From Escherichia phage vB_EcoP_EP32B: DNA of 64,000 nucleotides. The notes beneath the pieces were generated by a model. It ran no database searches. It worked only from the letters and a program-made list of their open reading frames with translations, and was not told where the DNA came from. The stretch is taken from sequence record OR544955; one strand, 5' to 3'. The translations under genes were made by a program, and so were the position numbers. This document shows, in pieces, positions 1 to 64,000 of the stretch (position 1 is the first letter of the stretch; every line of letters starts with the position of its first letter).

Positions 1-1
1 T

Positions 2-565
2 GAAACTAAATTTGCTGATAAATTTGCTTGTGAATTCAATAACCAAGTGAATATGCTTTTTAAACATTCACGTAAATTATTCACTGGCGGCGATGGCCGT
101 ACAAATAAAGTTCATGTTAAAGATTGGGTTACTGCAGTATTCAAACCAACTGGTAATGGTAACGCATCGTTATCAATTGATATCCAGGTTCCTTATTATT
201 ACTCACGTAATCTCGGTACCATGAAAGCCGAAGAAATTAATAAGCGCAACAAAACCATTCGTTCTCTGTCTTATAAACTTCGCATGATGTTACAGACTAT
301 GGATGTTGTTGAAATGTTCGACGAAACCGAAGATAACGGTTCAATGTTATTCAGTTCTCGAATTAAAATTAAACTGAAGAACCCTAATGTGTTTAAGCCT
401 ATTAAAGAACCTAAAGCAGAAAAGGTCGATATCATGGCCGAAGAACGCGAATATCTCAAATCTCGTCTGAAAGAAGTCGAAGCCCAGATTGCAGAACAAA
501 CTAAATCGTTAAAAGCTCTGAATGCGAAAGCGGACGGTTTACGAAATGCCATTGAGGTGTTATAA
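2..565 (+). CDS. hypothetical protein, probably 5-prime partial (frame open to window start), coiled-coil C-terminus
   Basis: ORF 47..565; no in-frame stop upstream to position 2. Confidence 0.45.
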   Translation, partial: ETKFADKFACEFNNQVNMLFKHSRKLFTGGDGRTNKVHVKDWVTAVFKPTGNGNASLSIDIQVPYYYSRNLGTMKAEEINKRNKTIRSLSYKLRMMLQTMDVVEMFDETEDNGSMLFSSRIKIKLKNPNVFKPIKEPKAEKVDIMAEEREYLKSRLKEVEAQIAEQTKSLKALNAKADGLRNAIEVL

Positions 566-870
566 TGAACCTACGTCTTCTAGAGGATATTGATATGAGC
601 ACTAATCATGGCTTGGTTAAGTTTATTGACGATAGTTCAAAGATTGAATTTGTTCAGCGAGATAAAATCCACGGTGAAGAAGAGTTCGTTCCTCCGGCAT
701 GGAACGAAATAATGAAAATGGTTGAACGACGTGAAAATGCTGCCAAATCGGCAGCAAAACATCCATGTCCGGAATGTGGAACTATCCAAGTCCAACTGGT
801 TAACTGGACCACTGATAACTTGAAATTGAAATGCCGTAAATGCTTCCACAAATTTGAGAGAACATTATAA
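565..870 (+). CDS. small zinc-ribbon protein (CPEC...CRKC)
   Basis: 101-aa ORF, ATGA start/stop overlap with upstream gene, two Cys pairs. Confidence 0.5.
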   Translation: MNLRLLEDIDMSTNHGLVKFIDDSSKIEFVQRDKIHGEEEFVPPAWNEIMKMVERRENAAKSAAKHPCPECGTIQVQLVNWTTDNLKLKCRKCFHKFERTL

Positions 871-1283
871 TGAGATATAGCCTTCGTTGTTTTATCGCAG
901 CTTTAGTTTTTGCCATCATTCCATTCATTTGGAACAGCCAGAATACTTACATGGAAACTAAAGTAATTCCTGTGGAGGTAGTGGAATTAATTTCAGGTCA
1001 ATCTACAGGAAAATATTCTAAATTGGAATTTATTGCAGTTTATAAAGATGAACAAGGTCGAGTTTTTGACAGGCATGTATCACCATCGTTTTATACGCTT
1101 CTTAATAAAGGTGATACGATAGCTATAGAAATTCGTGAGATGGATATCAAACAAACTACTAAAGATAACCTGATTTGGTTCTTTGGTACAGTGTTGATGT
1201 TCTCTATCGGTATCACAGGTTTTATTACATGCATTGTATTTGGTGTTGCATATTTAATCGATGAAAGGAAAAATAATGTTTAA
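870..1283 (+). CDS. membrane protein, N- and C-terminal hydrophobic segments
   Basis: 137-aa ORF coupled to neighbours. Confidence 0.5.
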   Translation: MRYSLRCFIAALVFAIIPFIWNSQNTYMETKVIPVEVVELISGQSTGKYSKLEFIAVYKDEQGRVFDRHVSPSFYTLLNKGDTIAIEIREMDIKQTTKDNLIWFFGTVLMFSIGITGFITCIVFGVAYLIDERKNNV

Positions 1284-1539
1284 AGTGTACGGGTATGACT
1301 CTACTATTCATAAATGCATTTATTGCGATAATGCGAAACGATTGCTGACTGTTAAGAAACAGCCATTCGAATTCATTAATGTTATGCCAGAAAAAGGTGT
1401 GTTCGATGATGAGAAAATTGCTGAGCTTCTGGTTAAGCTTGGCCGTGAATCACAAGTCGGATTGACTATGCCTCAAGTGTTTGCTCCTGATGGAACTTCG
1501 ATCGGTGGCTTTGACCAACTACGAGAATATTTTAAATGA
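1276..1539 (+). CDS. nrdC: glutaredoxin/thioredoxin NrdC
   Basis: MFKVYGYDS..CIYCDNAKRLL..GGFDQLREYFK, recalled T4 NrdC match; CxxC active site; RBS GAAAGGA. Confidence 0.9.
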   Translation: MFKVYGYDSTIHKCIYCDNAKRLLTVKKQPFEFINVMPEKGVFDDEKIAELLVKLGRESQVGLTMPQVFAPDGTSIGGFDQLREYFK

Positions 1540-1676
1540 CAATGGTTACCATTACCGTTGAAGAATATAATCGCCTGCAAGCCATTGAAGAGCTTCTTTG
1601 GGAAATTGAATCTGATTTGCCATCTGGGCTAGAATCCTGGGTTGATTATGAAGAGATCAATAAGCTCCGCGGTTAA
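1536..1676 (+). CDS. small hypothetical protein (46 aa)
   Basis: ATG overlaps nrdC stop (ATGA). Confidence 0.3.
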   Translation: MTMVTITVEEYNRLQAIEELLWEIESDLPSGLESWVDYEEINKLRG

Positions 1677-1804
1677 ACCGTGGTATTCGGCTCGATGGGA
1701 GACAGTCGAGCCAGACGTCGAAACGGTTTACAACTACGAAGAACCATGTTATGATGAACCTTCAATAAATGAATTAATTGATATGGAAATGGGAAGAGAT
1801 TATT

Positions 1805-1975
1805 ATGCAAGTTAAATTATTATACCGTTTATTAAAAAATGGCAAGCATGATTGGTATTTGCTTATTAAAACCGATCCGAATTTTTTCTCTGGACAACCA
1901 TTTACAGTTCGTCCTACTAAACGTCAGCTTCGCAAAGCTAAACGTTCTCATCGTAACTTTTATAGAGAATATTGA
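1805..1975 (+). CDS. small basic hypothetical protein
   Basis: ORF 1778..1975, internal ATG with upstream purine-rich tract. Confidence 0.3.
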   Translation: MQVKLLYRLLKNGKHDWYLLIKTDPNFFSGQPFTVRPTKRQLRKAKRSHRNFYREY

Positions 1976-1976
1976 T

Positions 1977-2390
1977 ATGAATATTTCTGAAACTCGCGGT
2001 AAATGGTTCAAGATTGTTAAAGAAGACGAAGAACTCCAAGATAAGTTTCCTGAATTAAAGAAAGATACGATCATCAAGGTAATTGGTACTACTACCGAAG
2101 ATGGTTATGGCGACCATGGCATTATCGAAGTGATGTTGAACACAGGTGAGAAACTTTGCATCTATGACCGTGATACTTCTCTTTGGTGCTTCTGGGAATC
2201 CCATTCAATAGATGAACTCGAAGAAATTGACCAAGTAGTTTGTGATGGTGGTCTTGGCGAATTCGAAGGTGAACGTATTTCTTATGCTTTAGCTAAATTA
2301 GCCGGTCAAGAAAATAACGACGGTTATGAAGGTAATCTGATGCAAGCAGCCGCAGAATACATTGAATATTTAGAAAGACGTTTAAGTTAA
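1977..2390 (+). CDS. hypothetical acidic protein (T4 pin/49.x position)
   Basis: 137-aa ORF between nrdC and gene 49. Confidence 0.5.
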   Translation: MNISETRGKWFKIVKEDEELQDKFPELKKDTIIKVIGTTTEDGYGDHGIIEVMLNTGEKLCIYDRDTSLWCFWESHSIDELEEIDQVVCDGGLGEFEGERISYALAKLAGQENNDGYEGNLMQAAAEYIEYLERRLS

Positions 2391-2429
2391 GTAATAAATA
2401 CCCTTATCTATTTAAGGTAAGGGTTTATC

Positions 2430-2903
2430 ATGTTATTATCAGGCGCAAAATATAAAGAAGAAAAACAAAAATTTTATGATGCACAGAATGGTAAGTGTCC
2501 TATTTGCCACCGTGAATTAGACCCTGATGTTCAAGGTAACCATCTTGACCACGACCATGAATTAAACGGGCCAAAAGCCGGTAGAGTTCGTGGGTTACTA
2601 TGTAACCTGTGCAATGCAGCAGAAGGTCAAATGAAGCATAAGTTCAACCGTTCTGGTCTTAAAGGTCAAAACGTTGACTACCTCGAATGGCTTGAAGCTC
2701 TTCTTGCTTATTTGAAACAAGATTATTCTGATAATAATATCCATCCTAATTTTGTTCCAGACAAAACTAAAGAGTTCTCAAGACTAGGTAAAGAGGAAAT
2801 GATGGCCGAGATGCTTCAAAGAGGATTTGAATATAATGAATCTGATACTAAAACACAATTAATAGCTTCATTCAAAAAGCAGCTTAGAAAGAGTTTAAAA
2901 TGA
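2430..2903 (+). CDS. 49: endonuclease VII (Holliday junction resolvase)
   Basis: 157 aa, zinc motif CPIC..C..C, HLDHDHELNGPKAGRVRGLLCNLCN as in T4 gp49. Confidence 0.95.
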   Translation: MLLSGAKYKEEKQKFYDAQNGKCPICHRELDPDVQGNHLDHDHELNGPKAGRVRGLLCNLCNAAEGQMKHKFNRSGLKGQNVDYLEWLEALLAYLKQDYSDNNIHPNFVPDKTKEFSRLGKEEMMAEMLQRGFEYNESDTKTQLIASFKKQLRKSLK

Positions 2904-4717
2904 AAATTGAAAAAGAAATTGAAGGATTAATTCGTAAAACTAATAAAGATCTTTTAAACGAGAATGCTAATAAAGATTCTCGTGTTTTTCCAACTCAACG
3001 GGACCTTATGGCTGGTATTGTGTCTAAGCACATTGCCAAAAATATGGTCCCGTCTTTTATTATGAAAGCGCATGAAAGTGGAATTATCCACATGCATGAT
3101 ATTGATTATTCTCCTGCTCTTCCGTTTACTAATTGTTGTTTAGTCGATTTAAAGGGGATGCTTGAGAACGGATTTAAATTAGGCAATGCTCAAATTGAAA
3201 CGCCTAAATCGATTGGTGTTGCTACTGCAATTATGGCACAAATTACTGCACAAGTTGCTTCACATCAGTATGGCGGAACTACATTTGCAAATGTCGATAA
3301 AGTTCTTTCTCCTTATGTTAAACGCACATACGCTAAACATGTTGAAGATGCGGAAAAATGGCAAATCGCTGATGCGTTGAATTATGCTCAATCCAAAACA
3401 GAAAAAGATGTCTATGACGCGTTCCAAGCTTATGAATATGAAGTAAATACTCTCTTTAGTTCAAATGGGCAAACGCCTTTTGTAACAATTACATTTGGTA
3501 CGGGAACCGACTGGACTGAACGAATGATTCAGAAGGCAATTCTTAAAAACCGCATTAAAGGTCTTGGTCGTGATGGAATAACTCCTATTTTCCCTAAGCT
3601 TGTTATGTTTGTTGAAGAAGGTGTTAATCTTTATAAAGATGATCCGAACTATGATATTAAGCAGCTTGCTCTAGAGTGTGCAAGTAAAAGGATGTATCCT
3701 GACATTATTTCGGTTAAGAATAATAAAGCTATTACCGGTTCTTCAATTCCAGTTTCTCCAATGGGTTGCCGTAGTTTCTTGGGCGTATGGAAAGATTCGA
3801 CTGGTAATGAAATTCTTGATGGACGTAATAATCTCGGTGTTGTAACGCTGAATCTTCCTCGAATTGCGTTAGATTCTTATATTGGAACACAATTTAACGA
3901 ACAGAAATTTGTTGAATTATTCAATGAACGAATGGATTTGTGTTTTGAAGCATTGATGTGTAGAATTAGTTCCTTAAAAGGAGTTAAAGCGACTGTTGCT
4001 CCTATTCTTTACCAAGAAGGTGCATTCGGGGTTCGTCTTAAACCCGATGACGATATAATTGAGTTATTTAAAAACGGTAGAAGTTCAGTGTCCTTAGGAT
4101 ACATTGGTATTCACGAATTGAATATTCTTGTTGGTCGTGATATTGGACAAGAAATTTTAACTAAAATGAATGCTCTTCTTAAACAATGGACTGAAAGAAC
4201 TGGGTTTGCTTTTAGCTTGTATTCTACACCTGCTGAAAACCTTTGTTATCGTTTCTGTAAACTAGACACAGAAAAATATGGAAGTGTAAAGGATGTTACT
4301 GATAAAGGATGGTATACTAACAGTTTCCACGTTTCAGTAGAAGAAAATATTACTCCGTTTGAAAAGATTTCTCGTGAAGCACCATATCATTTCATTGCGA
4401 CAGGTGGTCACATTTCTTATGTTGAACTTCCTGATATGAAAAACAACCTAAAAGGACTTGAGGCTGTATGGGATTATGCTGCACAGCATTTAGATTATTT
4501 TGGTGTTAATATGCCAGTAGATAAATGTTTTACATGTGGAAGTACCCATGAAATGACTCCGACTGAAAATGGATTTGTTTGTTCTATTTGTGGAGAAACT
4601 GATCCTAAAAAGATGAACACAATAAGAAGAACATGCGGCTATTTGGGGAATCCGAACGAACGAGGATTTAATCTCGGCAAAAATAAAGAAATCATGCATA
4701 GGGTTAAACACCAATGA
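2900..4717 (+). CDS. nrdD: anaerobic ribonucleoside-triphosphate reductase NrdD
   Basis: 605 aa continuous ORF, glycyl-radical C-terminus (RRTCGYLG), C-terminal zinc Cys cluster. Confidence 0.95.
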   Translation: MKIEKEIEGLIRKTNKDLLNENANKDSRVFPTQRDLMAGIVSKHIAKNMVPSFIMKAHESGIIHMHDIDYSPALPFTNCCLVDLKGMLENGFKLGNAQIETPKSIGVATAIMAQITAQVASHQYGGTTFANVDKVLSPYVKRTYAKHVEDAEKWQIADALNYAQSKTEKDVYDAFQAYEYEVNTLFSSNGQTPFVTITFGTGTDWTERMIQKAILKNRIKGLGRDGITPIFPKLVMFVEEGVNLYKDDPNYDIKQLALECASKRMYPDIISVKNNKAITGSSIPVSPMGCRSFLGVWKDSTGNEILDGRNNLGVVTLNLPRIALDSYIGTQFNEQKFVELFNERMDLCFEALMCRISSLKGVKATVAPILYQEGAFGVRLKPDDDIIELFKNGRSSVSLGYIGIHELNILVGRDIGQEILTKMNALLKQWTERTGFAFSLYSTPAENLCYRFCKLDTEKYGSVKDVTDKGWYTNSFHVSVEENITPFEKISREAPYHFIATGGHISYVELPDMKNNLKGLEAVWDYAAQHLDYFGVNMPVDKCFTCGSTHEMTPTENGFVCSICGETDPKKMNTIRRTCGYLGNPNERGFNLGKNKEIMHRVKHQ

Positions 4718-5184
4718 ATTATGATAGATTTTATCCTTGCGATTTTGTGAATGGCCCTGGTTGCAGGGTCGTTCTTTTCGTTACGGGTTGTTTGCATAAA
4801 TGCGAAGGGTGTTATAATAAATCAACATGGAATGCTAGAAATGGTACTCCATTCACTGGAGAGACACTAGAACAATTAATTGAATGTTTGAATAATGATT
4901 ATATAGAAGGATTGACTATAACCGGAGGAGACCCTCTCTATCCTGATAACCGAGATGTTATTCATCGCATTGCTCAAACAGTAAAAAATCTTTATCCTAA
5001 TAAAAGCATTTGGTTGTGGACAGGATACAAGTTTGAAGATATTAAACAACTAGAAATGCTTAAATATGTTGATGTTATTATTGATGGGAAGTATGAGAAA
5101 AATCTTCCGACTAAAAAGCTGTGGCGAGGATCAGATAATCAGCGACTTTGGTCAAATACCGATGGGGTGTGGAAACATGATTAA
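4714..5184 (+). CDS. nrdG: anaerobic RNR activating enzyme NrdG (radical SAM)
   Basis: 156 aa, CxxxCxxC (CLHKCEGC), translationally coupled to nrdD. Confidence 0.93.
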   Translation: MNYDRFYPCDFVNGPGCRVVLFVTGCLHKCEGCYNKSTWNARNGTPFTGETLEQLIECLNNDYIEGLTITGGDPLYPDNRDVIHRIAQTVKNLYPNKSIWLWTGYKFEDIKQLEMLKYVDVIIDGKYEKNLPTKKLWRGSDNQRLWSNTDGVWKHD

Positions 5185-5294
5185 ATTGAATTACATTATG
5201 GATACTATAAATGATATGATTTTTCGTTTTGGTCCAGAATTTTATTCGCAATATAGTTTAATGATTATCAATGCTTAGTTAATTAAGGGTAAAT

Positions 5295-5510
5295 ATGTAC
5301 AAATTTCGTAAAGGTTTAGCTGATTTTCTTACAACTGTAACGTTCTTTTTGTTTATGGCAGTTGGAGCTATTTTTCTTATTCCTTTTACTGCTGTATTTT
5401 TCGTGATTAGTTTAATTTCTCCGGAAAAGGGTTTATCCTCCAGCGAATTCAATGAACGTTTGGACAAAATTACTAATAAACTGAATTCTGTTCTTGATAA
5501 AAAGGCTTAA
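5295..5510 (+). CDS. small membrane protein
   Basis: 71 aa, long hydrophobic core. Confidence 0.45.
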   Translation: MYKFRKGLADFLTTVTFFLFMAVGAIFLIPFTAVFFVISLISPEKGLSSSEFNERLDKITNKLNSVLDKKA

Positions 5511-5512
5511 TT

Positions 5513-5821
5513 ATGATTAGTTTTGAGATTGAAATTTATGGCATCCCTGAAGAAGTAGGACGTTGTCCAGGATGTTATACTGTTACAAAACTTTTAAAGG
5601 AACTCAATGCTCCTTATACATTTTATAAAGTCCTCACTAATAATGGTAAGATTGAATATGACCGTCCTTTAATCGTATCTCTTGCTAAACGTGCAGGATT
5701 CACTTCACTTAATATTCGTTATCCTGTCATATTTTTAAATGGTAAGAAACAAAAGAATATTGCAGAGTTTAAAAAGTCCTTGATTTCATTAGGATACGAC
5801 TCTGATATCATAGAAGATTGA
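5513..5821 (+). CDS. nrdH: glutaredoxin-like protein NrdH
   Basis: 102 aa, CPGC redox motif, position after nrdG. Confidence 0.8.
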   Translation: MISFEIEIYGIPEEVGRCPGCYTVTKLLKELNAPYTFYKVLTNNGKIEYDRPLIVSLAKRAGFTSLNIRYPVIFLNGKKQKNIAEFKKSLISLGYDSDIIED

Positions 5822-5987
5822 CCAGGTGCTGCCTGGTCTTCTTTATCCCATTTCTAATATAATCCATTGGAATCTTCACTTCACTATCTCCTTGTGCCCC
5901 TCTCAAATCAAAAATATTTTCATAAAACAGTTTACATCCTCAATAGATATGTTAAGATTAACACCATCTACCACAGAGGAAAATAAA

Positions 5988-6170
5988 ATGACAATTGAAG
6001 ATAAAGAAATTAAGGCTGACCAGTACTATTCTGTCAACGGTAATGCAGTACAGATAACCAGAGTTTCAAGCCTGGATGTTTGGTACCGTTCAATCAAATA
6101 TCCAGAAATTGGTGAAATGCTTTGTGACCGTGGTATCTTCTGTTCAATTGCGAAGGAAATTAAGCCATGA
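5988..6170 (+). CDS. hypothetical protein
   Basis: internal ATG of ORF 5826..6170 preceded by AGAGGAAAATAAA. Confidence 0.4.
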   Translation: MTIEDKEIKADQYYSVNGNAVQITRVSSLDVWYRSIKYPEIGEMLCDRGIFCSIAKEIKP

Positions 6171-6394
6171 TTAGTTTAGATTCAAAGAAAGTTGTTCTAA
6201 CCCTTAAAGTTAATGCGATTTGCATGTTGAAATTGCTAATGGCGTTCGTACTTATCAAGCAAATAAAACTCATTGGGATTATATCCCGATGTTGACGCTT
6301 ACTCAGCGTTTAGAATCAATCGGTCTTAAAGACCTTTCAGTAAGTGAAGTGAATTTTATCAAACGCGTTGTATCAATCAACCTCTGAGGTACTT

Positions 6395-6556
6395 ATGGGT
6401 AAAACGTATCGTCGTAAAGATTTGAAAGTTCGCGATTATGACTATTTTGGTAAACGTAAAGCTCCTGACGGTGTTAGCCACAAAGACATGGTTGAAAACA
6501 TATTCCGCTCTGATAAATGGAAGCGTATGAAAGGCGTTGATTCTGAAGTCAAATGA
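6395..6556 (+). CDS. hypothetical protein
   Basis: ATG preceded by GAGGTACTT. Confidence 0.4.
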   Translation: MGKTYRRKDLKVRDYDYFGKRKAPDGVSHKDMVENIFRSDKWKRMKGVDSEVK

Positions 6557-6693
6557 AATGAATCGACAACTCCGCAAAGAAGTTCGTAAGTTGAAAAAAG
6601 ATGTTTACAGTAAAGAAGAGTATGATTATAATACTTCTCATACTGAAGCCAAACGTAAAGCTAACGAATGTTATCGTTACAGTTGAGGAAATT

Positions 6694-6828
6694 ATGAATA
6701 TCAAACGAATGCTTTTTAAGCAGGGATTATATACTTTAAATGTTAATCCAAAGGGTGATACAACTAAATGGTCTGTAAATGACTGGATTAAGTTCATCGA
6801 TGAAAATGGGGCGTGGAACACAAAATGA
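6694..6828 (+). CDS. hypothetical protein
   Basis: ATG preceded by GAGGAAATT. Confidence 0.35.
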   Translation: MNIKRMLFKQGLYTLNVNPKGDTTKWSVNDWIKFIDENGAWNTK

Positions 6829-7025
6829 ATCCTGAAAATATTGTGTCATGGCAACTTCGTGAAGAACGTGCCGAATTCTTTGCCAATATGAAACTCAACG
6901 GTGTTGAGGATGAAGACTTTTTACGTTGGTTCTGGATTTACAAATACAAAGAATGCCAACATGCTGTGCTATTGACTTGCGCAGTTATGTACGAAGGCTG
7001 GAAAGGCGCTAAAAAGTTCGGTTAA
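6825..7025 (+). CDS. hypothetical protein
   Basis: ATGA overlap coupling. Confidence 0.4.
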   Translation: MNPENIVSWQLREERAEFFANMKLNGVEDEDFLRWFWIYKYKECQHAVLLTCAVMYEGWKGAKKFG

Positions 7026-7088
7026 TAATATACAACGATAGGAAGATAATAACATGACTTCCTATCGTCTTAAAATGAGGAAAATATC

Positions 7089-7328
7089 ATGGCCCAAGAA
7101 TTAGATTTTATCAAATTCAAAAAACACCTCGACGTTAAAATTGGGGATTCAATTGTTAGGATTGAGTATGACATTTTAACAGATGCTATTACTGTTAGTT
7201 GTGATGGAAATAGTTTCAGCTTCGATACAACCGAAAACAAATACCCAATATATAAAGGTATCTTTGATATGGGTGTCGATATCAGCCCACGCGATACAAA
7301 TTACTTGCTTTTCATGCTTAAAAAATAG
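7089..7328 (+). CDS. hypothetical protein
   Basis: 79-aa ORF with RBS. Confidence 0.45.
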   Translation: MAQELDFIKFKKHLDVKIGDSIVRIEYDILTDAITVSCDGNSFSFDTTENKYPIYKGIFDMGVDISPRDTNYLLFMLKK

Positions 7329-7358
7329 TGTACAGACTCTTGAGAGCAGAGTATAATG
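7328..7358 (+). promoter_or_regulatory. early promoter
   Basis: -35 TGTACA, 17-nt spacer, -10 TATAAT; duplicate of 51186-51216. Confidence 0.6.
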
Positions 7359-7394
7359 CCCTCGTTGGATAATAAAATAACCGAGGAAAATAAT

Positions 7395-7727
7395 ATGTCT
7401 ACTAAAATCAAAAACGTAGTTAATTCTTTCGCTTTCGATAAAGTTGTTGCTCTTCTGGAATCCGGCAATATTGTTACTCCTCAAGTTCTTGACGCGTGGG
7501 AATTCCGTCTTTATGAAATCATGCAAAAACACGACCAGAAAATTGGACGTAATTCTATTCGTGAAATTCTAGTACAATATATTCTTTCTGAATTTGACGT
7601 TGCTGCATTTGGTGTTGAATCTAAAGCTTATCAGAAACATGAAATCTCTGAAAAGACTATCCGTCGTATGAAAAATCAACGTAAGAAAAAATTCGCTGAC
7701 TTGAAAATTGTTAAGGCGGTAAAATGA
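7395..7727 (+). CDS. hypothetical protein
   Basis: RBS GAGGAAAATAAT, downstream of early promoter 7328-7358. Confidence 0.5.
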   Translation: MSTKIKNVVNSFAFDKVVALLESGNIVTPQVLDAWEFRLYEIMQKHDQKIGRNSIREILVQYILSEFDVAAFGVESKAYQKHEISEKTIRRMKNQRKKKFADLKIVKAVK

Positions 7728-7951
7728 GCGTATTAACAGAAACTTTGATTAATGACCTGCGTCTAGCTGGTTACGAAGTTGGTACAAATAGCCTAGGTCT
7801 TCCTCAGATTGAAGGTCCTGGATTTATTTTGGAATATGAATTCAAACAATGGTGGTTATATGCTACGGTTGACGATGCGTTGAATATTGATTTCGTTGAC
7901 CAATTTGATTCGCTGGATGCTGCTCTTGAAGCAGCAAAGGAACTAGAATGA
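7724..7951 (+). CDS. hypothetical protein
   Basis: ATGA-coupled ORF. Confidence 0.5.
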   Translation: MSVLTETLINDLRLAGYEVGTNSLGLPQIEGPGFILEYEFKQWWLYATVDDALNIDFVDQFDSLDAALEAAKELE

Positions 7952-8217
7952 AATTAACTCGAATCAGTATAACTGAAGAAAAGCTGGGCGAATTTTATGT
8001 TGACGAATACATGAAAGTTACGTATTTTCCATTCGTTAAAGGTGTTGGTTTTTGGGAAACTCATGTATCTCAATTAAACGAAGGCGACTATAACGAAACA
8101 CATGAGAACTTTTTAGATTTTCTTTATAATGCCGGTCTTACTGAGCTTTATATCGATATCCATGAGTTCAAACGTTTAATGGAAAAAGTGTTTCAGGCTT
8201 ATTGTTTGCTCCGATAG
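7948..8217 (+). CDS. hypothetical protein
   Basis: ATGA-coupled ORF. Confidence 0.5.
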   Translation: MKLTRISITEEKLGEFYVDEYMKVTYFPFVKGVGFWETHVSQLNEGDYNETHENFLDFLYNAGLTELYIDIHEFKRLMEKVFQAYCLLR

Positions 8218-8224
8218 TATCTCG

Positions 8225-8268
8225 TGCTTTAAGATAGGTCTCTAAATATTATGATATAATAGACCTAT
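8225..8268 (+). promoter_or_regulatory. gene 55 promoter region: MotA box plus -10, with 8-bp inverted repeat around a second TATAAT
   Basis: TGCTTTA 8225-31; TAAATAT 8243-49; IR ATAGGTCT 8234-41 / AGACCTAT 8261-68. Confidence 0.5.
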
Positions 8269-8289
8269 GAATTGAGCCAAGAGGTACTT

Positions 8290-8847
8290 ATGACTGAACA
8301 AAAACCTAAAAATAACTATGTGAATAATAAAGAGCTTCTCGCCGCTATAATCGAGTGGAAAAAGGAGCTCTTAAATAATAAAGACCCAAACAAAATTATT
8401 CGTCAGAATGATACCATCGGTTTAGCAATTATGCTTATCGCCGAAGGCCTGTCCAAACGTTTCAACTTTTCAGGATATACCCAGTCTTGGAAGCAGGAGA
8501 TGATTGCAGATGGGATTGAAGCCTCTATTAAGGGACTTCATAATTTCGACGAAACTAAGTACAATAACCCACATGCATACATAACTCGAGCTTGTTTTAA
8601 TGCTTTTGTCCAACGTATCAAAAAAGAACGTAAGGAAGTTGCAAAGAAATATAGTTACTTCGTTCATAATGTCTACGACAGTCATGACGATGATATGGTA
8701 GCGTTGGTAGATGAAACGTTTATTCAAGACATCTACGATAAAATGACGCATTATGAAGAATCCGCTTATAAAGCTCCTGGGGCTGAAAAGAAGGAAGTTG
8801 TTAGCGATTCGCCTAGTTTGGATTTTTTATATGAGGATGACAATTGA
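8290..8847 (+). CDS. 55: late-transcription sigma factor gp55
   Basis: 185 aa, [61 protein letters not shown], recalled T4 gp55 match. Confidence 0.93.
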
Positions 8848-9046
8848 CATCTCTAACTACTTAGAAGAACCTTTTGACGAAGCAATCCCTTATTTGGTAA
8901 AACTGTTGGGTCGTGAATTTAAAATTAATTTTGACATCGACCCTTTGAACCCACACGACGTGTCATTTTCGATAAATGGGACTCCAGTTGAGTACGAGTT
9001 CTGTATTGAAGAGGATGGACGTTTTTATTTTAATTTAATGAGATAA
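8831..9046 (+). CDS. hypothetical protein
   Basis: overlaps gene 55 end; start uncertain (8831 or 8837). Confidence 0.35.
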
Positions 9047-9047
9047 T

Positions 9048-9371
9048 ATGACTACCGAGATTATTGAAAATAAAGAAGCAGAAGATGCAGTAGCTAAAAT
9101 GCTACAAGAAATCCAAAAGAAAAATGAAGCTGAAGCACGTAAAAAATCCGAAAAGATTCTTAAAAAGAATCGTTTTGAACTAAACCGTCTTTATGCTCAC
9201 GCTCAAGAAGCAGCAATTCAAAACAACTTCGAAGCTTACGAATATGCTATTAAGAAATCTCGGGATATTCTACGACAACCATATAATGACAAGTTAATTA
9301 AAATCCAGTGGGTTACTACTCGTCAGGCTATTGAGGACATTATTAATGGCGCTAGTTCAAACAAAGTTTAA
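9048..9371 (+). CDS. hypothetical basic coiled-coil protein
   Basis: 107-aa ORF. Confidence 0.5.
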   Translation: MTTEIIENKEAEDAVAKMLQEIQKKNEAEARKKSEKILKKNRFELNRLYAHAQEAAIQNNFEAYEYAIKKSRDILRQPYNDKLIKIQWVTTRQAIEDIINGASSNKV

Positions 9372-9552
9372 ACGTCTGAAACTGAACGCAGGGTTCACCC
9401 TTAAATTGGGAGGTCCTCTTTGTGTTAAAATTTCTGAAAAGGAATATCACGACGGTTCTATTACAGAAATTTGTCCGCCTATTGTAAAGGCAGACCCAAA
9501 ACAACTCGTATGGGTCGATTCATTTCAAGTTAAGAAATGGTGGAAACGATGA
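9346..9552 (+). CDS. hypothetical protein
   Basis: ATG after GAGGA. Confidence 0.4.
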   Translation: MALVQTKFKRLKLNAGFTLKLGGPLCVKISEKEYHDGSITEICPPIVKADPKQLVWVDSFQVKKWWKR

Positions 9553-9591
9553 GAGAAATTGATTTAGGCATTTTCTGAGAGGTGCTTATGC

Positions 9592-9765
9592 ATGACGAAC
9601 ATCCCGACTTCTGAAAATTTCGATAAAATCCGTAAAGGCAAAGCAGAAAGAATGAGACGTTTTAAAGAGTCTTATGATAAAGCTAAAGCCGAAGGAACTA
9701 TTACATACAAGCCCATTCGATTTAAAAGTTCAAATGAGCCTCTGTACGGCGTACTATGTGGATAG
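9592..9765 (+). CDS. hypothetical protein (57 aa)
   Basis: ATG after GAGAGG; ends at hairpin terminator. Confidence 0.4.
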   Translation: MTNIPTSENFDKIRKGKAERMRRFKESYDKAKAEGTITYKPIRFKSSNEPLYGVLCG

Positions 9766-9789
9766 GAACTCTTCGGAGTTCCTTTTTTT
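9764..9789 (+). terminator. UUCG-tetraloop hairpin plus T7 run
   Basis: AGGAACTC TTCG GAGTTCCT then TTTTTTT. Confidence 0.75.
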
Positions 9790-9813
9790 GCTTTATAAAC
9801 GGATGATAGAATG
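9786..9813 (+). promoter_or_regulatory. middle (MotA-dependent) promoter upstream of gene 47
   Basis: MotA box TGCTTTA at 9789-9795, -10 TAGAAT at 9807-9812. Confidence 0.55.
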
Positions 9814-9835
9814 AATTAATTAATGAGGAAATAAT

Positions 9836-10855
9836 ATGAAAATTTTGCACTTAGGCGACTTCCATATCGGAGTCAAACAAGACGACCCATGGGTTCAAGA
9901 TATTCAACGTGATGGTATTCGTCAAGCAATTGAATACTCTAAGAAACACGGGATTAAAACTTGGATTCAGTACGGTGATTGGTTTGACGTCCGTAAAGCA
10001 ATAACGCATCGTACAATGGAATTCAATCGTGAAATCGTTGATATGATTTCTAAAGCAGGCATTCACGTTCATGTCACGATAGGAAACCATGACATGGCGT
10101 TTAAGAATACAATAACACCTAACACTGTTTCTGAATTGTTAACTCAATTTGAAAACTTTACTATTTACGAACATCCAACTACTGTAGATTTTGACGGATG
10201 TCTGATTGATATCGTTCCATGGATGTGTGAAGAAAATACAGGTGAAATCTTAGAGCACATCAAGACTTCTTCTGCGGCGTATTGTGTTGGTCACTGGGAA
10301 CTGAACGGCTTCTATTTCTATAAAGGAATGAAGTCTCATGGGCTTGAACCTGATTTCTTAAAGACCTATAAACAAGTTTGGTCCGGCCACTTCCACACAA
10401 TCTCTGAAGCTGCTAACGTCAAATATATTGGAACACCGTGGACCCTTACTGCAGGCGATGAGAACGATCCTCGCGGATTCTGGGTATTTGACACTGATGT
10501 TGAACGTATGGAATTTATTCCTAATGAAACAACATGGCATCGACGAATCACTTATCCATTTAAAGGCAAAATCAATTATTCTGATTATACTAATCTAGCC
10601 GTACGTGTTATAGTATCAGAAATTGATTCAGAGTTGACTAAGTTTGAATCTGAACTTGAAAAAGTAGTTCACTCTCTTCGTATGGTTTCTAAAGTTGATA
10701 ACAGTGTTGAATCTGATGACGACCAGGAAATCGAGATTAAATCACTTCAAGATATCATTAAAGAATATATTGACGCGATTCCGGATATCTCAGACGAAGA
10801 CAGAGAAGCGCTGGTCAAATATTCAAACGAACTTTATATTGAGGCAACACAATGA
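9836..10855 (+). CDS. 47: recombination endonuclease subunit gp47 (Mre11-like)
   Basis: 339 aa, phosphoesterase motifs LHLGDFH, GDWFD, GNHD, GHWE, GHFH. Confidence 0.95.
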   Translation: MKILHLGDFHIGVKQDDPWVQDIQRDGIRQAIEYSKKHGIKTWIQYGDWFDVRKAITHRTMEFNREIVDMISKAGIHVHVTIGNHDMAFKNTITPNTVSELLTQFENFTIYEHPTTVDFDGCLIDIVPWMCEENTGEILEHIKTSSAAYCVGHWELNGFYFYKGMKSHGLEPDFLKTYKQVWSGHFHTISEAANVKYIGTPWTLTAGDENDPRGFWVFDTDVERMEFIPNETTWHRRITYPFKGKINYSDYTNLAVRVIVSEIDSELTKFESELEKVVHSLRMVSKVDNSVESDDDQEIEIKSLQDIIKEYIDAIPDISDEDREALVKYSNELYIEATQ

Positions 10856-11109
10856 CTTTAGATGAATTTAACAATGCCGGGCTTGGGCTTGAAGTTGAAA
10901 TAGACGTTAAAGATGATGATGGATTCGAGAACACTATTAAGTATTGGATTGAGCCATTACGCGTTGAAGGCAATGAAGTTAAAGCCGTTCATGTCTGTAC
11001 CGACTGGGCTATTGAATTTAGCTTTAATATAATGGACACTGATACTCCTGGCTCTATTCTTAAAATGGCTGAAGCGTGTATTGAGGATGCGTATAATGAC
11101 GAAGACTGA
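10852..11109 (+). CDS. hypothetical acidic protein
   Basis: 85-aa ORF coupled to 47. Confidence 0.5.
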   Translation: MTLDEFNNAGLGLEVEIDVKDDDGFENTIKYWIEPLRVEGNEVKAVHVCTDWAIEFSFNIMDTDTPGSILKMAEACIEDAYNDED

Positions 11110-11317
11110 TTATGAAATCCATCGTCATGAATTTAGTATTGGTGACGGTTATATTGGTATAGTTTTATGAGGAGACAACTCCTCGTTTCTTTGGAACCAT
11201 GTATGTTACTTGTGAGTACGCACCAGGTGTTGTTATGTATGCAGAACTAGATGAATATTTTGCTGATAGAGATGACATGTTAAAATATGTAGAGGACTTC
11301 ATTCGAAGAGAATACAT

Positions 11318-12880
11318 ATGAAATCATTTAAATTAAATCGTGTTCGTTATCAAAACATCATGTCAGTAGGTGGGAATCCTATTGATATCCAATTAGATAA
11401 AGTCCAAAAGACATTAATCACTGGTAAAAATGGCGGTGGTAAATCTACGATGTTAGAAGCCATTACTTTCGGACTTTTCGGTAAACCATTTCGTGATGTT
11501 AAGAAAGGACAAATCATTAATAGCATGAACAAGAAAGAGCTCTTAGTTGAGCTTTGGATGGAATTCGATGATAAAAAATACTTCATTAAACGTGGCCAAA
11601 AGCCCAATATTTTCGAAATCTCCGTTGACGGTGTTCGTCTCGATGAATCTGCCAGCAGTCGTGACTTCCAAGAAGAATTTGAACGTAGCATCGGAATGTC
11701 ATACGCGTCTTTTAAACAAATCGTTGTGCTTGGGACGGCAGGGTATACCCCTTTCATGGCTCTTAGCACCCCTGCTCGTAGAAAGCTTGTTGAAGACTTA
11801 TTAGAAGTTGGCACACTCGCTGAAATGGATAAAATCAATAAGTCTCAAGTTCGCGAACTTAATTCTCAGGGACAAGTTCTTGATGCCAAGAAAGATGGTA
11901 TTATCCAACAAATTAAGATTTATAACGAGAATATCGAACGTCAAAAGAAATTATCTGGTGATAATGTAGCGCGTCTACAGAATATGTATGACGACCTAGC
12001 CAAAGAAGCTCGGTCATTAAAAGCAGAAATCGAAGAAGCTAATGAGCGACTACTTAATATCGTTCTTGATGAAGACCCTACTGAGGCATTCAACAAGATA
12101 GGACAAGAAGCATTCTTGATTAAATCTAAAATTGACTCATATAACAAAGTTATTAAGATGTATCATGATGGCGGTACATGTCCTACTTGTGCATCACAGT
12201 TGCACCAGGGTGACCCTATTGTCTCTAAGATTACCGATAAGCTTCATGAATGTAATCACTCATTCGAGCAACTTACATGTCACAGAGATAATCTGAGTGT
12301 CCTAGTGGACGAATATAGAGCTAATGTCAAGACTAAACAGGACCTTGCATCTGATATTCGTACCAAGAAACAAGCAATGATTGCCACTATTGATAAAGCT
12401 AAGAAAGTTAAAGCTGCAATAGAACAAGCCTCAGCAGAATTTATCGACCATGCCGATGAGATAGCTTTGCTTCAAAAAGAACTTGATAAAATCATTAAAA
12501 CAAAATCGGATATCGTTCTTGAAAAATACCATCGTGGTATTATCACAGATATGTTAAAAGATTCTGGTATTAAAGGTGCTATCATTAAAAAATATGTGCC
12601 TCTGTTCAACAAGCAGATTAACCATTATCTTAAAATCATGGAAGCTGATTACGTGTTTTCTATTGACGAAGAATTCAATGAATCTATAAAATCACGTGGC
12701 CGTGAAGAGTTCAGTTATGCTTCATTTAGTCAAGGCGAAAAAGCGCGTATCGATATCGCATTGTTGTTTACATGGCGAGATATTGCTGAAAAGGTCTCTG
12801 GTGTTAAAATCAACACAACGTGTTCATTATTTCTCACAGAGACCATGACCCACAAGCTTATGGACAACATCTTCAAATGA
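11318..12880 (+). CDS. 46: recombination ATPase gp46 (Rad50/SbcC-like); C-terminus disrupted, H-loop segment continues in another frame to 12918
   Basis: Walker A GKNGGGKST, zinc hook CPTC, signature SQGEKARIDIAL; no Walker B in frame; VFIISHRDHDPQ in other frame. Confidence 0.85.
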   Translation: MKSFKLNRVRYQNIMSVGGNPIDIQLDKVQKTLITGKNGGGKSTMLEAITFGLFGKPFRDVKKGQIINSMNKKELLVELWMEFDDKKYFIKRGQKPNIFEISVDGVRLDESASSRDFQEEFERSIGMSYASFKQIVVLGTAGYTPFMALSTPARRKLVEDLLEVGTLAEMDKINKSQVRELNSQGQVLDAKKDGIIQQIKIYNENIERQKKLSGDNVARLQNMYDDLAKEARSLKAEIEEANERLLNIVLDEDPTEAFNKIGQEAFLIKSKIDSYNKVIKMYHDGGTCPTCASQLHQGDPIVSKITDKLHECNHSFEQLTCHRDNLSVLVDEYRANVKTKQDLASDIRTKKQAMIATIDKAKKVKAAIEQASAEFIDHADEIALLQKELDKIIKTKSDIVLEKYHRGIITDMLKDSGIKGAIIKKYVPLFNKQINHYLKIMEADYVFSIDEEFNESIKSRGREEFSYASFSQGEKARIDIALLFTWRDIAEKVSGVKINTTCSLFLTETMTHKLMDNIFK

Positions 12881-12972
12881 GCAAAGTTGGACGATTTACG
12901 GTAATGACTGTTTCATAAACGCTTTAACACGATGTGGTTATAATGACCACATCAAATTAAATGGAGAACAAC

Positions 12973-13161
12973 ATGGAGTATTCAACCGGTCAACATCTTC
13001 TTGTTGTCCCTGAAATTAAAAAATATGTTTTGACCAATACGTTTTCAGGTGAAGAACATATTGTTACTGAACAAATGCTCAAATCTGCTTTTAAAGATGA
13101 GTATAATAAAATAATGTCTAATCGCAATTCCGCATGGACAGTTACCGACTTCTACGAATAA
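12973..13161 (+). CDS. hypothetical protein (T4 45.2 position)
   Basis: 62 aa, RBS GGAG. Confidence 0.55.
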   Translation: MEYSTGQHLLVVPEIKKYVLTNTFSGEEHIVTEQMLKSAFKDEYNKIMSNRNSAWTVTDFYE

Positions 13162-13173
13162 GAGAGAAATAAT

Positions 13174-13590
13174 ATGTTTACTACTGCTAAAGGTTTTACC
13201 GCTGCTGATCTGAAAGTTACTTCTATCCGTACTGACGCTAACCCGCATAACCATAATCGTGTTCGTAAAGCATGGGTCCTGCATTGTGATGACGCAAGTG
13301 CTAAAAAGCTTCAATCTTTGCCACAAGAAACTCGTTTTATGATTTATGGTTTTATTGATAACGATGTATCTGATATGTGGATTCATTTGATGCGTAAGCA
13401 CTATAAAGATTCTATCGAAGCAGGTGCTAAAATCGTTCTTGATAAAGATGGTTCTGAGCGTCTGGAAGATTTCTACTGTGTTGATGCCGATGAACAATTA
13501 ATTGCAGCTGGCGAAATTGTTGCTTCTAAAATTCCAGAATATATTGAATCACTGCCTGAAGCTATTAAAAAGCAGATGGTTGCTGCATAA
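13174..13590 (+). CDS. rpbA: RNA polymerase-binding protein RpbA-like (by synteny)
   Basis: 138-aa ORF between 45.2 and 45. Confidence 0.55.
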   Translation: MFTTAKGFTAADLKVTSIRTDANPHNHNRVRKAWVLHCDDASAKKLQSLPQETRFMIYGFIDNDVSDMWIHLMRKHYKDSIEAGAKIVLDKDGSERLEDFYCVDADEQLIAAGEIVASKIPEYIESLPEAIKKQMVAA

Positions 13591-13632
13591 TAAATTTGTT
13601 ATAAACTTTGAATTGTCTTGAAAGGAAATAAA

Positions 13633-14319
13633 ATGAAACTGTCTAAAGATACTATCGCTATTCTGAAAAACTTTGCCTCTATTAACTCAGGCATTCTGCT
13701 GAGTCAAGGTAAATTTATTATGACTCGTGCAGTTAATGGCACCACTTATGCGGAAGCAAATATCTCTGATGAAATTGATTTTGACGTAGCACTTTATGAT
13801 TTGAATAGCTTCTTAAGCATTTTGAGTCTAGTGTCTGATGATGCTGAAATTTCAATGCACACCGATGGCAATATTAAAATTGCAGACACACGTTCCACAG
13901 TTTATTGGCCTGCCGCTGACAAGAGCACCATTGTTTTTCCTAATAAGCCAATTCAATTCCCAGTGGCTTCTGTGATTACTGAAATTAAAGCTGAAGACCT
14001 TCAACAATTGCTTCGAGTTTCACGTGGTCTTCAGATTGATACAATTGCTATTACAAATAAAGATGGTAAAATTGTTATCAACGGCTATAATAAAGTTGAA
14101 GATTCCGGACTAACTCGTCCTAAGTATTCTTTGACTCTTACCGATTATGATGGCTCTAATAACTTTAACTTTGTAATCAATATGGCTAATATGAAAATCC
14201 AGCCAGGTAACTATAAAGTAATGTTGTGGGGAGCTGGTGATAAAGTTGCAGCTAAGTTTGAAAGCTCTCAAGTAAGTTATGTTATTGCAATGGAAGCCGA
14301 TTCTACTCACGACTTCTAA
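13633..14319 (+). CDS. 45: sliding clamp gp45
   Basis: 228 aa, MKLSKDTIAILKNFASINSGI...ADSTHDF, recalled T4 gp45 match. Confidence 0.95.
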   Translation: MKLSKDTIAILKNFASINSGILLSQGKFIMTRAVNGTTYAEANISDEIDFDVALYDLNSFLSILSLVSDDAEISMHTDGNIKIADTRSTVYWPAADKSTIVFPNKPIQFPVASVITEIKAEDLQQLLRVSRGLQIDTIAITNKDGKIVINGYNKVEDSGLTRPKYSLTLTDYDGSNNFNFVINMANMKIQPGNYKVMLWGAGDKVAAKFESSQVSYVIAMEADSTHDF

Positions 14320-14394
14320 GACAAAGATTTACGTTTAATGTGATACGATTATGGAGGAGAAATCCTCCAGTTTAATGATAATGAGGAAAATTAC

Positions 14395-15357
14395 ATGATT
14401 ACTATCAATTCCAAAGAACACATTCTAGAACAGAAATATCGTCCTTCTTCCATTGACGAATGTATTCTGCCTGCGTATGACCATGAAACATTCAAGTCTT
14501 TAGTATCTAAAGGAAAACTTCCTCATATTATTTTACACTCTCCATCTCCTGGTACCGGTAAAACCACCGTGGCAAAAGCATTATGTAATGATATCAACGC
14601 TGAAATGATGTTTGTCAACGGTTCTGATTGTAAAATTGATTTTGTACGCGGTCCGTTAACTGCATTTGCTCGTTCAGTCTCAATGGAAGGCAAGCCTAAA
14701 GTTATTGTTATTGATGAATTTGACCGTAGTGGCCTCGCCGAATCACAACGTCACCTTCGTACGTTTATGGAAGAATTCTCTAGTAACTGCTCTATTGTTA
14801 TTACTGCTAACAACATTGATGGAATTATTGAACCATTACGTAGCCGTTGTCGAGTTATAGAATTCGGTCGTCCGACTGAAGAAGATAAAATCTCGATGAT
14901 GAAGAAAATGATTCATCGTATGGTTGAAATCTGTAAGAATGAAAATATCGAAATCGCTGATATGAAAGTTGTTGCAGCTCTGGTTAAAAAGAACTTCCCG
15001 GACTTTCGTCGTACAATTGGTCAATTAGACCAGTACTCGTCTAAAGGTGTTCTTGATGCAGGTATTTTGTCTATCGTAACTAATGACCGTGGCACAGTCT
15101 CTGATGTTATCGAAGCAATGAAGAACAAAGATATCAAACAACTTCGTGCATTAGCTCCAAAATATGCTGCAGATTATTCATGGTTCATCGATAAATTAGT
15201 TTCAGAATGTTATGACCAAGTTGCACCTGGTAAAAGTATTATTTCGCTTTATGAAATTGCAGGCGAAAATAATAAGTTTCATGGATTAGCAAGTAATATT
15301 GAATTACATGTTATGTATATGCTTCTTCAACTGACCTGCGAACTGACTTGGAAATAA
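14395..15357 (+). CDS. 44: clamp loader large subunit gp44 (AAA+)
   Basis: Walker A GTGKTT, Walker [12 protein letters not shown] motif. Confidence 0.95.
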
Positions 15358-15358
15358 T

Positions 15359-15922
15359 ATGAACTTATTTGATGATGACGTCCGGCTTAACGAGCACCAA
15401 ATTGCATGGAAGTCTAATGACGCTGATGCGATTCAAAAATGTGCTGACATGTTTAAAGAAAAACCTGAGAATGAATTCTTTAAAATCATTAATGCTATTA
15501 ATGAAAAGAAATCTATGTCAATTGCTCAGGTCGACTACTCAAAATTTATGGTTGAGAACTCATTATCACAGTTCCCGGAATGTATGCCAGCTGTTTACAT
15601 GATGAACTTAGTCGGTTCTGAATTAAGTGATGAAGCGCACTTCAACTATATGATGGCGGCAATTCCGCATGGTCGTCGATTCTCTAAATGGGCTAAACTA
15701 GTCGAAGACACTTCAGAGTTACTAGTTATCAAACTGTTGATGAAACGTTACACAATCAACATGAATGATGCTACCGAGTATAAGCGGCTCCTTGAAAAAA
15801 ATAACAAGCTGCCAATAGTCCTTAAAGAACTGAAGGCCATGGTCACTGATGAGTTTCTCAAAGAAGTTACAAAAAATGTGAAAGAACAAAAACAATTTAA
15901 AAAATTAGCATTGGAATGGTAA
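15359..15922 (+). CDS. 62: clamp loader small subunit gp62
   Basis: 187 aa, coupled to 44. Confidence 0.88.
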
Positions 15923-15924
15923 AA

Positions 15925-16293
15925 ATGATCGAAATTAAATTGAAGAACCCCGAAGATTTTCTTAAAGTCAAAGAGACTCTGACCCGTATGGGCATCGCTA
16001 ATAACAAGGATAAAGTTCTTTATCAGTCCTGTCATATCCTCCAAAAGCAAGGTAAATATTACATCGTCCACTTTAAAGAAATGTTGCGTATGGACGGGCG
16101 TCAAGTTGATATTGATGGTGAAGACTACCAACGACGTGATTCGATTGCCCAGTTGCTTGAAGACTGGGGATTGATTGCTATTGAAGACTCTGCTCGTGAA
16201 GATCTGTTTGGCCTAACTAATAACTTCCGTGTTATCTCTTTTAAACAGAAAGATGACTGGACTTTGAAAGCAAAATATACAATTGGTAATTAA
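15925..16293 (+). CDS. regA: translational repressor RegA
   Basis: MIEIKLKNPEDFLKVKETLTRMGIANNKDKVLYQSCHILQK, recalled T4 RegA match. Confidence 0.9.
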   Translation: MIEIKLKNPEDFLKVKETLTRMGIANNKDKVLYQSCHILQKQGKYYIVHFKEMLRMDGRQVDIDGEDYQRRDSIAQLLEDWGLIAIEDSAREDLFGLTNNFRVISFKQKDDWTLKAKYTIGN

Positions 16294-16297
16294 AGCA

Positions 16298-16315
16298 ATG
16301 GGACTTCGGTCCCAT
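16298..16315 (+). other. UUCG-tetraloop hairpin between regA and 43, followed by TATAAT
   Basis: ATGGGAC TTCG GTCCCAT; no long T run. Confidence 0.5.
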
Positions 16316-16374
16316 TTGGAGTATAATAAGTTCATCAACAAACAAAAGACAATAACTCGTCTAAAGGAAATTAA

Positions 16375-19059
16375 ATGAAAGAATTTTACTTAACGGTTGA
16401 ACAGATTGGTGATTCAATTTTTGAACGTTACATCGATTCTAATGGCCGTGAACGTACTCGTGAAGTAGAATATAAACCATCACTGTTTGCTCATTGTCCA
16501 GAAAGTCAGGCTACGAAATATTTCGATATCTACGGTAAGCCGTGTACTCGTAAGTTGTTCGCTAATATGCGTGATGCCTCCCAATGGATTAAACGTATGG
16601 AAGATATCGGACTTGAAGCACTTGGCATGGACGATTTCAAATTGGCGTATTTGTCTGACACTTATAACTATGAAATCAAATACGACCATACAAAAATTCG
16701 TGTGGCTAACTTCGACATCGAAGTAACATCTCCGGACGGGTTCCCTGAGCCGTCACAAGCAAAACATCCGATTGATGCTATCACCCATTATGACTCAATT
16801 GACGACAGGTTCTACGTATTTGATCTATTGAATTCTCCATATGGTAATGTAGAAGAATGGTCTATCGAAATTGCAGCTAAGCTTCAAGAACAAGGTGGTG
16901 ATGAAGTTCCATCCGAAATTATCGATAAAATCATTTATATGCCGTTCGATAACGAAAAAGAATTGTTGATGGAATATCTCAACTTCTGGCAACAGAAAAC
17001 TCCTGTCATTTTGACTGGATGGAACGTTGAGTCATTTGATATTCCATATGTGTATAACCGAATCAAGAATATTTTTGGCGAATCTACTGCGAAACGTTTA
17101 TCACCACATCGTAAAACTCGTGTTAAAGTTATCGAAAACATGTATGGTTCTCGTGAAATCATTACATTGTTCGGTATCTCTGTTCTTGATTATATTGACC
17201 TTTACAAAAAATTCTCTTTTACCAATCAACCGTCGTATTCTCTGGATTACATTTCAGAATTTGAATTGAACGTTGGTAAACTGAAATACGACGGTCCTAT
17301 TTCTAAACTTCGTTATAACATCATCGACGTATATCGTGTATTGCAAATTGATGCTAAACGCCAGTTCATTAACTTGAGTTTGGACATGGGTTATTATGCT
17401 AAGATACAGATTCAATCTGTGTTTAGCCCAATTAAAACATGGGATGCTATTATTTTTAATAGCCTTAAAGAACAAAACAAGGTGATTCCACAAGGTCGTT
17501 CGCATCCAGTTCAACCTTACCCGGGTGCTTTTGTTAAGGAACCTATTCCAAATCGATACAAATATGTAATGAGTTTCGACCTTACATCTCTGTATCCAAG
17601 TATTATTCGCCAAGTGAATATTAGCCCGGAAACAATAGCAGGAACGTTTAAAGTAGCTCCACTGCATGATTATATTAACGCAATCGCTGAACGTCCTTCA
17701 GATGTGTACAGTTGCTCTCCTAACGGCATGATGTATTATAAAGACCGTGACGGTGTTGTTCCAACTGAAATCACTAAGGTCTTTAATCAACGTAAAGAAC
17801 ATAAAGGTTATATGCTTGCAGCTCAACGTAATGGTGAAATAATTAAAGAGGCATTGCATAATCCTAATCTTTCTGTTGACGAACCATTAGATGTTGATTA
17901 TCGTTTCGACTTCAGCGATGAGATTAAAGAAAAGATTAAAAAGTTGTCTGCTAAATCTCTTAATGAAATGTTGTTTAGAGCTCAACGTACTGAAGTTGCA
18001 GGTATGACTGCACAGATTAACCGTAAATTGCTTATCAACTCACTTTATGGTGCACTTGGAAACGTTTGGTTCCGTTATTATGATTTGCGTAATGCTACTG
18101 CAATCACAACATTCGGACAAATGGCTTTACAGTGGATTGAACGTAAAGTTAATGAATATCTGAATGAAGTTTGCGGTACAGAAGGTGAAGCTTTCGTTCT
18201 TTATGGTGATACAGACTCTATTTACGTATCTGCTGATAAAATTATCGATAAGGTTGGTGAATCTAAATTCCGTGATACCAACCATTGGGTAGACTTCTTA
18301 GATAAGTTCGCTCGTGAACGTATGGAACCTGCTATTGATAGAGGTTTCCGTGAAATGTGCGAATACATGAATAATAAGCAACATTTGATGTTCATGGACC
18401 GAGAAGCTATCGCTGGTCCTCCGCTCGGTTCTAAAGGTATTGGTGGATTTTGGACTGGTAAGAAACGTTATGCATTAAACGTGTGGGATATGGAAGGTAC
18501 TCGTTACGCTGAGCCTAAACTCAAAATCATGGGTCTAGAGACTCAGAAATCTTCGACACCTAAAGCAGTACAGAAAGCTCTTAAAGAATGTATTCGTCGT
18601 ATGCTTCAAGAAGGTGAAGAATCATTACAAGAATATTTTAAAGAGTTTGAAAAAGAATTCCGTCAATTGAATTATATTAGCATCGCGTCGGTATCTTCTG
18701 CGAATAACATTGCTAAATATGATGTCGGTGGATTCCCTGGCCCCAAATGTCCGTTCCATATTCGTGGAATTCTGACATATAACCGAGCTATCAAAGGTAA
18801 TATCGATGCACCGCAAGTTGTAGAAGGTGAAAAAGTATATGTTCTGCCTTTACGTGAAGGAAACCCATTCGGTGATAAATGTATCGCATGGCCTTCTGGT
18901 ACGGAAATCACTGATTTAATCAAAGATGATGTACTTCATTGGATGGACTACACGGTTCTCCTTGAGAAGACATTTATTAAACCACTTGAAGGATTCACAT
19001 CAGCAGCTAAACTCGATTACGAGAAGAAAGCATCTCTGTTCGATATGTTTGATTTTTGA
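16375..19059 (+). CDS. 43: DNA polymerase gp43 (family B, RB69-type numbering)
   Basis: 894 aa; Exo I FDIE (D114/E116), D222, YGDTDS, KILINSLYG; strong match to recalled RB69 gp43. Confidence 0.97.
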   Translation: MKEFYLTVEQIGDSIFERYIDSNGRERTREVEYKPSLFAHCPESQATKYFDIYGKPCTRKLFANMRDASQWIKRMEDIGLEALGMDDFKLAYLSDTYNYEIKYDHTKIRVANFDIEVTSPDGFPEPSQAKHPIDAITHYDSIDDRFYVFDLLNSPYGNVEEWSIEIAAKLQEQGGDEVPSEIIDKIIYMPFDNEKELLMEYLNFWQQKTPVILTGWNVESFDIPYVYNRIKNIFGESTAKRLSPHRKTRVKVIENMYGSREIITLFGISVLDYIDLYKKFSFTNQPSYSLDYISEFELNVGKLKYDGPISKLRYNIIDVYRVLQIDAKRQFINLSLDMGYYAKIQIQSVFSPIKTWDAIIFNSLKEQNKVIPQGRSHPVQPYPGAFVKEPIPNRYKYVMSFDLTSLYPSIIRQVNISPETIAGTFKVAPLHDYINAIAERPSDVYSCSPNGMMYYKDRDGVVPTEITKVFNQRKEHKGYMLAAQRNGEIIKEALHNPNLSVDEPLDVDYRFDFSDEIKEKIKKLSAKSLNEMLFRAQRTEVAGMTAQINRKLLINSLYGALGNVWFRYYDLRNATAITTFGQMALQWIERKVNEYLNEVCGTEGEAFVLYGDTDSIYVSADKIIDKVGESKFRDTNHWVDFLDKFARERMEPAIDRGFREMCEYMNNKQHLMFMDREAIAGPPLGSKGIGGFWTGKKRYALNVWDMEGTRYAEPKLKIMGLETQKSSTPKAVQKALKECIRRMLQEGEESLQEYFKEFEKEFRQLNYISIASVSSANNIAKYDVGGFPGPKCPFHIRGILTYNRAIKGNIDAPQVVEGEKVYVLPLREGNPFGDKCIAWPSGTEITDLIKDDVLHWMDYTVLLEKTFIKPLEGFTSAAKLDYEKKASLFDMFDF

Positions 19060-19099
19060 TATAATGCCAAGGACGGCCAACTAATTAAATGAGAGAAAT

Positions 19100-19408
19100 A
19101 TGAAAACTACTCCTATTACTATCGCTATTGACGCAATCATAAAACAAGCTTCTTCTTTGGCCGCTATGGCCAAAGTAATTAGTCAAAACCCTGCTCGTTA
19201 TAATGCTATTCTAGAAACTCTTCGACGCCCTGGACTGAGTAATTATGAAAGTCGTGTAATTATTACAGGTGTTGGTAAGAACGCTAATATCGCAACTAAA
19301 GCTTCCGAGACATTTGCTTCACTCGGTATCCCGAGTATGTACTTGAACACTGGGCATTATTCTCACGGTGATGCAGGATTCATTGCGCCTAATGAGGCAT
19401 CGCGGTAG
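19100..19408 (+). CDS. KdsD/GutQ-like SIS-domain sugar-phosphate isomerase, N-terminal part (gene frameshifted, continues 19396-19575)
   Basis: ITGVGKNANIATK..TFASLGIPS..HGD; downstream frame has LAPTMSTT and HPGGALG. Confidence 0.6.
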   Translation: MKTTPITIAIDAIIKQASSLAAMAKVISQNPARYNAILETLRRPGLSNYESRVIITGVGKNANIATKASETFASLGIPSMYLNTGHYSHGDAGFIAPNEASR

Positions 19409-19575
19409 AGGTTGATGAGAATTCTCTGGCTCCGACAATGTCTACTACATTGTTGTTAGCGCTTATCGATACGTTCGCTATCAACCTTTCGTCTGAACGT
19501 GGATTTACCTCTAATGATTTCCTTAAGTTCCATCCAGGCGGTGCACTAGGTGCCATGTTACGAGGCGAACAATGA
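19396..19575 (+). pseudogene. C-terminal segment of the SIS isomerase in the -1 frame
   Basis: open frame from 19396 encoding GIAVEVDENSLAPTMSTT...GFTSNDFLKFHPGGALG, no start codon. Confidence 0.55.
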
Positions 19576-19715
19576 AAGCAATAACAATAGGACTTTTACT
19601 ATTGATGCTTGTCATGACTATCTACTGGAGCTTAACGGCTCCGGTAATGATTCCAACACTTGTAATTGGATGGATTATGATTGGACTACAAGCAAAGTAT
19701 GAATGCTTTAACTAG
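19572..19715 (+). CDS. small membrane protein (47 aa)
   Basis: ATGA overlap, hydrophobic. Confidence 0.4.
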   Translation: MKAITIGLLLLMLVMTIYWSLTAPVMIPTLVIGWIMIGLQAKYECFN

Positions 19716-19756
19716 AATAGTGTACAATACACCTACTTACCAATGAGGACTTCAAC

Positions 19757-21442
19757 ATGAAAAAAGCTGTTATTCTTGGTGCTGGACTGGCAACTCGTTT
19801 GTATCCAATAACGCATCATATTCCAAAAGTTCTTGTGAACTATAAACAAGACACTATTCTGAGCAATTTGTATACAATTTATTCTGACCTTGGCGCAGAT
19901 GAAATTATTGTAGTAGTTCATTCAAAATTTGCTGAAACTGTTCGAGCTTATTGTGAGCAAGAAGGGTTCAATGTGACTATTCGTACAGTTGATGAAGCGT
20001 ATGGTTCTGCTTATGCTCTTGCTAAATTACACAAAGATTTAGATGGCCATAACGTAATTGTTAACTGGTGTGATATTATTCCTGATTTTGGTTCATGGTC
20101 TTGGAATGTTAATGCAATCTATGTTAAGGGTGACGAATGTCGATATAATTTTGACGGTGAAAATATCACTAACGTAGGTTCAACAGGTGGTAATGTTGTA
20201 GGAATTTATCAGTTCAAAGACTGGGAATTCTACATGGGTTCTACTGATGAGGAAATTCACGAATACTGCAAAGGTCGTGATTTCGTAGAATTCCTTTACG
20301 GCAGCGCATTCAATAAATCAGAGCTTATGAATCTAATTGATTTAGGTGATATGCCTAAACTTGAAAAAGCTCATGAAGTTCGTGAACTTAATCGTAGTTT
20401 TAATGCAGTTGAAATTGGTGAAGAAACTGTAACTAAATTCGCATTAACCGAACAAGGTCGAGCTCTTCAAAAAGATGAGATTTCATGGTATTTGAAAGTG
20501 AAATCAGATTCAGTTCCTCAGTTAGTTTCGGTAAATGAAAATAATTTTGAAATGGAACGCATTAAAGGTAAGCCGGCATTTGAATATATTAAATCCAAAT
20601 CAAGTCTTGCTCGTCCACAAATTGTTGATGCAATTTTAGATGCACTGAAATTCAGCACAGACACTTATTTTGTAAGTCCTGAAACTGTTCGTCGTGATTT
20701 CACTAAAGAATTCTATACGAAAGTTATTGATCGTTGTGAAAGCATTCAGCCATTGATTGATTCATTTGGTAAAATCACACACGTGAACTACACTAAGATT
20801 GGACGTCTGAAGCCAATGCTGAAGCAAGCTTTAGAACATCTTATTCGTTATCATACCCGTTCTCAGGGACAGTACTCTGTTATTCATGGTGACCCGAACT
20901 TCAGTAATACTATGATTACTGATAATGGCGAAGTCAAGTTTATCGACCCTCGTGGATATTTTGGCGAAACCAAGATTTACGGGCCAAAATTGTACGATGA
21001 AGCTAAAGTGCTTTATGCTGTTTCAGGTTATGATGAATTCAACGCTAATCCGACCTGGGGACAGTTTACTATTGACGAAACAACTTGTAATGTGACTATT
21101 AACATCAATCCATTAGTTTACAAATATGGAAAGATGAGTTCGTTTAACGAGTATCATCATTTGGCTGTAGCAATTATCTGGATTGCATTAGGTGGTTATT
21201 TCAAGAATAATCCACTTAAAGCGGTAGCCGCATATTATAAAGGTATGGAACTTCTGACTAAGCAATTACGTAACATGGGCCGTGTACTTCAAGACGGCTC
21301 TATTAGTTATGACGTAGCAGAACCTGTAACGGCTACTCTGATTACAAAAAATCCTGGTAAATGGGTACTAACTGATAAAGAAACTGGTGTTTCTTATCGT
21401 CCAATCGGTGGCGATATCACTCATCAATGGGAACGAATCTAA
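19757..21442 (+). CDS. bifunctional sugar-1-phosphate nucleotidyltransferase / sugar kinase (APH-choline-kinase-like)
   Basis: N-term GAGLATRL; C-term HGDPNFSN catalytic loop and IDPRG; 561 aa. Confidence 0.75.
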   Translation: MKKAVILGAGLATRLYPITHHIPKVLVNYKQDTILSNLYTIYSDLGADEIIVVVHSKFAETVRAYCEQEGFNVTIRTVDEAYGSAYALAKLHKDLDGHNVIVNWCDIIPDFGSWSWNVNAIYVKGDECRYNFDGENITNVGSTGGNVVGIYQFKDWEFYMGSTDEEIHEYCKGRDFVEFLYGSAFNKSELMNLIDLGDMPKLEKAHEVRELNRSFNAVEIGEETVTKFALTEQGRALQKDEISWYLKVKSDSVPQLVSVNENNFEMERIKGKPAFEYIKSKSSLARPQIVDAILDALKFSTDTYFVSPETVRRDFTKEFYTKVIDRCESIQPLIDSFGKITHVNYTKIGRLKPMLKQALEHLIRYHTRSQGQYSVIHGDPNFSNTMITDNGEVKFIDPRGYFGETKIYGPKLYDEAKVLYAVSGYDEFNANPTWGQFTIDETTCNVTININPLVYKYGKMSSFNEYHHLAVAIIWIALGGYFKNNPLKAVAAYYKGMELLTKQLRNMGRVLQDGSISYDVAEPVTATLITKNPGKWVLTDKETGVSYRPIGGDITHQWERI

Positions 21443-21828
21443 TGCACCGTGTAGAAAACATGCTTAATCTTTGTTTTGATGTCGATGATTGTATAACAGA
21501 GTGGAATAACAATCGTGATTACGTGAACTTCAAACCAGACGTCGAAATGGTGACTGCTATTAATGCCCTGTATGATGCAGGGCATACCATAACGCTTTAC
21601 ACTGCTCGTGGTATGAAGTCAGTAGGTCCTGGTCGTATAGCAATTGACATTCTCCCAAGTCTGATTCAGAACTTGGAAAACATTGGTTTGAAGTACCATA
21701 ATTTGCTAACACATAAACCAGTATATGATTGGATTATCGACGACAAAGCTATGCGTCCCGACGAATTCAAAGCTCTTATGAATAAAGGCGAATTCGAAAC
21801 ATTTAAATCATATAAACCGAATCTATAA
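21442..21828 (+). CDS. HAD-superfamily phosphatase
   Basis: motif I FDVDDCIT (DxDxT); TAATG coupling. Confidence 0.65.
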   Translation: MHRVENMLNLCFDVDDCITEWNNNRDYVNFKPDVEMVTAINALYDAGHTITLYTARGMKSVGPGRIAIDILPSLIQNLENIGLKYHNLLTHKPVYDWIIDDKAMRPDEFKALMNKGEFETFKSYKPNL

Positions 21829-21884
21829 TAATTTAAGTAAGACCTGCAAAAACCATCGCATAAATTAACGTGAGATGCAAAAAA

Positions 21885-23045
21885 ATGAATACTTTTAAAA
21901 TTGGAACGAATTTTGATTTAGCTCTTCTTGATAAAATCGTAGAGCTCAATAAAACTTATCCTAATAGCTTGATAAACGAAGTATACGGCTCTACAAGAGA
22001 AATGGCTTTTGTAGCAGCCAGACCTGATTTTAGGCTTCCTGACGTTGACAAAAAGATGTTAGAAGATTACGTTAAACGTTGTAACGAATTAGGTATTTGC
22101 TTTAACTATACACTCAACACGATAAATCCTGGTTCAAAAAGAGAACTAGTCGAGTGGAAGAAGAAAGCTATTCAGGATTATGTTCAGTATCTTTGGTCAA
22201 TAGGCGTATGGCGTATTACTATCGCTAACCCTGTTGTTATGGAAATTGTTCGTGAAGTCAATAAAGACATTGAGATTGAAGTTTCAACAATTCTACATGT
22301 CGATGCTGTAACTCAAATAAAATACTTGCATGACCAATATAATATCAAAAAGGTCTGCTGTGGAATTCATAAGAACCGTTCAGTTTCTTTCCTGAAGCGT
22401 GCAGCAGAGTTTTGCAATAAGAACAATATAATATTTGAAGTTCTTGTAAATGAGTTCTGTTCTAATGCTGGTAAAGGGTATACAACACATTGTAGCTATC
22501 GTGACTCTTGCTATATTTTCCATAGTACTGATGTTACAGCCGATGATGCTAAATCCTTAAACGGGTATCCTATGCAGCACTGTATTAAAGCTCGTGATAC
22601 AGACCCATTTAACTGGTTGAGAACTCGTTTTGTTCGTCCTCAAGATTTGAAACTTTATAATGATATTGGTATCACTCAATTCAAAGTTTCAGGACGTACA
22701 GGTAGCACAGACTACATTTTGAAAGTTCTTGAAGCATACGCTTCTGAAAAGTTTGAAGGTAATTTGTTAGAACTGTGGAAGCCTTTAGAGACTATTTTCA
22801 CTCTTGAAAATGAAACTGAGTTTTCACATACAGTAAATATTGAAACCTCTTTGTTAGATGGCTTTTTAGAAAAAAGGTGGTTCAGACATCCAGATTTTGA
22901 TTGTGCTAATGAAATCTGTGGATCAACGTGTACATATTGTGAAAGATATTATAAACGTCAATTATCTAAAAACGGGTTAGCAGAAAACTCTATATCTATT
23001 ATTGATATAACTAACTCTGATGACGCTTTGAGGTACCCGGAATGA
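21885..23045 (+). CDS. hypothetical protein with Cys-rich C-terminus; faint peptidase-U32-like motif
   Basis: 386 aa; NEFCSNAGKGYTTHCS and CANEICGSTCTYC. Confidence 0.5.
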   Translation: MNTFKIGTNFDLALLDKIVELNKTYPNSLINEVYGSTREMAFVAARPDFRLPDVDKKMLEDYVKRCNELGICFNYTLNTINPGSKRELVEWKKKAIQDYVQYLWSIGVWRITIANPVVMEIVREVNKDIEIEVSTILHVDAVTQIKYLHDQYNIKKVCCGIHKNRSVSFLKRAAEFCNKNNIIFEVLVNEFCSNAGKGYTTHCSYRDSCYIFHSTDVTADDAKSLNGYPMQHCIKARDTDPFNWLRTRFVRPQDLKLYNDIGITQFKVSGRTGSTDYILKVLEAYASEKFEGNLLELWKPLETIFTLENETEFSHTVNIETSLLDGFLEKRWFRHPDFDCANEICGSTCTYCERYYKRQLSKNGLAENSISIIDITNSDDALRYPE

Positions 23046-23323
23046 TTTCTAGAAAAACTTTTAATCACCAACTTAATGAAGAGATTTTGACTATTAAAAT
23101 TAACACTAACGAACAAATTCTTAAAAAGGCCCTTATGGGCCTGTTTGAAACTAAAGCGGCTAAAGTGATTAAAGAACCTGTTCAATTGGAATACTACGCT
23201 GATGCATTTCTTCATAGTGTTCTTGGAAGTATCGATGCTGAAGCTTTACGTTATATCAACATTGTCAAGAAATTCAAATAAGCTTTACGAATTGAGTATA
23301 TAATAAATTGTATTGAGGTAAAC

Positions 23324-24040
23324 ATGGGAAAACATAACACAATGAAATATATCAAAGCCGCAGATTTTCAAACCGCATTTAAAGCAGTCAATCGTGAAAT
23401 TTTAGAAAACCCGGAATTCGTAACTGATTCTCGTATTGGACGTTGTAATGAAATTGGGTCTATGACAGTAGTTGTTGACACTCCATCATCATTCAAAATG
23501 ACCGACCCGCGTATTAACCGCATCTCTTATGAATATGCCGAAGACTTCTGGAAGTTTATGATTTCTGGTGGTACTGACGCAGAAGAAGCGTTTAAGGCAT
23601 ATCCTAATGTCGCTAAATTTATTTCTAAACCAAAATCAGATGCTTTGCCTGCAAACTTCAACACTTTCTATGGTCCTCGCATTGCGGCCCAATTACCAGC
23701 TCTTCTAAAAGAACTTAAAGAGAAGCCTAACTCCAGAAGAGTTGTGTTCCAAATTCTAGAAAGTTCTGATCAGGCTTTGCTTGATTCGGACGAAACGCTT
23801 GAATATCCATGTACTGACTCAGTGACTTATTATATTCGTGACGGTAAGCTTTATACCCACTGTCATATGCGTTCCCAGAACTGTGCTGTTGTTATGCAGT
23901 TGGATTTTTATCTCCAAGGAAAATTACTTCATTATATCGCTAACGAATGCGGTGTAGAAGTTGGTGATTATACTCATACCATGGTAAGTGCCCATGTGTT
24001 TGAACGTGATTTTGATTATGTTAAAGGATTCCTTGACTAA
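23324..24040 (+). CDS. thymidylate-synthase-family deoxypyrimidylate hydroxymethylase (gene 42 position)
   Basis: NSRR, catalytic Cys in YPCT, MRSQN..D; RBS GAGG. Confidence 0.65.
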   Translation: MGKHNTMKYIKAADFQTAFKAVNREILENPEFVTDSRIGRCNEIGSMTVVVDTPSSFKMTDPRINRISYEYAEDFWKFMISGGTDAEEAFKAYPNVAKFISKPKSDALPANFNTFYGPRIAAQLPALLKELKEKPNSRRVVFQILESSDQALLDSDETLEYPCTDSVTYYIRDGKLYTHCHMRSQNCAVVMQLDFYLQGKLLHYIANECGVEVGDYTHTMVSAHVFERDFDYVKGFLD

Positions 24041-24939
24041 TGGCTATTTTCCGCGTACCAATCTTGAGTATGCGGTCTTATGAAACTGGTCAGTATGCTA
24101 TCCTTAAGGATGGCAACTTCCAACTTCATTTGCACCGTGCTAATCCGGGTGATGTGATTACATATCCACGTAATGCATCTGATATTAAAGAATGCGAACG
24201 TCTTTTTCCGGAATTTAAGTTTGTTCCATTATGGTATAAAGATAACGCGTATAACACTCGTAAATATTTCTGGTCTGAAAATGAATTTGTGGTTGATTCA
24301 TTAATTGCTTATTATGATTGTGATTTTCTAATCACAGATATCACTGGTTATGATGGCGCTTTTGACGTAGAATTCAATTTCAATATCACTGCAGACCCTA
24401 ATAAACCACGTTTTTATATTGATGAATTCTTAAAAACTGATATGTTGTCGGTTAATCGTTCACTTCAAACTACTGTGTTGAATGAACGTCAAAAAGAAGT
24501 GCTGGTTAACGCAGGTGCAGATGGTAATAAGATTATCGTAACGCAGAAAGTTATACGTCCTTCCGTCATGCAGCGTCTTGTAGGTGATTTGGCTCCTATT
24601 CATCTAGATGGTATTTTTCATCCATTTCGAATTAGTGACCCATGCTATCGTTTTGAACAAGTGGTTGAATGCGCAATTCAATTAGGTCAACCGCTTTATA
24701 TAACTGATCCAAATAATAGTTTCGACAGAAATAAGTATCCTGAAGAAGCGCTGATTCGAATTTTTAATCCAACTAAAACTGAGTACTATCAAATTCTTAA
24801 AGGACGTCCGAAGATTCAATATTTCGAAAATCCTGAAGAAGTATTCCATCCAGGTCTTGGTGAGTTCATCTACTTTAATGCTTTAATTTCTTCACCGTAT
24901 AATATACCTAAATACGAAGATGTCGTAATCGAGGAATAA
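24040..24939 (+). CDS. hypothetical protein (beta-gt position, no recognisable motifs)
   Basis: 299-aa ORF coupled ATGGCT after TAA. Confidence 0.5.
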   Translation: MAIFRVPILSMRSYETGQYAILKDGNFQLHLHRANPGDVITYPRNASDIKECERLFPEFKFVPLWYKDNAYNTRKYFWSENEFVVDSLIAYYDCDFLITDITGYDGAFDVEFNFNITADPNKPRFYIDEFLKTDMLSVNRSLQTTVLNERQKEVLVNAGADGNKIIVTQKVIRPSVMQRLVGDLAPIHLDGIFHPFRISDPCYRFEQVVECAIQLGQPLYITDPNNSFDRNKYPEEALIRIFNPTKTEYYQILKGRPKIQYFENPEEVFHPGLGEFIYFNALISSPYNIPKYEDVVIEE

Positions 24940-24940
24940 A

Positions 24941-25489
24941 ATGGCTAAAATTATTTTAGTAGACGGGCCGGATAATGCTGGTAAAACAACTTTCATTAAT
25001 GACATAATGGAAATTAGTGAAAGATATGTAAAGATTGATTTCCCTAAACGAACAGTTGATGGGCGTTTCGATGTTAAGTCTCGAAATGAAGTCGGCTGTT
25101 TCGAAACGATGTTGAATTATTTGGACCCTACTAAGATTTATCTGTTAGACCGTGGATATATTAGTAACTGGGTTTATGGACGTATTCGACAAGATGTGGA
25201 CTCGGTTCTTGACGTTTATGAACAGGATTATGTTCGTCTTTGCCAAAACCATGATGTGTTCACAATTATTTTAACACGTAACGAAATGACTGAAAGTTTT
25301 GAAGACGACCTTATTACTTTGTCTTCATTCGGTTTTAATACAGTCATTTCATATTTTGAAGAGTTTGCAATTCATAACAAAATCCAAACGTATCAATTAC
25401 TTAATCATGATGGTGCTAATAAAGTTATAGGATTTAACGCAAGCGAACGTAATAATTTGATTACAGAAATCATCAAATGGGCTCGTTAA
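24941..25489 (+). CDS. P-loop nucleotide kinase-like protein
   Basis: ILVDGPDNAGKTTF Walker A; 182 aa. Confidence 0.6.
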   Translation: MAKIILVDGPDNAGKTTFINDIMEISERYVKIDFPKRTVDGRFDVKSRNEVGCFETMLNYLDPTKIYLLDRGYISNWVYGRIRQDVDSVLDVYEQDYVRLCQNHDVFTIILTRNEMTESFEDDLITLSSFGFNTVISYFEEFAIHNKIQTYQLLNHDGANKVIGFNASERNNLITEIIKWAR

Positions 25490-25587
25490 GAGCCATTTAA
25501 AGTTTTAAATGCTGTATAACCCTTAGTATATAATCATCTTATCTTTTAAACATGAGTAAAATATAATGATGCCTATGGAAAAATACA

Positions 25588-26760
25588 ATGTCTGATTTAA
25601 AATCTCGTCTGATTAAAGCTTCTACTTCTAAAATGACTGCAGACTTGACTAAGTCTAAGCTGTTTAATAATCGTGATGAAGTCCCTACTCGTATTCCGAT
25701 GTTGAATATTGCATTAGGTGGTGCACTGAATGCCGGGTTGCAATCAGGCTTAACTATTTTTGCTGCTCCTTCTAAACACTTTAAAACGTTGTTTGGACTA
25801 ACTATGGTTGCAGCGTATATGAAGAAATATAAAGATGCAATCTGTTTGTTTTATGACTCAGAATTCGGTGCTTCGGAATCTTATTTTCGTTCAATGGGTG
25901 TTGATTTAGACCGTGTAGTTCATACTCCGATTCAATCTGTCGAACAACTTAAGGTTGATATGACTAATCAGCTTGACGCGATTGAACGCGGTGATAAAGT
26001 TATTATCTTTATCGATTCAATCGGTAATACTGCATCTAAGAAAGAAACCGAAGATGCGTTGAACGAGAAAGTTGTAGGTGATATGTCTCGTGCTAAGGCA
26101 CTTAAATCTCTGTTCCGCATTGTGACTCCTTATCTGACTATTAAAGATATTCCGTGTGTTGCAATTAACCATACTGCAATGGAAATTGGCGGACTATATC
26201 CTAAAGAGATTATGGGCGGTGGTACAGGTATTCTTTATTCTGCCAACACGGTATTTTTTATCTCTAAACGTCAGGTTAAAGAAGGTACAGAATTGACCGG
26301 TTATGACTTTACGTTGAAAGCGGAAAAATCTCGTACAGTTAAAGAGAAATCTACTTTCCCGATCACGGTTAATTTTGATGGCGGTATTGACCCATTCAGT
26401 GGCTTGTTAGAAATGGCAACTGAAATTGGATTTGTTGTTAAGCCTAAAGCCGGGTGGTATGCTCGTGAATTCCTTGACGAAGAAACAGGTGAAATGATTC
26501 GTGAAGAAAAATCATGGCGTGCTAAAGCTACTGATTGTGTAGAATTCTGGGGACCTTTGTTTAAACACAAACCTTTCCGAGATGCAATTGAAACTAAATA
26601 TAAACTAGGTGCTATCTCTTCTATTAAAGAAGTTGATGACGCTGTTAACGACCTTATTAATTGCAAAGCAACAACTAAAGTTCCGGTTAAAACTTCTGAT
26701 GCTCCGTCTGCAGCAGATATAGAAAACGACCTTGACGAAATGGAAGATTTCGATGAATAA
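25588..26760 (+). CDS. uvsX: recombinase UvsX (RecA-like)
   Basis: 390 aa, RecA fold motifs, recalled T4 UvsX match. Confidence 0.96.
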   Translation: MSDLKSRLIKASTSKMTADLTKSKLFNNRDEVPTRIPMLNIALGGALNAGLQSGLTIFAAPSKHFKTLFGLTMVAAYMKKYKDAICLFYDSEFGASESYFRSMGVDLDRVVHTPIQSVEQLKVDMTNQLDAIERGDKVIIFIDSIGNTASKKETEDALNEKVVGDMSRAKALKSLFRIVTPYLTIKDIPCVAINHTAMEIGGLYPKEIMGGGTGILYSANTVFFISKRQVKEGTELTGYDFTLKAEKSRTVKEKSTFPITVNFDGGIDPFSGLLEMATEIGFVVKPKAGWYAREFLDEETGEMIREEKSWRAKATDCVEFWGPLFKHKPFRDAIETKYKLGAISSIKEVDDAVNDLINCKATTKVPVKTSDAPSAADIENDLDEMEDFDE

Positions 26761-27094
26761 TCTCGATGATTTAAATCTAGAAATCGTTGATGAATCCCCT
26801 TCTTTGGAAGGGGAGGACATTCGCAAAGAACGAGTGTTTAATGAATCTCTTAAAATTGTCCGTTCAGCAATGGAAAATGTCATTCAAGAGATTCTGATTA
26901 CACTTGAAGACGGTTCCCATCATATAGTCTATATTACAAAACTAGACTGGGTTGATGGTAAAATCGTAATGGACTTTGCAGTTCTTGACCAGGACAGAAA
27001 AGCAGAACTTGCGCCACATGTTGAAAAATGTGTTACAATGCAAGTACAACAAGCTTTTAATGAACGGACCAAGAAAAAATTTAAATTCTTTTAA
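26753..27094 (+). CDS. 40: gene 40-like protein (by synteny)
   Basis: 114-aa ORF between uvsX and 41. Confidence 0.55.
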   Translation: MNNLDDLNLEIVDESPSLEGEDIRKERVFNESLKIVRSAMENVIQEILITLEDGSHHIVYITKLDWVDGKIVMDFAVLDQDRKAELAPHVEKCVTMQVQQAFNERTKKKFKFF

Positions 27095-27103
27095 GGAGTT
27101 ATC

Positions 27104-28546
27104 GTGGTAGAAATTATTTTGTCTCATCTCGTATATGACCAGGCTTATTTTTCTAAGGTCTGGCCTTATATGGATTCTGAGTATTTTGAGCGTGGACCGG
27201 CAAAAAACGTCTTTAAAATTATAAAGAGCCACGTTAACGAATATAATGCAATGCCATCTATCAATGCATTAAAGGTGGCTTTAGATAACAGTTCTTTAAC
27301 TGAAGCCGAATATAAAGGAACTTCAGACCTAATTGAAAAATTGGCTGATACTCCTGAAGACCATGAATGGTTGGTTAAAGAAACTGAGAAATATGTCCAG
27401 CAAAAAGCGATGTATAATGCTACATCCAAAATTATTGAGATTCAGTCTAATGCTGAACTACCTCCAGAACAACGTAACAAGAAAATGCCTGATGTAGGAG
27501 CTATTCCTGATATTATGCGTCAAGCACTTTCAATTTCGTTCGATAGTTATGTTGGGCATGACTGGATGGAAGACTATGAAGCACGTTGGCTTTCTTATCT
27601 AAATAAAGCACGTAAGGTCCCGTTCAAATTAAACATTTTGAATAAAATCACCAAAGGCGGCGCAGAAACAGGTACACTAAACGTTTTAATGGCTGGTGTT
27701 AACGTCGGTAAATCTTTAGGCCTTTGTTCACTTGCTGCAGATTATCTTCAAACAGGTCATAATGTTCTTTATATTTCCATGGAAATGGCTGAAGAAGTTT
27801 GTGCTAAGCGTATAGATGCAAACATGCTTGACGTATCACTTGATGATATTGATGATGGTAACGTATCTTATGCTGAATATAAAGCCAAGATGGAAAAATG
27901 GCGTTCAAAAACAACATTAGGACGTTTAGTAGTTAAACAGTATCCTACTGGTGGAGCTAATGCTAATACATTTCGTGCATTGCTTAATGAGTTAAAACTT
28001 AAGAAGAACTTTGTGCCATCTGTAATCATGGTTGATTACTTAGGTATTTGTGGGTCTTGTCGTATCAGAGTTTACACTGAAAATAGCTACACATTAGTTA
28101 AAGCTATCGCAGAAGAACTTCGTGCATTAGCAGTAGAATCTGAAACAGTTCTATGGACTGCAGCTCAAGTAGGACGTGCAGCATGGGATGCTTCGGATAT
28201 GAACATGAGCGATATTGCAGAATCAGCAGGTTTACCAGCAACGGCAGATTTCATGTTGGCCGTAATTGAAACCGAAGAACTTGCACAAGCTGAACAACAA
28301 CTTATCAAACAAATCAAATCACGATACGGTGATAAGAATAAGTGGAACAAGTTCTTGATGGGTGTACGTAAAGGCAACCAGAAATGGATTGAGATTGAGC
28401 AAGAAGGCATGAACACACCTAACACAGTAAATGAAAACGCAGGTGCTCAGATGCGTCAGGCAGAGGTGAATCGTACGGAACGCGTAGGTAAAGCCAAAGC
28501 AACACGTGCTGACCTAGATAGCTTAGCCAATGAGTTAAAATTTTAA
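27104..28546 (+). CDS. 41: replicative helicase gp41 (DnaB-like)
   Basis: GTG start after AAGGAG; Walker A GVNVGKS; recalled T4 gp41 match. Confidence 0.96.
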   Translation: MVEIILSHLVYDQAYFSKVWPYMDSEYFERGPAKNVFKIIKSHVNEYNAMPSINALKVALDNSSLTEAEYKGTSDLIEKLADTPEDHEWLVKETEKYVQQKAMYNATSKIIEIQSNAELPPEQRNKKMPDVGAIPDIMRQALSISFDSYVGHDWMEDYEARWLSYLNKARKVPFKLNILNKITKGGAETGTLNVLMAGVNVGKSLGLCSLAADYLQTGHNVLYISMEMAEEVCAKRIDANMLDVSLDDIDDGNVSYAEYKAKMEKWRSKTTLGRLVVKQYPTGGANANTFRALLNELKLKKNFVPSVIMVDYLGICGSCRIRVYTENSYTLVKAIAEELRALAVESETVLWTAAQVGRAAWDASDMNMSDIAESAGLPATADFMLAVIETEELAQAEQQLIKQIKSRYGDKNKWNKFLMGVRKGNQKWIEIEQEGMNTPNTVNENAGAQMRQAEVNRTERVGKAKATRADLDSLANELKF

Positions 28547-28550
28547 TAAA

Positions 28551-28570
28551 AAGGAGACTTCGGTCTCCTT
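28551..28570 (+). other. UUCG-tetraloop hairpin after gene 41
   Basis: AAGGAGAC TTCG GTCTCCTT; weak U tract. Confidence 0.5.
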
Positions 28571-28634
28571 TCGGGGTTTACATCTTCCTCTAGGCATGAT
28601 ATGATGTACTTACACAAACCAAGAGGAAAACATT

Positions 28635-29009
28635 ATGAATATGTCTCAAGCAATTTTTACTGCAATCACCGAAAACACAACTGTTGAAGTAGTTTCTCCG
28701 CTGGCAACCTACGTTATTCTTGCTCCTAAAACTATTGTATCTCGTATGGAAAACATGGGCAAACGTATCGTACAAATAGTTGGAGCTGGAAATCAAAAAC
28801 TTGATTATCTACGAACCATCAAAGCTTATGAACATTTCCAACTCGAAAAAGGTTCTCCTATCCAGGTAGAACTCGTAAATGGTGATATCGTTCGAGCAAT
28901 GTTCCATCATTTCTATGCATTGAATGACCCATCTAAAGCGGTTCGTTTAATTGCATACGACGCAAACCAAAACGAAATCAACGCAGACATATCTAAATTA
29001 CGTTTTTAA
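28635..29009 (+). CDS. hypothetical protein
   Basis: 124 aa, RBS AGGAAAACATT. Confidence 0.5.
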   Translation: MNMSQAIFTAITENTTVEVVSPLATYVILAPKTIVSRMENMGKRIVQIVGAGNQKLDYLRTIKAYEHFQLEKGSPIQVELVNGDIVRAMFHHFYALNDPSKAVRLIAYDANQNEINADISKLRF

Positions 29010-29060
29010 GTTTACTTCTCCAGTAGTTGTGTTATTATAGACCTATCAACTACTGGAGAA
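29010..29060 (+). promoter_or_regulatory. early promoter with 14-bp inverted repeat flanking the -10; distal arm contains the SD of the next gene
   Basis: -35 GTTTAC 29010-15, -10 TATTAT 29033-38, IR 29016-29029 / 29047-29060. Confidence 0.6.
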
Positions 29061-29064
29061 CAAA

Positions 29065-29382
29065 ATGAAAACCATCGATTGTAAAGCAGAATTTAAGATT
29101 TTTTATCACGGTTCAAGTAGTTCAGCTAACATCGAAAACATGCTTTGTCCTCCTGAGGAAACAGGAGTTCTGTCTGAAACTGGACGTAAGAAAAACTTGG
29201 ATCGTGTATTCTTTACTGAAGATATCGGTTTAGCAAAGATTTATGCAGGACGAGCAGCACGCTCTTATGGAGGTGAACCACGTCTCTATCGAGTAATTTC
29301 TCCGGTAGATGTAGTTCAAATGAATGATACTAAAGGTGCTACAGTTTATCACGCTGAATGGGCATTTTGCGAGGAAATATGA
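29065..29382 (+). CDS. hypothetical protein
   Basis: 105-aa ORF. Confidence 0.5.
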   Translation: MKTIDCKAEFKIFYHGSSSSANIENMLCPPEETGVLSETGRKKNLDRVFFTEDIGLAKIYAGRAARSYGGEPRLYRVISPVDVVQMNDTKGATVYHAEWAFCEEI

Positions 29383-29633
29383 GCAAATTAACTAAGGTTA
29401 CTTTTATCGGTTGGTTTAAAAGCGGTGAGATGTTCACTAAAGATATCATGTTATCAGGTGATCGCGAAGAAATCGAGTGGGTTACGGTACAACTTGCTGA
29501 AGTGAACAAAGCATTAGTTAAAGCGTTTGTTAATGACGAGAAAGTTTTTGAAGCTGATTTCAAGTTTAAAATAGCTGTTTACAAGCCCCACATATTGTGT
29601 TACTATCTTTCTATCAACTACAGAGGAAATTGA
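29379..29633 (+). CDS. hypothetical protein
   Basis: ATGA coupling. Confidence 0.45.
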   Translation: MSKLTKVTFIGWFKSGEMFTKDIMLSGDREEIEWVTVQLAEVNKALVKAFVNDEKVFEADFKFKIAVYKPHILCYYLSINYRGN

Positions 29634-29634
29634 A

Positions 29635-30003
29635 ATGAAAAAATTAATCGCTTTAGCAATGGTATTTGGATTAACCGGATGTGGTGCCCATGGCTTTATC
29701 CCTAATAACGTTGGCCAATTGATTTACAATCCGAATGTTAAACAGTATGACCAACCTAAAGTTGAAGTGGAAGACCCGGTTACTGTAGGTAATCGAATGA
29801 TTCAAGCTGATGCCCATGCTCAACGTTATCGTGACTCTGATACTGTAGCATTGTCAAAAGAACAACGCGTTAAAGAACATTGTCTACAGGCTACTGAAAT
29901 CGCATTCATTCGCTATGTTGAAACAACTGGTAAAGAGCCTACCCAGAAACAAATAGCGAATAACTACGTCCAGTGTATTGAACGTTTAAACAAATTTAAT
30001 TAA
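29635..30003 (+). CDS. putative lipoprotein
   Basis: signal peptide plus lipobox LTGC. Confidence 0.55.
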   Translation: MKKLIALAMVFGLTGCGAHGFIPNNVGQLIYNPNVKQYDQPKVEVEDPVTVGNRMIQADAHAQRYRDSDTVALSKEQRVKEHCLQATEIAFIRYVETTGKEPTQKQIANNYVQCIERLNKFN

Positions 30004-30064
30004 TTGGTTTACACCAAAGTTAAAACAAGATACTATAAACATAACAAATCAAGAGGAAATTAAC

Positions 30065-30313
30065 ATGGAATTATTCGTGGCTAGTTCAGTAGCAGTTTTA
30101 ATCGCAGGTATTGGTTCAATCATCATTTACATGTTGCCTTGGGTAATCGCACTTATTCGTGGCACAAAAAGCACAACAGCAATCTTCTTTGTATCTTTAC
30201 TCTTTAACTGGACGATGGTTGGTTGGATTGGAACTTTAATTTGGTCTATCGTTGCCGAAAAGAAATCTGCTCAGCAGCCTCAACAAGTAATTATTATTCG
30301 CGAAAAAGAATAA
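30065..30313 (+). CDS. two-TM membrane protein, possible superinfection-immunity type
   Basis: 82 aa, two hydrophobic helices. Confidence 0.45.
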   Translation: MELFVASSVAVLIAGIGSIIIYMLPWVIALIRGTKSTTAIFFVSLLFNWTMVGWIGTLIWSIVAEKKSAQQPQQVIIIREKE

Positions 30314-30317
30314 ACTT

Positions 30318-30353
30318 GTTTACATTATAGATGGACTATAGTATAGTAGTCCT
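30318..30353 (+). promoter_or_regulatory. early promoter with GGACTA/TAGTCC inverted repeat around -10
   Basis: -35 GTTTACA 30318-24, -10 TATAGT 30342-47. Confidence 0.5.
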
Positions 30354-30376
30354 ATCAAATCAACTAAGGAGTTAAA

Positions 30377-30670
30377 ATGAAAAAGTTATCATTGGCAGCA
30401 ATCTTACTTGCAGTATCATGTGCACCGGCTCCAGTTACGGCAGGTTATGATAAAGACCTCTGTGAGTGGTCAATGACTGCAAATCAAGAAGATGTTGAAC
30501 AACAAATCTTCTCTGATATCATGAACATCACTAAACGAGACCGTCCTAATATGGTTAATAAAGTTGTTGAACAACTTAAGTCTGGCGGTATCATGCAGTA
30601 CAACTATGTTTTGTATTGTGACCCTAATTTCGATAACAAAGATATCGTAACCGAAATCACAGGTGAATAA
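30377..30670 (+). CDS. sp: periplasmic superinfection-exclusion protein Spackle
   Basis: 97 aa, signal peptide, GYDKDLCEWSMTA..LKSGG.MQYNYVLYCD as recalled for T4 sp. Confidence 0.75.
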   Translation: MKKLSLAAILLAVSCAPAPVTAGYDKDLCEWSMTANQEDVEQQIFSDIMNITKRDRPNMVNKVVEQLKSGGIMQYNYVLYCDPNFDNKDIVTEITGE

Positions 30671-30671
30671 T

Positions 30672-31088
30672 ATGATTTATTATATGCACAAAAATGCGCC
30701 ATTTAAATATGGTAAATTTCCTAATGCACAATGTTATAATATAACGCCTAATGAAAATAATAACGGATACCATCTCGGTGTAATTTTTGTAATTGTTAAA
30801 GATAACGAAATCGTTGCCTGGGCAGATTTTAAAGGTACAACATATGATGTTAATCCTGTGCCTTTCACATATTATAATTTAATGGATTTGGCATATGATT
30901 ATAATTGGTTTAATCATGAAGGATTTGACATCTCTTATTCTAGCTATTCATTATGTCCTATGAGCCGAGCTCACGGTAAAGATGTATCATATCTTTCAAT
31001 TCGGAAACGTGTAAACTTCAAACGTAGTACAGAGTATGTTGGTGGACTCTTTGTTAAAGATAATAAAATAACATTAGTTATCCTCTAA
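30672..31088 (+). CDS. hypothetical protein; reading frame appears to continue in -1 frame to about 31294
   Basis: 138-aa ORF; adjacent start-less open frame 31067-31294. Confidence 0.4.
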   Translation: MIYYMHKNAPFKYGKFPNAQCYNITPNENNNGYHLGVIFVIVKDNEIVAWADFKGTTYDVNPVPFTYYNLMDLAYDYNWFNHEGFDISYSSYSLCPMSRAHGKDVSYLSIRKRVNFKRSTEYVGGLFVKDNKITLVIL

Positions 31089-31295
31089 GTGTAGGCCAAA
31101 AAGATGTTGATGTTGATTTGGACTTAACTGAAAATAACATTAATCGTATTGCTTCTGTATATTTTGATATCGATGAAAAAATTGTAGTGTGTGGATACGA
31201 ATTACCACCTGAAGAAAAGGCCGAAACAATTGAAGTCGAATTAGAAATTTCTGTTGATGACCAAATATTTAATGCATTTATGAATCGAGGTTAAA

Positions 31296-31481
31296 ATGAC
31301 TACTGCAATTTGCACTGGTTCTAAAATTAGTGTTTTTACAAGTTTTGAAGATTATGAAGTTGTTTCAAAACACCAATGCCATATTAGCGTAAAAGCTAAT
31401 GACGGTGTAATTTGGAATATTCCACAGTATGAAGGCACTACATATGAAGTCACAGATAAAGCAATCTTTGTAATTGATTAA
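31296..31481 (+). CDS. hypothetical protein
   Basis: 61-aa ORF. Confidence 0.4.
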   Translation: MTTAICTGSKISVFTSFEDYEVVSKHQCHISVKANDGVIWNIPQYEGTTYEVTDKAIFVID

Positions 31482-31500
31482 ATATACTCAGGAGGTACCT

Positions 31501-31968
31501 ATGGGTATTATTAACACTGCAATAGATTCTGTTTACGCATATAAGTTTATTCGACTAATGCAAAAACCTTTTACCGAATGGAAAGCGTACGAAGCCAAAA
31601 TAATCGATGAACGTGGAAGTGTTCTTAAACGTCCTTCTACTCCTGAAGAGAAAGCGGCTTATACACCTTTTCATGCTTCAGTTCGTTCAATGAAGCGAAT
31701 GATGAGTACTGTTCCAGGTCTTAATGGAATGGCCTCAATGATGTCTGCCTGGAGTGCTGTAGCTTCACGCTATAACATTACTGAAGAACAACAGAAAGAA
31801 ATATTTAAAGAACTCCCTTTATTTGAGGATATGGTTGCTGGTGATTCAGGCGGCAGTCCTCAAGCTATTGCATCAGGAACAACTACAGGTGCAGTCGTAA
31901 ATAAAGGTCCAGAACAAATTCCTTCCAAGAAAAGAAAGCGAATTAAAGTAAATATTAATAAGTTGTGA
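31501..31968 (+). CDS. hypothetical protein
   Basis: RBS CAGGAGG. Confidence 0.5.
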   Translation: MGIINTAIDSVYAYKFIRLMQKPFTEWKAYEAKIIDERGSVLKRPSTPEEKAAYTPFHASVRSMKRMMSTVPGLNGMASMMSAWSAVASRYNITEEQQKEIFKELPLFEDMVAGDSGGSPQAIASGTTTGAVVNKGPEQIPSKKRKRIKVNINKL

Positions 31969-32007
31969 TAAGATGGCCTTATTAATTTAAGGCCTCTGGA
32001 GAATACT

Positions 32008-33030
32008 ATGGCTGAATGGATAGATAATGAATTTGCTTATCGTGCGTTTTCTCACCTACCTCGTTTTAGACAAATCAATAATTCAAGTACATTTAAATTA
32101 ACATTTCGATGTCCAGTTTGTGGCGACTCCCAGACAGATGCAATGAAAGCTCGCGGATGGTATTATGGCGGTACTCCTGGTAATGTACATTGCTATAACT
32201 GTCAATACCACAATACAATTTCAGGATACTTAAAAGAGTATGATGAAGAGCTTTATCGCGAATATCTAATGGAAGTTCGTAAAGAAAAAGCTAGAATGGA
32301 ACCAAAGATTGAAAAGGTTCCTGAACATAAACCAGAACCGGAGAAAAAGACTATAAATTCTTTGCCGTCTTGTTCTCGTCTAGACAAGTTGCCTGAAGAG
32401 CATCCTATTGTGAAATATGTTAAGTCTCGGTGTATTCCTAAAGAATCGTGGAATAGATTATGGTTCACATTAGAATGGCCTAAATTGGTCAACAAGATTC
32501 AACCTGGTACGTATAAGAAAGAGATTCCCGAGCCACGTTTAGTGATTCCTATTTTTAATAAAGACGGGAAGGCCGAGTCATTCCAAGGACGTGCACTTCG
32601 TAAAGATGCTCCTCAGAAATATATCACTATTAAAGCGTTTGAGTCTGCAACAAAAATTTATGGCGTTGAACGTGTTAAGGAAGGAGACGTCTGGGTAATG
32701 GAAGGCCCTATTGATAGTTTATTCATACCCAATGCAATCGCTATTACAGGCGGCTCGATAGATTTAGATGTGGTACCATTTAAAGAACGACGGGTATGGG
32801 TAATGGATAATGAACCTAGGCATCCGGATACTATAGCTCGCATGAAGCGATTAGTTGATGCAGGCGAACGTGTCATGTTCTGGGATAGAGCTCCATGGAG
32901 TTCAAAGGATGTGAATGATATGGTAATGAAAGAAAATGCAACACCACAAGAAATTTTAGAATATATGAAACAGAATATTTCAAGTGGGTTGCATGCTAAA
33001 ATGAGATTATCTCGTTATTCGAAGATTTAA
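32008..33030 (+). CDS. 61: DNA primase gp61
   Basis: 340 aa, zinc ribbon CPVCGDS..CYNC, TOPRIM; recalled T4 gp61 match. Confidence 0.95.
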   Translation: MAEWIDNEFAYRAFSHLPRFRQINNSSTFKLTFRCPVCGDSQTDAMKARGWYYGGTPGNVHCYNCQYHNTISGYLKEYDEELYREYLMEVRKEKARMEPKIEKVPEHKPEPEKKTINSLPSCSRLDKLPEEHPIVKYVKSRCIPKESWNRLWFTLEWPKLVNKIQPGTYKKEIPEPRLVIPIFNKDGKAESFQGRALRKDAPQKYITIKAFESATKIYGVERVKEGDVWVMEGPIDSLFIPNAIAITGGSIDLDVVPFKERRVWVMDNEPRHPDTIARMKRLVDAGERVMFWDRAPWSSKDVNDMVMKENATPQEILEYMKQNISSGLHAKMRLSRYSKI

Positions 33031-33224
33031 ACAAGCCCTATAATAGCAAAGGCCAAATCAACTACAGTATCCAATGGAACAGAAGGAACTATAATACCAT
33101 GGGCAACTAACAATGGTGCAATCCCGAAGTTCCATGAAATAATGCCACCTACAACTATTGCAGCGATAGCATTTTTCTTTTTATTGCCTTTAATAGCGTT
33201 GATTAACGATGGAAGTTTAAACAT
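33027..33224 (-). CDS. small membrane protein on opposite strand
   Basis: 65 aa, RBS TAAGGAG on - strand; late-promoter-like AATAAATA upstream. Confidence 0.45.
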   Translation of the reverse strand: MFKLPSLINAIKGNKKKNAIAAIVVGGIISWNFGIAPLLVAHGIIVPSVPLDTVVDLAFAIIGLV

Positions 33225-33313
33225 AATATCTCCTTAGTTACCTATTATTTATTACGCTTTATAAAATTAATGTTAGAATTAACTCACTTATTACTGAATT
33301 GAAAGGAAAAATA

Positions 33314-33628
33314 ATGGCGCACTTTAATGAATGTTCACAACTTATTTCTGGTGTTGATAAAGCAGAAGAAGCTTATTTTAATGCTCTGATTCACGAAGAT
33401 AAAGACCCACTTCAGGTAATGCTTGATATGCAGAAATCTTTACAGGTTCGTCTGGCAAATGACAAGCCTGAACATAACAAACATCCTGATGAATTGGCTA
33501 CTGCCGGTGATGTTGTTGATTGGCTGCGTAATCAGAAAGATTATATTGATGATGAATTCCGTGAACTGTTGACTTCACTTGGTGGTATGATTATAAATAC
33601 ACCTGTAATTAAACAACAAAGGAGTTAA
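33314..33628 (+). CDS. MazG-like all-alpha NTP pyrophosphatase (gene 56 dCTPase-like), possibly short
   Basis: 104 aa; DDEFRELL motif; position after 61. Confidence 0.45.
   Translation: MAHFNECSQLISGVDKAEEAYFNALIHEDKDPLQVMLDMQKSLQVRLANDKPEHNKHPDELATAGDVVDWLRNQKDYIDDEFRELLTSLGGMIINTPVIKQQRS
33592..33599 (+). promoter_or_regulatory. late promoter TATAAATA for soc
   Basis: exact TATAAATA about 32 nt upstream of soc ATG. Confidence 0.7.
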
Positions 33629-33630
33629 TT

Positions 33631-33774
33631 ATGGGTGGTTATGTAAACATCAAAACCTTTACGCATCCTGCTGGTGAAGGCAAAGAAGTTAAAGGTATGG
33701 AAGTTTCTGTACCGTTTGAGATTTATTCAAACGAACATCGGATTGCTGATTCTCATTACCAAGTAAGTGGTTAA
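33631..33774 (+). CDS. soc: small outer capsid protein Soc, short form (47 aa)
   Basis: MGGYVNIKTF..EVSVPFEIYSNEHRIADSHYQ resembles recalled T4/RB69 Soc N-terminal half. Confidence 0.6.
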   Translation: MGGYVNIKTFTHPAGEGKEVKGMEVSVPFEIYSNEHRIADSHYQVSG

Positions 33775-33782
33775 ATAATTTA

Positions 33783-33808
33783 AGGAATCCTTCGGGATTC
33801 CTTTTTTT
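33783..33808 (+). terminator. UUCG-tetraloop hairpin plus T7 run
   Basis: AGGAATCC TTCG GGATTCC TTTTTTT. Confidence 0.75.
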
Positions 33809-33817
33809 GTTTCTACA

Positions 33818-33848
33818 GTTTACAACCACTAAAAACTGTGTTAAGATA
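33818..33848 (+). promoter_or_regulatory. early promoter
   Basis: -35 GTTTACA, 17-nt spacer, -10 TAAGAT. Confidence 0.55.
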
Positions 33849-33875
33849 TTTTTACTTACTCAAGAGGAGAACAAT

Positions 33876-34103
33876 ATGTTAAATCGTTGGATTAAACCTA
33901 ATAACACATTAGGTGCTTTGATTGCTCAAGAAGTTTCATTAAAGTACGGTCTTGGATATTACGATGATGTAGTCGTACACTCATTCATGATGGATGGTGA
34001 AGACGTCAAATTTAATGCCGAAATCCGCTGGGATGACGGTGGTGTTCGTTTTGTTCGAGGAACAATTAATGCTTACGATACTGAAGAAGTTGTTTGCTGT
34101 TAA
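33876..34103 (+). CDS. hypothetical protein
   Basis: RBS GAGGAGAACAAT. Confidence 0.45.
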   Translation: MLNRWIKPNNTLGALIAQEVSLKYGLGYYDDVVVHSFMMDGEDVKFNAEIRWDDGGVRFVRGTINAYDTEEVVCC

Positions 34104-34116
34104 ACCAGGCGAAGGT

Positions 34117-34317
34117 ATGATGCCTATTCCTGATACACACGAAAAAAGTTGGGAATATATCGGTGACGGCATGATGGAAGAAGTTGTTCGTCCAAAAACA
34201 AAACAGGTTAATGCTTCAAGCTCTTCAAGTTATAATCATTCATACGTATCGTCTTGGCCTGGTGATTCTGGGTCAAGTTATTCTGATTGTGGTTCAAACT
34301 CAGGGAGCTGCGAATGA
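34117..34317 (+). CDS. hypothetical Ser-rich protein
   Basis: internal ATG of ORF 33994..34317. Confidence 0.35.
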   Translation: MMPIPDTHEKSWEYIGDGMMEEVVRPKTKQVNASSSSSYNHSYVSSWPGDSGSSYSDCGSNSGSCE

Positions 34318-34493
34318 ACAAGATAGTTAAATGGTTTAAAAGCTGGGACGATGGTGTCGGTCCAGAAGATTGGCTGGATGTTCTTGAAGAGAATATGGCT
34401 AAAGAATTCCAAAAACATGAAGAGAAGCTCGTCGAAGATGAAGGCGAACGTATTGTAAAACTTTATATGGGTGAACCATCGAGGAAATTATAA
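34314..34493 (+). CDS. hypothetical protein
   Basis: ATGA coupling. Confidence 0.35.
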   Translation: MNKIVKWFKSWDDGVGPEDWLDVLEENMAKEFQKHEEKLVEDEGERIVKLYMGEPSRKL

Positions 34494-34957
34494 TGGATGC
34501 TATGTTATTTAAAATGTATTTGCTTGAAGCCAAGTCGTTTAAACATATACCAGTAGAAGATAAGACTCCACTAGAAATAGCTATTCTCATTAACAAAAGT
34601 CTAAATAATCCGCAATATATCGTAGAAGAATTCTGCAAATTGCAGATTCCTAAAGGTTACAAAATTCGTGTAGAGCGAGTTGGAGCTATTACTCGTTCTA
34701 AAAATTCTCCGTTTAGTCTTGAAGAAGGCATAAAGGACTTAGGTTATGAATCTACGGAAAATGCCGTTTATGCGAATCCTGAAAAGCGTTTAGACTTGTT
34801 TGAAAAGCGAGACCACAAATATTTTGCCAAAAAATACTTTATTACATCATTAGCAGATTTAATCCATTTGCAACGAGCTATTTGGAAATTTTTTAAGACA
34901 AAAGGTGTAGCGCTAGAAACATTTTCTGAACCGGCTAGTTTTTATCTCGGTGAATAA
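34493..34957 (+). CDS. hypothetical protein
   Basis: 154-aa ORF. Confidence 0.5.
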   Translation: MDAMLFKMYLLEAKSFKHIPVEDKTPLEIAILINKSLNNPQYIVEEFCKLQIPKGYKIRVERVGAITRSKNSPFSLEEGIKDLGYESTENAVYANPEKRLDLFEKRDHKYFAKKYFITSLADLIHLQRAIWKFFKTKGVALETFSEPASFYLGE

Positions 34958-34958
34958 T

Positions 34959-35138
34959 ATGGACTTGATGAGTATGTTTGATGAGCCTGAAGTTGAGGCT
35001 CCTAAAGTTCATCGTAGTGAACTTGTCGATGAACTAGATAGTATTATACAACGTCACGGCTTTAGTTTACCATTAGAAGTCCTGAAAGACCTTGCCTCTT
35101 ATTATGATGACCCTCCACCATGGAGTCCTTGGAAATGA
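34959..35138 (+). CDS. hypothetical acidic protein
   Basis: 59 aa. Confidence 0.4.
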   Translation: MDLMSMFDEPEVEAPKVHRSELVDELDSIIQRHGFSLPLEVLKDLASYYDDPPPWSPWK

Positions 35139-35299
35139 AAGAGAAATTGAAAGAGAAATTCTTACTAGAAATCAAGGAAAAAGACTTTGAGACATGGTAT
35201 CGAATGGTGAAAGGGTTGACATTGCTTTTTAAAGCATCGTTATTCATGTTAGAACAACCTGGTCCTGATGGTCCTTTAGTAGGAAAGCTTAAAAAGTAG
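35135..35299 (+). CDS. hypothetical protein (54 aa)
   Basis: ATGA coupling. Confidence 0.3.
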   Translation: MKEKLKEKFLLEIKEKDFETWYRMVKGLTLLFKASLFMLEQPGPDGPLVGKLKK

Positions 35300-35328
35300 T
35301 TTACATTCCCTCCTCTCGTGTTATGATA
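35299..35328 (+). promoter_or_regulatory. early promoter
   Basis: -35 GTTTACA 35299-305, -10 TATGAT 35322-27. Confidence 0.55.
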
Positions 35329-35354
35329 GGCTTATCTTTAAATGGAGGTCTATC

Positions 35355-35936
35355 ATGACATGTCAATCTGAACTTCAAGAACGCGAATACCTAACAAATC
35401 TGATTGATAGCAAATTCACCCGCCAAGAACAAAACATTCTCTGGGCTTGCACCGATTCTAAGGAAGACCCGGATTTCCACTATGAATTAGACCATCTTGT
35501 TCGTAAGCATATGACTTCTACAGTACCGGTAGAGCTCTACCGTGGTGTAACTCCAGAAGAAGTAGAACGTCTTTCCCTTCTTTCTGTTGGATGCCATTGG
35601 TCTCCTGGACGAGTAACATCGTTCACAACTGATTTCAGTACAGCTCGTCAATTCTCCGGGAGATGGGAATATCAGACGTACACTATTCTTAGTCTCAGGA
35701 ATGCTCCATTCATTTTTGATTACTACCAAAACATGGTTAACATTGTACTCGCCGGAAAGAACCCTAAGCATGTTATGGAAGAAACGCGTGTTGACGTCCT
35801 AGATATGATTGAATCTGAACAAGAGTACATGGTCTCAGGTATCTCTAGATTTGAGATTGTGGAAATTGAAGACTTAGAATATGACCCTTTATCTCGATTA
35901 TACAAAATCATTCATTTGAAAATGTTGAATTTTTAG
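35355..35936 (+). CDS. ADP-ribosyltransferase, ModA/ModB family
   Basis: R-S-E motifs: ELYRG, SFTTD, ESEQEY; 193 aa. Confidence 0.6.
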   Translation: MTCQSELQEREYLTNLIDSKFTRQEQNILWACTDSKEDPDFHYELDHLVRKHMTSTVPVELYRGVTPEEVERLSLLSVGCHWSPGRVTSFTTDFSTARQFSGRWEYQTYTILSLRNAPFIFDYYQNMVNIVLAGKNPKHVMEETRVDVLDMIESEQEYMVSGISRFEIVEIEDLEYDPLSRLYKIIHLKMLNF

Positions 35937-36046
35937 TGTACAAACTCTTCCGATGATGATACTATACCTCTATCAACCACAGGAGAAACCTAAATGTTTA
36001 TGCCGTATAACGAGTGTGAAATTGAAGAAATGGTTCGTCGTGCTCA

Positions 36047-36505
36047 ATGCCCGGATTATCAAGATTAAGTGCAATTGTTCGTAGAAATTGGTCGTCTTCT
36101 GTTCCTGAGACAATGTATCGTGGAATCTCTAAGAAAACTATGGCCACACTCGATGATAAAGGTATTGGTAGTATTATTAAATTTGACAGAGTAATGAGCT
36201 TCAGCCCAGTGTTCGGTGTAGCACGTAACTTTGCTTCGTATAATTTTTACGGAACATTTAATATGTTCTGCATCAAAGATGCACCATTTGCTTTCAACTT
36301 CCGTGAACATATGCTTAACATGATTCTGGCTGCGCCATCTTGTGAGTTCAATGGAGCTTTCCCTGAAGCGACAAGACGGTCTAATGCTAGACTTATATCT
36401 GACGAATGTGAATTTATGCTCCCTATAGGGACTACACTGCGTGTAGATTCTATTATTCAAGATGGAAGTTATACAATCTGGAATCTGTCTATTGTCAGTT
36501 ACTGA
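36047..36505 (+). CDS. ADP-ribosyltransferase paralog; N-terminus apparently frameshifted (RBS and ATG at about 35994 in another frame)
   Basis: MYRG, SFSPV, ECEFML motifs; upstream 24-codon ORF with strong RBS ends at 36069. Confidence 0.55.
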   Translation: MPGLSRLSAIVRRNWSSSVPETMYRGISKKTMATLDDKGIGSIIKFDRVMSFSPVFGVARNFASYNFYGTFNMFCIKDAPFAFNFREHMLNMILAAPSCEFNGAFPEATRRSNARLISDECEFMLPIGTTLRVDSIIQDGSYTIWNLSIVSY

Positions 36506-36658
36506 CTGAATTGGAATAACCGGATGGAACTCAGAACCATTATAACACATAAAAAATTAAAGCATTTTATGAAAAAAGAGTGTACACTACCTGAGGGCAT
36601 GATATTATAAGCTTATCAGCTAAATGACCTTAACGTCCGTAAGACAGAGGAAAATATT

Positions 36659-37405
36659 ATGTTATCAAATAATAAAATTAACAAAATCAATCGTCGTCTT
36701 GACCACACCAGAGCTTCTGCGAAGAGACGCTCTAAGGATTTTAACTTAGACTTTAATTACCTTAAAAACATTCTTGATCAAAAGGTCTGCGCTTACTCAG
36801 GTGAATCTTTTAATAACTCTGTTGAAGGTGAGAAATTATCCTTAGAACGTTTTAATAATGATATAGGCTACATTAAAGGTAATGTTATCCCAGTTAAGAA
36901 AAAATATAACACGGCTCGTTCTGATTTAACACTAGAAGAACTTATTGGGAAACGCGATGCCATTGCAAGACGTATCGCTAATCCTTCTGCCCGTAAAGTA
37001 GAGAAACTTAATCTCGACGAGAAGAAATGGGCCCAAATTAAAAAGGTTTATGGTACTATTTTAAAAATCCGAGCAAAACGTGAAAATCGTGTTAAGCATA
37101 TGGCGAACATGATGAAAAATCAACCTTTATCTAACGAATCTAAACTTAGAATTGTTGCTTTGAAAGCACGCATTAATGGCTCACATCAAGCAGAAGGCCA
37201 TGAACTTACTAAACTCAACGTTCTTCTTAAAGGCTCTGACTGGAAAACTAAAACTAAATTAACTGACGCTGAATCGCTTTTCGATACATATGATAAAGTT
37301 ATCCAAGGTCTGCAACGTTTTGAAAAGATTGGTTTCATTGGTAAATTAAAATTGAAACGTGGCTTACCACTTAGCGCATCATTATTCCAACTGATTAAAG
37401 GTTAA
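36659..37405 (+). CDS. hypothetical basic protein (Srd position); faint HNH-like segment
   Basis: 248-aa ORF. Confidence 0.45.
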   Translation: MLSNNKINKINRRLDHTRASAKRRSKDFNLDFNYLKNILDQKVCAYSGESFNNSVEGEKLSLERFNNDIGYIKGNVIPVKKKYNTARSDLTLEELIGKRDAIARRIANPSARKVEKLNLDEKKWAQIKKVYGTILKIRAKRENRVKHMANMMKNQPLSNESKLRIVALKARINGSHQAEGHELTKLNVLLKGSDWKTKTKLTDAESLFDTYDKVIQGLQRFEKIGFIGKLKLKRGLPLSASLFQLIKG

Positions 37406-37407
37406 TT

Positions 37408-37719
37408 ATGGTTTATGTATATGCAATAGTTTATCGAGATATGGAAGGATTTACTGTCCCGGTTCCACTTGATGAGCATCGTCCTGCAGTATTTTTTAGA
37501 AAGGATATTGCAGATAAAGTTTTCGATACTTTGAAAACACAGTATAAAACAGATTTAAAAATGGGAGTTCTAAGAATGGTCGAAACTCCGCGTAAGTTCT
37601 GGTTTAATAAGCTTGAAATGAAACACGTTAAACTAGATGCGGAGACGCAAAGATTGTATCAACGAATCCTGGACACAGGCCGTATTGTTAGTATTCCAAT
37701 TGCAGGGACTTTACGATGA
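37408..37719 (+). CDS. hypothetical protein
   Basis: 103-aa ORF coupled to dda. Confidence 0.5.
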   Translation: MVYVYAIVYRDMEGFTVPVPLDEHRPAVFFRKDIADKVFDTLKTQYKTDLKMGVLRMVETPRKFWFNKLEMKHVKLDAETQRLYQRILDTGRIVSIPIAGTLR

Positions 37720-39029
37720 CATTTGATGATTTGACTGAAGGCCAGAAAAACGCCTTCAACGTTGTTATGGAAGCTATTAAAGAAAAGAAACATCATGTAA
37801 CTATTAATGGACCTGCTGGTACAGGTAAAACAACCCTTACTAGATTCATCGTTGAAGCCCTTATTTCTTCTGGAGAATCAGGTATTATTTTAGCAGCCCC
37901 TACACATGCTGCTAAAAAGGTTCTAAGCAAACTTGCAGGTCAAGAAGCATCGACTATTCATAGCATTCTTAAAATCAACCCAACTACATACGAAGAAAAC
38001 GTATTGTTTGAACAGAAAAAGGTTCCCGACTTAGCCTTGTGTCGTGTACTGTTATTTGATGAAGCGTCAATGTGCGACCGTTCTCTGTTTAAAATAATGT
38101 TAGCTAGTATCCCTAAATGGTGCACAGTAATTGGAATCGGCGACCGATGCCAGATTCGTCCGGTAGACCCAGGCGAATCAACTGCGTATCTAAGTCCTTT
38201 CTTCACTCACAAAGACTTCGTGCAATGCAACCTTACAGAAGTTAAACGTAGCAATGCACCAATTATTGATGTTGCGACCGATATTCGTAATGGCAAATGG
38301 ATTTACGATAAAGTAGTTGATGGACACGGTGTTCATGGATATACAGACCTTAAATCATATATGATGAACTATTTTAACGTCGTTAAAACTCCTGAAGACC
38401 TTTTCGAAAATCGAATGATGGCATTCACAAATAAGTCGGTGGACAAGTTAAATTCAATTATTCGCCGAAAACTTCTTGAAACAGAAAAACCATTTATTAA
38501 AGACGAAGTCATTGTTCTACAAGAGCCATTTACTAAGACATATAAGCTAGACGGTAAAAATATGACCGAAATGCTTTTCAATAATGGGCAATTCGTTCGT
38601 ATTCGAGATGCTGTAGAAACGTCTACATTCGTTAAAGCACGTGGCGTTTCAGGCGAATATATGATACGATACTGGAATCTTACAGTAGAAACATATGGCG
38701 ATGATGAAGAATACGTCCGAGAGGATATAAAGGTTATTTCTTCTGAAGAAGAGCTTTATAAATTCAATTTGTTTTTGGCTAAGACCGCAGAAACATACAA
38801 ATTCTGGAATAAAGGTGGTAAAGCTCCATGGAGCGAATTCTGGGATGCTAAACGTATGTTCACTAAGGTGAAGGCACTACCAGTATCAACCTTCCATAAG
38901 GCCCAGGGTATGTCTGTTGACACGGCCTTTGTTTATACACCGTGTATCCATTATGCTGATTCAGAATTAGCTAAACAGTTATTGTATGTCGGCACGACTC
39001 GTGGTCGTTTTGACGTCCATTTTATTTGA
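37716..39029 (+). CDS. dda: DNA helicase Dda (SF1B)
   Basis: 437 aa, Walker A GPAGTGKTT, Walker B LLFDEASM; recalled T4 Dda match. Confidence 0.95.
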   Translation: MTFDDLTEGQKNAFNVVMEAIKEKKHHVTINGPAGTGKTTLTRFIVEALISSGESGIILAAPTHAAKKVLSKLAGQEASTIHSILKINPTTYEENVLFEQKKVPDLALCRVLLFDEASMCDRSLFKIMLASIPKWCTVIGIGDRCQIRPVDPGESTAYLSPFFTHKDFVQCNLTEVKRSNAPIIDVATDIRNGKWIYDKVVDGHGVHGYTDLKSYMMNYFNVVKTPEDLFENRMMAFTNKSVDKLNSIIRRKLLETEKPFIKDEVIVLQEPFTKTYKLDGKNMTEMLFNNGQFVRIRDAVETSTFVKARGVSGEYMIRYWNLTVETYGDDEEYVREDIKVISSEEELYKFNLFLAKTAETYKFWNKGGKAPWSEFWDAKRMFTKVKALPVSTFHKAQGMSVDTAFVYTPCIHYADSELAKQLLYVGTTRGRFDVHFI

Positions 39030-39038
39030 GAGAAAATT

Positions 39039-39716
39039 ATGAGCACTGATGTTATTATAGATTTTGAAACATTCGGCAATACATCAAAAGCGGCTGTTAT
39101 TGACCTTGCGGTTATTGCATATAATTCCGACCCTGAAGTTGTTGAATCATTTGAAGAACTTGTTCAACGAGGTAAGCGAATTAAATTTAATTTAGCTTCT
39201 CAAAAAGGGAAGCGAGTTTTCGCTAAATCCACTATGAAATGGTGGAAAGAACAGTCAGCAGAAGCGCGTAAAAACCTGGCTCCGTCTGAAGACGATGTCA
39301 CTACGCTTGAAGGCATTAAAATCTTTTTAGACTATTGCCGAGCTAATAAAGTTGACCAATGGAAATCACAGATGTGGTGCCGTGGTATGAGCTTTGACTT
39401 CCCGATCTTGGTCGATTTGATTCGTGACCTCTATCGTGATGAAGGTGTTCTTGAACCAGATATTGATACTGATAAATTAGAACCGGTTAAATTCTGGGCT
39501 CAACGTGATATTCGTACGGCAATCGAAGCTTACTCGTTGACACGAGGATTAAGTATGTGTCCATTACCGATGGGTACGCTAAAAGGATTCGTTGCCCATG
39601 ATAGTATTCATGATTGTGCTAAAGATATTTTGATGTTAAAATATGCTCAGCGTTATGCGCTTGGCCTTGAAGATGTCCCTGAGAATCCTGACCCGTTAAG
39701 TGTAAAACAGCGATAA
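39039..39716 (+). CDS. dexA: exonuclease A DexA (DEDDh)
   Basis: 225 aa, IIDFETFG exo motif, HD near C-terminus. Confidence 0.85.
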   Translation: MSTDVIIDFETFGNTSKAAVIDLAVIAYNSDPEVVESFEELVQRGKRIKFNLASQKGKRVFAKSTMKWWKEQSAEARKNLAPSEDDVTTLEGIKIFLDYCRANKVDQWKSQMWCRGMSFDFPILVDLIRDLYRDEGVLEPDIDTDKLEPVKFWAQRDIRTAIEAYSLTRGLSMCPLPMGTLKGFVAHDSIHDCAKDILMLKYAQRYALGLEDVPENPDPLSVKQR

Positions 39717-39722
39717 AACCAG

Positions 39723-39753
39723 TTTACAACCAAGGATGGTTGGAGTATAATGA
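39723..39753 (+). promoter_or_regulatory. early promoter
   Basis: -35 GTTTACA, 17-nt spacer, -10 TATAAT; shares CCAAGGATGG box with 40280 promoter. Confidence 0.6.
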
Positions 39754-39781
39754 ATCTATCTTAACCAAACAGGAAACCATT

Positions 39782-40276
39782 ATGAATATCAATACTACGG
39801 CTACTTACATCCTGAAAGATGAAAAACAAATCAACTGGTATGGTGCTTCAGTGCGAGCTTATGAAAAGTTTTGTGAAATTTTAGGTGCCACTCAAGGTAA
39901 TAGTTTCACTATTGTTAACTTCATCAAACAAGTTGAAGGCCCTTGGTTATTCTTAGAAATTAAAAATTCATATGGTACAATTTCTACTACCGCCCTTCCA
40001 AGCACCGACTTTGAACTGTTGATTGAAGAAGCACCTGTTAAAGATGGTCTCCACTTTGATATGGATATCGCTTGTATGTACGGTACTTTAGTTAAACCTA
40101 TCGAGCCTACAGACTTGTTGTGTAAAGCAGTTTCAATTCGTCGACCATTCGCTGGACCGGTAAGTGGCTGGGTAACTGACCAGTGGATTGAAGACGGTGT
40201 TGAACTTCTGAACGTTGTTCATGCAGGTGATTTTAGTGTAGTTCCACGTAGTGCTGTGGTTAATATTCTAAATTAA
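39782..40276 (+). CDS. paralog family member 1 (C-terminal WxxDxWIEDG..LxNVV motif)
   Basis: RBS CAGGAAACC; C-terminal motif shared with next two genes. Confidence 0.55.
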   Translation: MNINTTATYILKDEKQINWYGASVRAYEKFCEILGATQGNSFTIVNFIKQVEGPWLFLEIKNSYGTISTTALPSTDFELLIEEAPVKDGLHFDMDIACMYGTLVKPIEPTDLLCKAVSIRRPFAGPVSGWVTDQWIEDGVELLNVVHAGDFSVVPRSAVVNILN

Positions 40277-40279
40277 TGT

Positions 40280-40310
40280 TGTACATCCAAGGATGGATGG
40301 AGTATAGTGA
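40280..40310 (+). promoter_or_regulatory. early promoter
   Basis: -35 TTGTACA, -10 TATAGT. Confidence 0.55.
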
Positions 40311-40336
40311 ATTCAATTTAAACAAAGAGAGAAATT

Positions 40337-40792
40337 ATGATTACTATTGGTGAAATTAAGCGTGTATCAACTGCATCCCGTTCTAAAGCCGCAGGTCGTC
40401 TGGTTGAAGTAGTAGGACTTCGTACTAATGGCATGGGCCGTATTAAAGAAGTTAAAGTTCGAATCATTCCTAGTTTTGGACGTCAGGATACTCAGTACGC
40501 TTACGTAAGTCCTAAATTCTTGGAAACTCATGTGAGCGCTCATTTTGCTTCTACTGAACCTAATGTACAGTTCAAATGGGCCCTTTGCAAAGGCGTTGAA
40601 TTCCGGACTGATAAAGAATTTGATTTCATCGACGAATACGGCTATCCAAACAAAACTGATATTATGTGCGGCTTCATCAGTGACCGATGGGTTGAAGATG
40701 GTGAAAAGTTATACAATATCGTATTCTTAGGTGACTTCCGAGTTGTTAAAGAATCTGAAATCACTCGCTATGTGTCTCCTCGTAAAGCTTAA
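40337..40792 (+). CDS. paralog family member 2
   Basis: 151 aa; CGFISDRWVEDGEKLYNIVFLGDFRVV. Confidence 0.6.
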   Translation: MITIGEIKRVSTASRSKAAGRLVEVVGLRTNGMGRIKEVKVRIIPSFGRQDTQYAYVSPKFLETHVSAHFASTEPNVQFKWALCKGVEFRTDKEFDFIDEYGYPNKTDIMCGFISDRWVEDGEKLYNIVFLGDFRVVKESEITRYVSPRKA

Positions 40793-40801
40793 GGAATTAT
40801 T

Positions 40802-41221
40802 ATGAATATTGTAAATCTCTCTACAGGTGATTACGTATATGTATCTGTTGCTTCTCGCTCTAAAGTTGCCGGGAAGTTGGTTGAAGTTCTTTCTGTGAGT
40901 GATCCGGTTTTTGGTCGTAACCAAGTTAAAGTTCGTGATGCTAATGGTAATATTGGCTACGTTACAAGCCAATTCATTGAACCAGAAGAAAAAGCGTTCA
41001 AATGGGGACTATGCAGATCAGTTTCTGTTGAAAAAGACCATGAATTCACTATTGCTGCAGCAACTGATGGAACACCGTGGAAAACTAAGCAAATCGCCGG
41101 ATTTATTAGCGACCGTTGGGTAGAAGATGGTGTTAAGCTTTATAACATCGTTTTCGCTGGTCAGTTCATGGTAGTTCCTGAATTCCAAATCAAAAAATAT
41201 AGCCCAGCTGCTTTCGCATAA
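40802..41221 (+). CDS. paralog family member 3
   Basis: 139 aa; AGFISDRWVEDGVKLYNIVFAGQFMVV. Confidence 0.6.
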   Translation: MNIVNLSTGDYVYVSVASRSKVAGKLVEVLSVSDPVFGRNQVKVRDANGNIGYVTSQFIEPEEKAFKWGLCRSVSVEKDHEFTIAAATDGTPWKTKQIAGFISDRWVEDGVKLYNIVFAGQFMVVPEFQIKKYSPAAFA

Positions 41222-41225
41222 AGTT

Positions 41226-41275
41226 GTTTACTTCTCCTCTGGTTTTGATATTATATCCATATCAACCAGAGGAGA
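41226..41275 (+). promoter_or_regulatory. early promoter with 12-bp inverted repeat flanking -10; distal arm includes SD
   Basis: -35 GTTTAC 41226-31; IR 41233-41244 / 41264-41275. Confidence 0.6.
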
Positions 41276-41280
41276 ATAGT

Positions 41281-41805
41281 ATGTTAGTTTACCGCGTAGA
41301 ACGTAGTTTTTGTACTCAACGTGAATCATTACCAGGAATTGCTATCGAAGACGGTAAAGCCGTCAGAATTTGGGAAACCTCTTGGAATAAAGAACCTCGC
41401 TCGCCTTACGGTTGGTCGGGCACTGACAACTCTGAAGAAACATGGGAGTTCCTTGATAAGCATGGAATACTCTCAGGCAACTTCTACCATCACGGCGACA
41501 ACTATAATGTCCCTAATCGTCCTACAGTAAATGAAGACAAACTCCTTGAACAAAATATCTTAAGATACTATAGAATTGATTACACATTTGAATTGAGTGA
41601 AGATTGGGCTCAAGGGTTCTATTTTGGATTTGAAAGTGTTGACGCGGTTTATGCATGGTTTGATGACCAGGTGGATGTTGAACTCTTGAAAGCTAAAGGA
41701 TACTACATCGCGGTCTATGAAGCACCTGATTTCATCCTCGGAAGTTGTCAATTAATGTTTAGACGTTCATTGGCAGAACAAGTTGATTTTATTTTGCTAA
41801 AATGA
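41281..41805 (+). CDS. hypothetical protein
   Basis: RBS AGAGGAG. Confidence 0.5.
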   Translation: MLVYRVERSFCTQRESLPGIAIEDGKAVRIWETSWNKEPRSPYGWSGTDNSEETWEFLDKHGILSGNFYHHGDNYNVPNRPTVNEDKLLEQNILRYYRIDYTFELSEDWAQGFYFGFESVDAVYAWFDDQVDVELLKAKGYYIAVYEAPDFILGSCQLMFRRSLAEQVDFILLK

Positions 41806-41862
41806 TGTACAACAACTATGGTCTATGATACTATAGACCTATCAAAACAAGAGGAGAATATT

Positions 41863-42090
41863 ATGAAACGTCAAATCATTAAAAACGTAACTACTGATTC
41901 AAACATCGATGAGTTTGAAGATGTTCTGTTTAATCCTGATTTAGTTGTTGTACAGAAAAACTGGACTGAATTTTTATGCTACACTGAAGTGGTTTACGTT
42001 TACGAAAAACTAGGTGACGAAATGCCTATCTATGGTATCTTCCGTGAAATCACTGAAAATGGTACAACTTATTGGAAGGAAACTTACTAA
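41863..42090 (+). CDS. hypothetical protein
   Basis: RBS AAGAGGAG. Confidence 0.45.
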
Positions 42091-42500
42091 TGGCTAATAA
42101 ATTCCGCGTTAACTCATGGTACCAATTTATAGATAAACGTGCCCAAGAAGAGTTTATTAAAGACCACACTGATAATGGGATTTATGCACGACGTCTTGGC
42201 ATGGAACCATTTAAAGTATTAGATGTTGACCATCTTGGTCGTCCTACTAAAATTGTGACATCTACTGGCACGGTTGGATACGCAACAGGCGGTGATATCC
42301 TTGATGAAAACTTTATCTGGCTCTCCACGAACGAAGCAGAGTTTTTTGATGAAGTGGAAAATCCATATCAAGCGTCTGAAGAGCAAGATTCTGGTGAACT
42401 TGGCGAATTGTCTGAATTTCCTGTGATGACGATTACTATCGAAAATAATGACCAGGCATGGTCTTTGTATCAAATGTTGAAAGCACATTTTAAGGAATAA
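42090..42500 (+). CDS. hypothetical acidic protein
   Basis: TAATG coupling. Confidence 0.5.
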
Positions 42501-42502
42501 TA

Positions 42503-42682
42503 ATGCCGTTATACGACTATAAATGCCAATCTGAAGATTGTGGTCATGAATATGAAAAAATTAAAAGAATTTCTGAACGAGAAAACGATGTTTGCCCTGA
42601 ATGTCATCGTCTGTCTACTCGTCGGGTTTCTGCTCCTAAACATGTGAACGGTGGTTTTTACGACTTACTTAAGAAGGGTTAA
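42503..42682 (+). CDS. zinc-ribbon protein (CxxxxC...CxxC), 59 aa
   Basis: MPLYDYKCQSEDCGHEYEK...CPECHR; RBS AAGGAATAAT. Confidence 0.5.
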   Translation: MPLYDYKCQSEDCGHEYEKIKRISERENDVCPECHRLSTRRVSAPKHVNGGFYDLLKKG

Positions 42683-42684
42683 TT

Positions 42685-43107
42685 ATGGCTTTTAAAGGTT
42701 TTGAAGTTGGTAAGAAATATCGTATTATCAAAGGTCAAGAAGATAATTTCTTGAGAATTCTTAATACAACTGGTAAACGTCTTAACACTACTCTGCATAC
42801 AGTTTTATTATCAAGAGATTTTATTGTAGAAGAGATGATTGGTTACGGTGTTTCAATGATTGCCGCTGAAACCGATGGACCTGGGCGTACAATCATTAGT
42901 ATGCAAGGTGATATTCTGCTTTATGGTGCAGAATTTAAATTCTTTGAAGAAGTTCCGGAACCAGATACAGCTGTCGATTTCAAAAAAGGCTCTATAGAAT
43001 TTGTTGATGGTTCGGTGATCGTATCAGGCGATGTGGTCATTACAGTTAAAAGTGAACAAGGGCGTTTGGCTGCAATTGATGCACTTCAGAAAATTAAATT
43101 TAAATAA
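42685..43107 (+). CDS. hypothetical protein
   Basis: 140-aa ORF. Confidence 0.5.
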   Translation: MAFKGFEVGKKYRIIKGQEDNFLRILNTTGKRLNTTLHTVLLSRDFIVEEMIGYGVSMIAAETDGPGRTIISMQGDILLYGAEFKFFEEVPEPDTAVDFKKGSIEFVDGSVIVSGDVVITVKSEQGRLAAIDALQKIKFK

Positions 43108-43124
43108 GGGCTTCGGCCCTTTTT
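43106..43124 (+). terminator. UUCG-tetraloop hairpin plus T run
   Basis: AAGGGC TTCG GCCCTT TTT. Confidence 0.7.
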
Positions 43125-43149
43125 GCTTTAGATTTCGGATGATAGAATA
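43121..43149 (+). promoter_or_regulatory. middle (MotA-dependent) promoter upstream of gene 39
   Basis: MotA box TGCTTTA 43124-30, -10 TAGAAT 43143-48; near-identical to cassette at 9786-9813. Confidence 0.55.
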
Positions 43150-43170
43150 CCTTCATAACGAGGAGACAAC

Positions 43171-44988
43171 ATGATTAAAAATGAAATTAAGGTATTGTCA
43201 GATGTAGAACATATTAAGAAACGTAGTGGTATGTATATTGGTTCTTCGGCCAAAGAAGCACATGAGCGTTTTTTGTTTGGTAAATATCAACAAGTTGAAT
43301 ATGTTCCTGGTCTGGTTAAATTAATCGATGAGATTATTGACAACTCGGTTGATGAAGCTATTCGTACATCATTTAAGTTTGCAAATAAAATTGATGTGCA
43401 AATTAAAAATAATCAAGTTTCGGTGGAAGATAACGGGCGTGGTATTCCTCAAGGTTTAGTTACCGACCAAACAGGTGAACAAATTCCTGGGCCTGTAGCA
43501 GCCTGGACTATTCCAAAAGCCGGTGGTAACTTTGGCGATGACTCTGAACGCAAGACTGGTGGTATGAACGGCGTCGGGAGTAGTTTAACTAATATCTTCT
43601 CTACGTTGTTTACAGGCATCACGTCAGATGGCGAAAACGAAATCACTGTTAACTGTTCAAACGGAATGGAAAACAAATCATGGTCTTCTAAGAAATCTAA
43701 AGGTAAAGGCACTAAAGTAATCTTCACTCCTGATTTCTCTTCGTTTGAAGAGCATAATTTATCTCAAATTTATTTAGATATTACTTTAGACCGACTTCAA
43801 ACATTGGCAGTCGTTTATCCTGATATCAAGTTCACATTTAACGGTAAAAAGGTTGATGGTAATTTTAAACGATTTGCTAAACAATTTGGTGAAGATAACA
43901 TCATTCAAGAAAATGATAAAGTCTCTATAGCATTCACAACATCACCAGATGGCTTCCGTCATTTAACTTATGTGAATAACATCCATACTAAAAATGGCGG
44001 TCATCATGTTGAATGTGTAATGGATGATATCTGTGAACATCTTTTACCTGGTATTAAAAAGAAATATAAGGGTATTGAAGTCACTAAAGCTCGTGTTAAA
44101 GAATGCCTCACAATGTTGATGTTTATTAGAGACATGAGCAACATGCGTTTTGATTCTCAGACTAAAGAACGTTTAACGTCAACGTATGGTGATATTCGTA
44201 ATCATATCCAATTAGATGCTAAGAAAATTGCTCAGGCACTTCTTAAAAACGAAGCCTTGATTATGCCTATTGTTGAAGCGGCATTAGCTCGTAAATTGGC
44301 GGCAGAAAAGGCTGCAGAAACTAAAGCGGCTAAAAAGGCAACTAAAGCTAAGGTTCATAAGCATATTAAAGCTAACCAATGTGGTAAAGATGCAGATACG
44401 ACATTGTTCTTAACAGAAGGTGATTCGGCAATTGGTTATCTCATTGATGTTCGTGACCGTGAACTACACGGCGGATTCCCATTACGTGGTAAGGTGATGA
44501 ACAGCTGGGGTATGTCATATGCTGATATGATGAAGAACAAAGAGCTCTTTGATATCTGTGCTATCACAGGTCTTATTCTTGGTGAAAAGGCAGAGAATAC
44601 GAACTATCGTAATATTGCAATTATGACTGATGCAGATCACGACGGTCTTGGAAGTATCTATCCGGCTTTGCTTGCTTTCTTTAGTAATTGGCCCGAATTG
44701 TTTGAACAAGGACGTATTCGCTTTGTTAAAACGCCTGTAATTATTGCACAAATTGGCAAAACTCAAAAATGGTTTTATACTGTAGCTGAGTATGAAGAAG
44801 TTAAAGATACACTGCCTAAGCATAGTATTCGATACATCAAGGGATTAGGCTCACTTGAAAAGTCAGAATATCGTGAAATGATTCAGAACCCTGTGTACGA
44901 CGTAGTTAAACTTCCTGAAAATTGGAAAGAACTCTTTGAAATGTTGATGGGTGATGATTCAGAACTTCGTAAAGAATGGATGTCCTAA
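43171..44988 (+). CDS. 39: DNA topoisomerase II large subunit gp39 (GyrB-like; 39 and 60 fused)
   Basis: 605 aa; GHKL ATPase motifs, TOPRIM; single continuous ORF. Confidence 0.95.
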   Translation: MIKNEIKVLSDVEHIKKRSGMYIGSSAKEAHERFLFGKYQQVEYVPGLVKLIDEIIDNSVDEAIRTSFKFANKIDVQIKNNQVSVEDNGRGIPQGLVTDQTGEQIPGPVAAWTIPKAGGNFGDDSERKTGGMNGVGSSLTNIFSTLFTGITSDGENEITVNCSNGMENKSWSSKKSKGKGTKVIFTPDFSSFEEHNLSQIYLDITLDRLQTLAVVYPDIKFTFNGKKVDGNFKRFAKQFGEDNIIQENDKVSIAFTTSPDGFRHLTYVNNIHTKNGGHHVECVMDDICEHLLPGIKKKYKGIEVTKARVKECLTMLMFIRDMSNMRFDSQTKERLTSTYGDIRNHIQLDAKKIAQALLKNEALIMPIVEAALARKLAAEKAAETKAAKKATKAKVHKHIKANQCGKDADTTLFLTEGDSAIGYLIDVRDRELHGGFPLRGKVMNSWGMSYADMMKNKELFDICAITGLILGEKAENTNYRNIAIMTDADHDGLGSIYPALLAFFSNWPELFEQGRIRFVKTPVIIAQIGKTQKWFYTVAEYEEVKDTLPKHSIRYIKGLGSLEKSEYREMIQNPVYDVVKLPENWKELFEMLMGDDSELRKEWMS

Positions 44989-45030
44989 GCTCCTTCGGGA
45001 GCTTCATTTTAATTTTAATAAGGCTTAATT

Positions 45031-45621
45031 ATGAAAGTTATGTTTATCCCATCTCGCGCAGTCCCATTTAATCCTGACCGTGTACAAGGTGGACTTGAAG
45101 CAGTACATTTAAATGTGTTGAAATATTTAGTTTCTATCGGTGCCGATATTGATTATATTGGTTTTGATAATGACACATTTGGTGATTGGAAGGTTAATCA
45201 TCATCCTGTTGGTCATCTGACTAAATTCAGTCTAGGTATGAGTTATACTATGGCCCGTAAGATTGTTGAACTAGCCGGCATCCATGAATACGATTTTGTT
45301 GTTACTATGGAACCGACTAAACTAACCGTCCAAGCAATTAAAGATGCTGGACTCTCTAAAGTTCATAAGAATTTTATGGCAACACCGTTTGAACCGGTAT
45401 CTCGTGGCATTGTTCAAATTTGGGACCAGACTATTCAAATTCATAAGAATGGTGGTAAGAGTTATGCTCCTACTAAAGCCTTCCGTGAATTTGAACGTAA
45501 ATATTGTTATATGACTTCAGGTCTGACTGACAAAATTGATTATGATTATTGGCGAGCAAATCCGTTGTTTGAAGCCGAAGATTATCCGGTTATTTGTTTG
45601 AATGAGAAACCTGAGATCTGA
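45031..45621 (+). CDS. GT-B-fold glycosyltransferase, N-terminal domain (gene split by frameshift)
   Basis: MKVMFIPSRAVPFNPDRVQGGLE..; ends NEKPEI. Confidence 0.55.
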   Translation: MKVMFIPSRAVPFNPDRVQGGLEAVHLNVLKYLVSIGADIDYIGFDNDTFGDWKVNHHPVGHLTKFSLGMSYTMARKIVELAGIHEYDFVVTMEPTKLTVQAIKDAGLSKVHKNFMATPFEPVSRGIVQIWDQTIQIHKNGGKSYAPTKAFREFERKYCYMTSGLTDKIDYDYWRANPLFEAEDYPVICLNEKPEI

Positions 45622-46115
45622 TTATTAGTGCACAACGTTATGACACTAAAATGCGTCGTACTGATGTTGCTCTTGAAGCGATTAAAGCACTAGGCGAAAA
45701 TGGTGCAGGATACTGTCCAAGCAAATGGGCACCACCAGCTAAATATCCTGTTATTATTGATGCTCAACACAGTGAAATCATGGAACGTCTTAAAACAGCT
45801 AAAGCACTTATTAATACGTGTCCTGACACAGGTACGGTAGAGAATAGTTCTATTGAAGCCATCTCTAAAGGTGTCCCTGTAATCCAGTTAGTTTTTAAGG
45901 ATTATCCTCATGCGACATTCGAATACGACCCAGATACTGTGCGTGTAGAAATTGATTCCTCTACTCCTAAGAAAGAAGTAGTTGCGCTTTACACAAAAGC
46001 TGTATTAGAATTCACTGACACATACGAAGCTCGAGTTAAACGTGCTGAAGCAGTATGGAAGAAGTATAATCGAGATGCAGTTGTTGCGATGTGGGATAAA
46101 ATCTTCACAGCGTAA
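45615..46115 (+). CDS. GT-B-fold glycosyltransferase, C-terminal domain (-1 frame; first ATG at 45651)
   Basis: frame open from 45615: DLIISAQRYDTKMRRTDVALEAIKAL, typical of GT4 C-domain start. Confidence 0.55.
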   Translation, partial: DLIISAQRYDTKMRRTDVALEAIKALGENGAGYCPSKWAPPAKYPVIIDAQHSEIMERLKTAKALINTCPDTGTVENSSIEAISKGVPVIQLVFKDYPHATFEYDPDTVRVEIDSSTPKKEVVALYTKAVLEFTDTYEARVKRAEAVWKKYNRDAVVAMWDKIFTA

Positions 46116-46207
46116 ATCCTGAATAGCCTGAGGCACTATTACACATAAGATGATAAATTATATGGTCTTTAGTAATAGTGTCCTAGGAATCTACTGAAGA
46201 GAATATT

Positions 46208-46408
46208 ATGAGAACGTATAACGTGGACTTGGAACTTTTTGATAAAGCAGTGCTCCGGGAATTCCGGCTTATCCAAAGATTTTTTGATATCGAGTCAGCA
46301 GAGTCCTTTAAAGAACGCTTTAAAGAAATACGATATAAAATACAAACCGATACAGCTACTAAAGAAGAACTTCTTGAAGTAGCAGAAATTTTTAAACGTA
46401 ACTTGTGA
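46208..46408 (+). CDS. hypothetical protein (rIIA.1 position)
   Basis: 66-aa ORF. Confidence 0.45.
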   Translation: MRTYNVDLELFDKAVLREFRLIQRFFDIESAESFKERFKEIRYKIQTDTATKEELLEVAEIFKRNL

Positions 46409-46420
46409 TGAGAGAAAAAT

Positions 46421-48634
46421 ATGATTATTGAAACGGCTAAAGAAACGATTATTGGTTCAGGCGGTAAGAGCACAGCATTCACTATTCAAGGCAATAGCAA
46501 AGTTTATAAGATTTTGTCTAATGACCTTTATACAAACAAAGAATTGGCTTGTGTACGTGAATTAATCACAAACTGTATCGACGGACAAATTCTTAATGGT
46601 TGCACTGATAAGTTTATTGTTCAGGCTCCAGGTCGTTTAGACCCACGTTTTGTAGTTCGAGACTTTGGTCCTGGTATGAGTGATTTCACCATTCGAGGTA
46701 ATGACGAAGAGCCAGGAATCTATAACTCATATTTTGCTTCAACTAAAACATCGAGTAACGATTTCATTGGTGGATTCGGACTCGGCTCTAAAGCTCCACT
46801 AGCATATACCGATACGTTTAACCTTACGTCTTATCACAACGGTGAAGTTCGTGGTTATGTAATTTACCAAGATGACACAGGTCCACAAATTAAGCCGACC
46901 TTTGTAGATAAGATGGGTCCTGATGACCGTACGGGTGTAGAAGTAGTCGTACCGGTTAACCCGGAAGATTTTGAAAAGTTTGCATCCGAAATTGCATATG
47001 TTATGCGTCCTCTAGGTGATATTGCAGAAGTTCGTGGTGTTAAAGATATTAAATACTTCCCTGAATTTGACGATGTATATTTGGCCAAGGAAGCTCCATG
47101 GGGTGAACGCGGTAATATCATGGCTGTTTATGGTGGTATTGTATATCCAATCGGAAGTGTTATTAAAGAACAAACATGGATGATGACGCGATGCACTACA
47201 GCTTATATTAAATTCCCTATGGGTGAACTAGATGTAGCTCCGTCTCGTGAAGCATTGTCATTTGATAAACGTACAGTAGCAAATATCCATAAACGCGTTG
47301 CAGAAATCGATGCTAAATTGTTCGCTGAAGATTCTAAGAAATGGATTGATTGTAAATACCCGCGTCATGTATTCCGTGAAATTGATTCTCTCGGCTATAC
47401 CGCTCGTAAATACATGGAAAAGGCCGGGTCTAATATTGAATCACTGAAATACTCTAAAGAACAACTAACTTATTCTGAGTTGTACAAACGTTTTAAAATG
47501 GGGCCTGAGTGGTGTAATCTTGGCGTCGTATACGATATCGTTGAATCCCCTCGTCTTCGTCGTATTCGTGAAAGTGGTAGCTCATCATCAACTATTTCAA
47601 TTAACAGCCTGATTGGCATTAACATTAAAAACGTTGAAATTGTTATTGACGACGTTAAGGGACGCGTTCCATTAATGCGAGCTCTTAATTCGATTGAAAT
47701 GTCTAAAGACGAGGTTAAATTAACCGGTAAAGTTCCACGCGGTTTTGGTAAAAGCGTACTATTCGTTGACCCTACAGACGAAGATGCAATGAAACTTCTT
47801 GAACGTCTTAAAGTTATCTTTGATGGCGACAACATTAACATGTACAAGACTTCAGAGCTTTTACAAATCGTTAAGCCATGGATTGAAGTCAGGAAACGGA
47901 CTAATGAGCCTCGCCCTAAATCACCGAGTGCCCATCGTTTCTTCAAGAACGAAAACGATGTTTGGGTATCGGAAGATCTCTTTATTCCAGCGAGTGAAGC
48001 TGATGAAATCCAAGGTTATGCTATAGTTCGTAATCGTTCTAATGCTGAATGTCTTGACGCAGATAAAGGTTGGTTGAACTATGACTCTAATTTCTTGACT
48101 CGTATTGCCGATTTGTCAGGTATTAAAGAGTTCACTGTAGTTCGCCCACAAATTGCTAAGAAAGTTCGTAAACTTGGTGAAGTAGAATGTTTGTTTGAAA
48201 AATCAATTAATGACTATATTATGCTAATCGATAAAGTAGATTATGATGAGTATGTATCACCAAGTCGTAGAGCACAGCCTTATTTGAATCATATTACTCG
48301 TAATGAAGAGCTTAACTTCCTTAGTAAGTATTTTAGCTCTAAGAACAAAGAAATCAGTAAAGACTTTGCAAAACTCTCAACAGTAAATAATCGCTGGGGA
48401 TGGAATCGATTCGCAGGTGCTGATAACAGAGACCTTAACAGGAAGTTAGAATTGTGTGCTAAAATTTTCGATAAGCTTAAAGATAATGCTTACGATAATG
48501 ATGATAAAATGGTTATTGAATTTGAAACCAATTATCATATTGTGTCAGAATACATGGGACGACGTGGTACTCTTTCCAAAGAACAGGTCGCTCAAATCGT
48601 TAAATTCATGAAGGCCGTGGAAGCGGCCAAATAA
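46421..48634 (+). CDS. rIIA: rIIA protein (GHKL-ATPase-like)
   Basis: 737 aa; N-terminus MIIETAKETIIG..VRELITNCID..FGPGMS as recalled for T4 rIIA. Confidence 0.9.
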   Translation: MIIETAKETIIGSGGKSTAFTIQGNSKVYKILSNDLYTNKELACVRELITNCIDGQILNGCTDKFIVQAPGRLDPRFVVRDFGPGMSDFTIRGNDEEPGIYNSYFASTKTSSNDFIGGFGLGSKAPLAYTDTFNLTSYHNGEVRGYVIYQDDTGPQIKPTFVDKMGPDDRTGVEVVVPVNPEDFEKFASEIAYVMRPLGDIAEVRGVKDIKYFPEFDDVYLAKEAPWGERGNIMAVYGGIVYPIGSVIKEQTWMMTRCTTAYIKFPMGELDVAPSREALSFDKRTVANIHKRVAEIDAKLFAEDSKKWIDCKYPRHVFREIDSLGYTARKYMEKAGSNIESLKYSKEQLTYSELYKRFKMGPEWCNLGVVYDIVESPRLRRIRESGSSSSTISINSLIGINIKNVEIVIDDVKGRVPLMRALNSIEMSKDEVKLTGKVPRGFGKSVLFVDPTDEDAMKLLERLKVIFDGDNINMYKTSELLQIVKPWIEVRKRTNEPRPKSPSAHRFFKNENDVWVSEDLFIPASEADEIQGYAIVRNRSNAECLDADKGWLNYDSNFLTRIADLSGIKEFTVVRPQIAKKVRKLGEVECLFEKSINDYIMLIDKVDYDEYVSPSRRAQPYLNHITRNEELNFLSKYFSSKNKEISKDFAKLSTVNNRWGWNRFAGADNRDLNRKLELCAKIFDKLKDNAYDNDDKMVIEFETNYHIVSEYMGRRGTLSKEQVAQIVKFMKAVEAAK

Positions 48635-48643
48635 GGAAACATT

Positions 48644-49591
48644 ATGTACAATATCAAATGCTTGTCCCAAGAAGAACAGTTAGAAGCTTACGGCCTTGTT
48701 GAATCAGGCAAATGGACTCGTAAAGAAATTGCCGATTACTTCGACATTTCAACAGATACTCTTCGTAAGATTGTTAAGAATTTTAAAGCAGAAGGCGTTG
48801 TCCCTGAAGCAAACGATGCCTCTTATGTAATCGAAGAAGTTCCAGAAAATGATGAACCTATTATCGGCGGACATCGTCCTGAAATCGTATGGAACGCGTC
48901 ATCTAAATTTATTTCAATTATTGAAGGACGCGTAGCATACAATGCGACCCCATCAAGTCATGCAAATTTTGAAGAAATTAAAGCTAATTTGGTCGCAGGA
49001 AACCTTAGTAAAGCTGTCGAACTTATTAACATCAAGAAAGCTATTAGTAAGTTTGTTGATGGTAATGTTACTATTGAAGGTGGTAGTTTATTTTATCAAG
49101 GTATAGAAATTCGTTCAGGACTGGTTAACCGTATTATTGATTCCATGGAAAAAGGTGAAGACTTTAAATTCTATCTGCCGTTCCTTGAAAACCTGTTAGA
49201 AAACCCAAGCGAAAAAGCTGTACAACGTTTATTCGACTTCTTGGTTGCAAATGATATTGAAATCACTGAAGATGGGTATTTCTATGCGTGGAAAGTAGTT
49301 CGTAAGGACTATTTAGACTGCTATAGTGGTACATTTGATAACTCCCCAGGTAAAGTTGTTTCAATGCCTCGTACTCGTGTTAACGATGATGATACGCAAA
49401 CCTGTTCTCGCGGTCTCCACGTTTGTGCTAAATCTTATATTCGCCACTTTGGTTCAAGCTCAGATAAAGTTGTTAAGGTTAAAGTTCATCCACGTGATGT
49501 TGTGTCCATCCCAGTTGACTATGGTGATGCTAAGATGCGTACTTGTCGTTATGAAGTAATTTCAGACGTTACTGAATTATTTGCAGAATAA
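48644..49591 (+). CDS. rIIB: rIIB protein
   Basis: 315 aa; MYNIKCL..; FDFLVANDIEITEDGYFYAWKVVR as recalled for T4 rIIB. Confidence 0.9.
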   Translation: MYNIKCLSQEEQLEAYGLVESGKWTRKEIADYFDISTDTLRKIVKNFKAEGVVPEANDASYVIEEVPENDEPIIGGHRPEIVWNASSKFISIIEGRVAYNATPSSHANFEEIKANLVAGNLSKAVELINIKKAISKFVDGNVTIEGGSLFYQGIEIRSGLVNRIIDSMEKGEDFKFYLPFLENLLENPSEKAVQRLFDFLVANDIEITEDGYFYAWKVVRKDYLDCYSGTFDNSPGKVVSMPRTRVNDDDTQTCSRGLHVCAKSYIRHFGSSSDKVVKVKVHPRDVVSIPVDYGDAKMRTCRYEVISDVTELFAE

Positions 49592-49596
49592 TAATT

Positions 49597-49618
49597 GGGG
49601 ACTTCGGTCCCCTTTTTT
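49597..49618 (+). terminator. UUCG-tetraloop hairpin plus T6 run
   Basis: GGGGAC TTCG GTCCCC TTTTTT. Confidence 0.8.
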
Positions 49619-49632
49619 CTTTAGGGGTAATT

Positions 49633-49920
49633 ATGATTCATCCATTTGACGTATCAGAATCCAAAATTGCTAATCTTCGTGGTCATCATAAGTGTAAATC
49701 AGTTTATTGTGCTAAATTGGTAAAACATCCTGGCGATGCACACTACGGCTGGTTAGAATGCGACGAAGTTGTTATTGAAATTCCGCCGGTAGATGCAGAA
49801 TATCTTGAAGAAGGTGACCGCATTTATTTTGGCGAACTACACATCAGAGGTATCTATGGTAAAGACGAACTTGGGACTGTTGAGACTGAAGAATCTTCCG
49901 ACATTTATCCTGTCGAATGA
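49633..49920 (+). CDS. hypothetical protein
   Basis: 95-aa ORF. Confidence 0.5.
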   Translation: MIHPFDVSESKIANLRGHHKCKSVYCAKLVKHPGDAHYGWLECDEVVIEIPPVDAEYLEEGDRIYFGELHIRGIYGKDELGTVETEESSDIYPVE

Positions 49921-49935
49921 GTTTTTGACTAGTGA

Positions 49936-50399
49936 AATGAAGGTTAAGATCGCTGATACTGCTCGGTACTCGTTGACAAATAAAAGAAGACGTTGTTCGA
50001 CGTTGTAAGGTTGCAATCTTTGCAGAGTATGTAGTAGCAAATTGGCTAGATGGATATGTTAATAAAGGTAATGAAGACGTAGAAGACCCGTACACGTATG
50101 CATGGGACGTTTTAGCTCATCCTAAGTACTGTGGTCTACGCGTAGAAGTAAAGACCCATCAGATGGATTCGAAATGGATTTCGGTTACCACAGGATACAG
50201 TGGTGATTATCCGGGTGGTAATGGAATCAATATAGGGCCCTTCTTGAACCATCGAGTCGCAGATTGCATTATTATATTAGATGTCAAAGAAACCTCACCT
50301 GACGTCTTCTCTTATTCTATAAAGTTCGTGGGAGACCATGAAGACCTAAAGAAAATCGTCCGTAAGAGCAACTACAACGGGTGGTATCTTCATCTTTAA
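49936..50399 (+). pseudogene. interrupted ORF: 23-codon start segment (49936-50007) plus start-less open frame 49977-50399 (possible DenB-position nuclease)
   Basis: 62 codons of open frame with no ATG/GTG/TTG before M at 50163. Confidence 0.4.
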
Positions 50400-50411
50400 T
50401 TTCATAAAGGT

Positions 50412-50447
50412 GTTTACAACTAAGTAGGACTATGATATAGTAGTCCT
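50412..50447 (+). promoter_or_regulatory. early promoter with AGGACTA/TAGTCCT inverted repeat
   Basis: -35 GTTTACA, -10 TATGAT. Confidence 0.5.
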
Positions 50448-50467
50448 ATCTAAAAGAGGATAACATC

Positions 50468-50731
50468 ATGAAATTTAAATTTTTCTACGCAAAACATAAA
50501 GTAACAGGTGAGTTTGTTTCAATGTACAACACCGCAGATGACGAAGGGATGATTTATACCCATTTAGGTCTATCTCACTGGGACTCGGACGTGCCTTATA
50601 TGTCATCTGAAGCCGAAATAACTCGTTTAGTTAACGGACATATGAACGACCATTTTGGTGTTATTCTTTCTAAAGACCTTAAAGAGGTTATCAACAAAGG
50701 ATATATGGAACTCGCGGAAGTTGAGATATGA
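50468..50731 (+). CDS. hypothetical protein
   Basis: 87-aa ORF, RBS AAGAGGA. Confidence 0.5.
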   Translation: MKFKFFYAKHKVTGEFVSMYNTADDEGMIYTHLGLSHWDSDVPYMSSEAEITRLVNGHMNDHFGVILSKDLKEVINKGYMELAEVEI

Positions 50732-50981
50732 GCTCTAAAATGTGGATCGGAATATGGTTGCTTAGTATCCCAATGATTTGTATAATATTTTCAATTGTGT
50801 TGAGGTACTTATGAAAAATGCACTTCTTATTGTACTAAGAACAATTTGCGATACAGGTTTTTACATCGCATGTTCGTTCACTGGAACATGGTTGGCTTTA
50901 ACATATTTTAATGTAATTTAATTGTTTACATCAAGGTAGGATTATGGTATAGTAGTCCTATCGAAACACGAGGAATACAAA

Positions 50982-51182
50982 ATGGCTAAGCTTTTTAAAG
51001 ATGTTGAAATTGGTGAAAAATTTGTCCTGAATAATGGTCAGCAGCTTATTCGTGTAGCTTCTATCGCCGGACAAACTCATAACTGTATCGCCCCAACGTG
51101 TTGGACTCGATTTTTTATTGAAGATGACACTGAATGTTTAACTGTTGAAGAGCTTTTTGAACGTTCTGATATAGCCGAATAA
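50982..51182 (+). CDS. hypothetical protein
   Basis: 66 aa, RBS GAGGAATAC. Confidence 0.45.
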   Translation: MAKLFKDVEIGEKFVLNNGQQLIRVASIAGQTHNCIAPTCWTRFFIEDDTECLTVEELFERSDIAE

Positions 51183-51185
51183 AAT

Positions 51186-51216
51186 TGTACAAACTCTTGA
51201 GAGCAGAGTATAATGC
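51186..51216 (+). promoter_or_regulatory. early promoter, near-identical copy of 7328-7358
   Basis: TTGTACAAACTCTTGAGAGCAGAGTATAATGC. Confidence 0.6.
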
Positions 51217-51258
51217 TCTCATGGATTACAAAAACATTAATCAATTGAGGAAATTAGC

Positions 51259-51705
51259 ATGTCCAAATATTTAACTCGTAAAGACCTTCTGGCAGTTGGC
51301 GGTGAAGTTGTTGCAGTAGTTCGTAATGGCGAATATGGTTCTGAAGTTTCTAAAGAGTTTCGTTCTCGTGAAGGTTTTTACTTCTTTGTTAAAGGTTCAT
51401 CAGATTGGCGACAAGTAGCAGCACGGTTCTTTGTAGGACGTCAACGTTCTAAACAAGGGTTGGATGCAATTCTTTCTCACATTCGTCAAGGCCGTTCGCA
51501 ACTGGCTCGTACCATGGGCACTAACAATATTGAATATGATGTAATCTTTGTTGCAGCTAAGAACATGAAACCACTGACTACTGGTTACGGTAAAGGTCAA
51601 TTGGCTCTGGCATTCACTCGCAACCATACATCAGAATATCAAACACTCACTGAAATGAACCGTCTTCTGGCTGATAACTTCAAATTCATTCTGCAGAGTT
51701 ATTAA
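51259..51705 (+). CDS. ndd: nucleoid disruption protein Ndd
   Basis: 148 aa; ..[56 protein letters not shown] as recalled for T4 Ndd. Confidence 0.75.
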
Positions 51706-51758
51706 TTTATACGGGGCCTATTAAGTTGGGCCTTTAATTTATTTTTGAGGTAATTAAA

Positions 51759-51905
51759 ATGGTAGCATGGATTATTGCATTGCTGTGTTGGTCGTTTTTA
51801 TTCGTTAACACTTTAGTTACAGGCGAAACAACAGTATTTCAACAGGCCGTATCACAAGGTACCTTAGCGGTCTTAGCTCTTCTTAACGTGTTAAAAGGCG
51901 AGTAA
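51759..51905 (+). CDS. small membrane protein (48 aa)
   Basis: RBS GAGG; hydrophobic. Confidence 0.35.
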   Translation: MVAWIIALLCWSFLFVNTLVTGETTVFQQAVSQGTLAVLALLNVLKGE

Positions 51906-52045
51906 TGATTAAGAAAATCTTAGCAGGAGCCTTCGGGCTCTTGTTGCTGCTTACGGTTCTGTACTATGGTGTGATGTTTGGACTAATCCAAGTAGTGCTT
52001 TTCATTTCAGATGTTATAATGGTTATTCGTTCATTAATATGGTGA
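51905..52045 (+). CDS. small membrane protein (46 aa)
   Basis: TAATG coupling. Confidence 0.35.
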   Translation: MIKKILAGAFGLLLLLTVLYYGVMFGLIQVVLFISDVIMVIRSLIW

Positions 52046-52049
52046 AAAT

Positions 52050-53375
52050 ATGCAATTGAATTCTCGTAATCTAAAAAGTATTATTGATAACGAAGCCTTA
52101 GCATATGCGATGTACACCGTTGAAAACCGTGCAATCCCAAACATGATTGATGGATTTAAGCCGGTTCAACGTTTTGTGGTTCATCGTGCGTTAGATTTGG
52201 CTCGTGGTAATAAAGAAAAATTTCATAAACTTGCGTCAATTGCAGGAGGTGTTGCAGATTTAGGTTATCACCATGGTGAATCTTCTGCACAAGATGCAGG
52301 TGCATTGATGGCTAACACGTGGAACAACAACTATCCACTGTTAGATGGCCAAGGCAACTTTGGTTCTAGAACAGTCCAAAAAGCTGCAGCATCTCGTTAT
52401 ATTTTTGCTCGTGTAAGTAAAAATTTCTATAACGTATATAAAGATACTGAATATGCTCCAGCTCATGAAGATAAAGAACACATTCCACCAAAATTCTATC
52501 TTCCTATTATTCCGACAGTTCTTTTGAATGGTGTTTCTGGTATTGCAACCGGTTACGCAACAAATATTCTGCCTCATAGTTTTAAATCGGTAAAAAAGGC
52601 TGTATTACAAGCTCTTCAAGGTAAAAATGTCACTAAGCCAAAAGTTGAATTCCCGGAATTCCGTGGTGAAGTACATGAAGTTGATGGGCGTTATGAGATT
52701 CACGGAACATATAAGTTCACATCTCGTACTCAAATGCAGATAACTGAAATCCCATATAAATTCGACCGTGAAACGTATGTGAGTAAGGTTCTTGACCCGT
52801 TGGAAGACAAAGGTCTAATCTCATGGGAAGATGATTGCGGTGAACACGGCTTTGGGTTTAAGGTGAAGTTCCGTAAAGAGTACTCGCTTCCTGATGATGA
52901 AGAGCTACGTCATGAAAAAATCATGAAAGATTTTAGTCTCATCGAACGTCGTTCACAAAACATCACAGTGATTAATGAAAAGGGTAAATTAGCTGTCTAC
53001 GATAACGTAGTGGACTTAATCAAAGATTTTGTTGAAGTCCGTAAGACTTACGTTCAGAAACGTATTGACAACAAAATCCTTGAATCTGAAAAAGCATTTA
53101 AACTTGCTTTTGCTAAGGCACACTTCATCAAAAAAGTTATCAGTGGTGAAATTGTGATTCAGGGCAAGACTCGTAAAGCTTTGACTGAAGAGCTAGCACA
53201 AATCGAAATGTATAAAGAACATGTCGATAAACTGGTATGTCTTAACATCTTCCATATCACTTCCGACGAAGCACGTAAACTAGCAGAAGAAGCTAAAGCT
53301 AAGAAAGAAGAAAATGAGTATTGGAAGTCTACTGATGTTGTGACAGAGTACACTAAAGACTTGGAGGCACTTTGA
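52050..53375 (+). CDS. 52: DNA topoisomerase II medium subunit gp52 (GyrA-like)
   Basis: 441 aa; ..AIPNMIDGFKPVQRF.. and active-site Tyr region. Confidence 0.95.
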   Translation: MQLNSRNLKSIIDNEALAYAMYTVENRAIPNMIDGFKPVQRFVVHRALDLARGNKEKFHKLASIAGGVADLGYHHGESSAQDAGALMANTWNNNYPLLDGQGNFGSRTVQKAAASRYIFARVSKNFYNVYKDTEYAPAHEDKEHIPPKFYLPIIPTVLLNGVSGIATGYATNILPHSFKSVKKAVLQALQGKNVTKPKVEFPEFRGEVHEVDGRYEIHGTYKFTSRTQMQITEIPYKFDRETYVSKVLDPLEDKGLISWEDDCGEHGFGFKVKFRKEYSLPDDEELRHEKIMKDFSLIERRSQNITVINEKGKLAVYDNVVDLIKDFVEVRKTYVQKRIDNKILESEKAFKLAFAKAHFIKKVISGEIVIQGKTRKALTEELAQIEMYKEHVDKLVCLNIFHITSDEARKLAEEAKAKKEENEYWKSTDVVTEYTKDLEAL

Positions 53376-53450
53376 GTGCCCTAGCCTTAGGATTTCTCGG
53401 TGCAATAGCTGCACTAGTGATTTGGCTGTATTGGTTGGACAAACATGATT

Positions 53451-53474
53451 AGGGAGCTTCGAAGCTCCCTTTTG
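53451..53474 (+). terminator. perfect palindromic hairpin plus T run
   Basis: AGGGAGCTTCGAAGCTCCCT TTTT. Confidence 0.7.
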
Positions 53475-53494
53475 TGCATTTTTCTCACAAAACA

Positions 53495-53525
53495 GTTTAC
53501 ATGTGCTTCAAACATGATATTATAG
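53495..53525 (+). promoter_or_regulatory. early promoter upstream of motA
   Basis: -35 GTTTACA, -10 GATATT/TATTAT, then conserved ATAGACCTATCAA start region. Confidence 0.55.
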
Positions 53526-53562
53526 ACCTATCAAAACAAAACAACCAAATTGGAGAAATGAA

Positions 53563-54195
53563 ATGTCTAAAGTTACTTACATCATCAAAGCTTCTGAAAA
53601 CGCTCTGAATGAAAAAACTGCTGCAATAATGGTTTATATCATTAAGAACAACTTCACCACTGCTGCCAATGTCCGTGAAGCTCTGGAAGCAGAATACAGT
53701 GCATCAGTTGTTAACTCTAACATTGGTGTATTGATTAAGAAAGGTTTAGTCGAAAAATCCGGTGATGGACTTGTAGCAACAGGCGAAGCAATGGATATTA
53801 TCCAAAAAGCTGCAGACCTCTTTGCCCAAGAAAATGCTCCAGAACTTCTTCAGAAACGTAACACCAGAAAAGCACGTGGAGTTACTCCTGAAATGCATGA
53901 ACTAGCAAACTTTGTTTTTGAAAATATTAAAGATAAAGTTGAAGTTAAAGAAATTGGTGAAAACCGTAGTAACTTAGAAGTTCGATTTGCAAAACGAGTT
54001 CTAGGTATTCGTCAGATCGAAATTCGTCGAGATGGTTCTCTTAGAATCTTTGCATACAACATGTCAGAAACTGAATCAAAGCTGTTTACTTCTCTTGAAA
54101 ATGATGTTAAGATTAAGATCGGTGGTAAATATACTTACATTGACTTCCCTAATGTGTCCAAAGAAATCATTACCCTTGTAACTAACGTACTGTGA
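53563..54195 (+). CDS. motA: middle-transcription activator MotA
   Basis: 210 aa; MSKVTYIIKAS..NSNIGVLIKKGLVEKSGDGL as recalled for T4 MotA. Confidence 0.9.
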   Translation: MSKVTYIIKASENALNEKTAAIMVYIIKNNFTTAANVREALEAEYSASVVNSNIGVLIKKGLVEKSGDGLVATGEAMDIIQKAADLFAQENAPELLQKRNTRKARGVTPEMHELANFVFENIKDKVEVKEIGENRSNLEVRFAKRVLGIRQIEIRRDGSLRIFAYNMSETESKLFTSLENDVKIKIGGKYTYIDFPNVSKEIITLVTNVL

Positions 54196-54205
54196 GGAAT
54201 ACATA

Positions 54206-54535
54206 ATGAATAAGCTGAATATTATTAACGAACTTCGTAAATGTGCAGAACCTACTCAAGAAGGATGGGATATTTGGTACCACGGTGCTTATTTAGGGAC
54301 AATTGTAAAGATTAAAGCAGGCCAATATACGGTTATTCGTGAAAATAATGACGCGCCATTTGGTCTTCGTAAAAACTACATGGCAGCGATCAGTTCGTTT
54401 GTTGATGCAGCTTACGAAATCTATAAAGAAGATTATAAAGAGTATCAGCAGTCACAACCGGTTATTCGTTCGATTGGTGTAAATAAACAAGCACAAAAAT
54501 CTATTTGGCAACGTATTAAGGAATGGTTTAAATGA
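54206..54535 (+). CDS. hypothetical protein
   Basis: 109-aa ORF. Confidence 0.5.
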   Translation: MNKLNIINELRKCAEPTQEGWDIWYHGAYLGTIVKIKAGQYTVIRENNDAPFGLRKNYMAAISSFVDAAYEIYKEDYKEYQQSQPVIRSIGVNKQAQKSIWQRIKEWFK

Positions 54536-54623
54536 AATCATTTAAAGAACGTTTAGAAATGAAGTTCCTGAAATCTGTTGGCAAACTCTGGTTATTCCTG
54601 GAGTTCGTCATTACTCTAAAGAT

Positions 54624-54818
54624 ATGGCTGAAGTACTTGATATAGTTGGTCCTCAATTAGTCTCGCAACAAGTTTGTGGCGATGACCAAGGCTTTATCGA
54701 CCAATACTCTAATTACTGGACTCGTGAAGAAGCAATGATTATTGCAACATATGCTGGACAGGTACGTATTGAACGTGGCGGAAGTGAGAAAGAACTTTAT
54801 TCAGAGGACCTTTATTAA
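54624..54818 (+). CDS. hypothetical protein
   Basis: 64-aa ORF. Confidence 0.4.
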
Positions 54819-55099
54819 TGAATATTAAACAACTCCAGAAAGATGCTATTGAATCACGTATCCAAGATATCAAACGCCTGAATGCTATGATGGAAGAAAA
54901 TTATGGTATGTATGCTAATCAGCCTGGTTGGGATGCTTTAGACCATCCTTATTTGGTTAATTTATGTAAAGGTGATACGTTAGCAATTATTCGTGATGGG
55001 TTAAAACCTTTCTTGCGAGACATGTATATTAAAATGAACGAAGAAATTATTAGCTCGTTGCAATATCAATTAAGGAAATTAGATGATGAGAATAATTGA
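54818..55099 (+). CDS. hypothetical protein (Arn-like position)
   Basis: 93-aa ORF between motA and asiA. Confidence 0.4.
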   Translation: MNIKQLQKDAIESRIQDIKRLNAMMEENYGMYANQPGWDALDHPYLVNLCKGDTLAIIRDGLKPFLRDMYIKMNEEIISSLQYQLRKLDDENN

Positions 55100-55310
55100 T
55101 TCTAAAGCAGATTATTTTAATTCTGTTAATGATAAGAATAAAGCTTTAATTCGCCACTTTATTACTAAGATGGGTTATACTGACTCTAAAGATTTGAAAG
55201 AGCACATTATCGAATGTTCTGTGGCTAAAAAGTTTTCTTTCACAGACAAATGTTTAAACGAGGTTATAAATCATTATGAACAATCTTGTAGCAAAACACG
55301 ATTTCAATAA
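55083..55310 (+). CDS. hypothetical protein
   Basis: 75-aa ORF. Confidence 0.4.
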   Translation: MMRIIDSKADYFNSVNDKNKALIRHFITKMGYTDSKDLKEHIIECSVAKKFSFTDKCLNEVINHYEQSCSKTRFQ

Positions 55311-55384
55311 GGCTTCTGTTCATAAGGACAAGAAGAAATCAGAACTTCAATCTAAACGCAAACAAAAACATAAGGGTAAAGACT

Positions 55385-55684
55385 ATGCTTACTAAAATCA
55401 AAGAAAATCCTGCCACTGAACTTGTTATTCGATGTGAAGAACTTGCAGAGCTTTATCAGGTTAACAGAGAAGTGTGTCGTAGTGTTATCGTAGATATGGA
55501 AGATGAAGTCTGTTCTCGTATTCCTTTTAGTGTCGATTTCAATCACATGAAGCCTGGTGAAATCACTATCGTCTTTGGTTCTGACTATACTGAAGAACGG
55601 GCTCTTAATGTCCTAGAATATGAAATGTCATTCTTTGACATACAGGACTACATTGATAGTTATAAGGAACAATATGAGTCATAA
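55385..55684 (+). CDS. hypothetical acidic protein
   Basis: 99-aa ORF. Confidence 0.45.
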   Translation: MLTKIKENPATELVIRCEELAELYQVNREVCRSVIVDMEDEVCSRIPFSVDFNHMKPGEITIVFGSDYTEERALNVLEYEMSFFDIQDYIDSYKEQYES

Positions 55685-55835
55685 TCTTCAGAACGTAGTA
55701 GAGGCCGAACGTGAGCGTGAGGCTTTAGTCTATAATGAACTATTAGCTTTGTTCTTAGCCTTAAACTCGTACGAACAGGAAGACTACACTAATTACGTTA
55801 AAAGCGTAGAAAAAGCCGTTTACAATCAACACTGA
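55674..55835 (+). CDS. hypothetical protein
   Basis: internal ATG of ORF 55620..55835. Confidence 0.35.
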   Translation: MSHNLQNVVEAEREREALVYNELLALFLALNSYEQEDYTNYVKSVEKAVYNQH

Positions 55836-55881
55836 TAATGGTACTATATCCATATCAACTAAGTGGAATGAATAAAACGTT

Positions 55882-56154
55882 ATGAATAAAGACATTGAAA
55901 TCGTACGTGAAATTATTACTATTGCTTCTATTTTGATTAAATTCTCTAGGGAAGATATTGTTGAAGACCGAGCAAGTTTCATCGGATTCTTGAATGAGAT
56001 TGGAATTAAAAAAGATGGTCGGCAGCTAAATCAGAATTCGTTCAGAAAACTAATTACAAATTTAACTGCCGAAGAAAAGAAAACACTGATTAGTGAATTC
56101 AATGAAGGTTTTGAAAATATTTATCGTCATTTAGCGATGTATTCTAACAACTAA
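55882..56154 (+). CDS. asiA: anti-sigma-70 factor AsiA
   Basis: 90 aa; REIIT.ASILIKFSREDIVE.RA.FI.FLNEIG...GR.LNQNSFRK as recalled for T4 AsiA. Confidence 0.9.
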   Translation: MNKDIEIVREIITIASILIKFSREDIVEDRASFIGFLNEIGIKKDGRQLNQNSFRKLITNLTAEEKKTLISEFNEGFENIYRHLAMYSNN

Positions 56155-56814
56155 TTATTTAGCCCTTCCTAGTATTCGGACCGCTTGGTTGCATATAGCC
56201 GCTAAGCGATCTTCCTCAAGTATATTATTCCCCTTATACCAATACATCGTCACAGTTCCAGCATAGATGTTATCCAAATTAAAGTATGGACAACTATACA
56301 TATAAGAAAGTTCGGCAGTCTTAGATTTTGTAGGCAAAAATGCAAATTCTGATTTAGATGAGAAATGACGGCCGCTTAAATGAATTATATATTCATTAGC
56401 CGTTTTATCCACTGGGAATCCGCCAAGGGACTTTTCAGAAATTGTGCTAGGTAGTTTGCCTTCATAAGCTATAAGGTCGACAAAATAATTTAAGTTTTTA
56501 GGTCTGAAAGAATACACAGCACTAAAATCTGCACCAGATGAGATATGAACTATTTGCAGTTGTTCTAGAGCCGCAGATTCAAAACGTAAAGCTCGTTCTT
56601 TTTGGATTATTTCAGTATAAGTATCATACTTAGCTCTTACATAATAATCCAGCAAAATACTTCCTTTGTACCATATTAGTGCCATTAGGAACAAAAGAAT
56701 AATTACCGCCACTCGGGACATTAAAACCTTTCCGGTAGCGTTATCTTTGAAAATACGATCTAGCAACCCAAATAGAATATCACTAAGCGAAAATGATACT
56801 TTTGGTGTTGCCAT
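56155..56814 (-). CDS. t: holin T
   Basis: 219 aa; single N-terminal TM, FSLSDILFG.LDR.FKDNATGKVL; recalled T4 t match. Confidence 0.95.
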   Translation of the reverse strand: MATPKVSFSLSDILFGLLDRIFKDNATGKVLMSRVAVIILLFLMALIWYKGSILLDYYVRAKYDTYTEIIQKERALRFESAALEQLQIVHISSGADFSAVYSFRPKNLNYFVDLIAYEGKLPSTISEKSLGGFPVDKTANEYIIHLSGRHFSSKSEFAFLPTKSKTAELSYMYSCPYFNLDNIYAGTVTMYWYKGNNILEEDRLAAICNQAVRILGRAK

Positions 56815-56823
56815 AATACCTCC

Positions 56824-57375
56824 TTACTTAAAGATATTTATAATCGCTTTGATAATAGATTTGTTTTCAAGGTCAGGGAATTTAGGGAATTCGCCGCCAA
56901 GATGTTCATGTTTTTCTAAAAGGGCAAAGAATTTTTTGAGCTCTTTAAATTTTCGTTTTTCTTCTCTATTAGCAACCTCTGCGTCAATAAGAGAACTTAA
57001 AACACTGAATAATTTATAGAGTTCATGAATTTTCTTATCACGTTGAACTACACGTTTATATGCTTCATCTTCCTTCCACCCGTCGTCGGTCCAAAGGTCA
57101 AATTCACCAGGTTCTTCTGTAGTAACATTTTGAAGAGCACCTGGAGTGTCAATAACAATTTTTTGCTTATCATATGTCCATACTGTTTTTCCACGATGGT
57201 CTTCAACATATACCCATTCTTGTTCGCGTTCATCAAATACAACAGCATAGCCTTCTTTAGGGTCTAAAGGTTTTTTTGGTGTCGAATGAGCCGGAAATCC
57301 TACGCCTTTTAATGGTTTATAATTTTCTTCTTTGTAAAATTCTTTAGTGTCAAAATAATAGTGATAGAGTTTCAT
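56824..57375 (-). CDS. 38: tail fiber assembly/adhesin protein gp38 (T4 type)
   Basis: 183 aa; MKLYHYYFDTKEFYKEENYKP..FALLEKHEHLGGEFP. Confidence 0.9.
   Translation of the reverse strand: MKLYHYYFDTKEFYKEENYKPLKGVGFPAHSTPKKPLDPKEGYAVVFDEREQEWVYVEDHRGKTVWTYDKQKIVIDTPGALQNVTTEEPGEFDLWTDDGWKEDEAYKRVVQRDKKIHELYKLFSVLSSLIDAEVANREEKRKFKELKKFFALLEKHEHLGGEFPKFPDLENKSIIKAIINIFK
56835..56842 (-). promoter_or_regulatory. late promoter TATAAATA for t (inside 3-prime end of gene 38)
   Basis: + strand TATTTATA about 20 nt upstream of t start. Confidence 0.6.
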
Positions 57376-57408
57376 ATTATAAAAAAGGGACCGAAGTCCC
57401 TTCTCCTT
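57376..57408 (-). promoter_or_regulatory. gene 38 translation initiation region: SD separated from AUG by a UUCG hairpin
   Basis: mRNA UAAGGAGAA GGGACUUCGGUCCC UUUUUUAUAAU AUG. Confidence 0.65.
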
Positions 57409-58992
57409 ATGCTAAACGAACGATATAGTTAAAAGCAACGTTTTTAACTGTGTTTTCTGTATTTCCTGTGGCATTTACAGTTATTGTATGTCCATGGGAA
57501 CCAATTGCAACAGTATGAGAATGAGCACCAATACCTACCGAATGGGTATGAGCGCCAATACCCACAGTATGAGCATGGTTACCCGTGGTACTTGTGGTTC
57601 CTGACCAAGAGTGTGTATGGTTACCTTCTGAAGAAGTTTTGGCTATATTCGACCCTGCAGTAGCACCGTTCACGGTTCCAGTGAATTTAGAGCACTATGG
57701 TTATGAGACTTAATACCATCTGCTTCTGTACTTAATACAGCACGCCCAGATGGTTTACCTTTAATCGTTTGCCCACGCATATCAGGCAGAGAGCCGGAAG
57801 GATACACCGCAGCTAACTTAGGATACAAGCCAGCATCAAATGTTTGACCTTCCATTATGGCATAACCTTCAGGAGGTGTATCAGTAGGCCATGGAATCGG
57901 AGCACCAATTGGGTAACTCGACACAATATCCGTCTTAAGGTTATTTATTGTGGTATTCAAGTTAGCAAAATTACCAGAACCGCCGGTGATATTACCATCA
58001 GTACCAATAATTGTCCTAATTGCATACGGTAATTAGGAGAAATGCGACTATGACTAGTTATAACAACAAGTTTATTATCATTATCAACGGTCACCATATT
58101 ACCGCCAGCACCATCATCACCTAACGTAACAGAATGGCGCATTTGAACCATACCGTTAATAGTGGTTCATTTTACCACCAGCATTGTACCCGATATGGGT
58201 TTGTCCGTCTCCAGCATTGTTATTATCAGCTTGTGTTTGAACCCTTGGTCTTCTGAACGTCCAAATATACCTTTACGAGTACTACGGAAACTGTCAGGAG
58301 TAATAGAAGCAACAGAATTCCAATTACCTACTAAATCATAAACTCCTTGCTTAATATATTTTAAGCCAGTAGCAGCATCCCCCAAAGCAATATATCTTTC
58401 TCCCATTGGAGTAGGAGAGCCGTAGTTATTGGTATTTTCGTCAGCAGTAATTGTGCCAATAGCAAGTGAACGACGTAATACCATTGCTCCATCATTACGA
58501 AGACCCATTAATTTAGTAGTAAGTATATTTCCGGTCCACCAAGAAATTTCATCATTCTTACCAGTTTGAGCTGAAGCGATTTCATGGTAAATAGTTCCGC
58601 CTGATTTAGCTCGAACTTTACGAAGATAGTTTATACCATTTTCTTCACCTGTTCCAGGATAAACATATTGAACTAATGACTGCGAATCGTATTGTCCAAA
58701 TGCTTTTGTGTCCAAAACAATGGTTTTCGTATTAACTTGCGGAGCAGAAACTATACCATTAGCGGAGTTAATATTGCCGGACGCAGAAATATTACCTGCG
58801 TTGAGTTACATTACCGTTAATATCCCCGCCCTTAGCAAAGCCTAGGCTAATAATATTACCGAGGTCATCTTTAGTAAAAAGAGTTCGATCTTTTAAGTTT
58901 ATCGCTAATTCGCCTTCGGCTAATTGTGCTGCAGTAGGATTAACTCCTGCTACTTTGCTTCTTTTAAATTGTATCTGTTTTAATGTAGCCAT
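57407..58992 (-). pseudogene. 37: distal tail fiber gene 37 (T4 type), reading frame broken into at least five segments
   Basis: N-term [13 protein letters not shown]; internal [23 protein letters not shown]; His-box C-term [22 protein letters not shown]; frame changes near 58790, 58235, 58155, 57670. Confidence 0.8.
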
Positions 58993-59000
58993 AAGTCCTC

Positions 59001-59666
59001 TTAATAATAGCCGAAATCTTGAACAGAATCTTTAATTACAATCTGGTCGAAACGAGGAACATGATTAGCCTCAGACGCCGGATTCTGTGAGAAAAAGTTT
59101 GGTGCTGTTAAAGTACCAGTCATGGTATCGCCTTTACGCAATACACGGGAATTTGCGTTATCCGTAACAATATTTATTCGTCCATCAACATAATCTTTTC
59201 TTGTGAGATCATTTGCTGCTATAGGAGCAGCCGCATCACTTCTTACTTGACCAGCTGCCGACACAACGCCTTTTGTATTAATATCACCATTACGTGTATT
59301 AATTACTACAGTTCTACCCGCTGTTCCTTGTGATGATTTAAAACCAATACCATACCACGAAACAATATCAATATTTGCTGTAACAAAAGTAGCTGCATCT
59401 CCATTACCAGGATAAATACCAGATTGATTTGTATTGTTTATAGCATATGGTATTTGAACACCGCCGTTAAATGTTACCTTTGAAGCATAAGTACCACCAT
59501 TAGCTTTAGAAACGAAATCGTTATCAGCAGCTTGTGGTTTATTATATTCTGAATAGAGTTTAAACGTTTTATACAGGACGTCATCACCTGCTGGCATTAA
59601 AGGGAAATTACCTTGATGCCATATAACAGCACCGCCAGTTGTACTACCAGCTTTTAAATCGGCCAT
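59001..59666 (-). CDS. 36: tail fiber protein gp36
   Basis: 221 aa; [38 protein letters not shown]. Confidence 0.92.
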
Positions 59667-59690
59667 AGTTGTCTCCTTATATGTATACCA

Positions 59691-59698
59691 TATTTATA
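59691..59698 (-). promoter_or_regulatory. late promoter TATAAATA upstream of gene 36
   Basis: + strand TATTTATA, 24 nt upstream of gp36 ATG. Confidence 0.7.
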
Positions 59699-59705
59699 CA
59701 AAAAT

Positions 59706-59723
59706 GGGAGCCCGAAGGCTCCC
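59706..59723 (-). terminator. UUCG-tetraloop hairpin after gene 35
   Basis: GGGAGCC TTCG GGCTCCC on - strand. Confidence 0.6.
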
Positions 59724-59728
59724 TAAAT

Positions 59729-60856
59729 TTATTCTGATGCTTCTTTAAATTCTTGTCCAAATACCTTACCAGTATCAGTTGAAGATTGAGTAGGTAATGT
59801 CATTATGTCTGGAGCACTTAAAGATTCTGAAACATAATTTACACGAATACCATTTATACCAAACTCCGCAGGTTTTGAAACGCTTCCATTACATGATACT
59901 TCAGTGAATATAACGTTTCTTAATCCACCTTGCCCGACTGGAGCCGTACGATAACAATAAATCGTGAACCCGTCAGCACCAGCAGGAATTTCTATGTAGT
60001 CTTCATATATCTTCCATTCACCTGCACCCCCGTCAAAGTTTATATCCTTAAATGAAATAGGTGAAGTAGAAGGAGATTTAAAGAAACGAATAGAAAGTCG
60101 TGTCGTCCCTTGTGCTAACAAATCAGCATCGGCCATTAGTTGGAATTTCATATAAAGGAAATCTCCAGGCTTCAATTTATACCCAGCGAGAGGTGTAATA
60201 ATGGATGTTGTAGGCATCCTTTTAATTTCATTATTAGTACCTCCAATGGCAGATAAAAATGTGTCTGTCGATTCGTACGTACGTCTAGGGAAGCCGGTAG
60301 CACCAATATCATCGATCGTGTCGTACACAACATCAAGTGGTGTACTATAGTCGGTTGAAGTTTTCTTATTACTATACTTAATATGTTCTAGTGCTATAGC
60401 ATTCTTACCAGAAATATAAAATGCAGAATAAGAAATGTCCACTATATTTAAAACTTGTTGAGCTAATGGAATAGCAGAACTCCCAGCTTTAGTAAACCAT
60501 GCAAGAACTTCTGGTGGAAAGTTTGTTTTAGCGTTAGTAACAAGAGCAAATATAAAATTTGAAGCATATGTGTCCATGAAAGTAACAAATGCACTTGACG
60601 TGGCGTCGTTTTCAGTAGAGAAATTATATGTCTTAGATTCAACTACTGTACCTGTTGTAGGATTTATTACACGAACGTTTAATCCAACGGAAAAAACCTG
60701 AGACCCAAGTGGATTATCCTGGAACTTAATATAAGCAGGAGATGTTGATAGCGGGCAAGAGCCCGCTATGCTTAATTTAAATCGTACTGAATTGCTTTCC
60801 GATAAAAATGGCGTTTGGACGTATCCTTGTCCAAACTTAGCCATAAATTTTTCCAT
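59729..60856 (-). CDS. 35: tail fiber hinge protein gp35
   Basis: 375 aa; MEKFMAKFGQGYVQTPFLSESNSVR. Confidence 0.92.
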   Translation of the reverse strand: MEKFMAKFGQGYVQTPFLSESNSVRFKLSIAGSCPLSTSPAYIKFQDNPLGSQVFSVGLNVRVINPTTGTVVESKTYNFSTENDATSSAFVTFMDTYASNFIFALVTNAKTNFPPEVLAWFTKAGSSAIPLAQQVLNIVDISYSAFYISGKNAIALEHIKYSNKKTSTDYSTPLDVVYDTIDDIGATGFPRRTYESTDTFLSAIGGTNNEIKRMPTTSIITPLAGYKLKPGDFLYMKFQLMADADLLAQGTTRLSIRFFKSPSTSPISFKDINFDGGAGEWKIYEDYIEIPAGADGFTIYCYRTAPVGQGGLRNVIFTEVSCNGSVSKPAEFGINGIRVNYVSESLSAPDIMTLPTQSSTDTGKVFGQEFKEASE

Positions 60857-60864
60857 AATACCTC

Positions 60865-63800
60865 TTATTCAATCCACTCGAATTTAACAGATTTATTCAC
60901 AGGGTCTGGAATAATGCGGACATTACCAATCCTTAAGAAATCCCTTATTGTCAAGTTTCCGATTGTTGCATTATCAGAAGGTAAAGCACCAATATCAGAA
61001 GGTTGAGGAGGGTTTCCACCATCAAATACCTGAACAAAACTTGACCAAGAATTTTTAGTTTTCTGCCATGTACGAGTCCAACGGGTTGTACGTGCTTCTG
61101 GAGTTGTTGGATAAGTAATCCAATCTTGGTAAAGTGAATCAAGTGTGTTACCAAACTGAGTCAAAGTACCAGGAGATTTAACTTCTTCACCACGTTCTAA
61201 GTATGGAAGTCCAGACACTTCATTAGTTTTTTCAACCATTTTAAAATAACCCGGGAATTGGTTATAAGTGGCTGAATCGTTAATATCAATTGACCAGAAT
61301 CCTACATTATCAGATGTTGGCGCACGGGTATATAAATCGGATGTTTTAGTACCCTGAGAACGAATTCTCGAGTTAACAGTCAAACCGCCAGAATTTATAG
61401 TAGCACCATTGGCAATGATTAAGCCTTCACCAATTGTAATCTGACCGGATTGGTTATTAATTGATAATGGACGTAATCCATTAAATCCGCCAGTCTGATC
61501 ACCGGATGCGGTGATCATAAAATATGTGCTGCCGCCATCATTGCGAATAAAGAATCCATAATCACCACTAATTGCTCTAAATGCATTTGCAGACTTGCTA
61601 ATGAATTCGCCATTGGCTGTAACTGAACGACCAAATGTTGCAACGCCATTCGCATTTAACGTGCCTGAAGCGTTAACATTTATTGGCATCACAGTACCAT
61701 TAATGCTAAACGTTATATTCCCAGCTTTATTACGTTGAGAATAAAAGTGATTAGATGTTTCATCGCCAACTTCAAATACAGTAGAACGTGTTGTATCTGA
61801 ACCACCACCAAATTCATTTCCCCAAACTCTGATAGTTATCGTTTGAGCAGGATTTGTTCCAGTTTGAGGTCCTTTTTCAAAAATCAGACGAGTTGCTGTT
61901 CCAGTATTAGAAATAGTTAATGTACTATTTGCCGAAACTGAACCACCAAACGTAGCAGTACTAGATGATACAAGAGGGGCACTCAGATTCGTTTGCTGGG
62001 TTAAGGTTAGTGAACCATTAACCGTCTGTGCAATGTCCCTACGAATGAACTGAGATGAATCTAGGCCATCTAATAAATTACTATCTATGGCTTTTGCTTT
62101 TAATGGTAAATAGTTAGCAAGTACACGGTTTAATTCATATGGTGATATAGCATAGCTATTTTTTTCATATGATTCTAAAGGTTGTGTTGAACCAACTGTA
62201 TCATTACCAACAAATGTAATAGAACCGGATGAAGTTTTAACGAATCCGCGAATTGCCGTAGTAGCAGCCCATGTTGGTTCGTTCTGGACAATCCATTTTA
62301 AATTCTTAGGCGATACAGCAGTATTAGCAGAAGTTCCTGTTACAGTTTCAGCCCGAGTAGCAACCTTAATTACACCTTCAGACGTTTCAGTGGACTTAGT
62401 CCCTAAAAGCTTTTTAGGAGTAATAAGAACATCATCTAAAGTTCCTGCATTAGATTCTGCCTGAGTCGCTACGCGAAGTGTACCACGTTGTGTTTCATTT
62501 GCTTTAGAAATATCAAGAGTATAATGGTTCCACAAGGTTCCTTCTTCAATAAGTCCGGAATCAGAATTAACACTGGTACGGTCAGAAGAATCAAAATGAG
62601 TTTTAATTTTCAGTGGAGTCGAGATACGAGTATCATCAGTTCCAGTATCAAATTCAACTTGCGTAGCAATTTCGGCTATGCCGGATAATCCTTCCGTAGC
62701 TTTCCTATCATTTAACGTCTTAGGCGTTACTGCACGTGTATAATCAGTCCCAGCATTAGTTTCTACTTGCGTAGCAATTTCAATTAAACCAATACGTCCA
62801 TCAGTAGAAGTTTTCTTATGTAGTGTTTCAGGAGTTACTACAGCGTGAGAATAACCTGCTTGAGATTGTCCAGCAATTACTTCACTATCAACAGCTAAAA
62901 TTACTGCACCTTGTTGAGCATAAGTTGCTTTATATTGGTCAAGGGCTTTAGGAGAAATAGTTAAATTATTTACGGTTTTATTATAAACGTTAGTGCCTGC
63001 GGCCCCACGAGTTTCAGCAGGAGTAGCAGAAGTAGTTGATACATATTTAACTATACCAGATAGTGTTTCAGAACCCTGACGTGCCTGCAATTTCTTAGGT
63101 GTAATAATCGTTGTGTCATCAAGACCAGCATCGGTTTCAGCCTGAGTAGCAATTTCAGCAAGACCACGACGAGTTTCAGTTGCTGTACGCTCATTTAGTT
63201 TTTTAGGCGTAACAATAGTATCGTCAACGAATGTTGCTGTGGAATTCTGATTAACTTGTGCTGTTGTAGCAATTTTAGCGATACCACGTCGAGCTTCGGT
63301 TGCTGTACGATTTGCCAACGTTTCAGGAGTAATAGCCACTTCTTTAGCTGGAGTATTCTCTAAATCAACATTTGCTTGCGCTTGAGTAGCAAGAGCAATA
63401 ACACCTAAACGAGCTCGTGTAGCATCAGTTCCAGCATCAACACGTTCTACCGTAGGGACATTCTGTTGCACAACCCAATAATGAGTGTCGGAATCGGTGT
63501 CTTCAATATATGCTAATTCTAATACAGGAACATATGAAGTAGTGCCATTGAATTCTAGTTCAGTAACAGAGACCCATTGAGCATCAGGTGGATATTCAGA
63601 ACGTTTAGGGAACTGAAGCAATGCAACAGAAGAAGCAATTGTATCACCTTCGGCAGCTTTAATTTTTACTGTTTGGCCTTTACGCATGTAGTTCATTGAA
63701 ATTTTAACAGTGTCACCACTCAAAATTCCTGTAGGCAGCGTAAGATTAATAGTTCCGGTTGTAGCGTTATTTGTGCCAAAAATAAGAACTTCTTCATTTG

Positions 63801-64000
63801 GACGAATATTTGAATCCGCACGGATAATACGAAGACGTGATTTCTGATCGCCTTCCCATATACGCCATAAACTATTTGAAGCATCAAAAACAAAAAACGC
63901 GTCAGAGTCATTTCTGCCTTCGGCAATATGAGTCCCGACTTCACCAATAGACGTTGTATCATCAAATGTTTTAACAATTGTATGATACAGTGGGTTTAAT
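60865..64000 (-). CDS. 34: proximal long tail fiber protein gp34, 5-prime partial (runs off window end)
   Basis: frame open from 60865 to 64000; ..RIIRADSNIRPNEEVLIFGTNNATTGTINLTLPTGILSGDTVKISMNYMRKGQ.. to ..VKFEWIE. Confidence 0.95.
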   Translation of the reverse strand, partial: LNPLYHTIVKTFDDTTSIGEVGTHIAEGRNDSDAFFVFDASNSLWRIWEGDQKSRLRIIRADSNIRPNEEVLIFGTNNATTGTINLTLPTGILSGDTVKISMNYMRKGQTVKIKAAEGDTIASSVALLQFPKRSEYPPDAQWVSVTELEFNGTTSYVPVLELAYIEDTDSDTHYWVVQQNVPTVERVDAGTDATRARLGVIALATQAQANVDLENTPAKEVAITPETLANRTATEARRGIAKIATTAQVNQNSTATFVDDTIVTPKKLNERTATETRRGLAEIATQAETDAGLDDTTIITPKKLQARQGSETLSGIVKYVSTTSATPAETRGAAGTNVYNKTVNNLTISPKALDQYKATYAQQGAVILAVDSEVIAGQSQAGYSHAVVTPETLHKKTSTDGRIGLIEIATQVETNAGTDYTRAVTPKTLNDRKATEGLSGIAEIATQVEFDTGTDDTRISTPLKIKTHFDSSDRTSVNSDSGLIEEGTLWNHYTLDISKANETQRGTLRVATQAESNAGTLDDVLITPKKLLGTKSTETSEGVIKVATRAETVTGTSANTAVSPKNLKWIVQNEPTWAATTAIRGFVKTSSGSITFVGNDTVGSTQPLESYEKNSYAISPYELNRVLANYLPLKAKAIDSNLLDGLDSSQFIRRDIAQTVNGSLTLTQQTNLSAPLVSSSTATFGGSVSANSTLTISNTGTATRLIFEKGPQTGTNPAQTITIRVWGNEFGGGSDTTRSTVFEVGDETSNHFYSQRNKAGNITFSINGTVMPINVNASGTLNANGVATFGRSVTANGEFISKSANAFRAISGDYGFFIRNDGGSTYFMITASGDQTGGFNGLRPLSINNQSGQITIGEGLIIANGATINSGGLTVNSRIRSQGTKTSDLYTRAPTSDNVGFWSIDINDSATYNQFPGYFKMVEKTNEVSGLPYLERGEEVKSPGTLTQFGNTLDSLYQDWITYPTTPEARTTRWTRTWQKTKNSWSSFVQVFDGGNPPQPSDIGALPSDNATIGNLTIRDFLRIGNVRIIPDPVNKSVKFEWIE

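Follow-up and report, generated by a model that had tools for sequence, protein, structure and literature searches.

The window, as the whole stretch of 64,000 nt under analysis is called here, is a segment of the genome of a Mosigvirus (an RB69-like T-even phage), membership being assigned on colinear gene order and on a nucleotide identity of about 95 % or more with members of that genus. Identity amounted to 98.1 % with E. coli O157 typing phage 3, the closest relative, and to 96.9 % with RB69. The genes are colinear throughout, from 49 and nrdD through 46, 45, 44, 62, regA, and 43, uvsX, 41, and 61, dda, 39, rIIA, and rIIB, and 52 and motA to t, 38, 37, 36, 35, and 34. The window contains no Ns, and all of it could be aligned with phage 3 when MAFFT was used globally (window against NC_041863.1:100500-168733). 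This alignment revealed 24 deletions private to the window, of 2-722 nt each and 3,562 nt in sum, next to three private insertions that add up to 4 nt. In the same region, private deletions number 1, 5, and 9 in three real relatives (3, 38, and 81 nt, respectively). The junctions are given below, together with one natural indel that is not part of the set.

1539..1540, + strand: junction, 216 nt missing, in frame, ORF downstream of an nrdC-like thioredoxin
2391..2392, + strand: natural indel, 188 nt absent, two mini-ORFs after pinA
5525..5526, + strand: junction, 298 nt missing, RB69ORF082c homologue (body) and nrdH (first 28 nt)
6215..6216, + strand: junction, 28 nt missing, frameshift, DUF7290 ORF (RB69ORF079c homologue)
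6551..6552, + strand: junction, 2 nt missing, frameshift, DUF5499 ORF (gp55.5 homologue)
11164..11165, + strand: junction, 14 nt missing, frameshift, gp46.1 (DUF5487)
12816..12817, + strand: junction, 88 nt missing, frameshift, gene 46 (Rad50-like nuclease subunit)
17312..17313, + strand: junction, 27 nt missing, in frame, gene 43 (DNA polymerase)
19394..19395, + strand: junction, 160 nt missing, frameshift in the SIS domain, KpsF/GutQ-like arabinose-5-phosphate isomerase
29560..29561, + strand: junction, 4 nt missing relative to phage 3, flanks of the RB69 type
30919..30920, + strand: junction, 24 nt missing, in frame, gp61.2 (AdfA, anti-DarT factor)
31072..31073, + strand: junction, 4 nt missing, frameshift, the same gp61.2/AdfA ORF
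31457..31458, + strand: junction, 12 nt missing, in frame, RB69ORF033c homologue
33589..33590, + strand: junction, 594 nt missing relative to phage 3, gene 56 (dCTPase), soc.2, and soc.1
33761..33762, + strand: junction, 93 nt missing, in frame, soc (47 aa left of 78 aa)
36064..36065, + strand: junction, 97 nt missing, frameshift, modA (ADP-ribosyltransferase)
45614..45615, + strand: junction, 16 nt missing, frameshift, RB69ORF003c homologue (366 aa)
49976..49977, + strand: junction, 14 nt missing, frameshift, denB (endonuclease IV)
54557..54584, + strand: two junctions, 94 nt (54558) and 81 nt (54584) missing, one 153-aa arn-region ORF
57690..58801, - strand: five junctions, gene 37 (distal long tail fibre), with gaps at 57691 (247 nt), 58010 (334 nt), 58158 (722 nt), 58243 (43 nt), and 58801 (350 nt)

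A sequence-only reading of the window had claimed nine or more disrupted loci, and the alignment with phage 3 placed a gap at every locus it named: the small ORF at about 11160 (gp46.1), gene 46 (12810-12840), gene 43 (17310, in frame), the SIS-domain protein (19400), the ORF at 31070, in which two gaps were found, soc (33745, in frame), the modA-like ORF (36050), the ORF in the DenB position (49940-50010), and gene 37, where "several" disruptions proved to be five. The 16-nt gap at 45615 was likewise present, but the label glycosyltransferase was not borne out, since the intact RB69ORF003c homologue has no Pfam match. Nine junctions came in addition to those noticed before (1540, 5526, 6216, 6552, 29561, 31458, 33590, 54558, and 54584). 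The same reading had argued that homopolymer errors alone do not account for the disruptions, which agrees with the occurrence of 2-722 nt blocks outside base runs and with T-run differences being common to other phages. Its doubt about ORF calls is justified, those at these loci being unreliable.

Five indels of the window occur with the same junction in other isolates. The 188-nt absence at 2392 is shared with phages mobillu and NRG-P0074, and other phages also carry the small indels at 5275 (4 nt), at 5928 (1 nt), and, of 2 nt each, in the T-runs at 33802 and 49613; these five are ordinary natural variation. The window also holds segments that some relatives are without, namely 184 nt at 8029-8212 and stretches of 12 and 21 nt that p000y does not have. 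The 24 junctions were looked for in about 16 related genomes or contigs, and not one of them recurred. The missing spacing was found to be 28 nt in 6 of 6 relatives with both flanks at 6216, 14 nt in 7 relatives at 11165, 88 nt in 10 at 12817, and 160, 93, and 16 nt in 6 relatives each at 19395, 33762, and 45615. The 2 nt at 6552 were present in 7 of 7 relatives and the 4 nt at 31073 in 6 of 6, while all relatives compared possess the 27 nt of gene 43.

Could the 24 gaps nevertheless be alternative alleles that circulate among Mosigviruses, as the five shared indels are? Presence/absence polymorphisms of ORF082c, gene 61.4, and soc.1/soc.2 are indeed common, but where a short natural allele exists, the window has a different junction. 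ORF082c is naturally absent from at least 19 Mosigvirus records by way of another junction; in the window its first 13 nt are retained and fused to nrdH, giving a chimeric 102-aa ORF (5513-5821) that matches no natural allele. At 29561, about 206 nt are missing relative to RB69, comprising the dmd stop codon and gene 61.4, and the dmd ORF reads through to 91 aa. The loss at 33590 covers the final 246 nt of gene 56, the whole of soc.2, and the greater part of soc.1; it amounts to about 250 nt when compared with relatives that naturally do without soc.1/soc.2, and its right edge lies 2-3 nt from the natural presence/absence boundary. Gaps in the window re-use the natural boundaries of gene 61.4 and soc.1/soc.2. 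Natural coding indels would be expected to keep the frame or remove whole ORFs, whereas the length is a multiple of 3 in only 7 of the 24 deletions, no more than chance would give, and the other 17 shift the frame within conserved ORFs. Together with the absence of all 24 junctions from the relatives examined, this makes natural variation the least probable of the explanations considered.

The deletions affect 21 of the 114 CDS and strike genes 46, 43, 56, and 37, all of which are essential in T4 according to established T4 genetics. Gene 46 is without its Walker B stretch (LILDEVFDG), and its shifted ORF stops at 12880. Gp43 loses nine residues, E314-S322, immediately ahead of the YNIIDV (Exo III) motif, and is identical to RB69 gp43 at 893 of 894 residues outside the gap. 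Gene 37 has lost 1,696 of its 3,282 nt, over half the gene, and is left as five ORF fragments, while the ORF downstream of the nrdC-like thioredoxin is shortened from 118 aa in phage 3 to 46 aa. Such deletions are incompatible with a working phage. The substitutions private to the window nevertheless show strong purifying selection, as in a working phage: 360 are synonymous, 68 non-synonymous, and none nonsense, with 84 % of the private changes at third codon positions, in agreement with the 263 synonymous and 67 non-synonymous private substitutions of the intact phage 3. The raised non-synonymous share and the stop codons expected of a decaying or pseudogenised lineage are not seen in the window.

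These observations bear on the possibility that the lesions are real DNA deletions carried by a defective, engineered, or decaying lineage, one of three causes that the sequence-only reading had offered unranked. Some of the genes struck are dispensable (soc, modA, denB, and small ORFs), and decaying prophage remnants and pseudogenes characteristically show a bias towards deletions. Against it stand the destruction of four essential genes, the unrelaxed selection, and the keeping of frame at no more than the chance rate. Junctions were also free of the direct repeats expected from slippage or microhomology-mediated deletion, with 0-3 nt of microhomology at every one. The sequence had no match among plasmids and 5,426 E. 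coli genomes and is thus no resident remnant there. Mutation, moreover, has no cause to start and stop on sites that are variable among other phages, as the gaps described below do, and real deletions are accordingly regarded as very unlikely.

Many of the missing blocks coincide with patches in which related phages differ. The 216-nt block at 1540 is a cassette that is wholly different in phage mobillu, with ends that agree within about 2 nt. The 88 nt lost from gene 46 form a mosaic patch with 58 % identity between RB69 and phage 3, and the window alleles switch from phage-3-like to RB69-like across the junction. The 24-nt block at 30920 is 29-33 % divergent in several relatives (5-6 % in its flanks), the 12-nt block at 31458 is 42 % divergent in five relatives (2-5 % in its flanks), and p000y, mobillu, and L072 diverge by 22-27 % over the 97-nt block of modA, which ends on a polymorphic base. 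In the arn-region ORF, the two missing blocks are 35-38 % divergent patches, and the 26-nt island kept between them is exactly where the two allele types are identical. Gene 37 is strongly mosaic among phages, and two of its junctions lie 5-15 nt from block boundaries of phage F27. F27 was tried as the partner genome for gene 37 and rejected.

The association holds for the set as a whole. Deleted columns are variable in 27.6 % of cases compared with 6.4 % overall (0 of 5,000 permutations), and of the patches in which three relatives diverge strongly, 5 of 12, 7 of 12, and 11 of 18 lie within the deleted 5 % of the sequence. The difference in divergence between the inside and the outside of the edges was 0.375 for deletions of 29-594 nt (0.012 +/- 0.027 expected; 0 of 2,000) and 0.131 for those of 12-28 nt (0.026 +/- 0.031; 5 of 2,000); a further edge statistic gave 0 of 3,000 permutations. 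Using the 19 junctions outside gene 37 and scoring polymorphism among 15 relatives, the first deleted base was polymorphic at 12 junctions, the second at 14, and the last at 11, against a base rate of 16.2 % (P = 5e-6, 4e-8, and 4e-5, respectively), whereas the retained flanking bases were polymorphic at 2-5 of 19, which is about background. The deletions thus run from the base at which a divergent patch starts to differ to the base at which it stops, and the gap edges coincide with the ends of what can be aligned between related genomes. Local alignment to another genome would leave stretches of this kind uncovered.

Not all gaps follow this rule. The 15 relatives barely differ at the gaps in gene 43 (27 nt with a divergence of 11 % at most) and at 11165 (14 nt), 45615 (16 nt), 31073 (4 nt), and 6552 (2 nt), and these need an allele outside the sampled panel or a second cause, such as local coverage loss. 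Taken alone, the junction at 6552 could be a simple sequencing error. No single genome of the panel accounts for all 24 gaps; in the best members, 5-11 of their own divergent patches are explained. One might suppose, then, that all gaps are coverage gaps independent of divergence, uncovered positions having been dropped or stripped as Ns and the link with variable regions being incidental. The gaps in well-conserved sequence (gene 43, 11165, 45615, and 31073), the broad size range of 2-722 nt, and the occurrence of deletions only would suit this idea. Random loss of coverage, however, leads one to expect neither the enrichment in divergent patches nor boundaries that are precise to the base, five gaps fall in a single 3.3-kb gene, and the deleted DNA, at 39.1 % GC, is close to the region as a whole (37.3 %). 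As a general explanation it is improbable, although coverage loss may have contributed to a minority of the gaps.

Taken together, the 24 deletions look like the product of computational sequence building and not of biology. The reading preferred here, to which a probability of about 0.78 is given, is that the window is a reference-guided or alignment-trimmed consensus. A real Mosigvirus genome sequence would have been put through an alignment-dependent computational step in which stretches that could not be aligned locally to a partner sequence were omitted, or filled with Ns that were later stripped, after which the flanking ends were joined. The partner would most likely be the genome that guided the assembly or, if a whole-genome alignment was trimmed, the remaining rows of that alignment. 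What failed to align would be mosaic patches that diverge, cassettes of different alleles, and segments that only one of the two sequences has. We infer the specific pipeline, and likewise which sequence held the variant allele at each patch; the 26-nt island is short for ordinary read mapping, and contig-level or multiple-alignment trimming fits better. An assembly with gaps removed, another of the three causes put forward earlier, is supported in substance by the presence of deletions only, by the clean edges, and by boundaries that follow base for base the limits of differences among relatives; nothing is gained that a close relative is without. Base-level quality is high, with no excess of substitutions within 5-20 nt of the junctions.

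The third of those causes was deliberate alteration, in which a person or a generative or benchmarking procedure cut internal segments from a natural phage sequence. The very clean junction edges and the fact that the truncated gp46 ORF is not on record speak for it, as does the failure of both junction and non-junction probes to retrieve the source genome from the collections searched. Uniformly random planting was considered and rejected, as positions depend on sequence conservation: deletions placed in that way would neither crowd into gene 37 nor favour variable patches (0 of 5,000 permutations), and their boundaries would not coincide with polymorphic bases (P about 1e-5 to 1e-8). Very clean edges would also fit a deliberate excision that is guided by an alignment. 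To re-create the pattern, an editor would have to work from an alignment to other phages, which amounts to the preferred explanation, and deliberate alteration as a separate cause is considered unlikely.

Among known systems, the window resembles a reference-guided consensus from which uncovered regions were removed, with deletions only, nothing novel, high base quality, gaps where sample and related genome cannot be aligned, and edges at the first and last mismatched base. Common assembly packages offer the removal and joining of uncovered regions, or the masking of low-depth positions with Ns that are subsequently stripped. The 26-nt island and some gaps in conserved DNA are unlike the output expected of a standard short-read mapper alone. 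Trimmed or "core" whole-genome alignments similarly keep short conserved islands and lose divergent cassettes and presence/absence segments with clean edges; unlike a strict core of all known Mosigviruses, the window retains segments that some relatives are without. The sites affected are those of T4-like mosaic or cassette polymorphism, with blocks at gene 37, the arn-region ORF, the gene 46 patch, soc.1/soc.2, gene 61.4, ORF082c, and the cassette after nrdC. Natural mosaicism, however, swaps an allele or cleanly removes whole ORFs, whereas the window lacks the patch altogether and has interrupted reading frames. A surplus of many deletions over few insertions is also seen in the deletion-biased decay of pseudogenes in prophage remnants, but substitutions in the window are unrelaxed, nonsense changes are lacking, the sequence does not occur in the bacterial genomes searched, and T-even phages are strictly lytic. 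Frameshifts are likewise produced by the homopolymer indel errors of 454, Ion Torrent, and nanopore sequencing; such errors measure 1-2 nt and lie in base runs, as opposed to the blocks of 2-722 nt outside runs that are missing here.

When searched in three parts with megablast against 50,697 phage records, the window matched Mosigvirus (RB69-like T-even) genomes only, with the E. coli O157 typing phages 3, 6, and 13 as the top matches at approximately 98 % identity. The span matched in the relative exceeded the query in all three parts (26,022 vs 25,000, 25,823 vs 24,976, and 15,869 vs 14,000 nt). No matches to the window were found in E. coli genomes or plasmids. The genes of the window follow the standard order, 49/nrdD, 46, 43, uvsX, 41, 61, dda, 39, rIIA/B, 52, and motA, followed by t, 38, 37, 36, 35, and part of 34. 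Phage LH01 (PP434429.1) encodes, alone among the contigs on record, an rIIA protein that matches that of the window (737 aa, window 46421-48634) at every residue; outside rIIA, LH01 and the window are only about 97 % identical, a sign of recent mosaic exchange. For the intact gp62 and gp52, no exact protein match was found on record.

In a global MAFFT alignment of the window with the corresponding region of phage 3 (NC_041863.1:100500-168733), aligned positions are 98.1 % identical and gap events number 35, including 29 deletions internal to the window and four insertions 1-3 nt long. A four-way alignment including phages p000y and mobillu, by which shared events were separated from private ones, showed that 24 events, of 2-722 nt each and 3,562 nt in total, are private to the window; private insertion amounts to 4 nt only. 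In the three natural genomes of this alignment, private deletions over the same region number 1, 5, and 9 (3, 38, and 81 nt). The frame disruptions that the sequence-only reading had noticed at a minimum of nine loci are borne out by this alignment to a close relative: indels are present instead of gap-free colinearity, each locus having a gap that coincides with the indicated place to within a few bases, and nine further junctions lie beyond these loci. Five events are common to other phages and are ordinary variation.

Events shared with other phages, by window coordinate
2392, deletion of 188 nt
5275, indel of 4 nt
5928, indel of 1 nt
33802, T-run indel of 2 nt
49613, T-run indel of 2 nt

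Terminator-like hairpins at 9783, 33802, 49613, and 53462 (e.g., GGAATCCTTCGGGATTCC followed by a T-run) differ between phages by 1-2 nt in T-run or loop length, and these are the sole homopolymer-type differences of the window. A substitution in the stop codon makes the ORF at 55083-55310 75 aa long in the window, vs 72 aa in phage 3; as no indel is involved, this is natural variation.

The private deletions ignore the reading frame: the lengths of 7 of the 24 are divisible by three. Junction microhomology is 0-3 nt. Phage 3 has 114 annotated genes over the region; the window holds 90 of them intact, and private deletions truncate, frameshift, or fuse 21. Gene 46 has lost 88 nt, including the Walker B stretch LILDEVFDG, with a shift in frame. 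Nine residues (E314-S322) directly before YNIIDV are missing from gene 43, the remaining product of which is identical to RB69 gp43 at 893 of 894 positions. Gene 56 lacks its last 82 codons, and gene 37 has lost 1,696 of 3,282 nt in five pieces, leaving five ORF fragments. All four genes are essential in T4, according to established T4 genetics, and a phage with the sequence of the window could therefore not propagate. The substitutions, in contrast, resemble those of a working phage. Of the 460 that are private to the window, the coding ones fall at third codon positions in 84 % of cases and comprise 360 synonymous and 68 non-synonymous changes and no new stops, in the same proportions as in phage 3. 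Drift sufficient for a lineage to gather 24 neutral deletions would also have left signs of relaxed selection, and the window has none; the deletions are thus not biology, and both the damage to essential genes and the selection pattern contradict a real defective or engineered lineage.

The RB69 record (L009, NC_004928.1) annotates as split pairs three ORFs that the window and other Mosigviruses carry undivided and intact, and this old reference may itself hold frameshift errors.

ORFs split in the RB69 record, by window coordinate
19757-21442, GlmU-like 561-aa protein (RB69ORF052c/053c)
24040-24939, 299-aa protein (RB69ORF046c/047c)
34493-34957, mrh, 154 aa (RB69p022/p023)

A cluster at 19100-24040 holds genes for SIS-domain arabinose-5-phosphate isomerase-like, GlmU-like nucleotidyltransferase, phosphoheptose-isomerase-like, U32 peptidase-like, and thymidylate-synthase-family proteins, the last of which is annotated as dCMP hydroxymethylase in p000y. 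All Mosigvirus relatives that were examined have the cluster in conserved form. The DNA of RB69 contains arabinosylated hydroxymethylcytosine, a modification that the cluster may serve. The product of the ORF after sp, gp61.2 (window 30672-31294, broken; intact at L002:32178-32828), gives a full-length match to the Pfam family AdfA (anti-DarT factor A; E = 1e-119). In several relatives, homing-endonuclease-type insertions, which are absent from the window and phage 3, adjoin genes 46, 47, nrdD, and 39.

Homing-endonuclease-type insertions in loci of relatives
L068 (NRG-P0074), 13900-14754
L069 (AV109), 31374-32195 and 24245-25048
L055, 2125-2920

The junction flanks were sought in phage 3, phage 6, p000y, mobillu, RB69, NRG-P0074, AV109, six NCBI genomes with an exact gp61 match, an IMG/VR genome, three metagenome contigs, and OCHD01000040.1. 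For all junctions, the flanks were adjacent in none of these fetched loci, and nearly all relatives keep the phage 3 spacing (88 nt at the gene 46 site in ten loci, for example). Contigs from viral, metagenome, and genome collections were searched for exact matches to a junction probe and to non-junction probes specific to the window; only relatives that contain the missing DNA, such as OCHD01000040.1, were returned, and the truncated gp46 had no exact protein match on record. Concatenated 60-nt junction blocks were used in a BLAST search of the phage records: joined half-matches dominated the table at E = 1e-5, and no matches were obtained at E = 1e-10, a threshold at which sensitivity is undemonstrated, the intended positive control being without a shared junction.

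The placement of the gaps is non-random. Of the deleted DNA, 27.6 % consists of variable alignment columns, vs 6.4 % of the region (0 of 5,000 permutations; 81 of 5,000 for the enrichment without gene 37). Among the 15 relatives used as a panel, the divergence of the most divergent one is far greater inside deleted blocks than in random blocks, and divergence is much higher over the 12 nt immediately on the inner side of the edges than over the 12 nt immediately on their outer side. This edge difference is 0.375 vs 0.012 ± 0.027 for deletions of 29-594 nt (0 of 2,000) and 0.131 vs 0.026 ± 0.031 for those of 12-28 nt (5 of 2,000). Patches of 30 nt strongly divergent from phage 3 lie inside the 5 % of sequence missing from the window in 5 of 12 cases for p000y, 7 of 12 for mobillu, and 11 of 18 for one set of metagenome contigs. 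The signal was sharpest when resolved to single bases, for 19 private deletions with gene 37 left out.

Polymorphism in the panel at the edges of 19 private deletions
First deleted base, 12/19 polymorphic, P = 5e-6
Second deleted base, 14/19 polymorphic, P = 4e-8
Last deleted base, 11/19 polymorphic, P = 4e-5
Six retained bases on each side, 2-5/19 polymorphic each, at the level of the 16.2 % background

The missing blocks therefore begin and end at the outermost differing bases of divergent clusters, and local alignment or maximal-match extension against another genome leaves exactly such blocks uncovered. Random loss of coverage does not predict this boundary signal, and the composition of the deleted DNA is unremarkable. 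A real lineage offers no mutational reason for edges on polymorphic sites. Deletions planted uniformly at random are rejected by the same placement and boundary statistics; the product of alignment-guided editing could not be told apart from an alignment artefact. The gaps in gene 43 (27 nt) and at 11165, 45615, 31073, and 6552 lie in DNA that is near-invariant in the panel, and these need an unsampled allele or extra local loss of coverage.

Individual loci display the same correspondence. The gaps at 54558 and 54584 enclose a retained 26-nt island that is exactly the stretch identical between the two allele types of the gene, the missing blocks being patches of 35-38 % divergence. The 216-nt gap at 1540 coincides, to within about 2 nt per end, with a cassette for which mobillu has entirely different sequence. 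In gene 46, the missing 88 nt form a patch with 58 % identity between RB69 and phage 3, across which the alleles in the window change from phage-3-like to RB69-like. At 29561, the flanks are of the RB69 type and about 206 nt are gone relative to RB69, namely the dmd stop codon and gene 61.4, a natural presence/absence polymorphism. The 594-nt gap has its right edge on the natural soc.1/soc.2 presence/absence boundary. ORF082c is naturally absent in at least 19 Mosigvirus records; at 5526, the window keeps its first 13 nt fused to nrdH, and this hybrid is no natural allele, as the allele in which ORF082c is naturally missing is joined at another point. The most mosaic gene of these phages is gene 37, which carries five gaps. 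Homology blocks in gene 37 of phage F27 end at phage 3 positions 60788 and 62698, 5-15 nt from two window junctions, and the same mosaic block boundaries thus recur in different phages.

The finding is probably a property of the construction of the record and not of the phage. The simplest account is computational: the sequence would have been built or filtered by alignment to one or more other genomes, unaligned stretches would have been dropped, or written as N and then stripped, and the remaining ends closed up. Such dropping accounts for events that are deletions only, for the disregard of frame and function, for edges tied to polymorphism, and for the clean base calls, which contain no Ns. 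Misaligned read ends are ruled out, there being no substitution excess near the junctions, as is composition bias, the deleted DNA having 39.1 % GC vs 37.3 % for the region. Host-sequence (k-mer) masking is likewise ruled out: no E. coli genome closely matches the deleted DNA, whose similarity to prophage tail-fibre genes is weak (75 % over about 120 nt). None of the 15 panel genomes fits as partner or reference. The pinA gene, retained in the window, is absent from AV109, and the homology blocks of F27 differ from those retained in gene 37. It is very improbable that the DNA is real and arose in a mixed infection by two diverged Mosigviruses, in which heteroduplex mismatch bubbles at mosaic patches were excised on both strands by a structure-specific nuclease such as endonuclease VII, giving deletions bounded by the first and last mismatched base and a sequenced pool of non-viable recombinants. 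Of the causes offered by the sequence-only reading, an assembly with gaps removed finds support in substance, and a real defective or engineered lineage falls on the essential-gene hits, the selection pattern, and the edges.

The significance of this probable alignment-based loss lies in data hygiene rather than biology, and it is an important caveat for other findings from the window. Calls of pseudogenes, new small ORFs, or unusual protein variants at a gap locus would be spurious, as exemplified by the nrdH chimera (5513-5821), the gene 56/soc.1 fusion, the read-through dmd, the "short" DNA polymerase, and the fragmented tail-fibre gene. The edge check, i.e., gap edges that are variable among relatives next to retained bases that are not, can be used on other records without reads. 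Known software behaves in comparable ways: reference-guided consensus tools offer removal of regions without coverage and joining of the flanks, and alignment trimmers take out poorly alignable blocks. The 26-nt island favours trimming at the level of contigs or multiple alignments over ordinary read mapping.

Follow-up and report, generated by a model that had tools for sequence, protein, structure and literature searches.

A repeated early promoter of Mosigvirus with a conserved stem around its -10 box: evidence for a promoter/stem-loop cassette

Why should two early promoters at distant loci of one phage genome carry almost the same sequence, inverted repeat included? The question is raised by a 64,000-nt stretch of DNA from Escherichia phage vB_EcoP_EP32B (sequence record OR544955), which was analysed at its full length and is referred to here as the window. 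The original prediction was that near-identical copies of an early promoter lie at 7328-7358 and 51186-51216, as a result of promoter duplication or at recombination hotspots. Alignment bears out the near-identity: far from being unlike at most positions, 7329-7359 and 51186-51216 differ at 1 of 31 bases, with a chance expectation of none. The second interval stood as predicted and the first had to be moved by one base, since the -35 hexamer TGTACA starts at 7329. The sequence AACTCTTGAGAGCAGAGTATAATGC occurs exactly at 51192-51216 and with a single mismatch (G7335 for A) at 7335-7359; it found no match in 100 dinucleotide shuffles. Similarity between the two sites, called P1 and P2 below, extends to 81% over 57 nt (7321-7377 versus 51178-51234; repeat family D4).

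Both sites lie on the + strand, in the intergenic interval between an upstream stop codon and the Shine-Dalgarno (SD) sequence and ATG of the next gene. P1 (7320-7394) is the putative promoter of a homologue of T4 gene 55.2 (PhAPEC2 annotation; phrog_1475) whose ATG is at 7395. An A-tract (7320-7325) is followed by the upstream stop codon TAG (7326-7328), which directly precedes the -35 box TGTACA (7329-7334). Then come a spacer segment of the AACTCTT type, GACTCTT (7335-7341), the left arm of the repeat, GAGAGC (7342-7347), the tetranucleotide AGAG (7348-7351), the -10 box TATAAT (7352-7357), the right arm GCCCTC (7358-7363), the conserved sequence TGGATAATAAAAT (7366-7378) and the SD motif GAGG (7383-7386). 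P2 (51178-51258), the putative promoter of ndd (ATG at 51259), has its -35 box TGTACA at 51186-51191, the left arm GAGAGC at 51199-51204, the -10 box TATAAT at 51209-51214, the right arm GCTCTC at 51215-51220, TGGATTACAAAAA at 51222-51234 and GAGG at 51247-51250. The AT-rich tract before the -35 box reads aaaaaatag in P1 (7320-7328) and aataaaat in P2 (51178-51185). A GAGAGC/GCTCTC repeat around the -10 box had been predicted for both copies; it is perfect in P2, whereas the right arm of P1 contains one mismatch. P1 and P2 are the best local sigma-70-like sites (TGTACA-17-TATAAT, 10 of 12 hexamer matches, 17-nt spacer), and it is on consensus that their presumed promoter activity and start site rest. 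What would be the first transcribed bases (7366-7378 and 51222-51234) conform to TGGA(T/G)(T/A)A(T/C)AAA, which is conserved in all family members. GGAG or GGAU with an A-rich tract behind it is the type of sequence that the T4 nuclease RegB cleaves (PMC3014915).

Segments 6500-9500 and 50200-52200 gave full-length matches to Mosigvirus genomes at 97-99.7% identity (megablast, GenBank phages); by these matches, the window is a segment of a Mosigvirus (RB69-like, T4-type) genome. In the annotated relative NBG1, a first block comprises endonuclease VII (49), nrdD, nrdG, 55.x ORFs, 55, 47, 46, 45, 44, 62, regA and 43; rIIB, denB, ndd, topoisomerase (52) and motA are found further on, and all of these genes correspond to the + strand of the window. 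The matches and the gene order thus mark the + strand as the one that bears the early genes of a T4-type phage. When T4-type early promoters were sought with looser settings, 35 candidates came out on this strand against 6 on the other, and about 20 of these candidates are located just 5' of an SD and ATG. The same two loci bear the cassette in about 150 database genomes, which rules out an assembly artefact or a recent local duplication as the origin of P1 and P2. Compared with OQ031495.1, a complete Mosigvirus genome, the window is missing clean blocks of 88-350 nt (at 1541, 5527, 12816, 19395, 29562, 33590, 33762, 36065, 57691 and 58800), several of which are intragenic and have lengths that are not multiples of three. 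The block at 12816 removes 88 nt of gene 46, coding for a segment ...LILDEVFDG...; the best 8 matches at this site each align in two pieces (518-519 nt for a 430-431-nt query), so the junction of the window is seen in none of these best 8 matches. The missing blocks look like an assembly or data artefact of the window and not like biology, and the promoters are untouched by them. A repeat of another sort lies at 62320-63462, where five diverged copies of a 48-nt unit, 63-83% identical to the reference copy, are spaced by 108-375 nt (D1); presumably, the unit reflects a recurrent protein motif encoded by a late - strand gene.

P1 and P2 conform to a layout made of AACTCTT, a 6-nt arm, AGAG-TATAAT, a second 6-nt arm and TGGA. 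Judged by this layout, they are two of the four copies of one promoter subfamily that a Mosigvirus genome contains. In OQ031495.1, the four copies precede ndd, the 55.2 homologue, a 99-aa ORF and a 197-aa ORF. Four copies are also found in Gaprivervirus TH44, before motB, ndd and two ORFs of unknown function, and one copy each in Tequatrovirus SH-1 and T4, before motB. Further copies were obtained from T4-like contigs of IMG/VR in a scan with the invariant parts. The genes downstream from subfamily copies belong to seven unrelated PHROG families, mostly of unknown function, and motB itself follows an AACTCTT/AGAG cassette in T4 and Gaprivervirus but a CCAAGGATGG cassette in the window. Thus, the cassette is not bound to a gene. 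Comparing the flanking gene content of related phages leads to the same result, as the same cassette precedes unrelated genes.

One could argue that such likeness implies neither common descent nor exchange. Strong T4-type early promoters would simply share one extended RNA polymerase consensus, in which the repeat is incidental. T4 early promoters do carry consensus information beyond the -35 and -10 boxes (PMC2988021), and many early promoters from several genera share the start-region motif (C)CTATCAA. However, spacers of a quite different sequence occur in other early promoters of the window, and AACTCTT...AGAG is therefore no general requirement. Moreover, convergence does not account for the location of the cassette at indel junctions, and polymerase contacts alone leave unexplained why six arm positions vary and yet stay complementary. 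Convergence is, in our view, very unlikely.

To describe the variation of the arms, 24 distinct copies of the subfamily were aligned without gaps. There is little or no variation in the flanks ACAAACTCTT and AGAGTATAAT, whereas the two 6-nt arms vary. Standard pairs make up 97.9% of the cells formed by columns 26-31 and 42-47, compared to 82% after column shuffling and 40-57% with the partner shifted by 1-3 columns; many rows of this alignment are orthologues, so that its cells do not represent independent events. Five of the six arm pairs show changes on both sides (G:C/A:U, A:U/G:C, G:C/C:G/U:A, C:G/A:U), and the covariation score, 0.533 against 0.223 in shuffles, was reached by 0 of 500 shuffles. 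At least five arm pairs are in use (GAGAGC/GCTCTC, GAGAGA/TCTCTC, GGGAGC/GCTCCC, GGGGTC/GACCCC and GGGACC/GGTCCC), several of them in one genome. As a negative control, unrelated contigs that match the flank pattern by chance in the IMG/VR scan were considered; arm pairing was found in none. Among the 13 non-Watson-Crick cells, ten read as G:U on the sense strand, while only one, in the window's own P1, would wobble on the opposite strand. Altogether, the pairing, the compensatory changes and the sense-strand G:U bias indicate that the inverted repeat is a selected hairpin, most likely in read-through RNA. The stem around the -10 box has thus most likely been selected as a single-strand structure in the sense orientation; the G:U bias fits RNA, where the hairpin would act, and speaks against a cruciform or a protein operator.

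An operator would be a natural way to read a dyad centred on the -10 box, where a bound protein would block polymerase. A dimeric phage or host protein would bind there and shut off this subset of early promoters. Those downstream genes that are known, ndd, motB and 55.2, all serve very early functions, and how T4 shuts off its early promoters is described as incompletely understood (PMC3014915, PMC2988021). Against this, the arms differ within one genome, being GGGTCC, GGGAGC and GGGGTC in TH44 and GAGAGC, GAGAGA and GGGAGC in Mosigvirus, so that no single sequence-specific protein could read them all. In addition, the changes are compensatory and not conserved, and mismatches are G:T on the sense strand only. 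These features make an operator highly improbable.

The sites orthologous to P1 in other genera point to a transcript boundary. In Tequatrovirus, the site before 55.2 has no promoter; it carries a canonical terminator, GGGCTTCGGCCC followed by TTTTT (a UUCG-loop hairpin with a U-tract), and then the same TGGATAATAAAAT leader. The Gaprivervirus site reads GGGGTC-ATGGTATAAT-GACCCC. With a terminator or a hairpin at this place in relatives, the 55.2 site appears to be a conserved transcript-boundary hairpin, the loop of which includes a -10 box in some lineages. The ndd leader of Tequatrovirus SH-1 (L033-L036) has no -35 box and keeps a hairpin, GGCCG-TGTGTATTCATG-CGGCC, followed by TTGGAGTAGAAAAT; its layout is that of P2 with a degenerate -10 box in the loop.

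These observations also bear on the proposal that the repeat works at the level of DNA, as a hairpin or cruciform, as a GC-rich discriminator sensitive to supercoiling, or as a target of structure-specific nucleases or recombination proteins. In an AT-rich genome, the right arm is rich in GC, and it coincides with the discriminator (-6 to -1). Going by T4 annotation, the downstream genes ndd, motB and 55.2 are concerned with host DNA, which would suit such a role. The authors who described the promoter-early stem-loops (PeSLs) of RB49/phi1 speculated that a recombination protein might recognise the G...C stems, and they observed crossovers within the loop or close to it (Arbiol et al. 2010, PMC2839356). 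Yet each sense-strand G:T pair would turn into an A.C mismatch on the opposite strand, and the Tequatrovirus orthologue of the 55.2 site, with its UUCG loop and U-tract, is a typical RNA terminator. Furthermore, cruciform extrusion is energetically unfavourable with an arm of 6 bp and a loop of 10 nt. An action through DNA structure is, on balance, improbable.

Predicted RNA folds vary in stability among the copies. The P2 RNA (51186-51232) folds with -13.9 kcal/mol (z = -2.98), and that of P1 with -7.8 kcal/mol (z = -0.54), no better than shuffles, owing to the A.C mismatch in the P1 stem. The T4 motB RNA reaches -19.7 kcal/mol (z = -4.7). In this RNA, an outer helix is predicted between the spacer sequence ACUCU and GGAGU in the start region, where the alignment columns are invariant. 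No intrinsic terminator was called at 7342-7363 or 51199-51220, which lack a U-tract and have the tails GTTGGAT and ATGGATT; Rfam 15 gave 0 matches at gathering score in the whole window. Pairing between spacer and SD, compared with shuffles, is marginal in both promoters (p = 0.08 for P1 and p = 0.06 for P2), and SD sequestration is therefore not claimed for either.

Stems that span or adjoin the -10 box are present in other early promoters of the window, all on the + strand. A box expected to be shared by the promoters at 39723 and 40280 was recovered as CCAAGGATGG(T/A)TGGAGTATA at 39730-39749 and 40287-40306 (chance expectation 0). The first of these promoters (39723-39751; -35 TTTACA at 39723-39728, -10 TATAAT at 39746-39751) precedes a gene for a 164-aa motB paralogue and the second (40280-40308; -35 TGTACA at 40280-40285, -10 TATAGT at 40303-40308) precedes motB. 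Their spacers show exactly two differences, and these are compensatory (A:T to T:A) in a 5-bp hairpin formed by CAACC (39727-39731) with GGTTG (39738-39742) in the former and by CATCC (40284-40288) with GGATG (40295-40299) in the latter. A conserved start region, proposed to follow four early promoters, holds for three: ATAGACCTATCAA is exact at 29037, 41833 and 53522, and the site at 8259 has one mismatch (TATGAA). With up to two mismatches allowed, there are 6 matches versus 2.4 expected, and the signal therefore lies in the three exact copies; a related motif, GTAGTCCTATCAA, is found at 30346.

In the promoter region of gene 55 (8234-8271), ATAGGTCT (8234-8241) is complementary to AGACCTAT (8261-8268) around TATAAT (8255-8260), and the Tequatrovirus SH-1 orthologue, with ATAGATCT/AGATCTAT, shows a compensatory G:C to A:T change. 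Besides this 8-bp inverted repeat, the promoter of gene 55, which encodes the late sigma factor, has a MotA-box-like TGCTTTA just upstream (8226-8232). Hairpins of 12-14 bp characterize two early promoters of family D3. In the one at 29011-29064, whose stem measures 13-14 bp, the spacer contains the left arm TCTCCAGTAGTTG and the right arm CAACTACTGGAGA includes the SD, with the -10 box and the start region ATAGACCTAT in the loop between them (-21.1 kcal/mol, z = -5.6). The one at 41227-41280 has the same architecture (TCTCCTCTGGTT with AACCAGAGGAGA; -24.8 kcal/mol, z = -6.6); its arms differ in sequence from those at 29011, with complementarity kept. According to these folds, the ribosome-binding site of either promoter would be hidden in read-through RNA and accessible in RNA started locally. 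Arms GGTCTAT/ATAGACC surround the -10 box TACTAT of the early promoter at 41806-41862, which has the ATAGACCTATCAA start region. Three early promoters form a GGACTAT..TATAGTAGTCCTATC subfamily (family D2): 50413-50467, with a 10-bp stem around the -10 box; 50925-50981, with GGATTAT..TAGTCC and a sense-strand U:G pair; and 30319-30376, with GGACTAT/GTAGTCC around the -10 box. The longest stem spanning the -10 box averages 7.1 in real promoters versus 6.3 in left/right chimeras (permutation p = 0.007, n = 20), and stems of at least 10 bp occur in 4 of 20 promoters versus 1.8% of chimeras; these chimeras, built from the halves of two different promoters, are a weaker control than intended, as a pyrimidine-rich spacer can pair with any SD. 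Spacer-to-SD pairing is clearly above shuffles in 3 of the 20 (29011, 41227 and 28577).

If the cassette is not bound to a gene, do genes come and go at its borders? Several cases suggest so. The 79-aa ORF at 7089-7328 (phrog_11314) is flanked by P1 on one side and by another hairpin cassette on the other. This left cassette (7029-7088, + strand) consists of a -35-like TATACA (7029-7034), an 11-bp hairpin pairing ACGATAGGAAG (7035-7045) with CTTCCTATCGT (7058-7068) and having a -10-like GATAAT in its loop (-14.8 kcal/mol, z = -5.46), and then an SD and the ATG at 7089. PhAPEC2 has no 79-aa ORF, and just one cassette separates its 55.3 homologue from 55.2; in p000v, identity is as low as 74% for the ORF and 96% for 55.2. 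The motA promoter cassette (53494-53571, + strand), which has the ATAGACCTATCAA start region, is present in a single copy in the window. In OQ031495.1, an extra small ORF lies between two copies of this 78-nt cassette, and the alignment blocks of the two genomes overlap by exactly 53494-53571. One copy in Gaprivervirus contigs is followed by a gene whose N-terminal half comes in two unrelated versions, the divergence starting right after the cassette.

Sequence divergence can also be confined to the cassette itself. The core of P1 is 85% identical to that of NBG1, OQ031495.1 and L120, and the flanking genes are 96-99% identical. Since an IMG/VR scan for the P1 downstream context returned only two loci, the diversity of P1 alleles was drawn from GenBank phage matches. 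At least four alleles exist among Mosigviruses, some matching other paralogous copies, a pattern compatible with conversion between copies. Finally, the tandem genes behind the 39723 and 40280 promoters have a common MotB-like C-terminal segment (33% identity, E = 1e-9), which fits a tandem duplication of a promoter-gene unit. The unrelated downstream genes, the indels, the local divergence and the tandem pair thus lend support to both of the processes originally predicted, promoter duplication and recombination hotspots. In individual cases, the indels at cassettes constitute an association, from which we infer a recombination mechanism.

We propose that P1 and P2 are PeSL-type sigma-70 early promoter/hairpin cassettes, each acting as a terminator/promoter unit and as portable homology for recombination; we put the probability of this reading at roughly 75%. 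From its 5' side, such a cassette would comprise the upstream stop codon, an A-rich tract, the -35 box (T/G)T(T/G)TACA, AACTCTT, a 6-nt arm, AGAG-TATAAT, the complementary 6-nt arm, a TGGA(T/G)-A-rich start region, the SD and the ATG of the next gene. Host RNA polymerase would start just 3' of the right arm. As this arm occupies -6 to -1, mRNA from the cassette's own promoter would be devoid of the hairpin. Transcripts reading through from upstream, on the other hand, would contain both arms and fold into a hairpin with the -10 box as its loop, which most likely attenuates, terminates or 3'-stabilises the upstream transcript. For the hairpins of P1 and P2, which lack a U-tract, attenuation, pausing or 3'-end protection would be the probable modes. 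By acting on the upstream transcript, the hairpin would make each cassette a self-contained terminator/promoter unit. At the same time, a cassette of about 35-60 nt that is nearly identical across loci and genera would offer portable homology to the phage recombination system: genes could be gained, lost or exchanged at cassette boundaries, and copies could convert one another.

A further reading, which is unlikely, is that the hairpin exceeds a terminator remnant and is a general T-even early-cassette device that sorts local from read-through mRNA, or else that it makes the promoters of ndd, motB and 55.2, genes directed at the nucleoid, respond to DNA topology. In the first case, local mRNA could present no hairpin, a free 5' GGA(G/U)-A-rich leader and a free SD, while in read-through mRNA the hairpin could fold and, for some cassettes, block the SD. 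Each small early gene would in this manner have its translation, its cleavage by RegB or other RNases, and its decay tied to its own promoter.

How does the proposed terminator/promoter cassette compare with known systems? P1 and P2 resemble the early promoters described in T4 and RB69 in their GTTTAC-type -35 box, A-rich UP-like tract and TATAAT-type -10 box (PMC1524935, PMC2988021), as well as in the C-rich positions -3 to -1 and the location 5' of early genes and novel ORFs. In RB69, 57 early promoters, C-rich from -3 to -1, were predicted by Nolan et al. 2006 (PMC1524935). These studies, however, present one consensus, and subfamilies with distinct spacers and embedded hairpins are absent from them (PMC1524935, PMC2988021). 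Likeness to Rho-independent terminators consists in a GC-rich hairpin placed just after a stop codon, and the Tequatrovirus orthologue of the P1 site is canonical in this respect; the hairpins of P1 and P2 differ by their 10-nt loop and the lack of a U-tract. A third precedent is offered by T4 genes e, soc, 49 and I-TevI, where a hairpin hides the ribosome-binding site in read-through RNA and an internal promoter frees it (PMC3014915). The 29011 and 41227 promoters, with the start site in the loop and the SD in the right arm, are built alike; yet the T4 genes use late promoters and these two are early, and the stems of P1 and P2 do not include the SD.

The closest counterparts are the PeSLs. 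In RB49/phi1, their stem-loops lie most often in the stretch that separates the -35 box from the -10 box, or overlap the -10 box; they are concentrated before small ORFs and at indels, can form mini-circles, and in one case a stem-loop was as strong as rrnB T1 in lowering the expression of a reporter (PMC2839356). Later work added T4/PST and nt-1/KVP40 to the class (Comeau et al. 2014, PMC4122927); the T4/PST promoters read TTTACW-N17-TAYWAT, and the ndd region, rich in PeSLs in T4/PST, supplies an example. P1 and P2 share with PeSLs the AT-rich tract, the sigma-70-like -35 and -10 boxes with a 17-nt spacer, the G...C-rich stem-loop and the ensuing SD and ATG, as well as the repeated intergenic copies before small early ORFs, at sites of insertion, deletion or replacement between close relatives. 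Thus, every sequence-level feature of the class, from boxes and spacing, AT-rich tract, stem-loop and SD/ATG to copies and indel association, was found at P1 and P2; as to copy number, a Mosigvirus genome has 4 subfamily copies, and the window contains about 20 early promoter cassettes. These data support the assignment of P1 and P2 to PeSL-type early promoter/stem-loop cassettes, an already described class. The original prediction mentioned neither that the repeat is a selected hairpin nor the PeSL precedent (PMC2839356, PMC4122927). No new kind of element is revealed, and the finding is largely an ordinary one, though well supported.

The differences are of phage genus and of arrangement. 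The present cassettes are from Mosigvirus, and also from Gaprivervirus and, at motB, from T4, membership being judged from sequence features. In published T4/PST PeSLs, the stem-loop is drawn just upstream of the promoter; the arms described here surround the -10 box, as in RB49/phi1. The terminator-then-promoter order drawn for T4/PST does have equivalents in the window, where the CTTCGG-loop terminators GGAGACTTCGGTCTCC (28554-28583) and AGGAATCCTTCGGGATTCCTTTTTTT (33783-33825) lie directly before the -35 box of early promoters. Cross-genus covariation of the stem and a sense-strand G:U bias, as described here, were not found in the PeSL papers cited above. In conclusion, the PeSL idea is extended to the RB69 group and copies are linked in three T-even genera, the T4 motB promoter among them. 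What is added to the known systems is a subfamily that spans three genera, covariation evidence with sense-strand bias for a stem embracing the -10 box, and concrete indel cases, comparative evidence that makes a role of the cassette in insulating and shuffling small early genes directly testable.

Follow-up and report, generated by a model that had tools for sequence, protein, structure and literature searches.

The gene 55–gene 47 interval

We analyzed a 64-kb window (64,000 nucleotides) of the genome of Escherichia phage vB_EcoP_EP32B, a T-even phage that we assign to Mosigvirus (the RB69 group). According to the ORF listing and the sequence of this window, the interval between genes 55 and 47 spans 990 nt (8847–9836). 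The late sigma factor gene 55 (8290–8847, + strand) forms its left border. Its product is 91% identical to T4 gp55 over 182 amino acids, and its counterparts in relatives carry an RNA polymerase sigma factor annotation. Gene 47 (9836–10855, + strand) forms the right border and encodes an SbcD-like nuclease subunit (Pfam Metallophos) with 76% identity to T4 gp47 over 339 amino acids.

A preliminary description of this DNA had reported three or four small ORFs between the two genes. We count four, all on the + strand, of unknown function and homologous to T4 genes. The a-gt.5 homolog (8831–9046, 71 amino acids; tblastn with T4 a-gt.5, E = 1e-14; Pfam DUF5491, E = 2e-11; phrog_1169) shares 17 nt with the 3′ end of gene 55. 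It is followed by homologs of a-gt.4 (9048–9371, 107 amino acids; T4 a-gt.4, E = 2.5e-32; Pfam DUF2654, E = 1e-27; phrog_951), of a-gt.3 (9346–9552, 68 amino acids; T4 a-gt.3, E = 2.6e-29, 71% identity; phrog_1648), which has an annotated counterpart at the corresponding position in relatives, and of a-gt.2 (9592–9765, 57 amino acids; T4 a-gt.2, E = 3e-24, 76% identity; Pfam DUF5486, E = 4.5e-28). An interval of 990 nt cannot also accommodate a gene of 400 amino acids. An Rfam scan of positions 8000–10500 at E ≤ 1 returned zero matches, and the interval thus contains no known RNA element.

The spacer between a-gt.2 and gene 47 measures 70 nt (9766–9835) and contains the two regulatory features that the preliminary description had placed in the interval, a terminator and a MotA-type promoter. 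A consensus scan identified an intrinsic-terminator-like hairpin (9764–9790, + strand) whose 8-bp stem is capped by a UUCG tetraloop and followed by a seven-U run (AGGAACTC-UUCG-GAGTTCCT, then T7). Its RNA fold has a free energy of −13.2 kcal/mol (z = −3.2), and equivalent hairpins lie at the matching place in T4, Mineola, VR26 and FB. A pattern search identified a putative middle promoter for gene 47 (TGCTTTA-N11-TAGAAT, 9789–9812, + strand). Two features define T4 middle (MotA/AsiA-dependent) promoters: a TAnnnT −10 element preceded at about 12 nt by a MotA box, (t/a)(t/a)TGCTT(t/c)A, and the presence of genes for MotA and AsiA in the genome. By its sequence the site belongs to this class; motA (53563–54195) and asiA (55882–56154) are both found within the window. 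The pattern occurs at 17 sites in the window, this one included, against 3.7 expected. These motifs suggest terminator and promoter activity at 9764–9812, such that a single terminator hairpin would be followed by a MotA-dependent middle promoter restarting transcription into genes 47 and 46.

Absence of glucosyltransferase genes

The interval had been described as lacking an alpha-glucosyltransferase, and we confirm this. In T4, 2283 nt separate the a-gt.2 stop from the gene 47 start and hold mobB, a-gt (400 amino acids) and 47.1, whereas the corresponding gap here is the 70-nt spacer. The two phages have homologous flanking genes and homologs of each of the four small ORFs (46–91% identity), and they share the architecture of hairpin and MotA-box promoter.

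The tblastn check suggested in the preliminary description, with T4 a-gt and b-gt as queries, detected neither gene, whether we searched the window or the whole genome of its nearest relative, to which it is 98% identical. Using T4 a-gt and Mineola a-gt as queries, the best E-values were 0.73 for the window and 1.4 for the entire relative genome (NC_041863). With T4 b-gt and T2-type ba-gt they were 1.5–1.6 and 3.1–3.7, which agrees with the earlier claim that b-gt is missing. Taken over all queries, best E-values ranged from 0.7 to 1.7 in the 64-kb window and from 1.4 to 3.7 in the 168,733-bp genome of the relative, which stands in for the phage's own genome over the ~105 kb beyond the window. 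The slot of T4 b-gt (gene 42–uvsX) is occupied here by a 299-amino-acid GT-B protein and a kinase. Homologs of T4 a-gt are present in 657 phage records; our sample of 40 consists of Tequatrovirus-type phages and phages of Klebsiella/Raoultella.

Genes for DNA arabinosylation

We identified in the window an arabinosylation cluster that is shared with RB69 at ~97.8% DNA identity. All of its genes lie on the + strand. The first encodes a kpsF-like arabinose-5-phosphate isomerase (RB69 gp55), of which an N-terminal fragment remains (19100–19408; 211 amino acids in relatives). A 160-nt deletion cuts off and frameshifts this gene; the listed matches among relatives all retain the 160 nt, and an exact IMG/VR search for the deletion junction returned zero contigs. 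Next come intact genes for an AfhE-like bifunctional sugar kinase/nucleotidyltransferase (RB69 gp52:53, 19757–21442; Pfam NTP_transferase at residues 3–99, kinase-like matches at 344–409) and an AfhF-like HAD-like phosphatase (RB69 gp51, 21427–21828). The AfhE-like kinase/nucleotidyltransferase acts in UDP-arabinose synthesis (PMC13326640 section 27), and the role of the phosphatase is likewise taken from PMC13326640. The phosphatase had no match in a Pfam search, is collinear with its relatives and shares 62% identity with its counterpart in Dhakavirus FB. A Peptidase-U32-like protein follows (RB69 gp50, 21885–23045; Pfam Peptidase_U32, E = 7e-11), listed as a putative reductase in PMC13326640 Table 1.

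The position of T4 gene 42 is taken by a ThyA-like 5-hydroxy-dCMP (5hodCMP) synthase (RB69 gp48, 23324–24040; Pfam Thymidylat_synt), an activity shown for the RB69 protein (PMC13326640). It is only 25% identical to T4 gp42 and matches PDB 9iqc over its full length (E = 4.5e-162). This entry is probably the enzyme of phage HY126, judging from the entry-code series and from the 98.4% DNA identity between HY126 and the window over 8000–11000. At the b-gt position lies an intact gene for DNA arabinosyltransferase 1 (RB69 gp46:47, 24040–24939, 299 amino acids), whose predicted structure (pLDDT 95) has the two Rossmann domains of a GT-B fold. A thymidylate-kinase-like nucleotide kinase is encoded downstream (RB69 gp45, 24941–25489), as annotated in relatives and in PMC13326640 Table 1.

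A second arabinosyltransferase gene (RB69 gp3/ORF003c, 45031–46115) lies near rIIA; here a 16-nt deletion (at 45615) divides it into two ORFs (45031–45621 and 45651–46115). The halves match phrog_8302 at positions 1–196 and 213–366, and the N-terminal half matches the HY126 glycosyltransferase PDB 9iqz (E = 4.5e-133). The synthase and this half are nearly identical to chains of the structurally solved HY126 Afh pathway (9iqc/9ir2, 9iqz/9ir0). HY126 has no known difference in the gene 55–gene 47 interval; the window differs from it by private deletions elsewhere.

The kpsF and second-transferase deletions are absent from all relatives examined, RB69 included. Conversely, the RB69 record splits ORFs 46:47 and 52:53, both of which are intact here. 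The window is distinct from the RB69 record and most closely matches E. coli O157 typing phage 3 (98–99%).

DNA sugar

RB69 lacks a-gt and b-gt homologs (PMC6024577 section 3.2; PMC13326640), and its DNA carries arabinose as determined by HPAEC, MS and NMR (PMC6024577, PMC13326640). The modification in RB69-type phages was described as arabinosylated cytosine (Thomas 2018) and is now assigned as arabinosyl-5-hydroxycytosine rather than arabinosylated hydroxymethylcytosine (Lee 2026; HY126 work). In RB69 virion DNA, arabinosyl-5hodC stands in place of dC (PMC13326640). The modified base also differs from that of T4, being 5-hydroxycytosine made by a ThyA-like enzyme (PMC13326640). The chemistry and enzymology have been worked out for RB69, DLP3 and HY126 (PMC6024577; PMC13326640 sections 24–27).

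The pathway has been shown for RB69 and HY126, and we carry it over to the window on the basis of near-identity. The flavin-dependent ThyA homolog (23324–24040) would convert dCMP to 5-hydroxy-dCMP, and the enzymes encoded at 19100–21828 would convert ribulose-5-phosphate to UDP-arabinofuranose. The GT-B transferase (24040–24939) would then place arabinose on the 5-hydroxyl, and the second transferase (45031–46115) would attach further arabinose.

The preliminary description had proposed a non-glucose DNA sugar. This proposal is supported by the absence of both a-gt and b-gt, from which we conclude that the sugar is very probably not glucose, by the arabinosylation cluster and by the arabinose detected in RB69 (PMC6024577, PMC13326640). 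We consider it very probable, as a single joint conclusion, that the interval is an ordinary Mosigvirus (RB69-type T-even phage) gene 55–gene 47 junction without the a-gt cassette, mobB and 47.1, and that the phage belongs to a lineage without glucosyl-hydroxymethylcytosine, its DNA sugar being arabinose. The junction would lack a-gt because RB69-type phages put arabinose on 5-hydroxycytosine, not glucose. For vB_EcoP_EP32B itself, this DNA chemistry is predicted from sequence.

The absence of a-gt alone does not prove a different sugar, since Gaprivervirus VR26 also lacks it, and the part of VR26 that we inspected, from gene 43 to uvsX, contains no modification genes: a gp42-type enzyme and a transferase are both missing there. 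An empty slot is thus compatible with unmodified or non-glycosylated cytosine, as seemingly in Gaprivervirus, and the broken kpsF and second-transferase genes would fit DNA that carries no sugar at all. We nevertheless regard this as very unlikely, given that the synthase, kinase/uridylyltransferase, phosphatase and transferase 1 genes are intact and share ~98% DNA identity with their counterparts in phages whose DNA has been shown to contain arabinosyl-5hoC (PMC13326640).

Arabinose-5-phosphate isomerases are also encoded by E. coli itself (KdsD and GutQ), so the loss of kpsF need not stop the pathway. Should the private deletions be genuine, the pathway would be partly disabled; the phage would depend on host KdsD/GutQ for arabinose-5-phosphate, and its DNA would be expected to be mono-arabinosylated only.

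The two GT-B transferases (24040–24939 and 45031–46115) could also be non-orthologous replacements for a-gt and b-gt that still transfer glucose. This is extremely unlikely: genes for an arabinose-5-phosphate isomerase and for AfhE/AfhF-type UDP-arabinose enzymes are part of the cluster, the acceptor base is 5-hydroxycytosine rather than hmC, and the sugar measured in RB69 DNA is arabinose.

The junction in other T-even phages

A deletion or misassembly private to this sequence would likewise leave the slot empty, and the window is ~1 kb per 25 kb shorter than its best-matching relatives. Its private losses, some of which put gene 46, kpsF, the second transferase and gene 56 out of frame, include sites at 12816, 17330, 19395, 33589 and 45615. 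Yet this explanation is effectively refuted, because positions 8000–11000 align in one piece at ~98.4–98.7% identity with 146 phage records (Mosigvirus), the only change in the interval compared with the nearest relative is an additional T (9783), and the RB69 record has the same order (55, a-gt.5, a-gt.4, a-gt.3, a-gt.2, 47), the last two genes lying 69 nt apart.

In most T4-like genera the gene 55–gene 47 slot is without a-gt. Klebsiella phage Mineola (Jiaodavirus) shares with the window the four small ORFs and, ahead of gene 47, the hairpin/promoter unit. It differs in that its slot contains an a-gt, preceded by a separate hairpin/promoter unit, and in having a T4-type gp42 and a ba-gt between gene 43 and uvsX. 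The presence of a-gt in the slot co-occurs with T4-type gp42 (T4, Mineola), and an empty slot co-occurs with a 5hoC synthase and transferase (the window, Dhakavirus FB).

Whether a-gt was lost from Mosigvirus or never gained is, in our estimate, close to an even call. T4 and Mineola a-gt are 67% identical, compared with 71% (gp47) and 78% (gp55), which suggests long residence in the slot and hence loss in Mosigvirus. Parsimony is ambiguous, because most genera and the outgroups lack a-gt.

Two hairpin/promoter units bracket a-gt in T4, where they also enclose mobB, and in Jiaodavirus, whereas exactly one is present in Mosigvirus, Gaprivervirus and Dhakavirus. We tentatively propose, as a possibility that we think somewhat doubtful, that a-gt is a self-contained cassette between direct repeats of a ~45-nt 'UUCG hairpin + MotA promoter' unit. 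The single unit at 9764–9812 might then mark the site of a clean excision by recombination, or an empty attachment point, accompanying the switch from glucosyl-hmC to an arabosyl-type modification (arabinosyl-5hoC). In a MAFFT alignment with the two T4 units, the 70-nt spacer is too short to tell which T4 copy would be its source. If the cassette proposal holds, such regulatory cassettes would be general handles for swapping DNA-modification genes among T-even phages.

Biological significance

The absence of a-gt and b-gt from RB69-like phages and their replacement pathway are already published (2018, 2025, 2026), and the present finding is a correct annotation rather than new biology. The DNA sugar of a T-even phage decides which restriction, CRISPR and type IV defences can attack it, and also whether gene exchange between phages is possible. 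Telling the arabinosyl-5-hydroxycytosine type from the glucosyl-hmC type by sequence alone thus helps annotation and the choice of therapy phages.

Gene content of the gene 55–gene 47 interval

The 3 kb around this interval match approximately 150 Mosigvirus genomes in one collinear piece at 98.4–98.7% identity, among them E. coli O157 typing phages 3, 6 and 13, APCEc01, HY126 and the BASEL phages AlbertHofmann and ChristianSchoenbein. On this match we assign the window, a 64-kb piece, to an RB69-type T-even phage. Plus-strand gene order runs from near nrdD through 55, 47, 46, 45, 44, 62, regA, 43, uvsX, 41, 61, 56, dda, 39, rIIA/B, 52, motA and asiA to the tail-fibre genes.

Gene 55 (8290–8847; 91% identity to its T4 counterpart) and gene 47 (9836–10855; 76%) flank four small ORFs, all on the plus strand and all homologous to T4 genes: a-gt.5 (8831–9046, 71 aa, E 1e-14, DUF5491), a-gt.4 (9048–9371, 107 aa, E 2.5e-32, DUF2654), a-gt.3 (9346–9552, 68 aa, E 2.6e-29) and a-gt.2 (9592–9765, 57 aa, E 3e-24, DUF5486). 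The preliminary description had counted three or four. It had also proposed a terminator and a MotA-type promoter, and both are present in the 70-nt spacer between a-gt.2 and gene 47. An 8-bp stem closed by a UUCG tetraloop forms the terminator-like hairpin, with seven U after it (RNA fold, -13.2 kcal/mol, z -3.2), and the putative promoter reads TGCTTTA-N11-TAGAAT (9789–9812). Matches to the MotA-box pattern are significantly more frequent in the window than expected (17 versus 3.7), and the window encodes both MotA and AsiA. An Rfam scan of 8000–10500 (E ≤ 1) identified no further element.

In T4, by contrast, 2283 nt separate the a-gt.2 stop from the start of gene 47, holding mobB (an HNH homing endonuclease), the alpha-glucosyltransferase gene a-gt (400 aa) and 47.1 (46 aa). 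The window lacks all three, confirming the reported absence of a-gt from this position. A deletion private to the window is rejected as the explanation: the interval differs from that of the nearest relative, E. coli O157 typing phage 3, by one extra T only, and the RB69 record has the same arrangement with a 69-nt spacer.

The tblastn search proposed earlier agrees. Queries with T4 a-gt, T4 b-gt (beta-glucosyltransferase), Mineola a-gt and the Mineola T2-type ba-gt returned nothing better than E 0.7 in the window or E 1.4 in the nearest relative's complete assembled genome (NC_041863, 168,733 bp). RB69 has been reported to lack a-gt and b-gt homologs (Thomas et al., 2018, PMC6024577, section 3.2; Lee et al., 2026, PMC13326640). 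Homologs of T4 a-gt occur in 657 phage records; 40 carriers sampled across that ranking were Klebsiella/Raoultella phages and Tequatrovirus-type phages infecting Escherichia, Shigella, Yersinia, Salmonella and Citrobacter.

Arabinose genes and DNA chemistry

The segment from gene 43 to uvsX has been remodelled around an arabinose cluster. Its plus-strand genes encode a KpsF-like arabinose-5-phosphate isomerase (from 19100), a 561-aa nucleotidyltransferase/kinase (19757–21442; Pfam NTP_transferase and kinase-like matches), a 133-aa HAD-type phosphatase (21427–21828), a U32-like protein (21885–23045), a ThyA homolog (23324–24040), the 299-aa transferase 1 (24040–24939) and a thymidylate-kinase-like protein (24941–25489). 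The ThyA homolog has only 25% identity to T4 gp42 and is virtually identical to PDB 9iqc (E 4.5e-162), taken to be the phage HY126 enzyme. Transferase 1 fills the position of T4 b-gt, directly after the gene 42 equivalent. A second transferase, homologous to RB69 gp3/ORF003c, lies between gene 39 and rIIA (45031–46115, plus strand); its N-terminal half matches the HY126 structure 9iqz (E 4.5e-133). An imm homolog (30065–30310) follows uvsX and gene 41 and lies close to sp, whereas T4 imm lies between genes 43 and 42.

RB69 gp48 makes 5-hydroxy-dCMP (5hodCMP) from dCMP, using O2 and flavin (PMC13326640, section 24). In the published pathway, this base step is accompanied by conversion of ribulose-5-P to Araf-5-P, Araf-1,5-P2, Araf-1-P and UDP-Araf, and arabinose is transferred onto the 5-hydroxyl, followed by a second arabinose (PMC13326640, sections 24–27). 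Because the window carries genes of this pathway, the suggestion of a non-glucose DNA sugar is very probably right; base as well as sugar would differ from T4. The absence of a-gt is thus confirmed and its interpretation supported, and both are already known: textbook-level for RB69-type phages since 2018, with the mechanism resolved in 2025–2026.

A recurring hairpin/promoter unit and the history of a-gt

T4 has a hairpin (GGAGC-UUCG-GCUCC) and MotA promoter after a-gt.2 and a second unit (GGGC-UUCG-GCCC plus AGCTTTA...TATAAT) after a-gt. Mineola also carries a unit on each side of a-gt, so in both phages the gene is bracketed by direct repeats. A single unit is present in the window, in VR26 and in FB. 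Recombination between the repeats would cleanly delete a-gt, leaving one unit as in the window; the reverse route, in which a-gt was inserted and the unit duplicated, is just as possible. T4 and Mineola are 67% identical in a-gt, 71% in gp47 and 78% in gp55, and T4 is nearer to the window than to Mineola. These comparisons favour old residence of a-gt and its loss in Mosigvirus, while the large number of genera that lack the gene speaks for independent gain or transfer.

The bracketing of a-gt also suggests that the unit is a regulatory cassette that recurs where modules meet. Hairpins of the C(UUCG)G type are reportedly a classical feature between T4 cistrons, from work by Tuerk and colleagues in 1988. 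Within the window, the composite unit before gene 47 (9764–9812) recurs before gene 39 (43099–43148), each copy comprising a GC hairpin with UUCG loop, a T-run, TGCTTTA and then CGGATGATAGAAT. In Mineola (2447–2502 of its sequence), the annotated TTG start of a-gt falls inside the unit; the true start is likely the ATG at about 2502 (MKINILMARGLEGCG), in agreement with the T4 a-gt N-terminus.

Private deletions in the window

Relative to its best matches, the window is missing approximately 1 kb per 25 kb. Many private deletions of 12–722 nt separate it from the nearest relative, at 6216, 11165, 12816, 17321–17332, 19395, 30920–31458, 33589, 33762, 36065, 45615, 49977, 54557–54584 and 57690–58800; the 55–47 interval is unaffected. 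The extra DNA is kept in 12/12 best matches for 11001–36000 and in 30/30 listed relatives for the kpsF region. Losses frameshift gene 46 (88 nt), remove ESNHQRYIS of the RB69 polymerase in-frame from gene 43 (27 nt), disrupt a denB-like gene by frameshift or truncation (14 nt), take several segments of gene 37, and delete the 3' half of gene 56 with two small ORFs (594 nt). A 160-nt frameshifting loss cuts kpsF to 102 aa (19100–19408; 211 aa in 30/30 best relatives), with a junction absent from IMG/VR, and 16 nt lost at 45615 leave the second transferase as two ORFs (196 and 154 aa). By analogy with T4 genetics, loss of half the dCTPase gene would probably make a phage non-viable, so the deletions have the look of artefacts or of a defective genome. 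Should they be genuine, the phage would be expected to rely on host KdsD/GutQ and, from the split transferase, to have mono- rather than di-arabinosylated DNA.

The empty slot across T4-like phages

Small ORFs occupy the 55–47 slot together with mobB, a-gt and 47.1 in T4 (Tequatrovirus), whose 43–uvsX segment encodes T4-type gp42 and b-gt, and together with a-gt in Mineola (Jiaodavirus), which has T4-type gp42 and ba-gt. They stand alone in the window and RB69 (Mosigvirus), with 5-hydroxycytosine (5hoC) synthase, transferase 1 and UDP-arabinose genes, and in VR26 (Gaprivervirus), which lacks both gp42 types and any transferase in the segment. FB (Dhakavirus) has small ORFs plus an unannotated 47.1, with 5hoC synthase (79% identity to the window protein), transferase 1 (67%), kinase/uridylyltransferase and phosphatase. 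This 47.1 homolog (MELLLGYVVLFMAFYTFTRACWIGFFSTPDGF...; 2842–3003 of the FB sequence) lies just upstream of gene 47 although FB has no a-gt; 47.1 therefore occurs independently of a-gt. GEC-3S (Krischvirus) and AC4 (Lazarusvirus) have two small ORFs, and genes 55 and 47 abut in cyanophages and Ackermannviridae.

Across these phages, a-gt thus goes together with hmC chemistry. Where it is missing, either arabinosyl-5hoC or a lack of modification genes between gene 43 and uvsX would fit, and the positive evidence for arabinose chemistry is the arabinose cluster, not the a-gt gap.

Follow-up and report, generated by a model that had tools for sequence, protein, structure and literature searches.

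The closest described counterparts of the two junctions analysed here are the middle promoters P47 and P39 of bacteriophage T4, with published starts at 36576 and 5349, respectively (Hinton 2010, Table 1, citing Guild et al. 1988 and Hsu & Karam 1990). Upstream of 47.1/47 the T4 sequence reads AAAGGGC[TTCG]GCCCTTT-AGCTTTA-TACGGAGTTTGA-TATAAT and upstream of 39 it reads AAAGGCC[TTCG]GGCCTTT-AGCTTTA-TGATTACCGGAG-TATAAT, with a spacer of 12 nt in both cases; the published starts lie exactly 7 nt 3′ of the two TATAAT hexamers. The GenBank and RefSeq records of T4 carry no promoter or terminator features. For RB69, middle promoters Pm:40046 (score 22.0) and Pm:5538 (score 16.8) were predicted, as were the TransTerm terminators ‘47<--a-gt.2’ (40044-40061) and ‘60plus39<--RB69ORF005c’ (5535-5546) (Nolan, Petrov & Karam 2006). 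A second point of comparison is the ‘promoter-early stem-loop’ or PeSL (Arbiol et al. 2010) and its Mot-box version, PmSL (Comeau, Arbiol & Krisch 2014), in which a terminator stem-loop lies directly 5′ of a promoter; for these elements, both the isolation of transcription units and recombination between copies have been demonstrated or proposed.

The window examined here is the whole stretch of 64,000 nucleotides from Escherichia phage vB_EcoP_EP32B (record OR544955). The region is 98–99% identical to Mosigvirus phages (the RB69 group, T4-like), with vB_EcoM_SA79RD as the best match, and the plus strand of the window is the early/middle-gene strand. An original prediction, made from the letters of this DNA, had described two cassettes, each a terminator followed by a MotA promoter, and had taken them for a duplicated, portable module. 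Our analysis indicates that the two sites, hereafter A and B, are very probably the Mosigvirus versions of T4 P47 and P39, each directly adjoining the intrinsic terminator that ends the early unit before it.

Terminators and middle promoters upstream of genes 47 and 39

Both sites show the predicted common architecture, which runs from 9764 to 9812 at site A and from 43106 to 43148 at site B: a C(UUCG)G hairpin, a T-run, TGCTTTA, 11 or 12 nt, respectively, and TGA-TAGAAT. The cassettes also lie where they had been placed, upstream of genes 47 and 39, whose ATG codons are at 9836 and 43171. The features of both junctions, together with related elements of the window, are collected in Table 1.

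Table 1. Coordinates of features at sites A and B and of related elements in the window
Feature	Position	Strand	Remarks
Leader upstream of the 55.2 orthologue, GGATAATAAAA	7367	+	GGAKRAYARAA match
Early ORF, a-gt.2 family (DUF5486)	9592..9765	+	5′ neighbour of site A
Terminator hairpin A, AGGAACTC[TTCG]GAGTTCCT (RNA AGGAACTC[UUCG]GAGUUCCU)	9764..9783	+	8 bp stem, C(UUCG)G tetraloop
T-run A running into MotA box TGCTTTA	9783..9795	+	7 T, ends 9789; box 9789-9795
Spacer A TAAACGGATGA (11 nt) and extended -10	9796..9812	+	TG 9804-9805; hexamer TAGAAT 9807-9812
RegB/S1-consensus 11-mer GGATGATAGAA, site A	9801..9811	+	11/11 positions; predicted cut between 9802 and 9803
Predicted middle-transcript start, A residue, site A	9819	+	7 nt past -10, by analogy with T4 P47/P39
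Gene 47, Mre11/SbcD-like recombination nuclease subunit	9836..10855	+	339 aa, ATG 9836
Early-gene Shine-Dalgarno sequence	29055	+	GGAKRAYARAA match
ORF homologous to RB69 ORF005c	42685..43107	+	5′ neighbour of site B
Terminator hairpin B, AAGGGC[TTCG]GCCCTT	43106..43121	+	6 bp stem, UUCG loop
T-run B running into MotA box TGCTTTA	43120..43130	+	5 T; box 43124-43130
Spacer B GATTTCGGATGA (12 nt) and extended -10	43131..43148	+	TG 43140-43141; hexamer TAGAAT 43143-43148
RegB/S1-consensus 11-mer GGATGATAGAA, second copy, site B	43137..43147	+	predicted cut between 43138 and 43139
Predicted middle-transcript start, A residue, site B	43155	+	by analogy with T4
Gene 39, topoisomerase II large subunit, fused 39+60 form	43171..44988	+	605 aa, ATG 43171
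motA, activator required by these promoters	53563..54195	+	Pfam MotA_activ 2e-39, plus MotCF
asiA, co-activator and anti-sigma factor	55882..56154	+	Pfam AsiA 2e-32

The promoter halves of the two cassettes agree with the definition of a MotA-dependent middle promoter. The MotA box consensus, (a/t)(a/t)(a/t)TGCTT(t/c)A centred near -30, is matched by TTTTGCTTTA at sites A and B, and at site A the T-run doubles as the A/T-rich 5′ portion of this consensus. A -10 hexamer of the form TAnnnT follows within the 12 ± 1 bp that separate box and hexamer in such promoters (spacers of 11 and 12 bp), and neither site has a usable -35. For site A, no -35/-10 promoter ending at 9812 was found among the 60 sites listed, out of 71, by a generic sigma-70 scan of positions 1-20000, the range that the scan covered; for site B, the absence of a usable -35 was judged by reading the sequence. 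Since the window encodes both motA and asiA, the factors invoked for the two sites are present. The 7-nt rule of T4 P47 and P39 sets the expected starts at A9819 and A43155. Finally, the predicted promoters and terminators of RB69 occupy the two intergenic gaps that match sites A and B. RB69 and the window are identical at P39 and differ at P47 by one T of the run and by the hexamer (TAAAAT versus TAGAAT). With the promoter definition, the presence of motA and asiA, orthology to T4 P47 and P39 and the RB69 predictions all pointing the same way, the proposal of a terminator followed by a MotA/AsiA promoter is well supported.

The hairpins have the form and the location of intrinsic terminators. 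Stable, G+C-rich stems of 8 and 6 bp are capped by UUCG loops and followed by 7 and 5 T's, respectively, and the stop codons of the upstream ORFs overlap the stems: the first two stem bases are shared with the TAG (9763-9765) of the a-gt.2-family ORF at site A and with the TAA (43105-43107) of the ORF005c homologue at site B. The 41-nt stretch 9755-9795, which contains hairpin A, folds at -13.2 kcal/mol (z = -4.1). Hairpin B alone folds at -9.3 kcal/mol, with a z-score of only -1.7 for the surrounding 34-nt stretch. Hairpin A is an annotated rho-independent terminator in the record of SA79RD, a phage 99% identical to the one studied here (WebGeSTer/TransTermHP). Together with the RB69 predictions, this annotation means that the promoter and the terminator readings are both already on record for the genus; the terminator–promoter arrangement at both sites is thus a known and ordinary one, the T4 promoters having been mapped and those of RB69 predicted in 2006. 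A search of the whole window against Rfam returned no family match.

Several UUCG hairpins in the window have no U-run (for example at 16297 and 44987), and the T4 counterparts of hairpins A and B have just three U's 3′ of the stem. C(UUCG)G hairpins are reportedly frequent in T4 intercistronic regions. Intergenic UUCG stem-loops are also mentioned in the RegB literature (Durand et al. 2006; Uzan & Miller 2010). Such observations would fit hairpins that act mainly as 3′-end stabilisers, processing barriers or structural punctuation, with the downstream genes expressed largely by read-through. We consider this account, which is compatible with our main explanation, quite unlikely to be the principal one, because both hairpins of the window have 5–7 U's after the stem and are called terminators by three independent predictors. 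In T4, genes 3′ of such hairpins are also expressed through read-through, so termination is probably partial. We also considered whether a hairpin specific to read-through RNA masks the Shine-Dalgarno (SD) sequence, as in T4 e, 49 and I-TevI, and found no support for this: folds from the terminator hairpin to the ATG have z-scores of about -1.25 and contain only weak, low-probability helices.

Taken together, these features suggest how transcription could be handed over at sites A and B. The upstream ORF ends in a stop codon that overlaps the base of a stable C(UUCG)G stem-loop, and most polymerases coming from early promoters farther 5′ would be released by this stem-loop and its U-run. The MotA box TGCTTTA, centred near -30, would take its A/T-rich 5′ portion from the same T-run, with the extended -10 TGnTAGAAT lying 11–12 bp 3′ of the box. 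MotA and AsiA would then remodel sigma-70, and RNA polymerase would start near A9819 and A43155. The resulting middle RNAs would have short leaders carrying only the SD sequences of genes 47 and 39: a predicted leader of 17 nt with GAGGA at 9825-9829 at site A, and one of 16 nt with GAGGAG at 43160-43165 at site B. Insulation of these genes from upstream transcription by hairpins A and B is plausible from the sequence, and the efficiency of termination and the start sites in EP32B are inferred.

Conservation and origin of the two cassettes

The two cassettes had been described as nearly the same in sequence. This holds for two exact blocks, TTTTTGCTTTA (11 nt) and CGGATGATAGAAT (13 nt), in which the identity is concentrated, but not for the hairpin stems, which differ (8 bp versus 6 bp). 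Each block has exactly two copies in the window, against an expectation of 0.00 from shuffles in the case of CGGATGATAGAAT. Sites that combine a Mot box with a -10 number 20 in the window versus 4.8 expected, and 20 were reached in none of 100 shuffles. When the 13 nt ending at the -10 were compared among plus-strand Mot-box/-10-like sites, A and B agreed at 13/13 positions, the best of 171 pairs, with 11 for the runner-up. The copy number of the 13-mer and this best-of-171 similarity indicate that the likeness is real and not due to chance.

Part of the shared block is nevertheless ordinary promoter consensus, because TGA-TAGAAT is an extended -10 (TGn plus TAnnnT). One could suppose that, beyond the Mot box, TGn and TAnnnT, all of which belong to this consensus, the extra identity (the four bases CGGA and the G of TAGAAT) is functionless and coincidental, some close pair being expected among 171 pairs of candidate sites. 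We regard this as unlikely. The next pair after the 13/13 of sites A and B reaches 11/13, the identical pair is the sole pair with abutting terminators, and the block is invariant in a Mosigvirus phage whose flanks are 86% identical. In that phage, PNJ-9 (flanks ~86% identical), the P39 cassette is unchanged and the P47 cassette has two changes, one in a T of the run and one in a leader base.

To place the cassettes in an evolutionary context, the regions upstream of genes 47 and 39 were compared in JS98, VR25, Melville, PNJ-9 and ~30 paired IMG/VR T4-like genomes. The same series of elements, from the stop codon through hairpin, T-run, Mot box and spacer to the -10, occurs at both loci in Tequatrovirus, Mosigvirus, Dhakavirus, Gaprivervirus and at least four further lineages. 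Gelderlandvirus has kept the promoters and lacks the hairpins; Moonvirus-like phages and one further lineage retain the hairpin at P47 only. The stems vary in sequence (GGGC/GCCC, GGCC/GGCC, GGAGC/GCUCC, GGAAGC/GCUUCC, GGAACUC/GAGUUCC and GGACC/GGUCC), yet all 17 orthologous cassettes with differing stems examined at the two loci fold, at -9 to -14 kcal/mol, which is a signature of selection on structure. An alignment of 14 P47 cassettes shows no variation in the GCT of the Mot box or in TA.AAT of the -10. The genes found 5′ of 47 differ from genus to genus, and the cassettes remain in place.

These comparisons do not bear out the idea of a duplicated portable module: the cassettes occupy the same two positions in T4, RB69, JS98, VR25 and further lineages, and their hairpins are unlike each other. 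With the layout fixed at both loci in at least eight lineages and with differing stems that all fold, the sites appear to be old junctions and not the product of a recent duplication or a mobile module. Portability also found no support in a motif search that covered the window and 50 kb from the start of each of the RB69 and JS98 genomes, in which no third tight copy was present. A candidate third cassette at 51921 (an 11-bp UUCG hairpin plus TGCTTAC) was rejected, as it falls within a small hydrophobic ORF, lacks a U-run and is wrongly spaced. The RB69 PuvsX terminator and Pm were likewise rejected as an example of the same tight design, the hairpin being 13 nt from the box and without a U-run. 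In a degenerate scan of IMG/VR (‘CTTCGG..TTT..GCTTTA’), the matches listed were singles scattered over contigs of varied size and origin.

Nor do the two cassettes of one genome appear to have been homogenised. In a test on nine lineages, the identity of P47 to P39 within genomes (0.75 for the upstream half, 0.63 for the downstream half and 0.70 for the whole) was not above that between genomes, with permutation p = 0.59, 0.34 and 0.68, respectively. Within-genome paralogues are thus no more alike than P47 and P39 of different genomes, and systematic concerted evolution of both cassettes was rejected as a general process (p = 0.34-0.68). The likeness of sites A and B probably reflects, for the most part, signals that both junctions need, at positions that are ancient and fixed, and not a recent duplication.

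A more limited exchange has to be weighed separately. The cassettes could be PmSL-type copies that recombine, with CGGATGATAGAAT having passed from the P47 spacer and -10 into P39 by short-patch conversion in the Mosigvirus ancestor. Some patterns are in keeping with this: the Mosigvirus P39 spacer is nearer the P47 spacers of several genera than other P39 spacers, with 0.72-0.83 identity to P47 of the window, JS98, VR25, c2706795356 and c2974546015; the derived TTTAGCTTTAT is common to both T4 cassettes; the hairpin types GGGC-UUCG-GCCC and GGAGC-CUAGU-GCUCC occur at either locus, depending on the lineage; and recombination of PeSL/PmSL has been shown in RB49 and phi1. However, GATT..CGGA is common to the P39 spacers of Mosigvirus and T4, a feature that points to plain inheritance at this locus. 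A tract converted in this way would measure only ~15 nt, with almost no homology 3′ of it, and a crossover between copies 33 kb apart would remove essential genes. Each cassette also keeps its position in every lineage examined, and no genome region scanned holds more than two tight copies. Considering also that the nine lineages gave no sign of general within-genome homogenisation (p = 0.34-0.68), we judge recombining cassettes to be rather improbable, although a single short conversion event in Mosigvirus is possible.

Overlap of the promoters with a RegB/S1 consensus

RegB is a T4 early endoribonuclease that cuts intergenic early RNA between GG and AG and, rarely, between GG and AU (Durand et al. 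2006; Uzan & Miller 2010). For RegB with ribosomal protein S1, the consensus is the 11-nt GGAGRAYARAA, and GGAU is cut if the 3′ part fits; GGAU sites are rarely cut in T4 (2/30) (Durand et al. 2006; Uzan & Miller 2010). Every intergenic T4 GGAG/U has been tested, and the ORF 47.1 site was found to be ‘moderately cleaved’ in vivo (Durand et al. 2006). Going by the sequence, we take this 47.1 GGAG to be the one that lies within the P47 spacer and precedes the 47.1 ATG by 9 nt.

The block shared by sites A and B reads C-GGATGATAGAA-T and fits GGA(G/U)RAYARAA at 11/11 positions at both sites. The window holds four exact matches to GGAKRAYARAA versus 1.06 expected, a number reached in 2/100 shuffles, and all four (9801, 43137, 29055 and 7367) are on the plus strand and non-coding. 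The 11-mer at 7367 is identical to the GGAU sequence upstream of T4 orf 55.2, which is one of the two T4 GGAU sites reported to be cleaved by RegB (Durand et al. 2006). At a threshold of at least 10/11, there are 8 matches on the plus strand of the window versus 2 on the minus strand; by eye, all 8 on the plus strand lie in leaders or SD regions, several having been labelled coding by a crude ORF map. RB69 has an annotated regB, in a part of the genome beyond that spanned by the window, and one RB69 GGAU site is reportedly cleaved.

The motif is also found beyond the window. Among the regions upstream of gene 47, 17 of 55 distinct ones have a site of at least 10/11 in the cassette, versus none in 16.5 kb of adjacent control sequence, and the recurrence of GGA(G/U)RA at P47 across many genera is a further argument against a functionless coincidence at sites A and B. 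In the gene 39 cassette, the RegB motif is found in Mosigvirus and one other lineage only. The -10 hexamer itself dictates the YARAA of the motif, inheritance among orthologues might be enough to explain the spread of the motif at P47, and the 11-mer of T4 P47 itself fits the RegB consensus poorly. Predicted folds leave most of the motif unpaired at site A; at site B they pair part of it, in structures of low probability.

If the motif is functional, RNA that reads through the terminator would carry GGAUGAUAGAA, made up of spacer and -10 sequence, and RegB/S1 would cleave it a short distance before the gene. RNA initiated with MotA would start 8 nt 3′ of the motif and so be immune to cutting. 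Function as a RegB site would explain the 13 bases common to both cassettes; as TATAAT breaks the purine at position 9 of the RegB consensus, it would also explain the unusual hexamers TAGAAT and TAAAAT. It is conceivable, if on balance doubtful, that the promoter DNA of P47, and in Mosigvirus also of P39, doubles in this way as an RNA cleavage signal and has been shaped to GGA(U/G)RAYARAA, giving a three-layer switch in which terminator, RegB site and middle promoter jointly pass genes 47 and 39 from early to middle control. One short DNA segment would then be a start signal and, on read-through RNA only, a destruction signal. Such an overlap would explain the clean early-to-middle hand-over of replication and recombination genes in T4-like phages, as well as the escape of most middle transcripts from RegB.

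Relation to known systems

Collectively, our results mainly confirm that a reader with nothing but the sequence can recognise regulatory punctuation of the T4 type, in this case elements whose mapping in T4 goes back to the late 1980s and whose prediction in RB69 dates from 2006. The overlap with RegB sites is the one new lead of the analysis, modest and easily testable. Like RegB/S1 sites, GGAUGAUAGAA fits the consensus GGA(G/U)RAYARAA and is intergenic on the early-transcribed strand. Unlike known RegB sites, which are mostly GGAG in SD sequences, the candidates recognised from sequence at A and B have GGAU and overlap a promoter -10 instead of an SD.

With T4 P47 and P39, sites A and B share the positions upstream of 47(.1) and 39 and the succession of stop codon, UUCG hairpin, Mot box, 11–12 bp and -10. 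T4 differs in having AGCTTTA, TATAAT and three T's after the stem, where the window has TGCTTTA, TGA-TAGAAT and longer T-runs, and in having the small ORF 47.1, absent from the window, whose ATG overlaps the P47 -10. RB69 belongs to the same genus as the phage studied here and has essentially the same sequence; its promoters and terminators are predictions in supplementary tables, and the text of Nolan, Petrov & Karam (2006) does not remark on the abutting of terminator and promoter.

The anatomy of sites A and B is also that of PeSL/PmSL elements, in particular of the PmSL: a stem-loop adjoins a promoter with a TGCTT Mot box and a -10, followed by an SD and an ATG. PeSLs exist in many copies that cluster in hyperplastic regions, where they border on indels and small dispensable ORFs. 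Sites A and B, in contrast, are two copies 33 kb apart that precede conserved core replication and recombination genes and show no sign of movement. In our comparisons, tight terminator–promoter junctions before core genes have been evolutionarily stable for a long time, unlike the mobile PeSL cassettes of variable regions.

Hairpin-promoter junctions in the window

Beside the P47 and P39 cassettes (UUCG hairpin, T-run, Mot box, spacer and -10 element upstream of genes 47 and 39), the window contains a third junction at which a hairpin is followed by a -10 element, upstream of gene 43. This hairpin lies directly 3′ of the apparent regA stop codon, whose position was deduced from the coordinates of RB69. 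GGAG-TATAAT immediately follows the hairpin, which lacks a U-run. Unlike P47 and P39, the gene 43 junction lacks a canonical Mot box, and its -30 region lies inside the hairpin. The junction also carries GGAGTATAATA, an 11-mer that is found in the T4 P39 spacer.

The hairpin and TTTTTTCTTTAG at the apparent rIIA-rIIB junction are similar to the upstream half (CCCTTTTTGCTTTAG) of the P39 cassette, but no -10 element lies within usable distance and a start codon follows 9 nt on. The likeness may be coincidental, or the element may be a half-cassette that has degraded. Two further composites resemble PeSLs (a terminator stem-loop followed by an early promoter), and their promoters read GTTTACA...17 nt...TATGAT or TAAGAT.

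Features located in the window
Position	Feature	Location
7367	GGAU-type RegB-consensus 11-mer GGATAATAAAA	~+8 of early promoter in 7330-7377
16297-16326	8-bp C(UUCG)G hairpin AATGGGAC[TTCG]GTCCCATT	upstream of gene 43 ATG at 16376
28550-28610	PeSL-like: 9-bp UUCG terminator hairpin, then T4-type early promoter	
33782-33850	PeSL-like: 9-bp UUCG terminator hairpin, then T4-type early promoter	
49597-49640	hairpin GGGGAC[TTCG]GTCCCC, then TTTTTTCTTTAG	apparent rIIA-rIIB junction (by RB69 coordinates)
51223	GGAU-type RegB-consensus 11-mer GGATTACAAAA	~+8 of early promoter in 51190-51233

RegB-type 11-mers at early promoters

The two early-promoter regions carrying 11-mers that match the consensus of the phage RNase RegB share a near-identical -10 element and leader, TGAGAGCAGAGTATAATGC(C/T)CTC.... 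The upstream 11-mer, GGATAATAAAA, is the same sequence as that preceding T4 orf 55.2, for which RegB cleavage has been reported.

Comparison of the cassettes with other phages

In the 260 nt read upstream of gene 47, the P47 cassette is missing, or displaced by an ORF inserted directly upstream of the gene, in some genomes, both JS98-like and other (IMG/VR T4-like contigs L135, L212 and L216). The inserted ORF of L135 contains a Mot-box-like AGCTTTA-12 nt-TAGAAT.

Upstream of RB69 nrdA, the supplementary tables of Nolan et al. 2006 place a predicted terminator hairpin (143221-143239) after the predicted middle promoter (143239-143278) rather than before it, the reverse of the order in P47 and P39.

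In T4, ORF 47.1 and the P47 -10 element overlap: the ATG start codon forms the end of TATAATG (1084-1099 of the compared sequence L002, record 36583-36598), and the GGAG of the P47 spacer is the Shine-Dalgarno sequence of 47.1. Judging from this arrangement, P47 transcripts would never yield the T4 47.1 product, and its translation would depend entirely on read-through early RNA. JS98 and VR26-like phages have a 47.1 with its own Shine-Dalgarno sequence further downstream. Mosigviruses lack 47.1.
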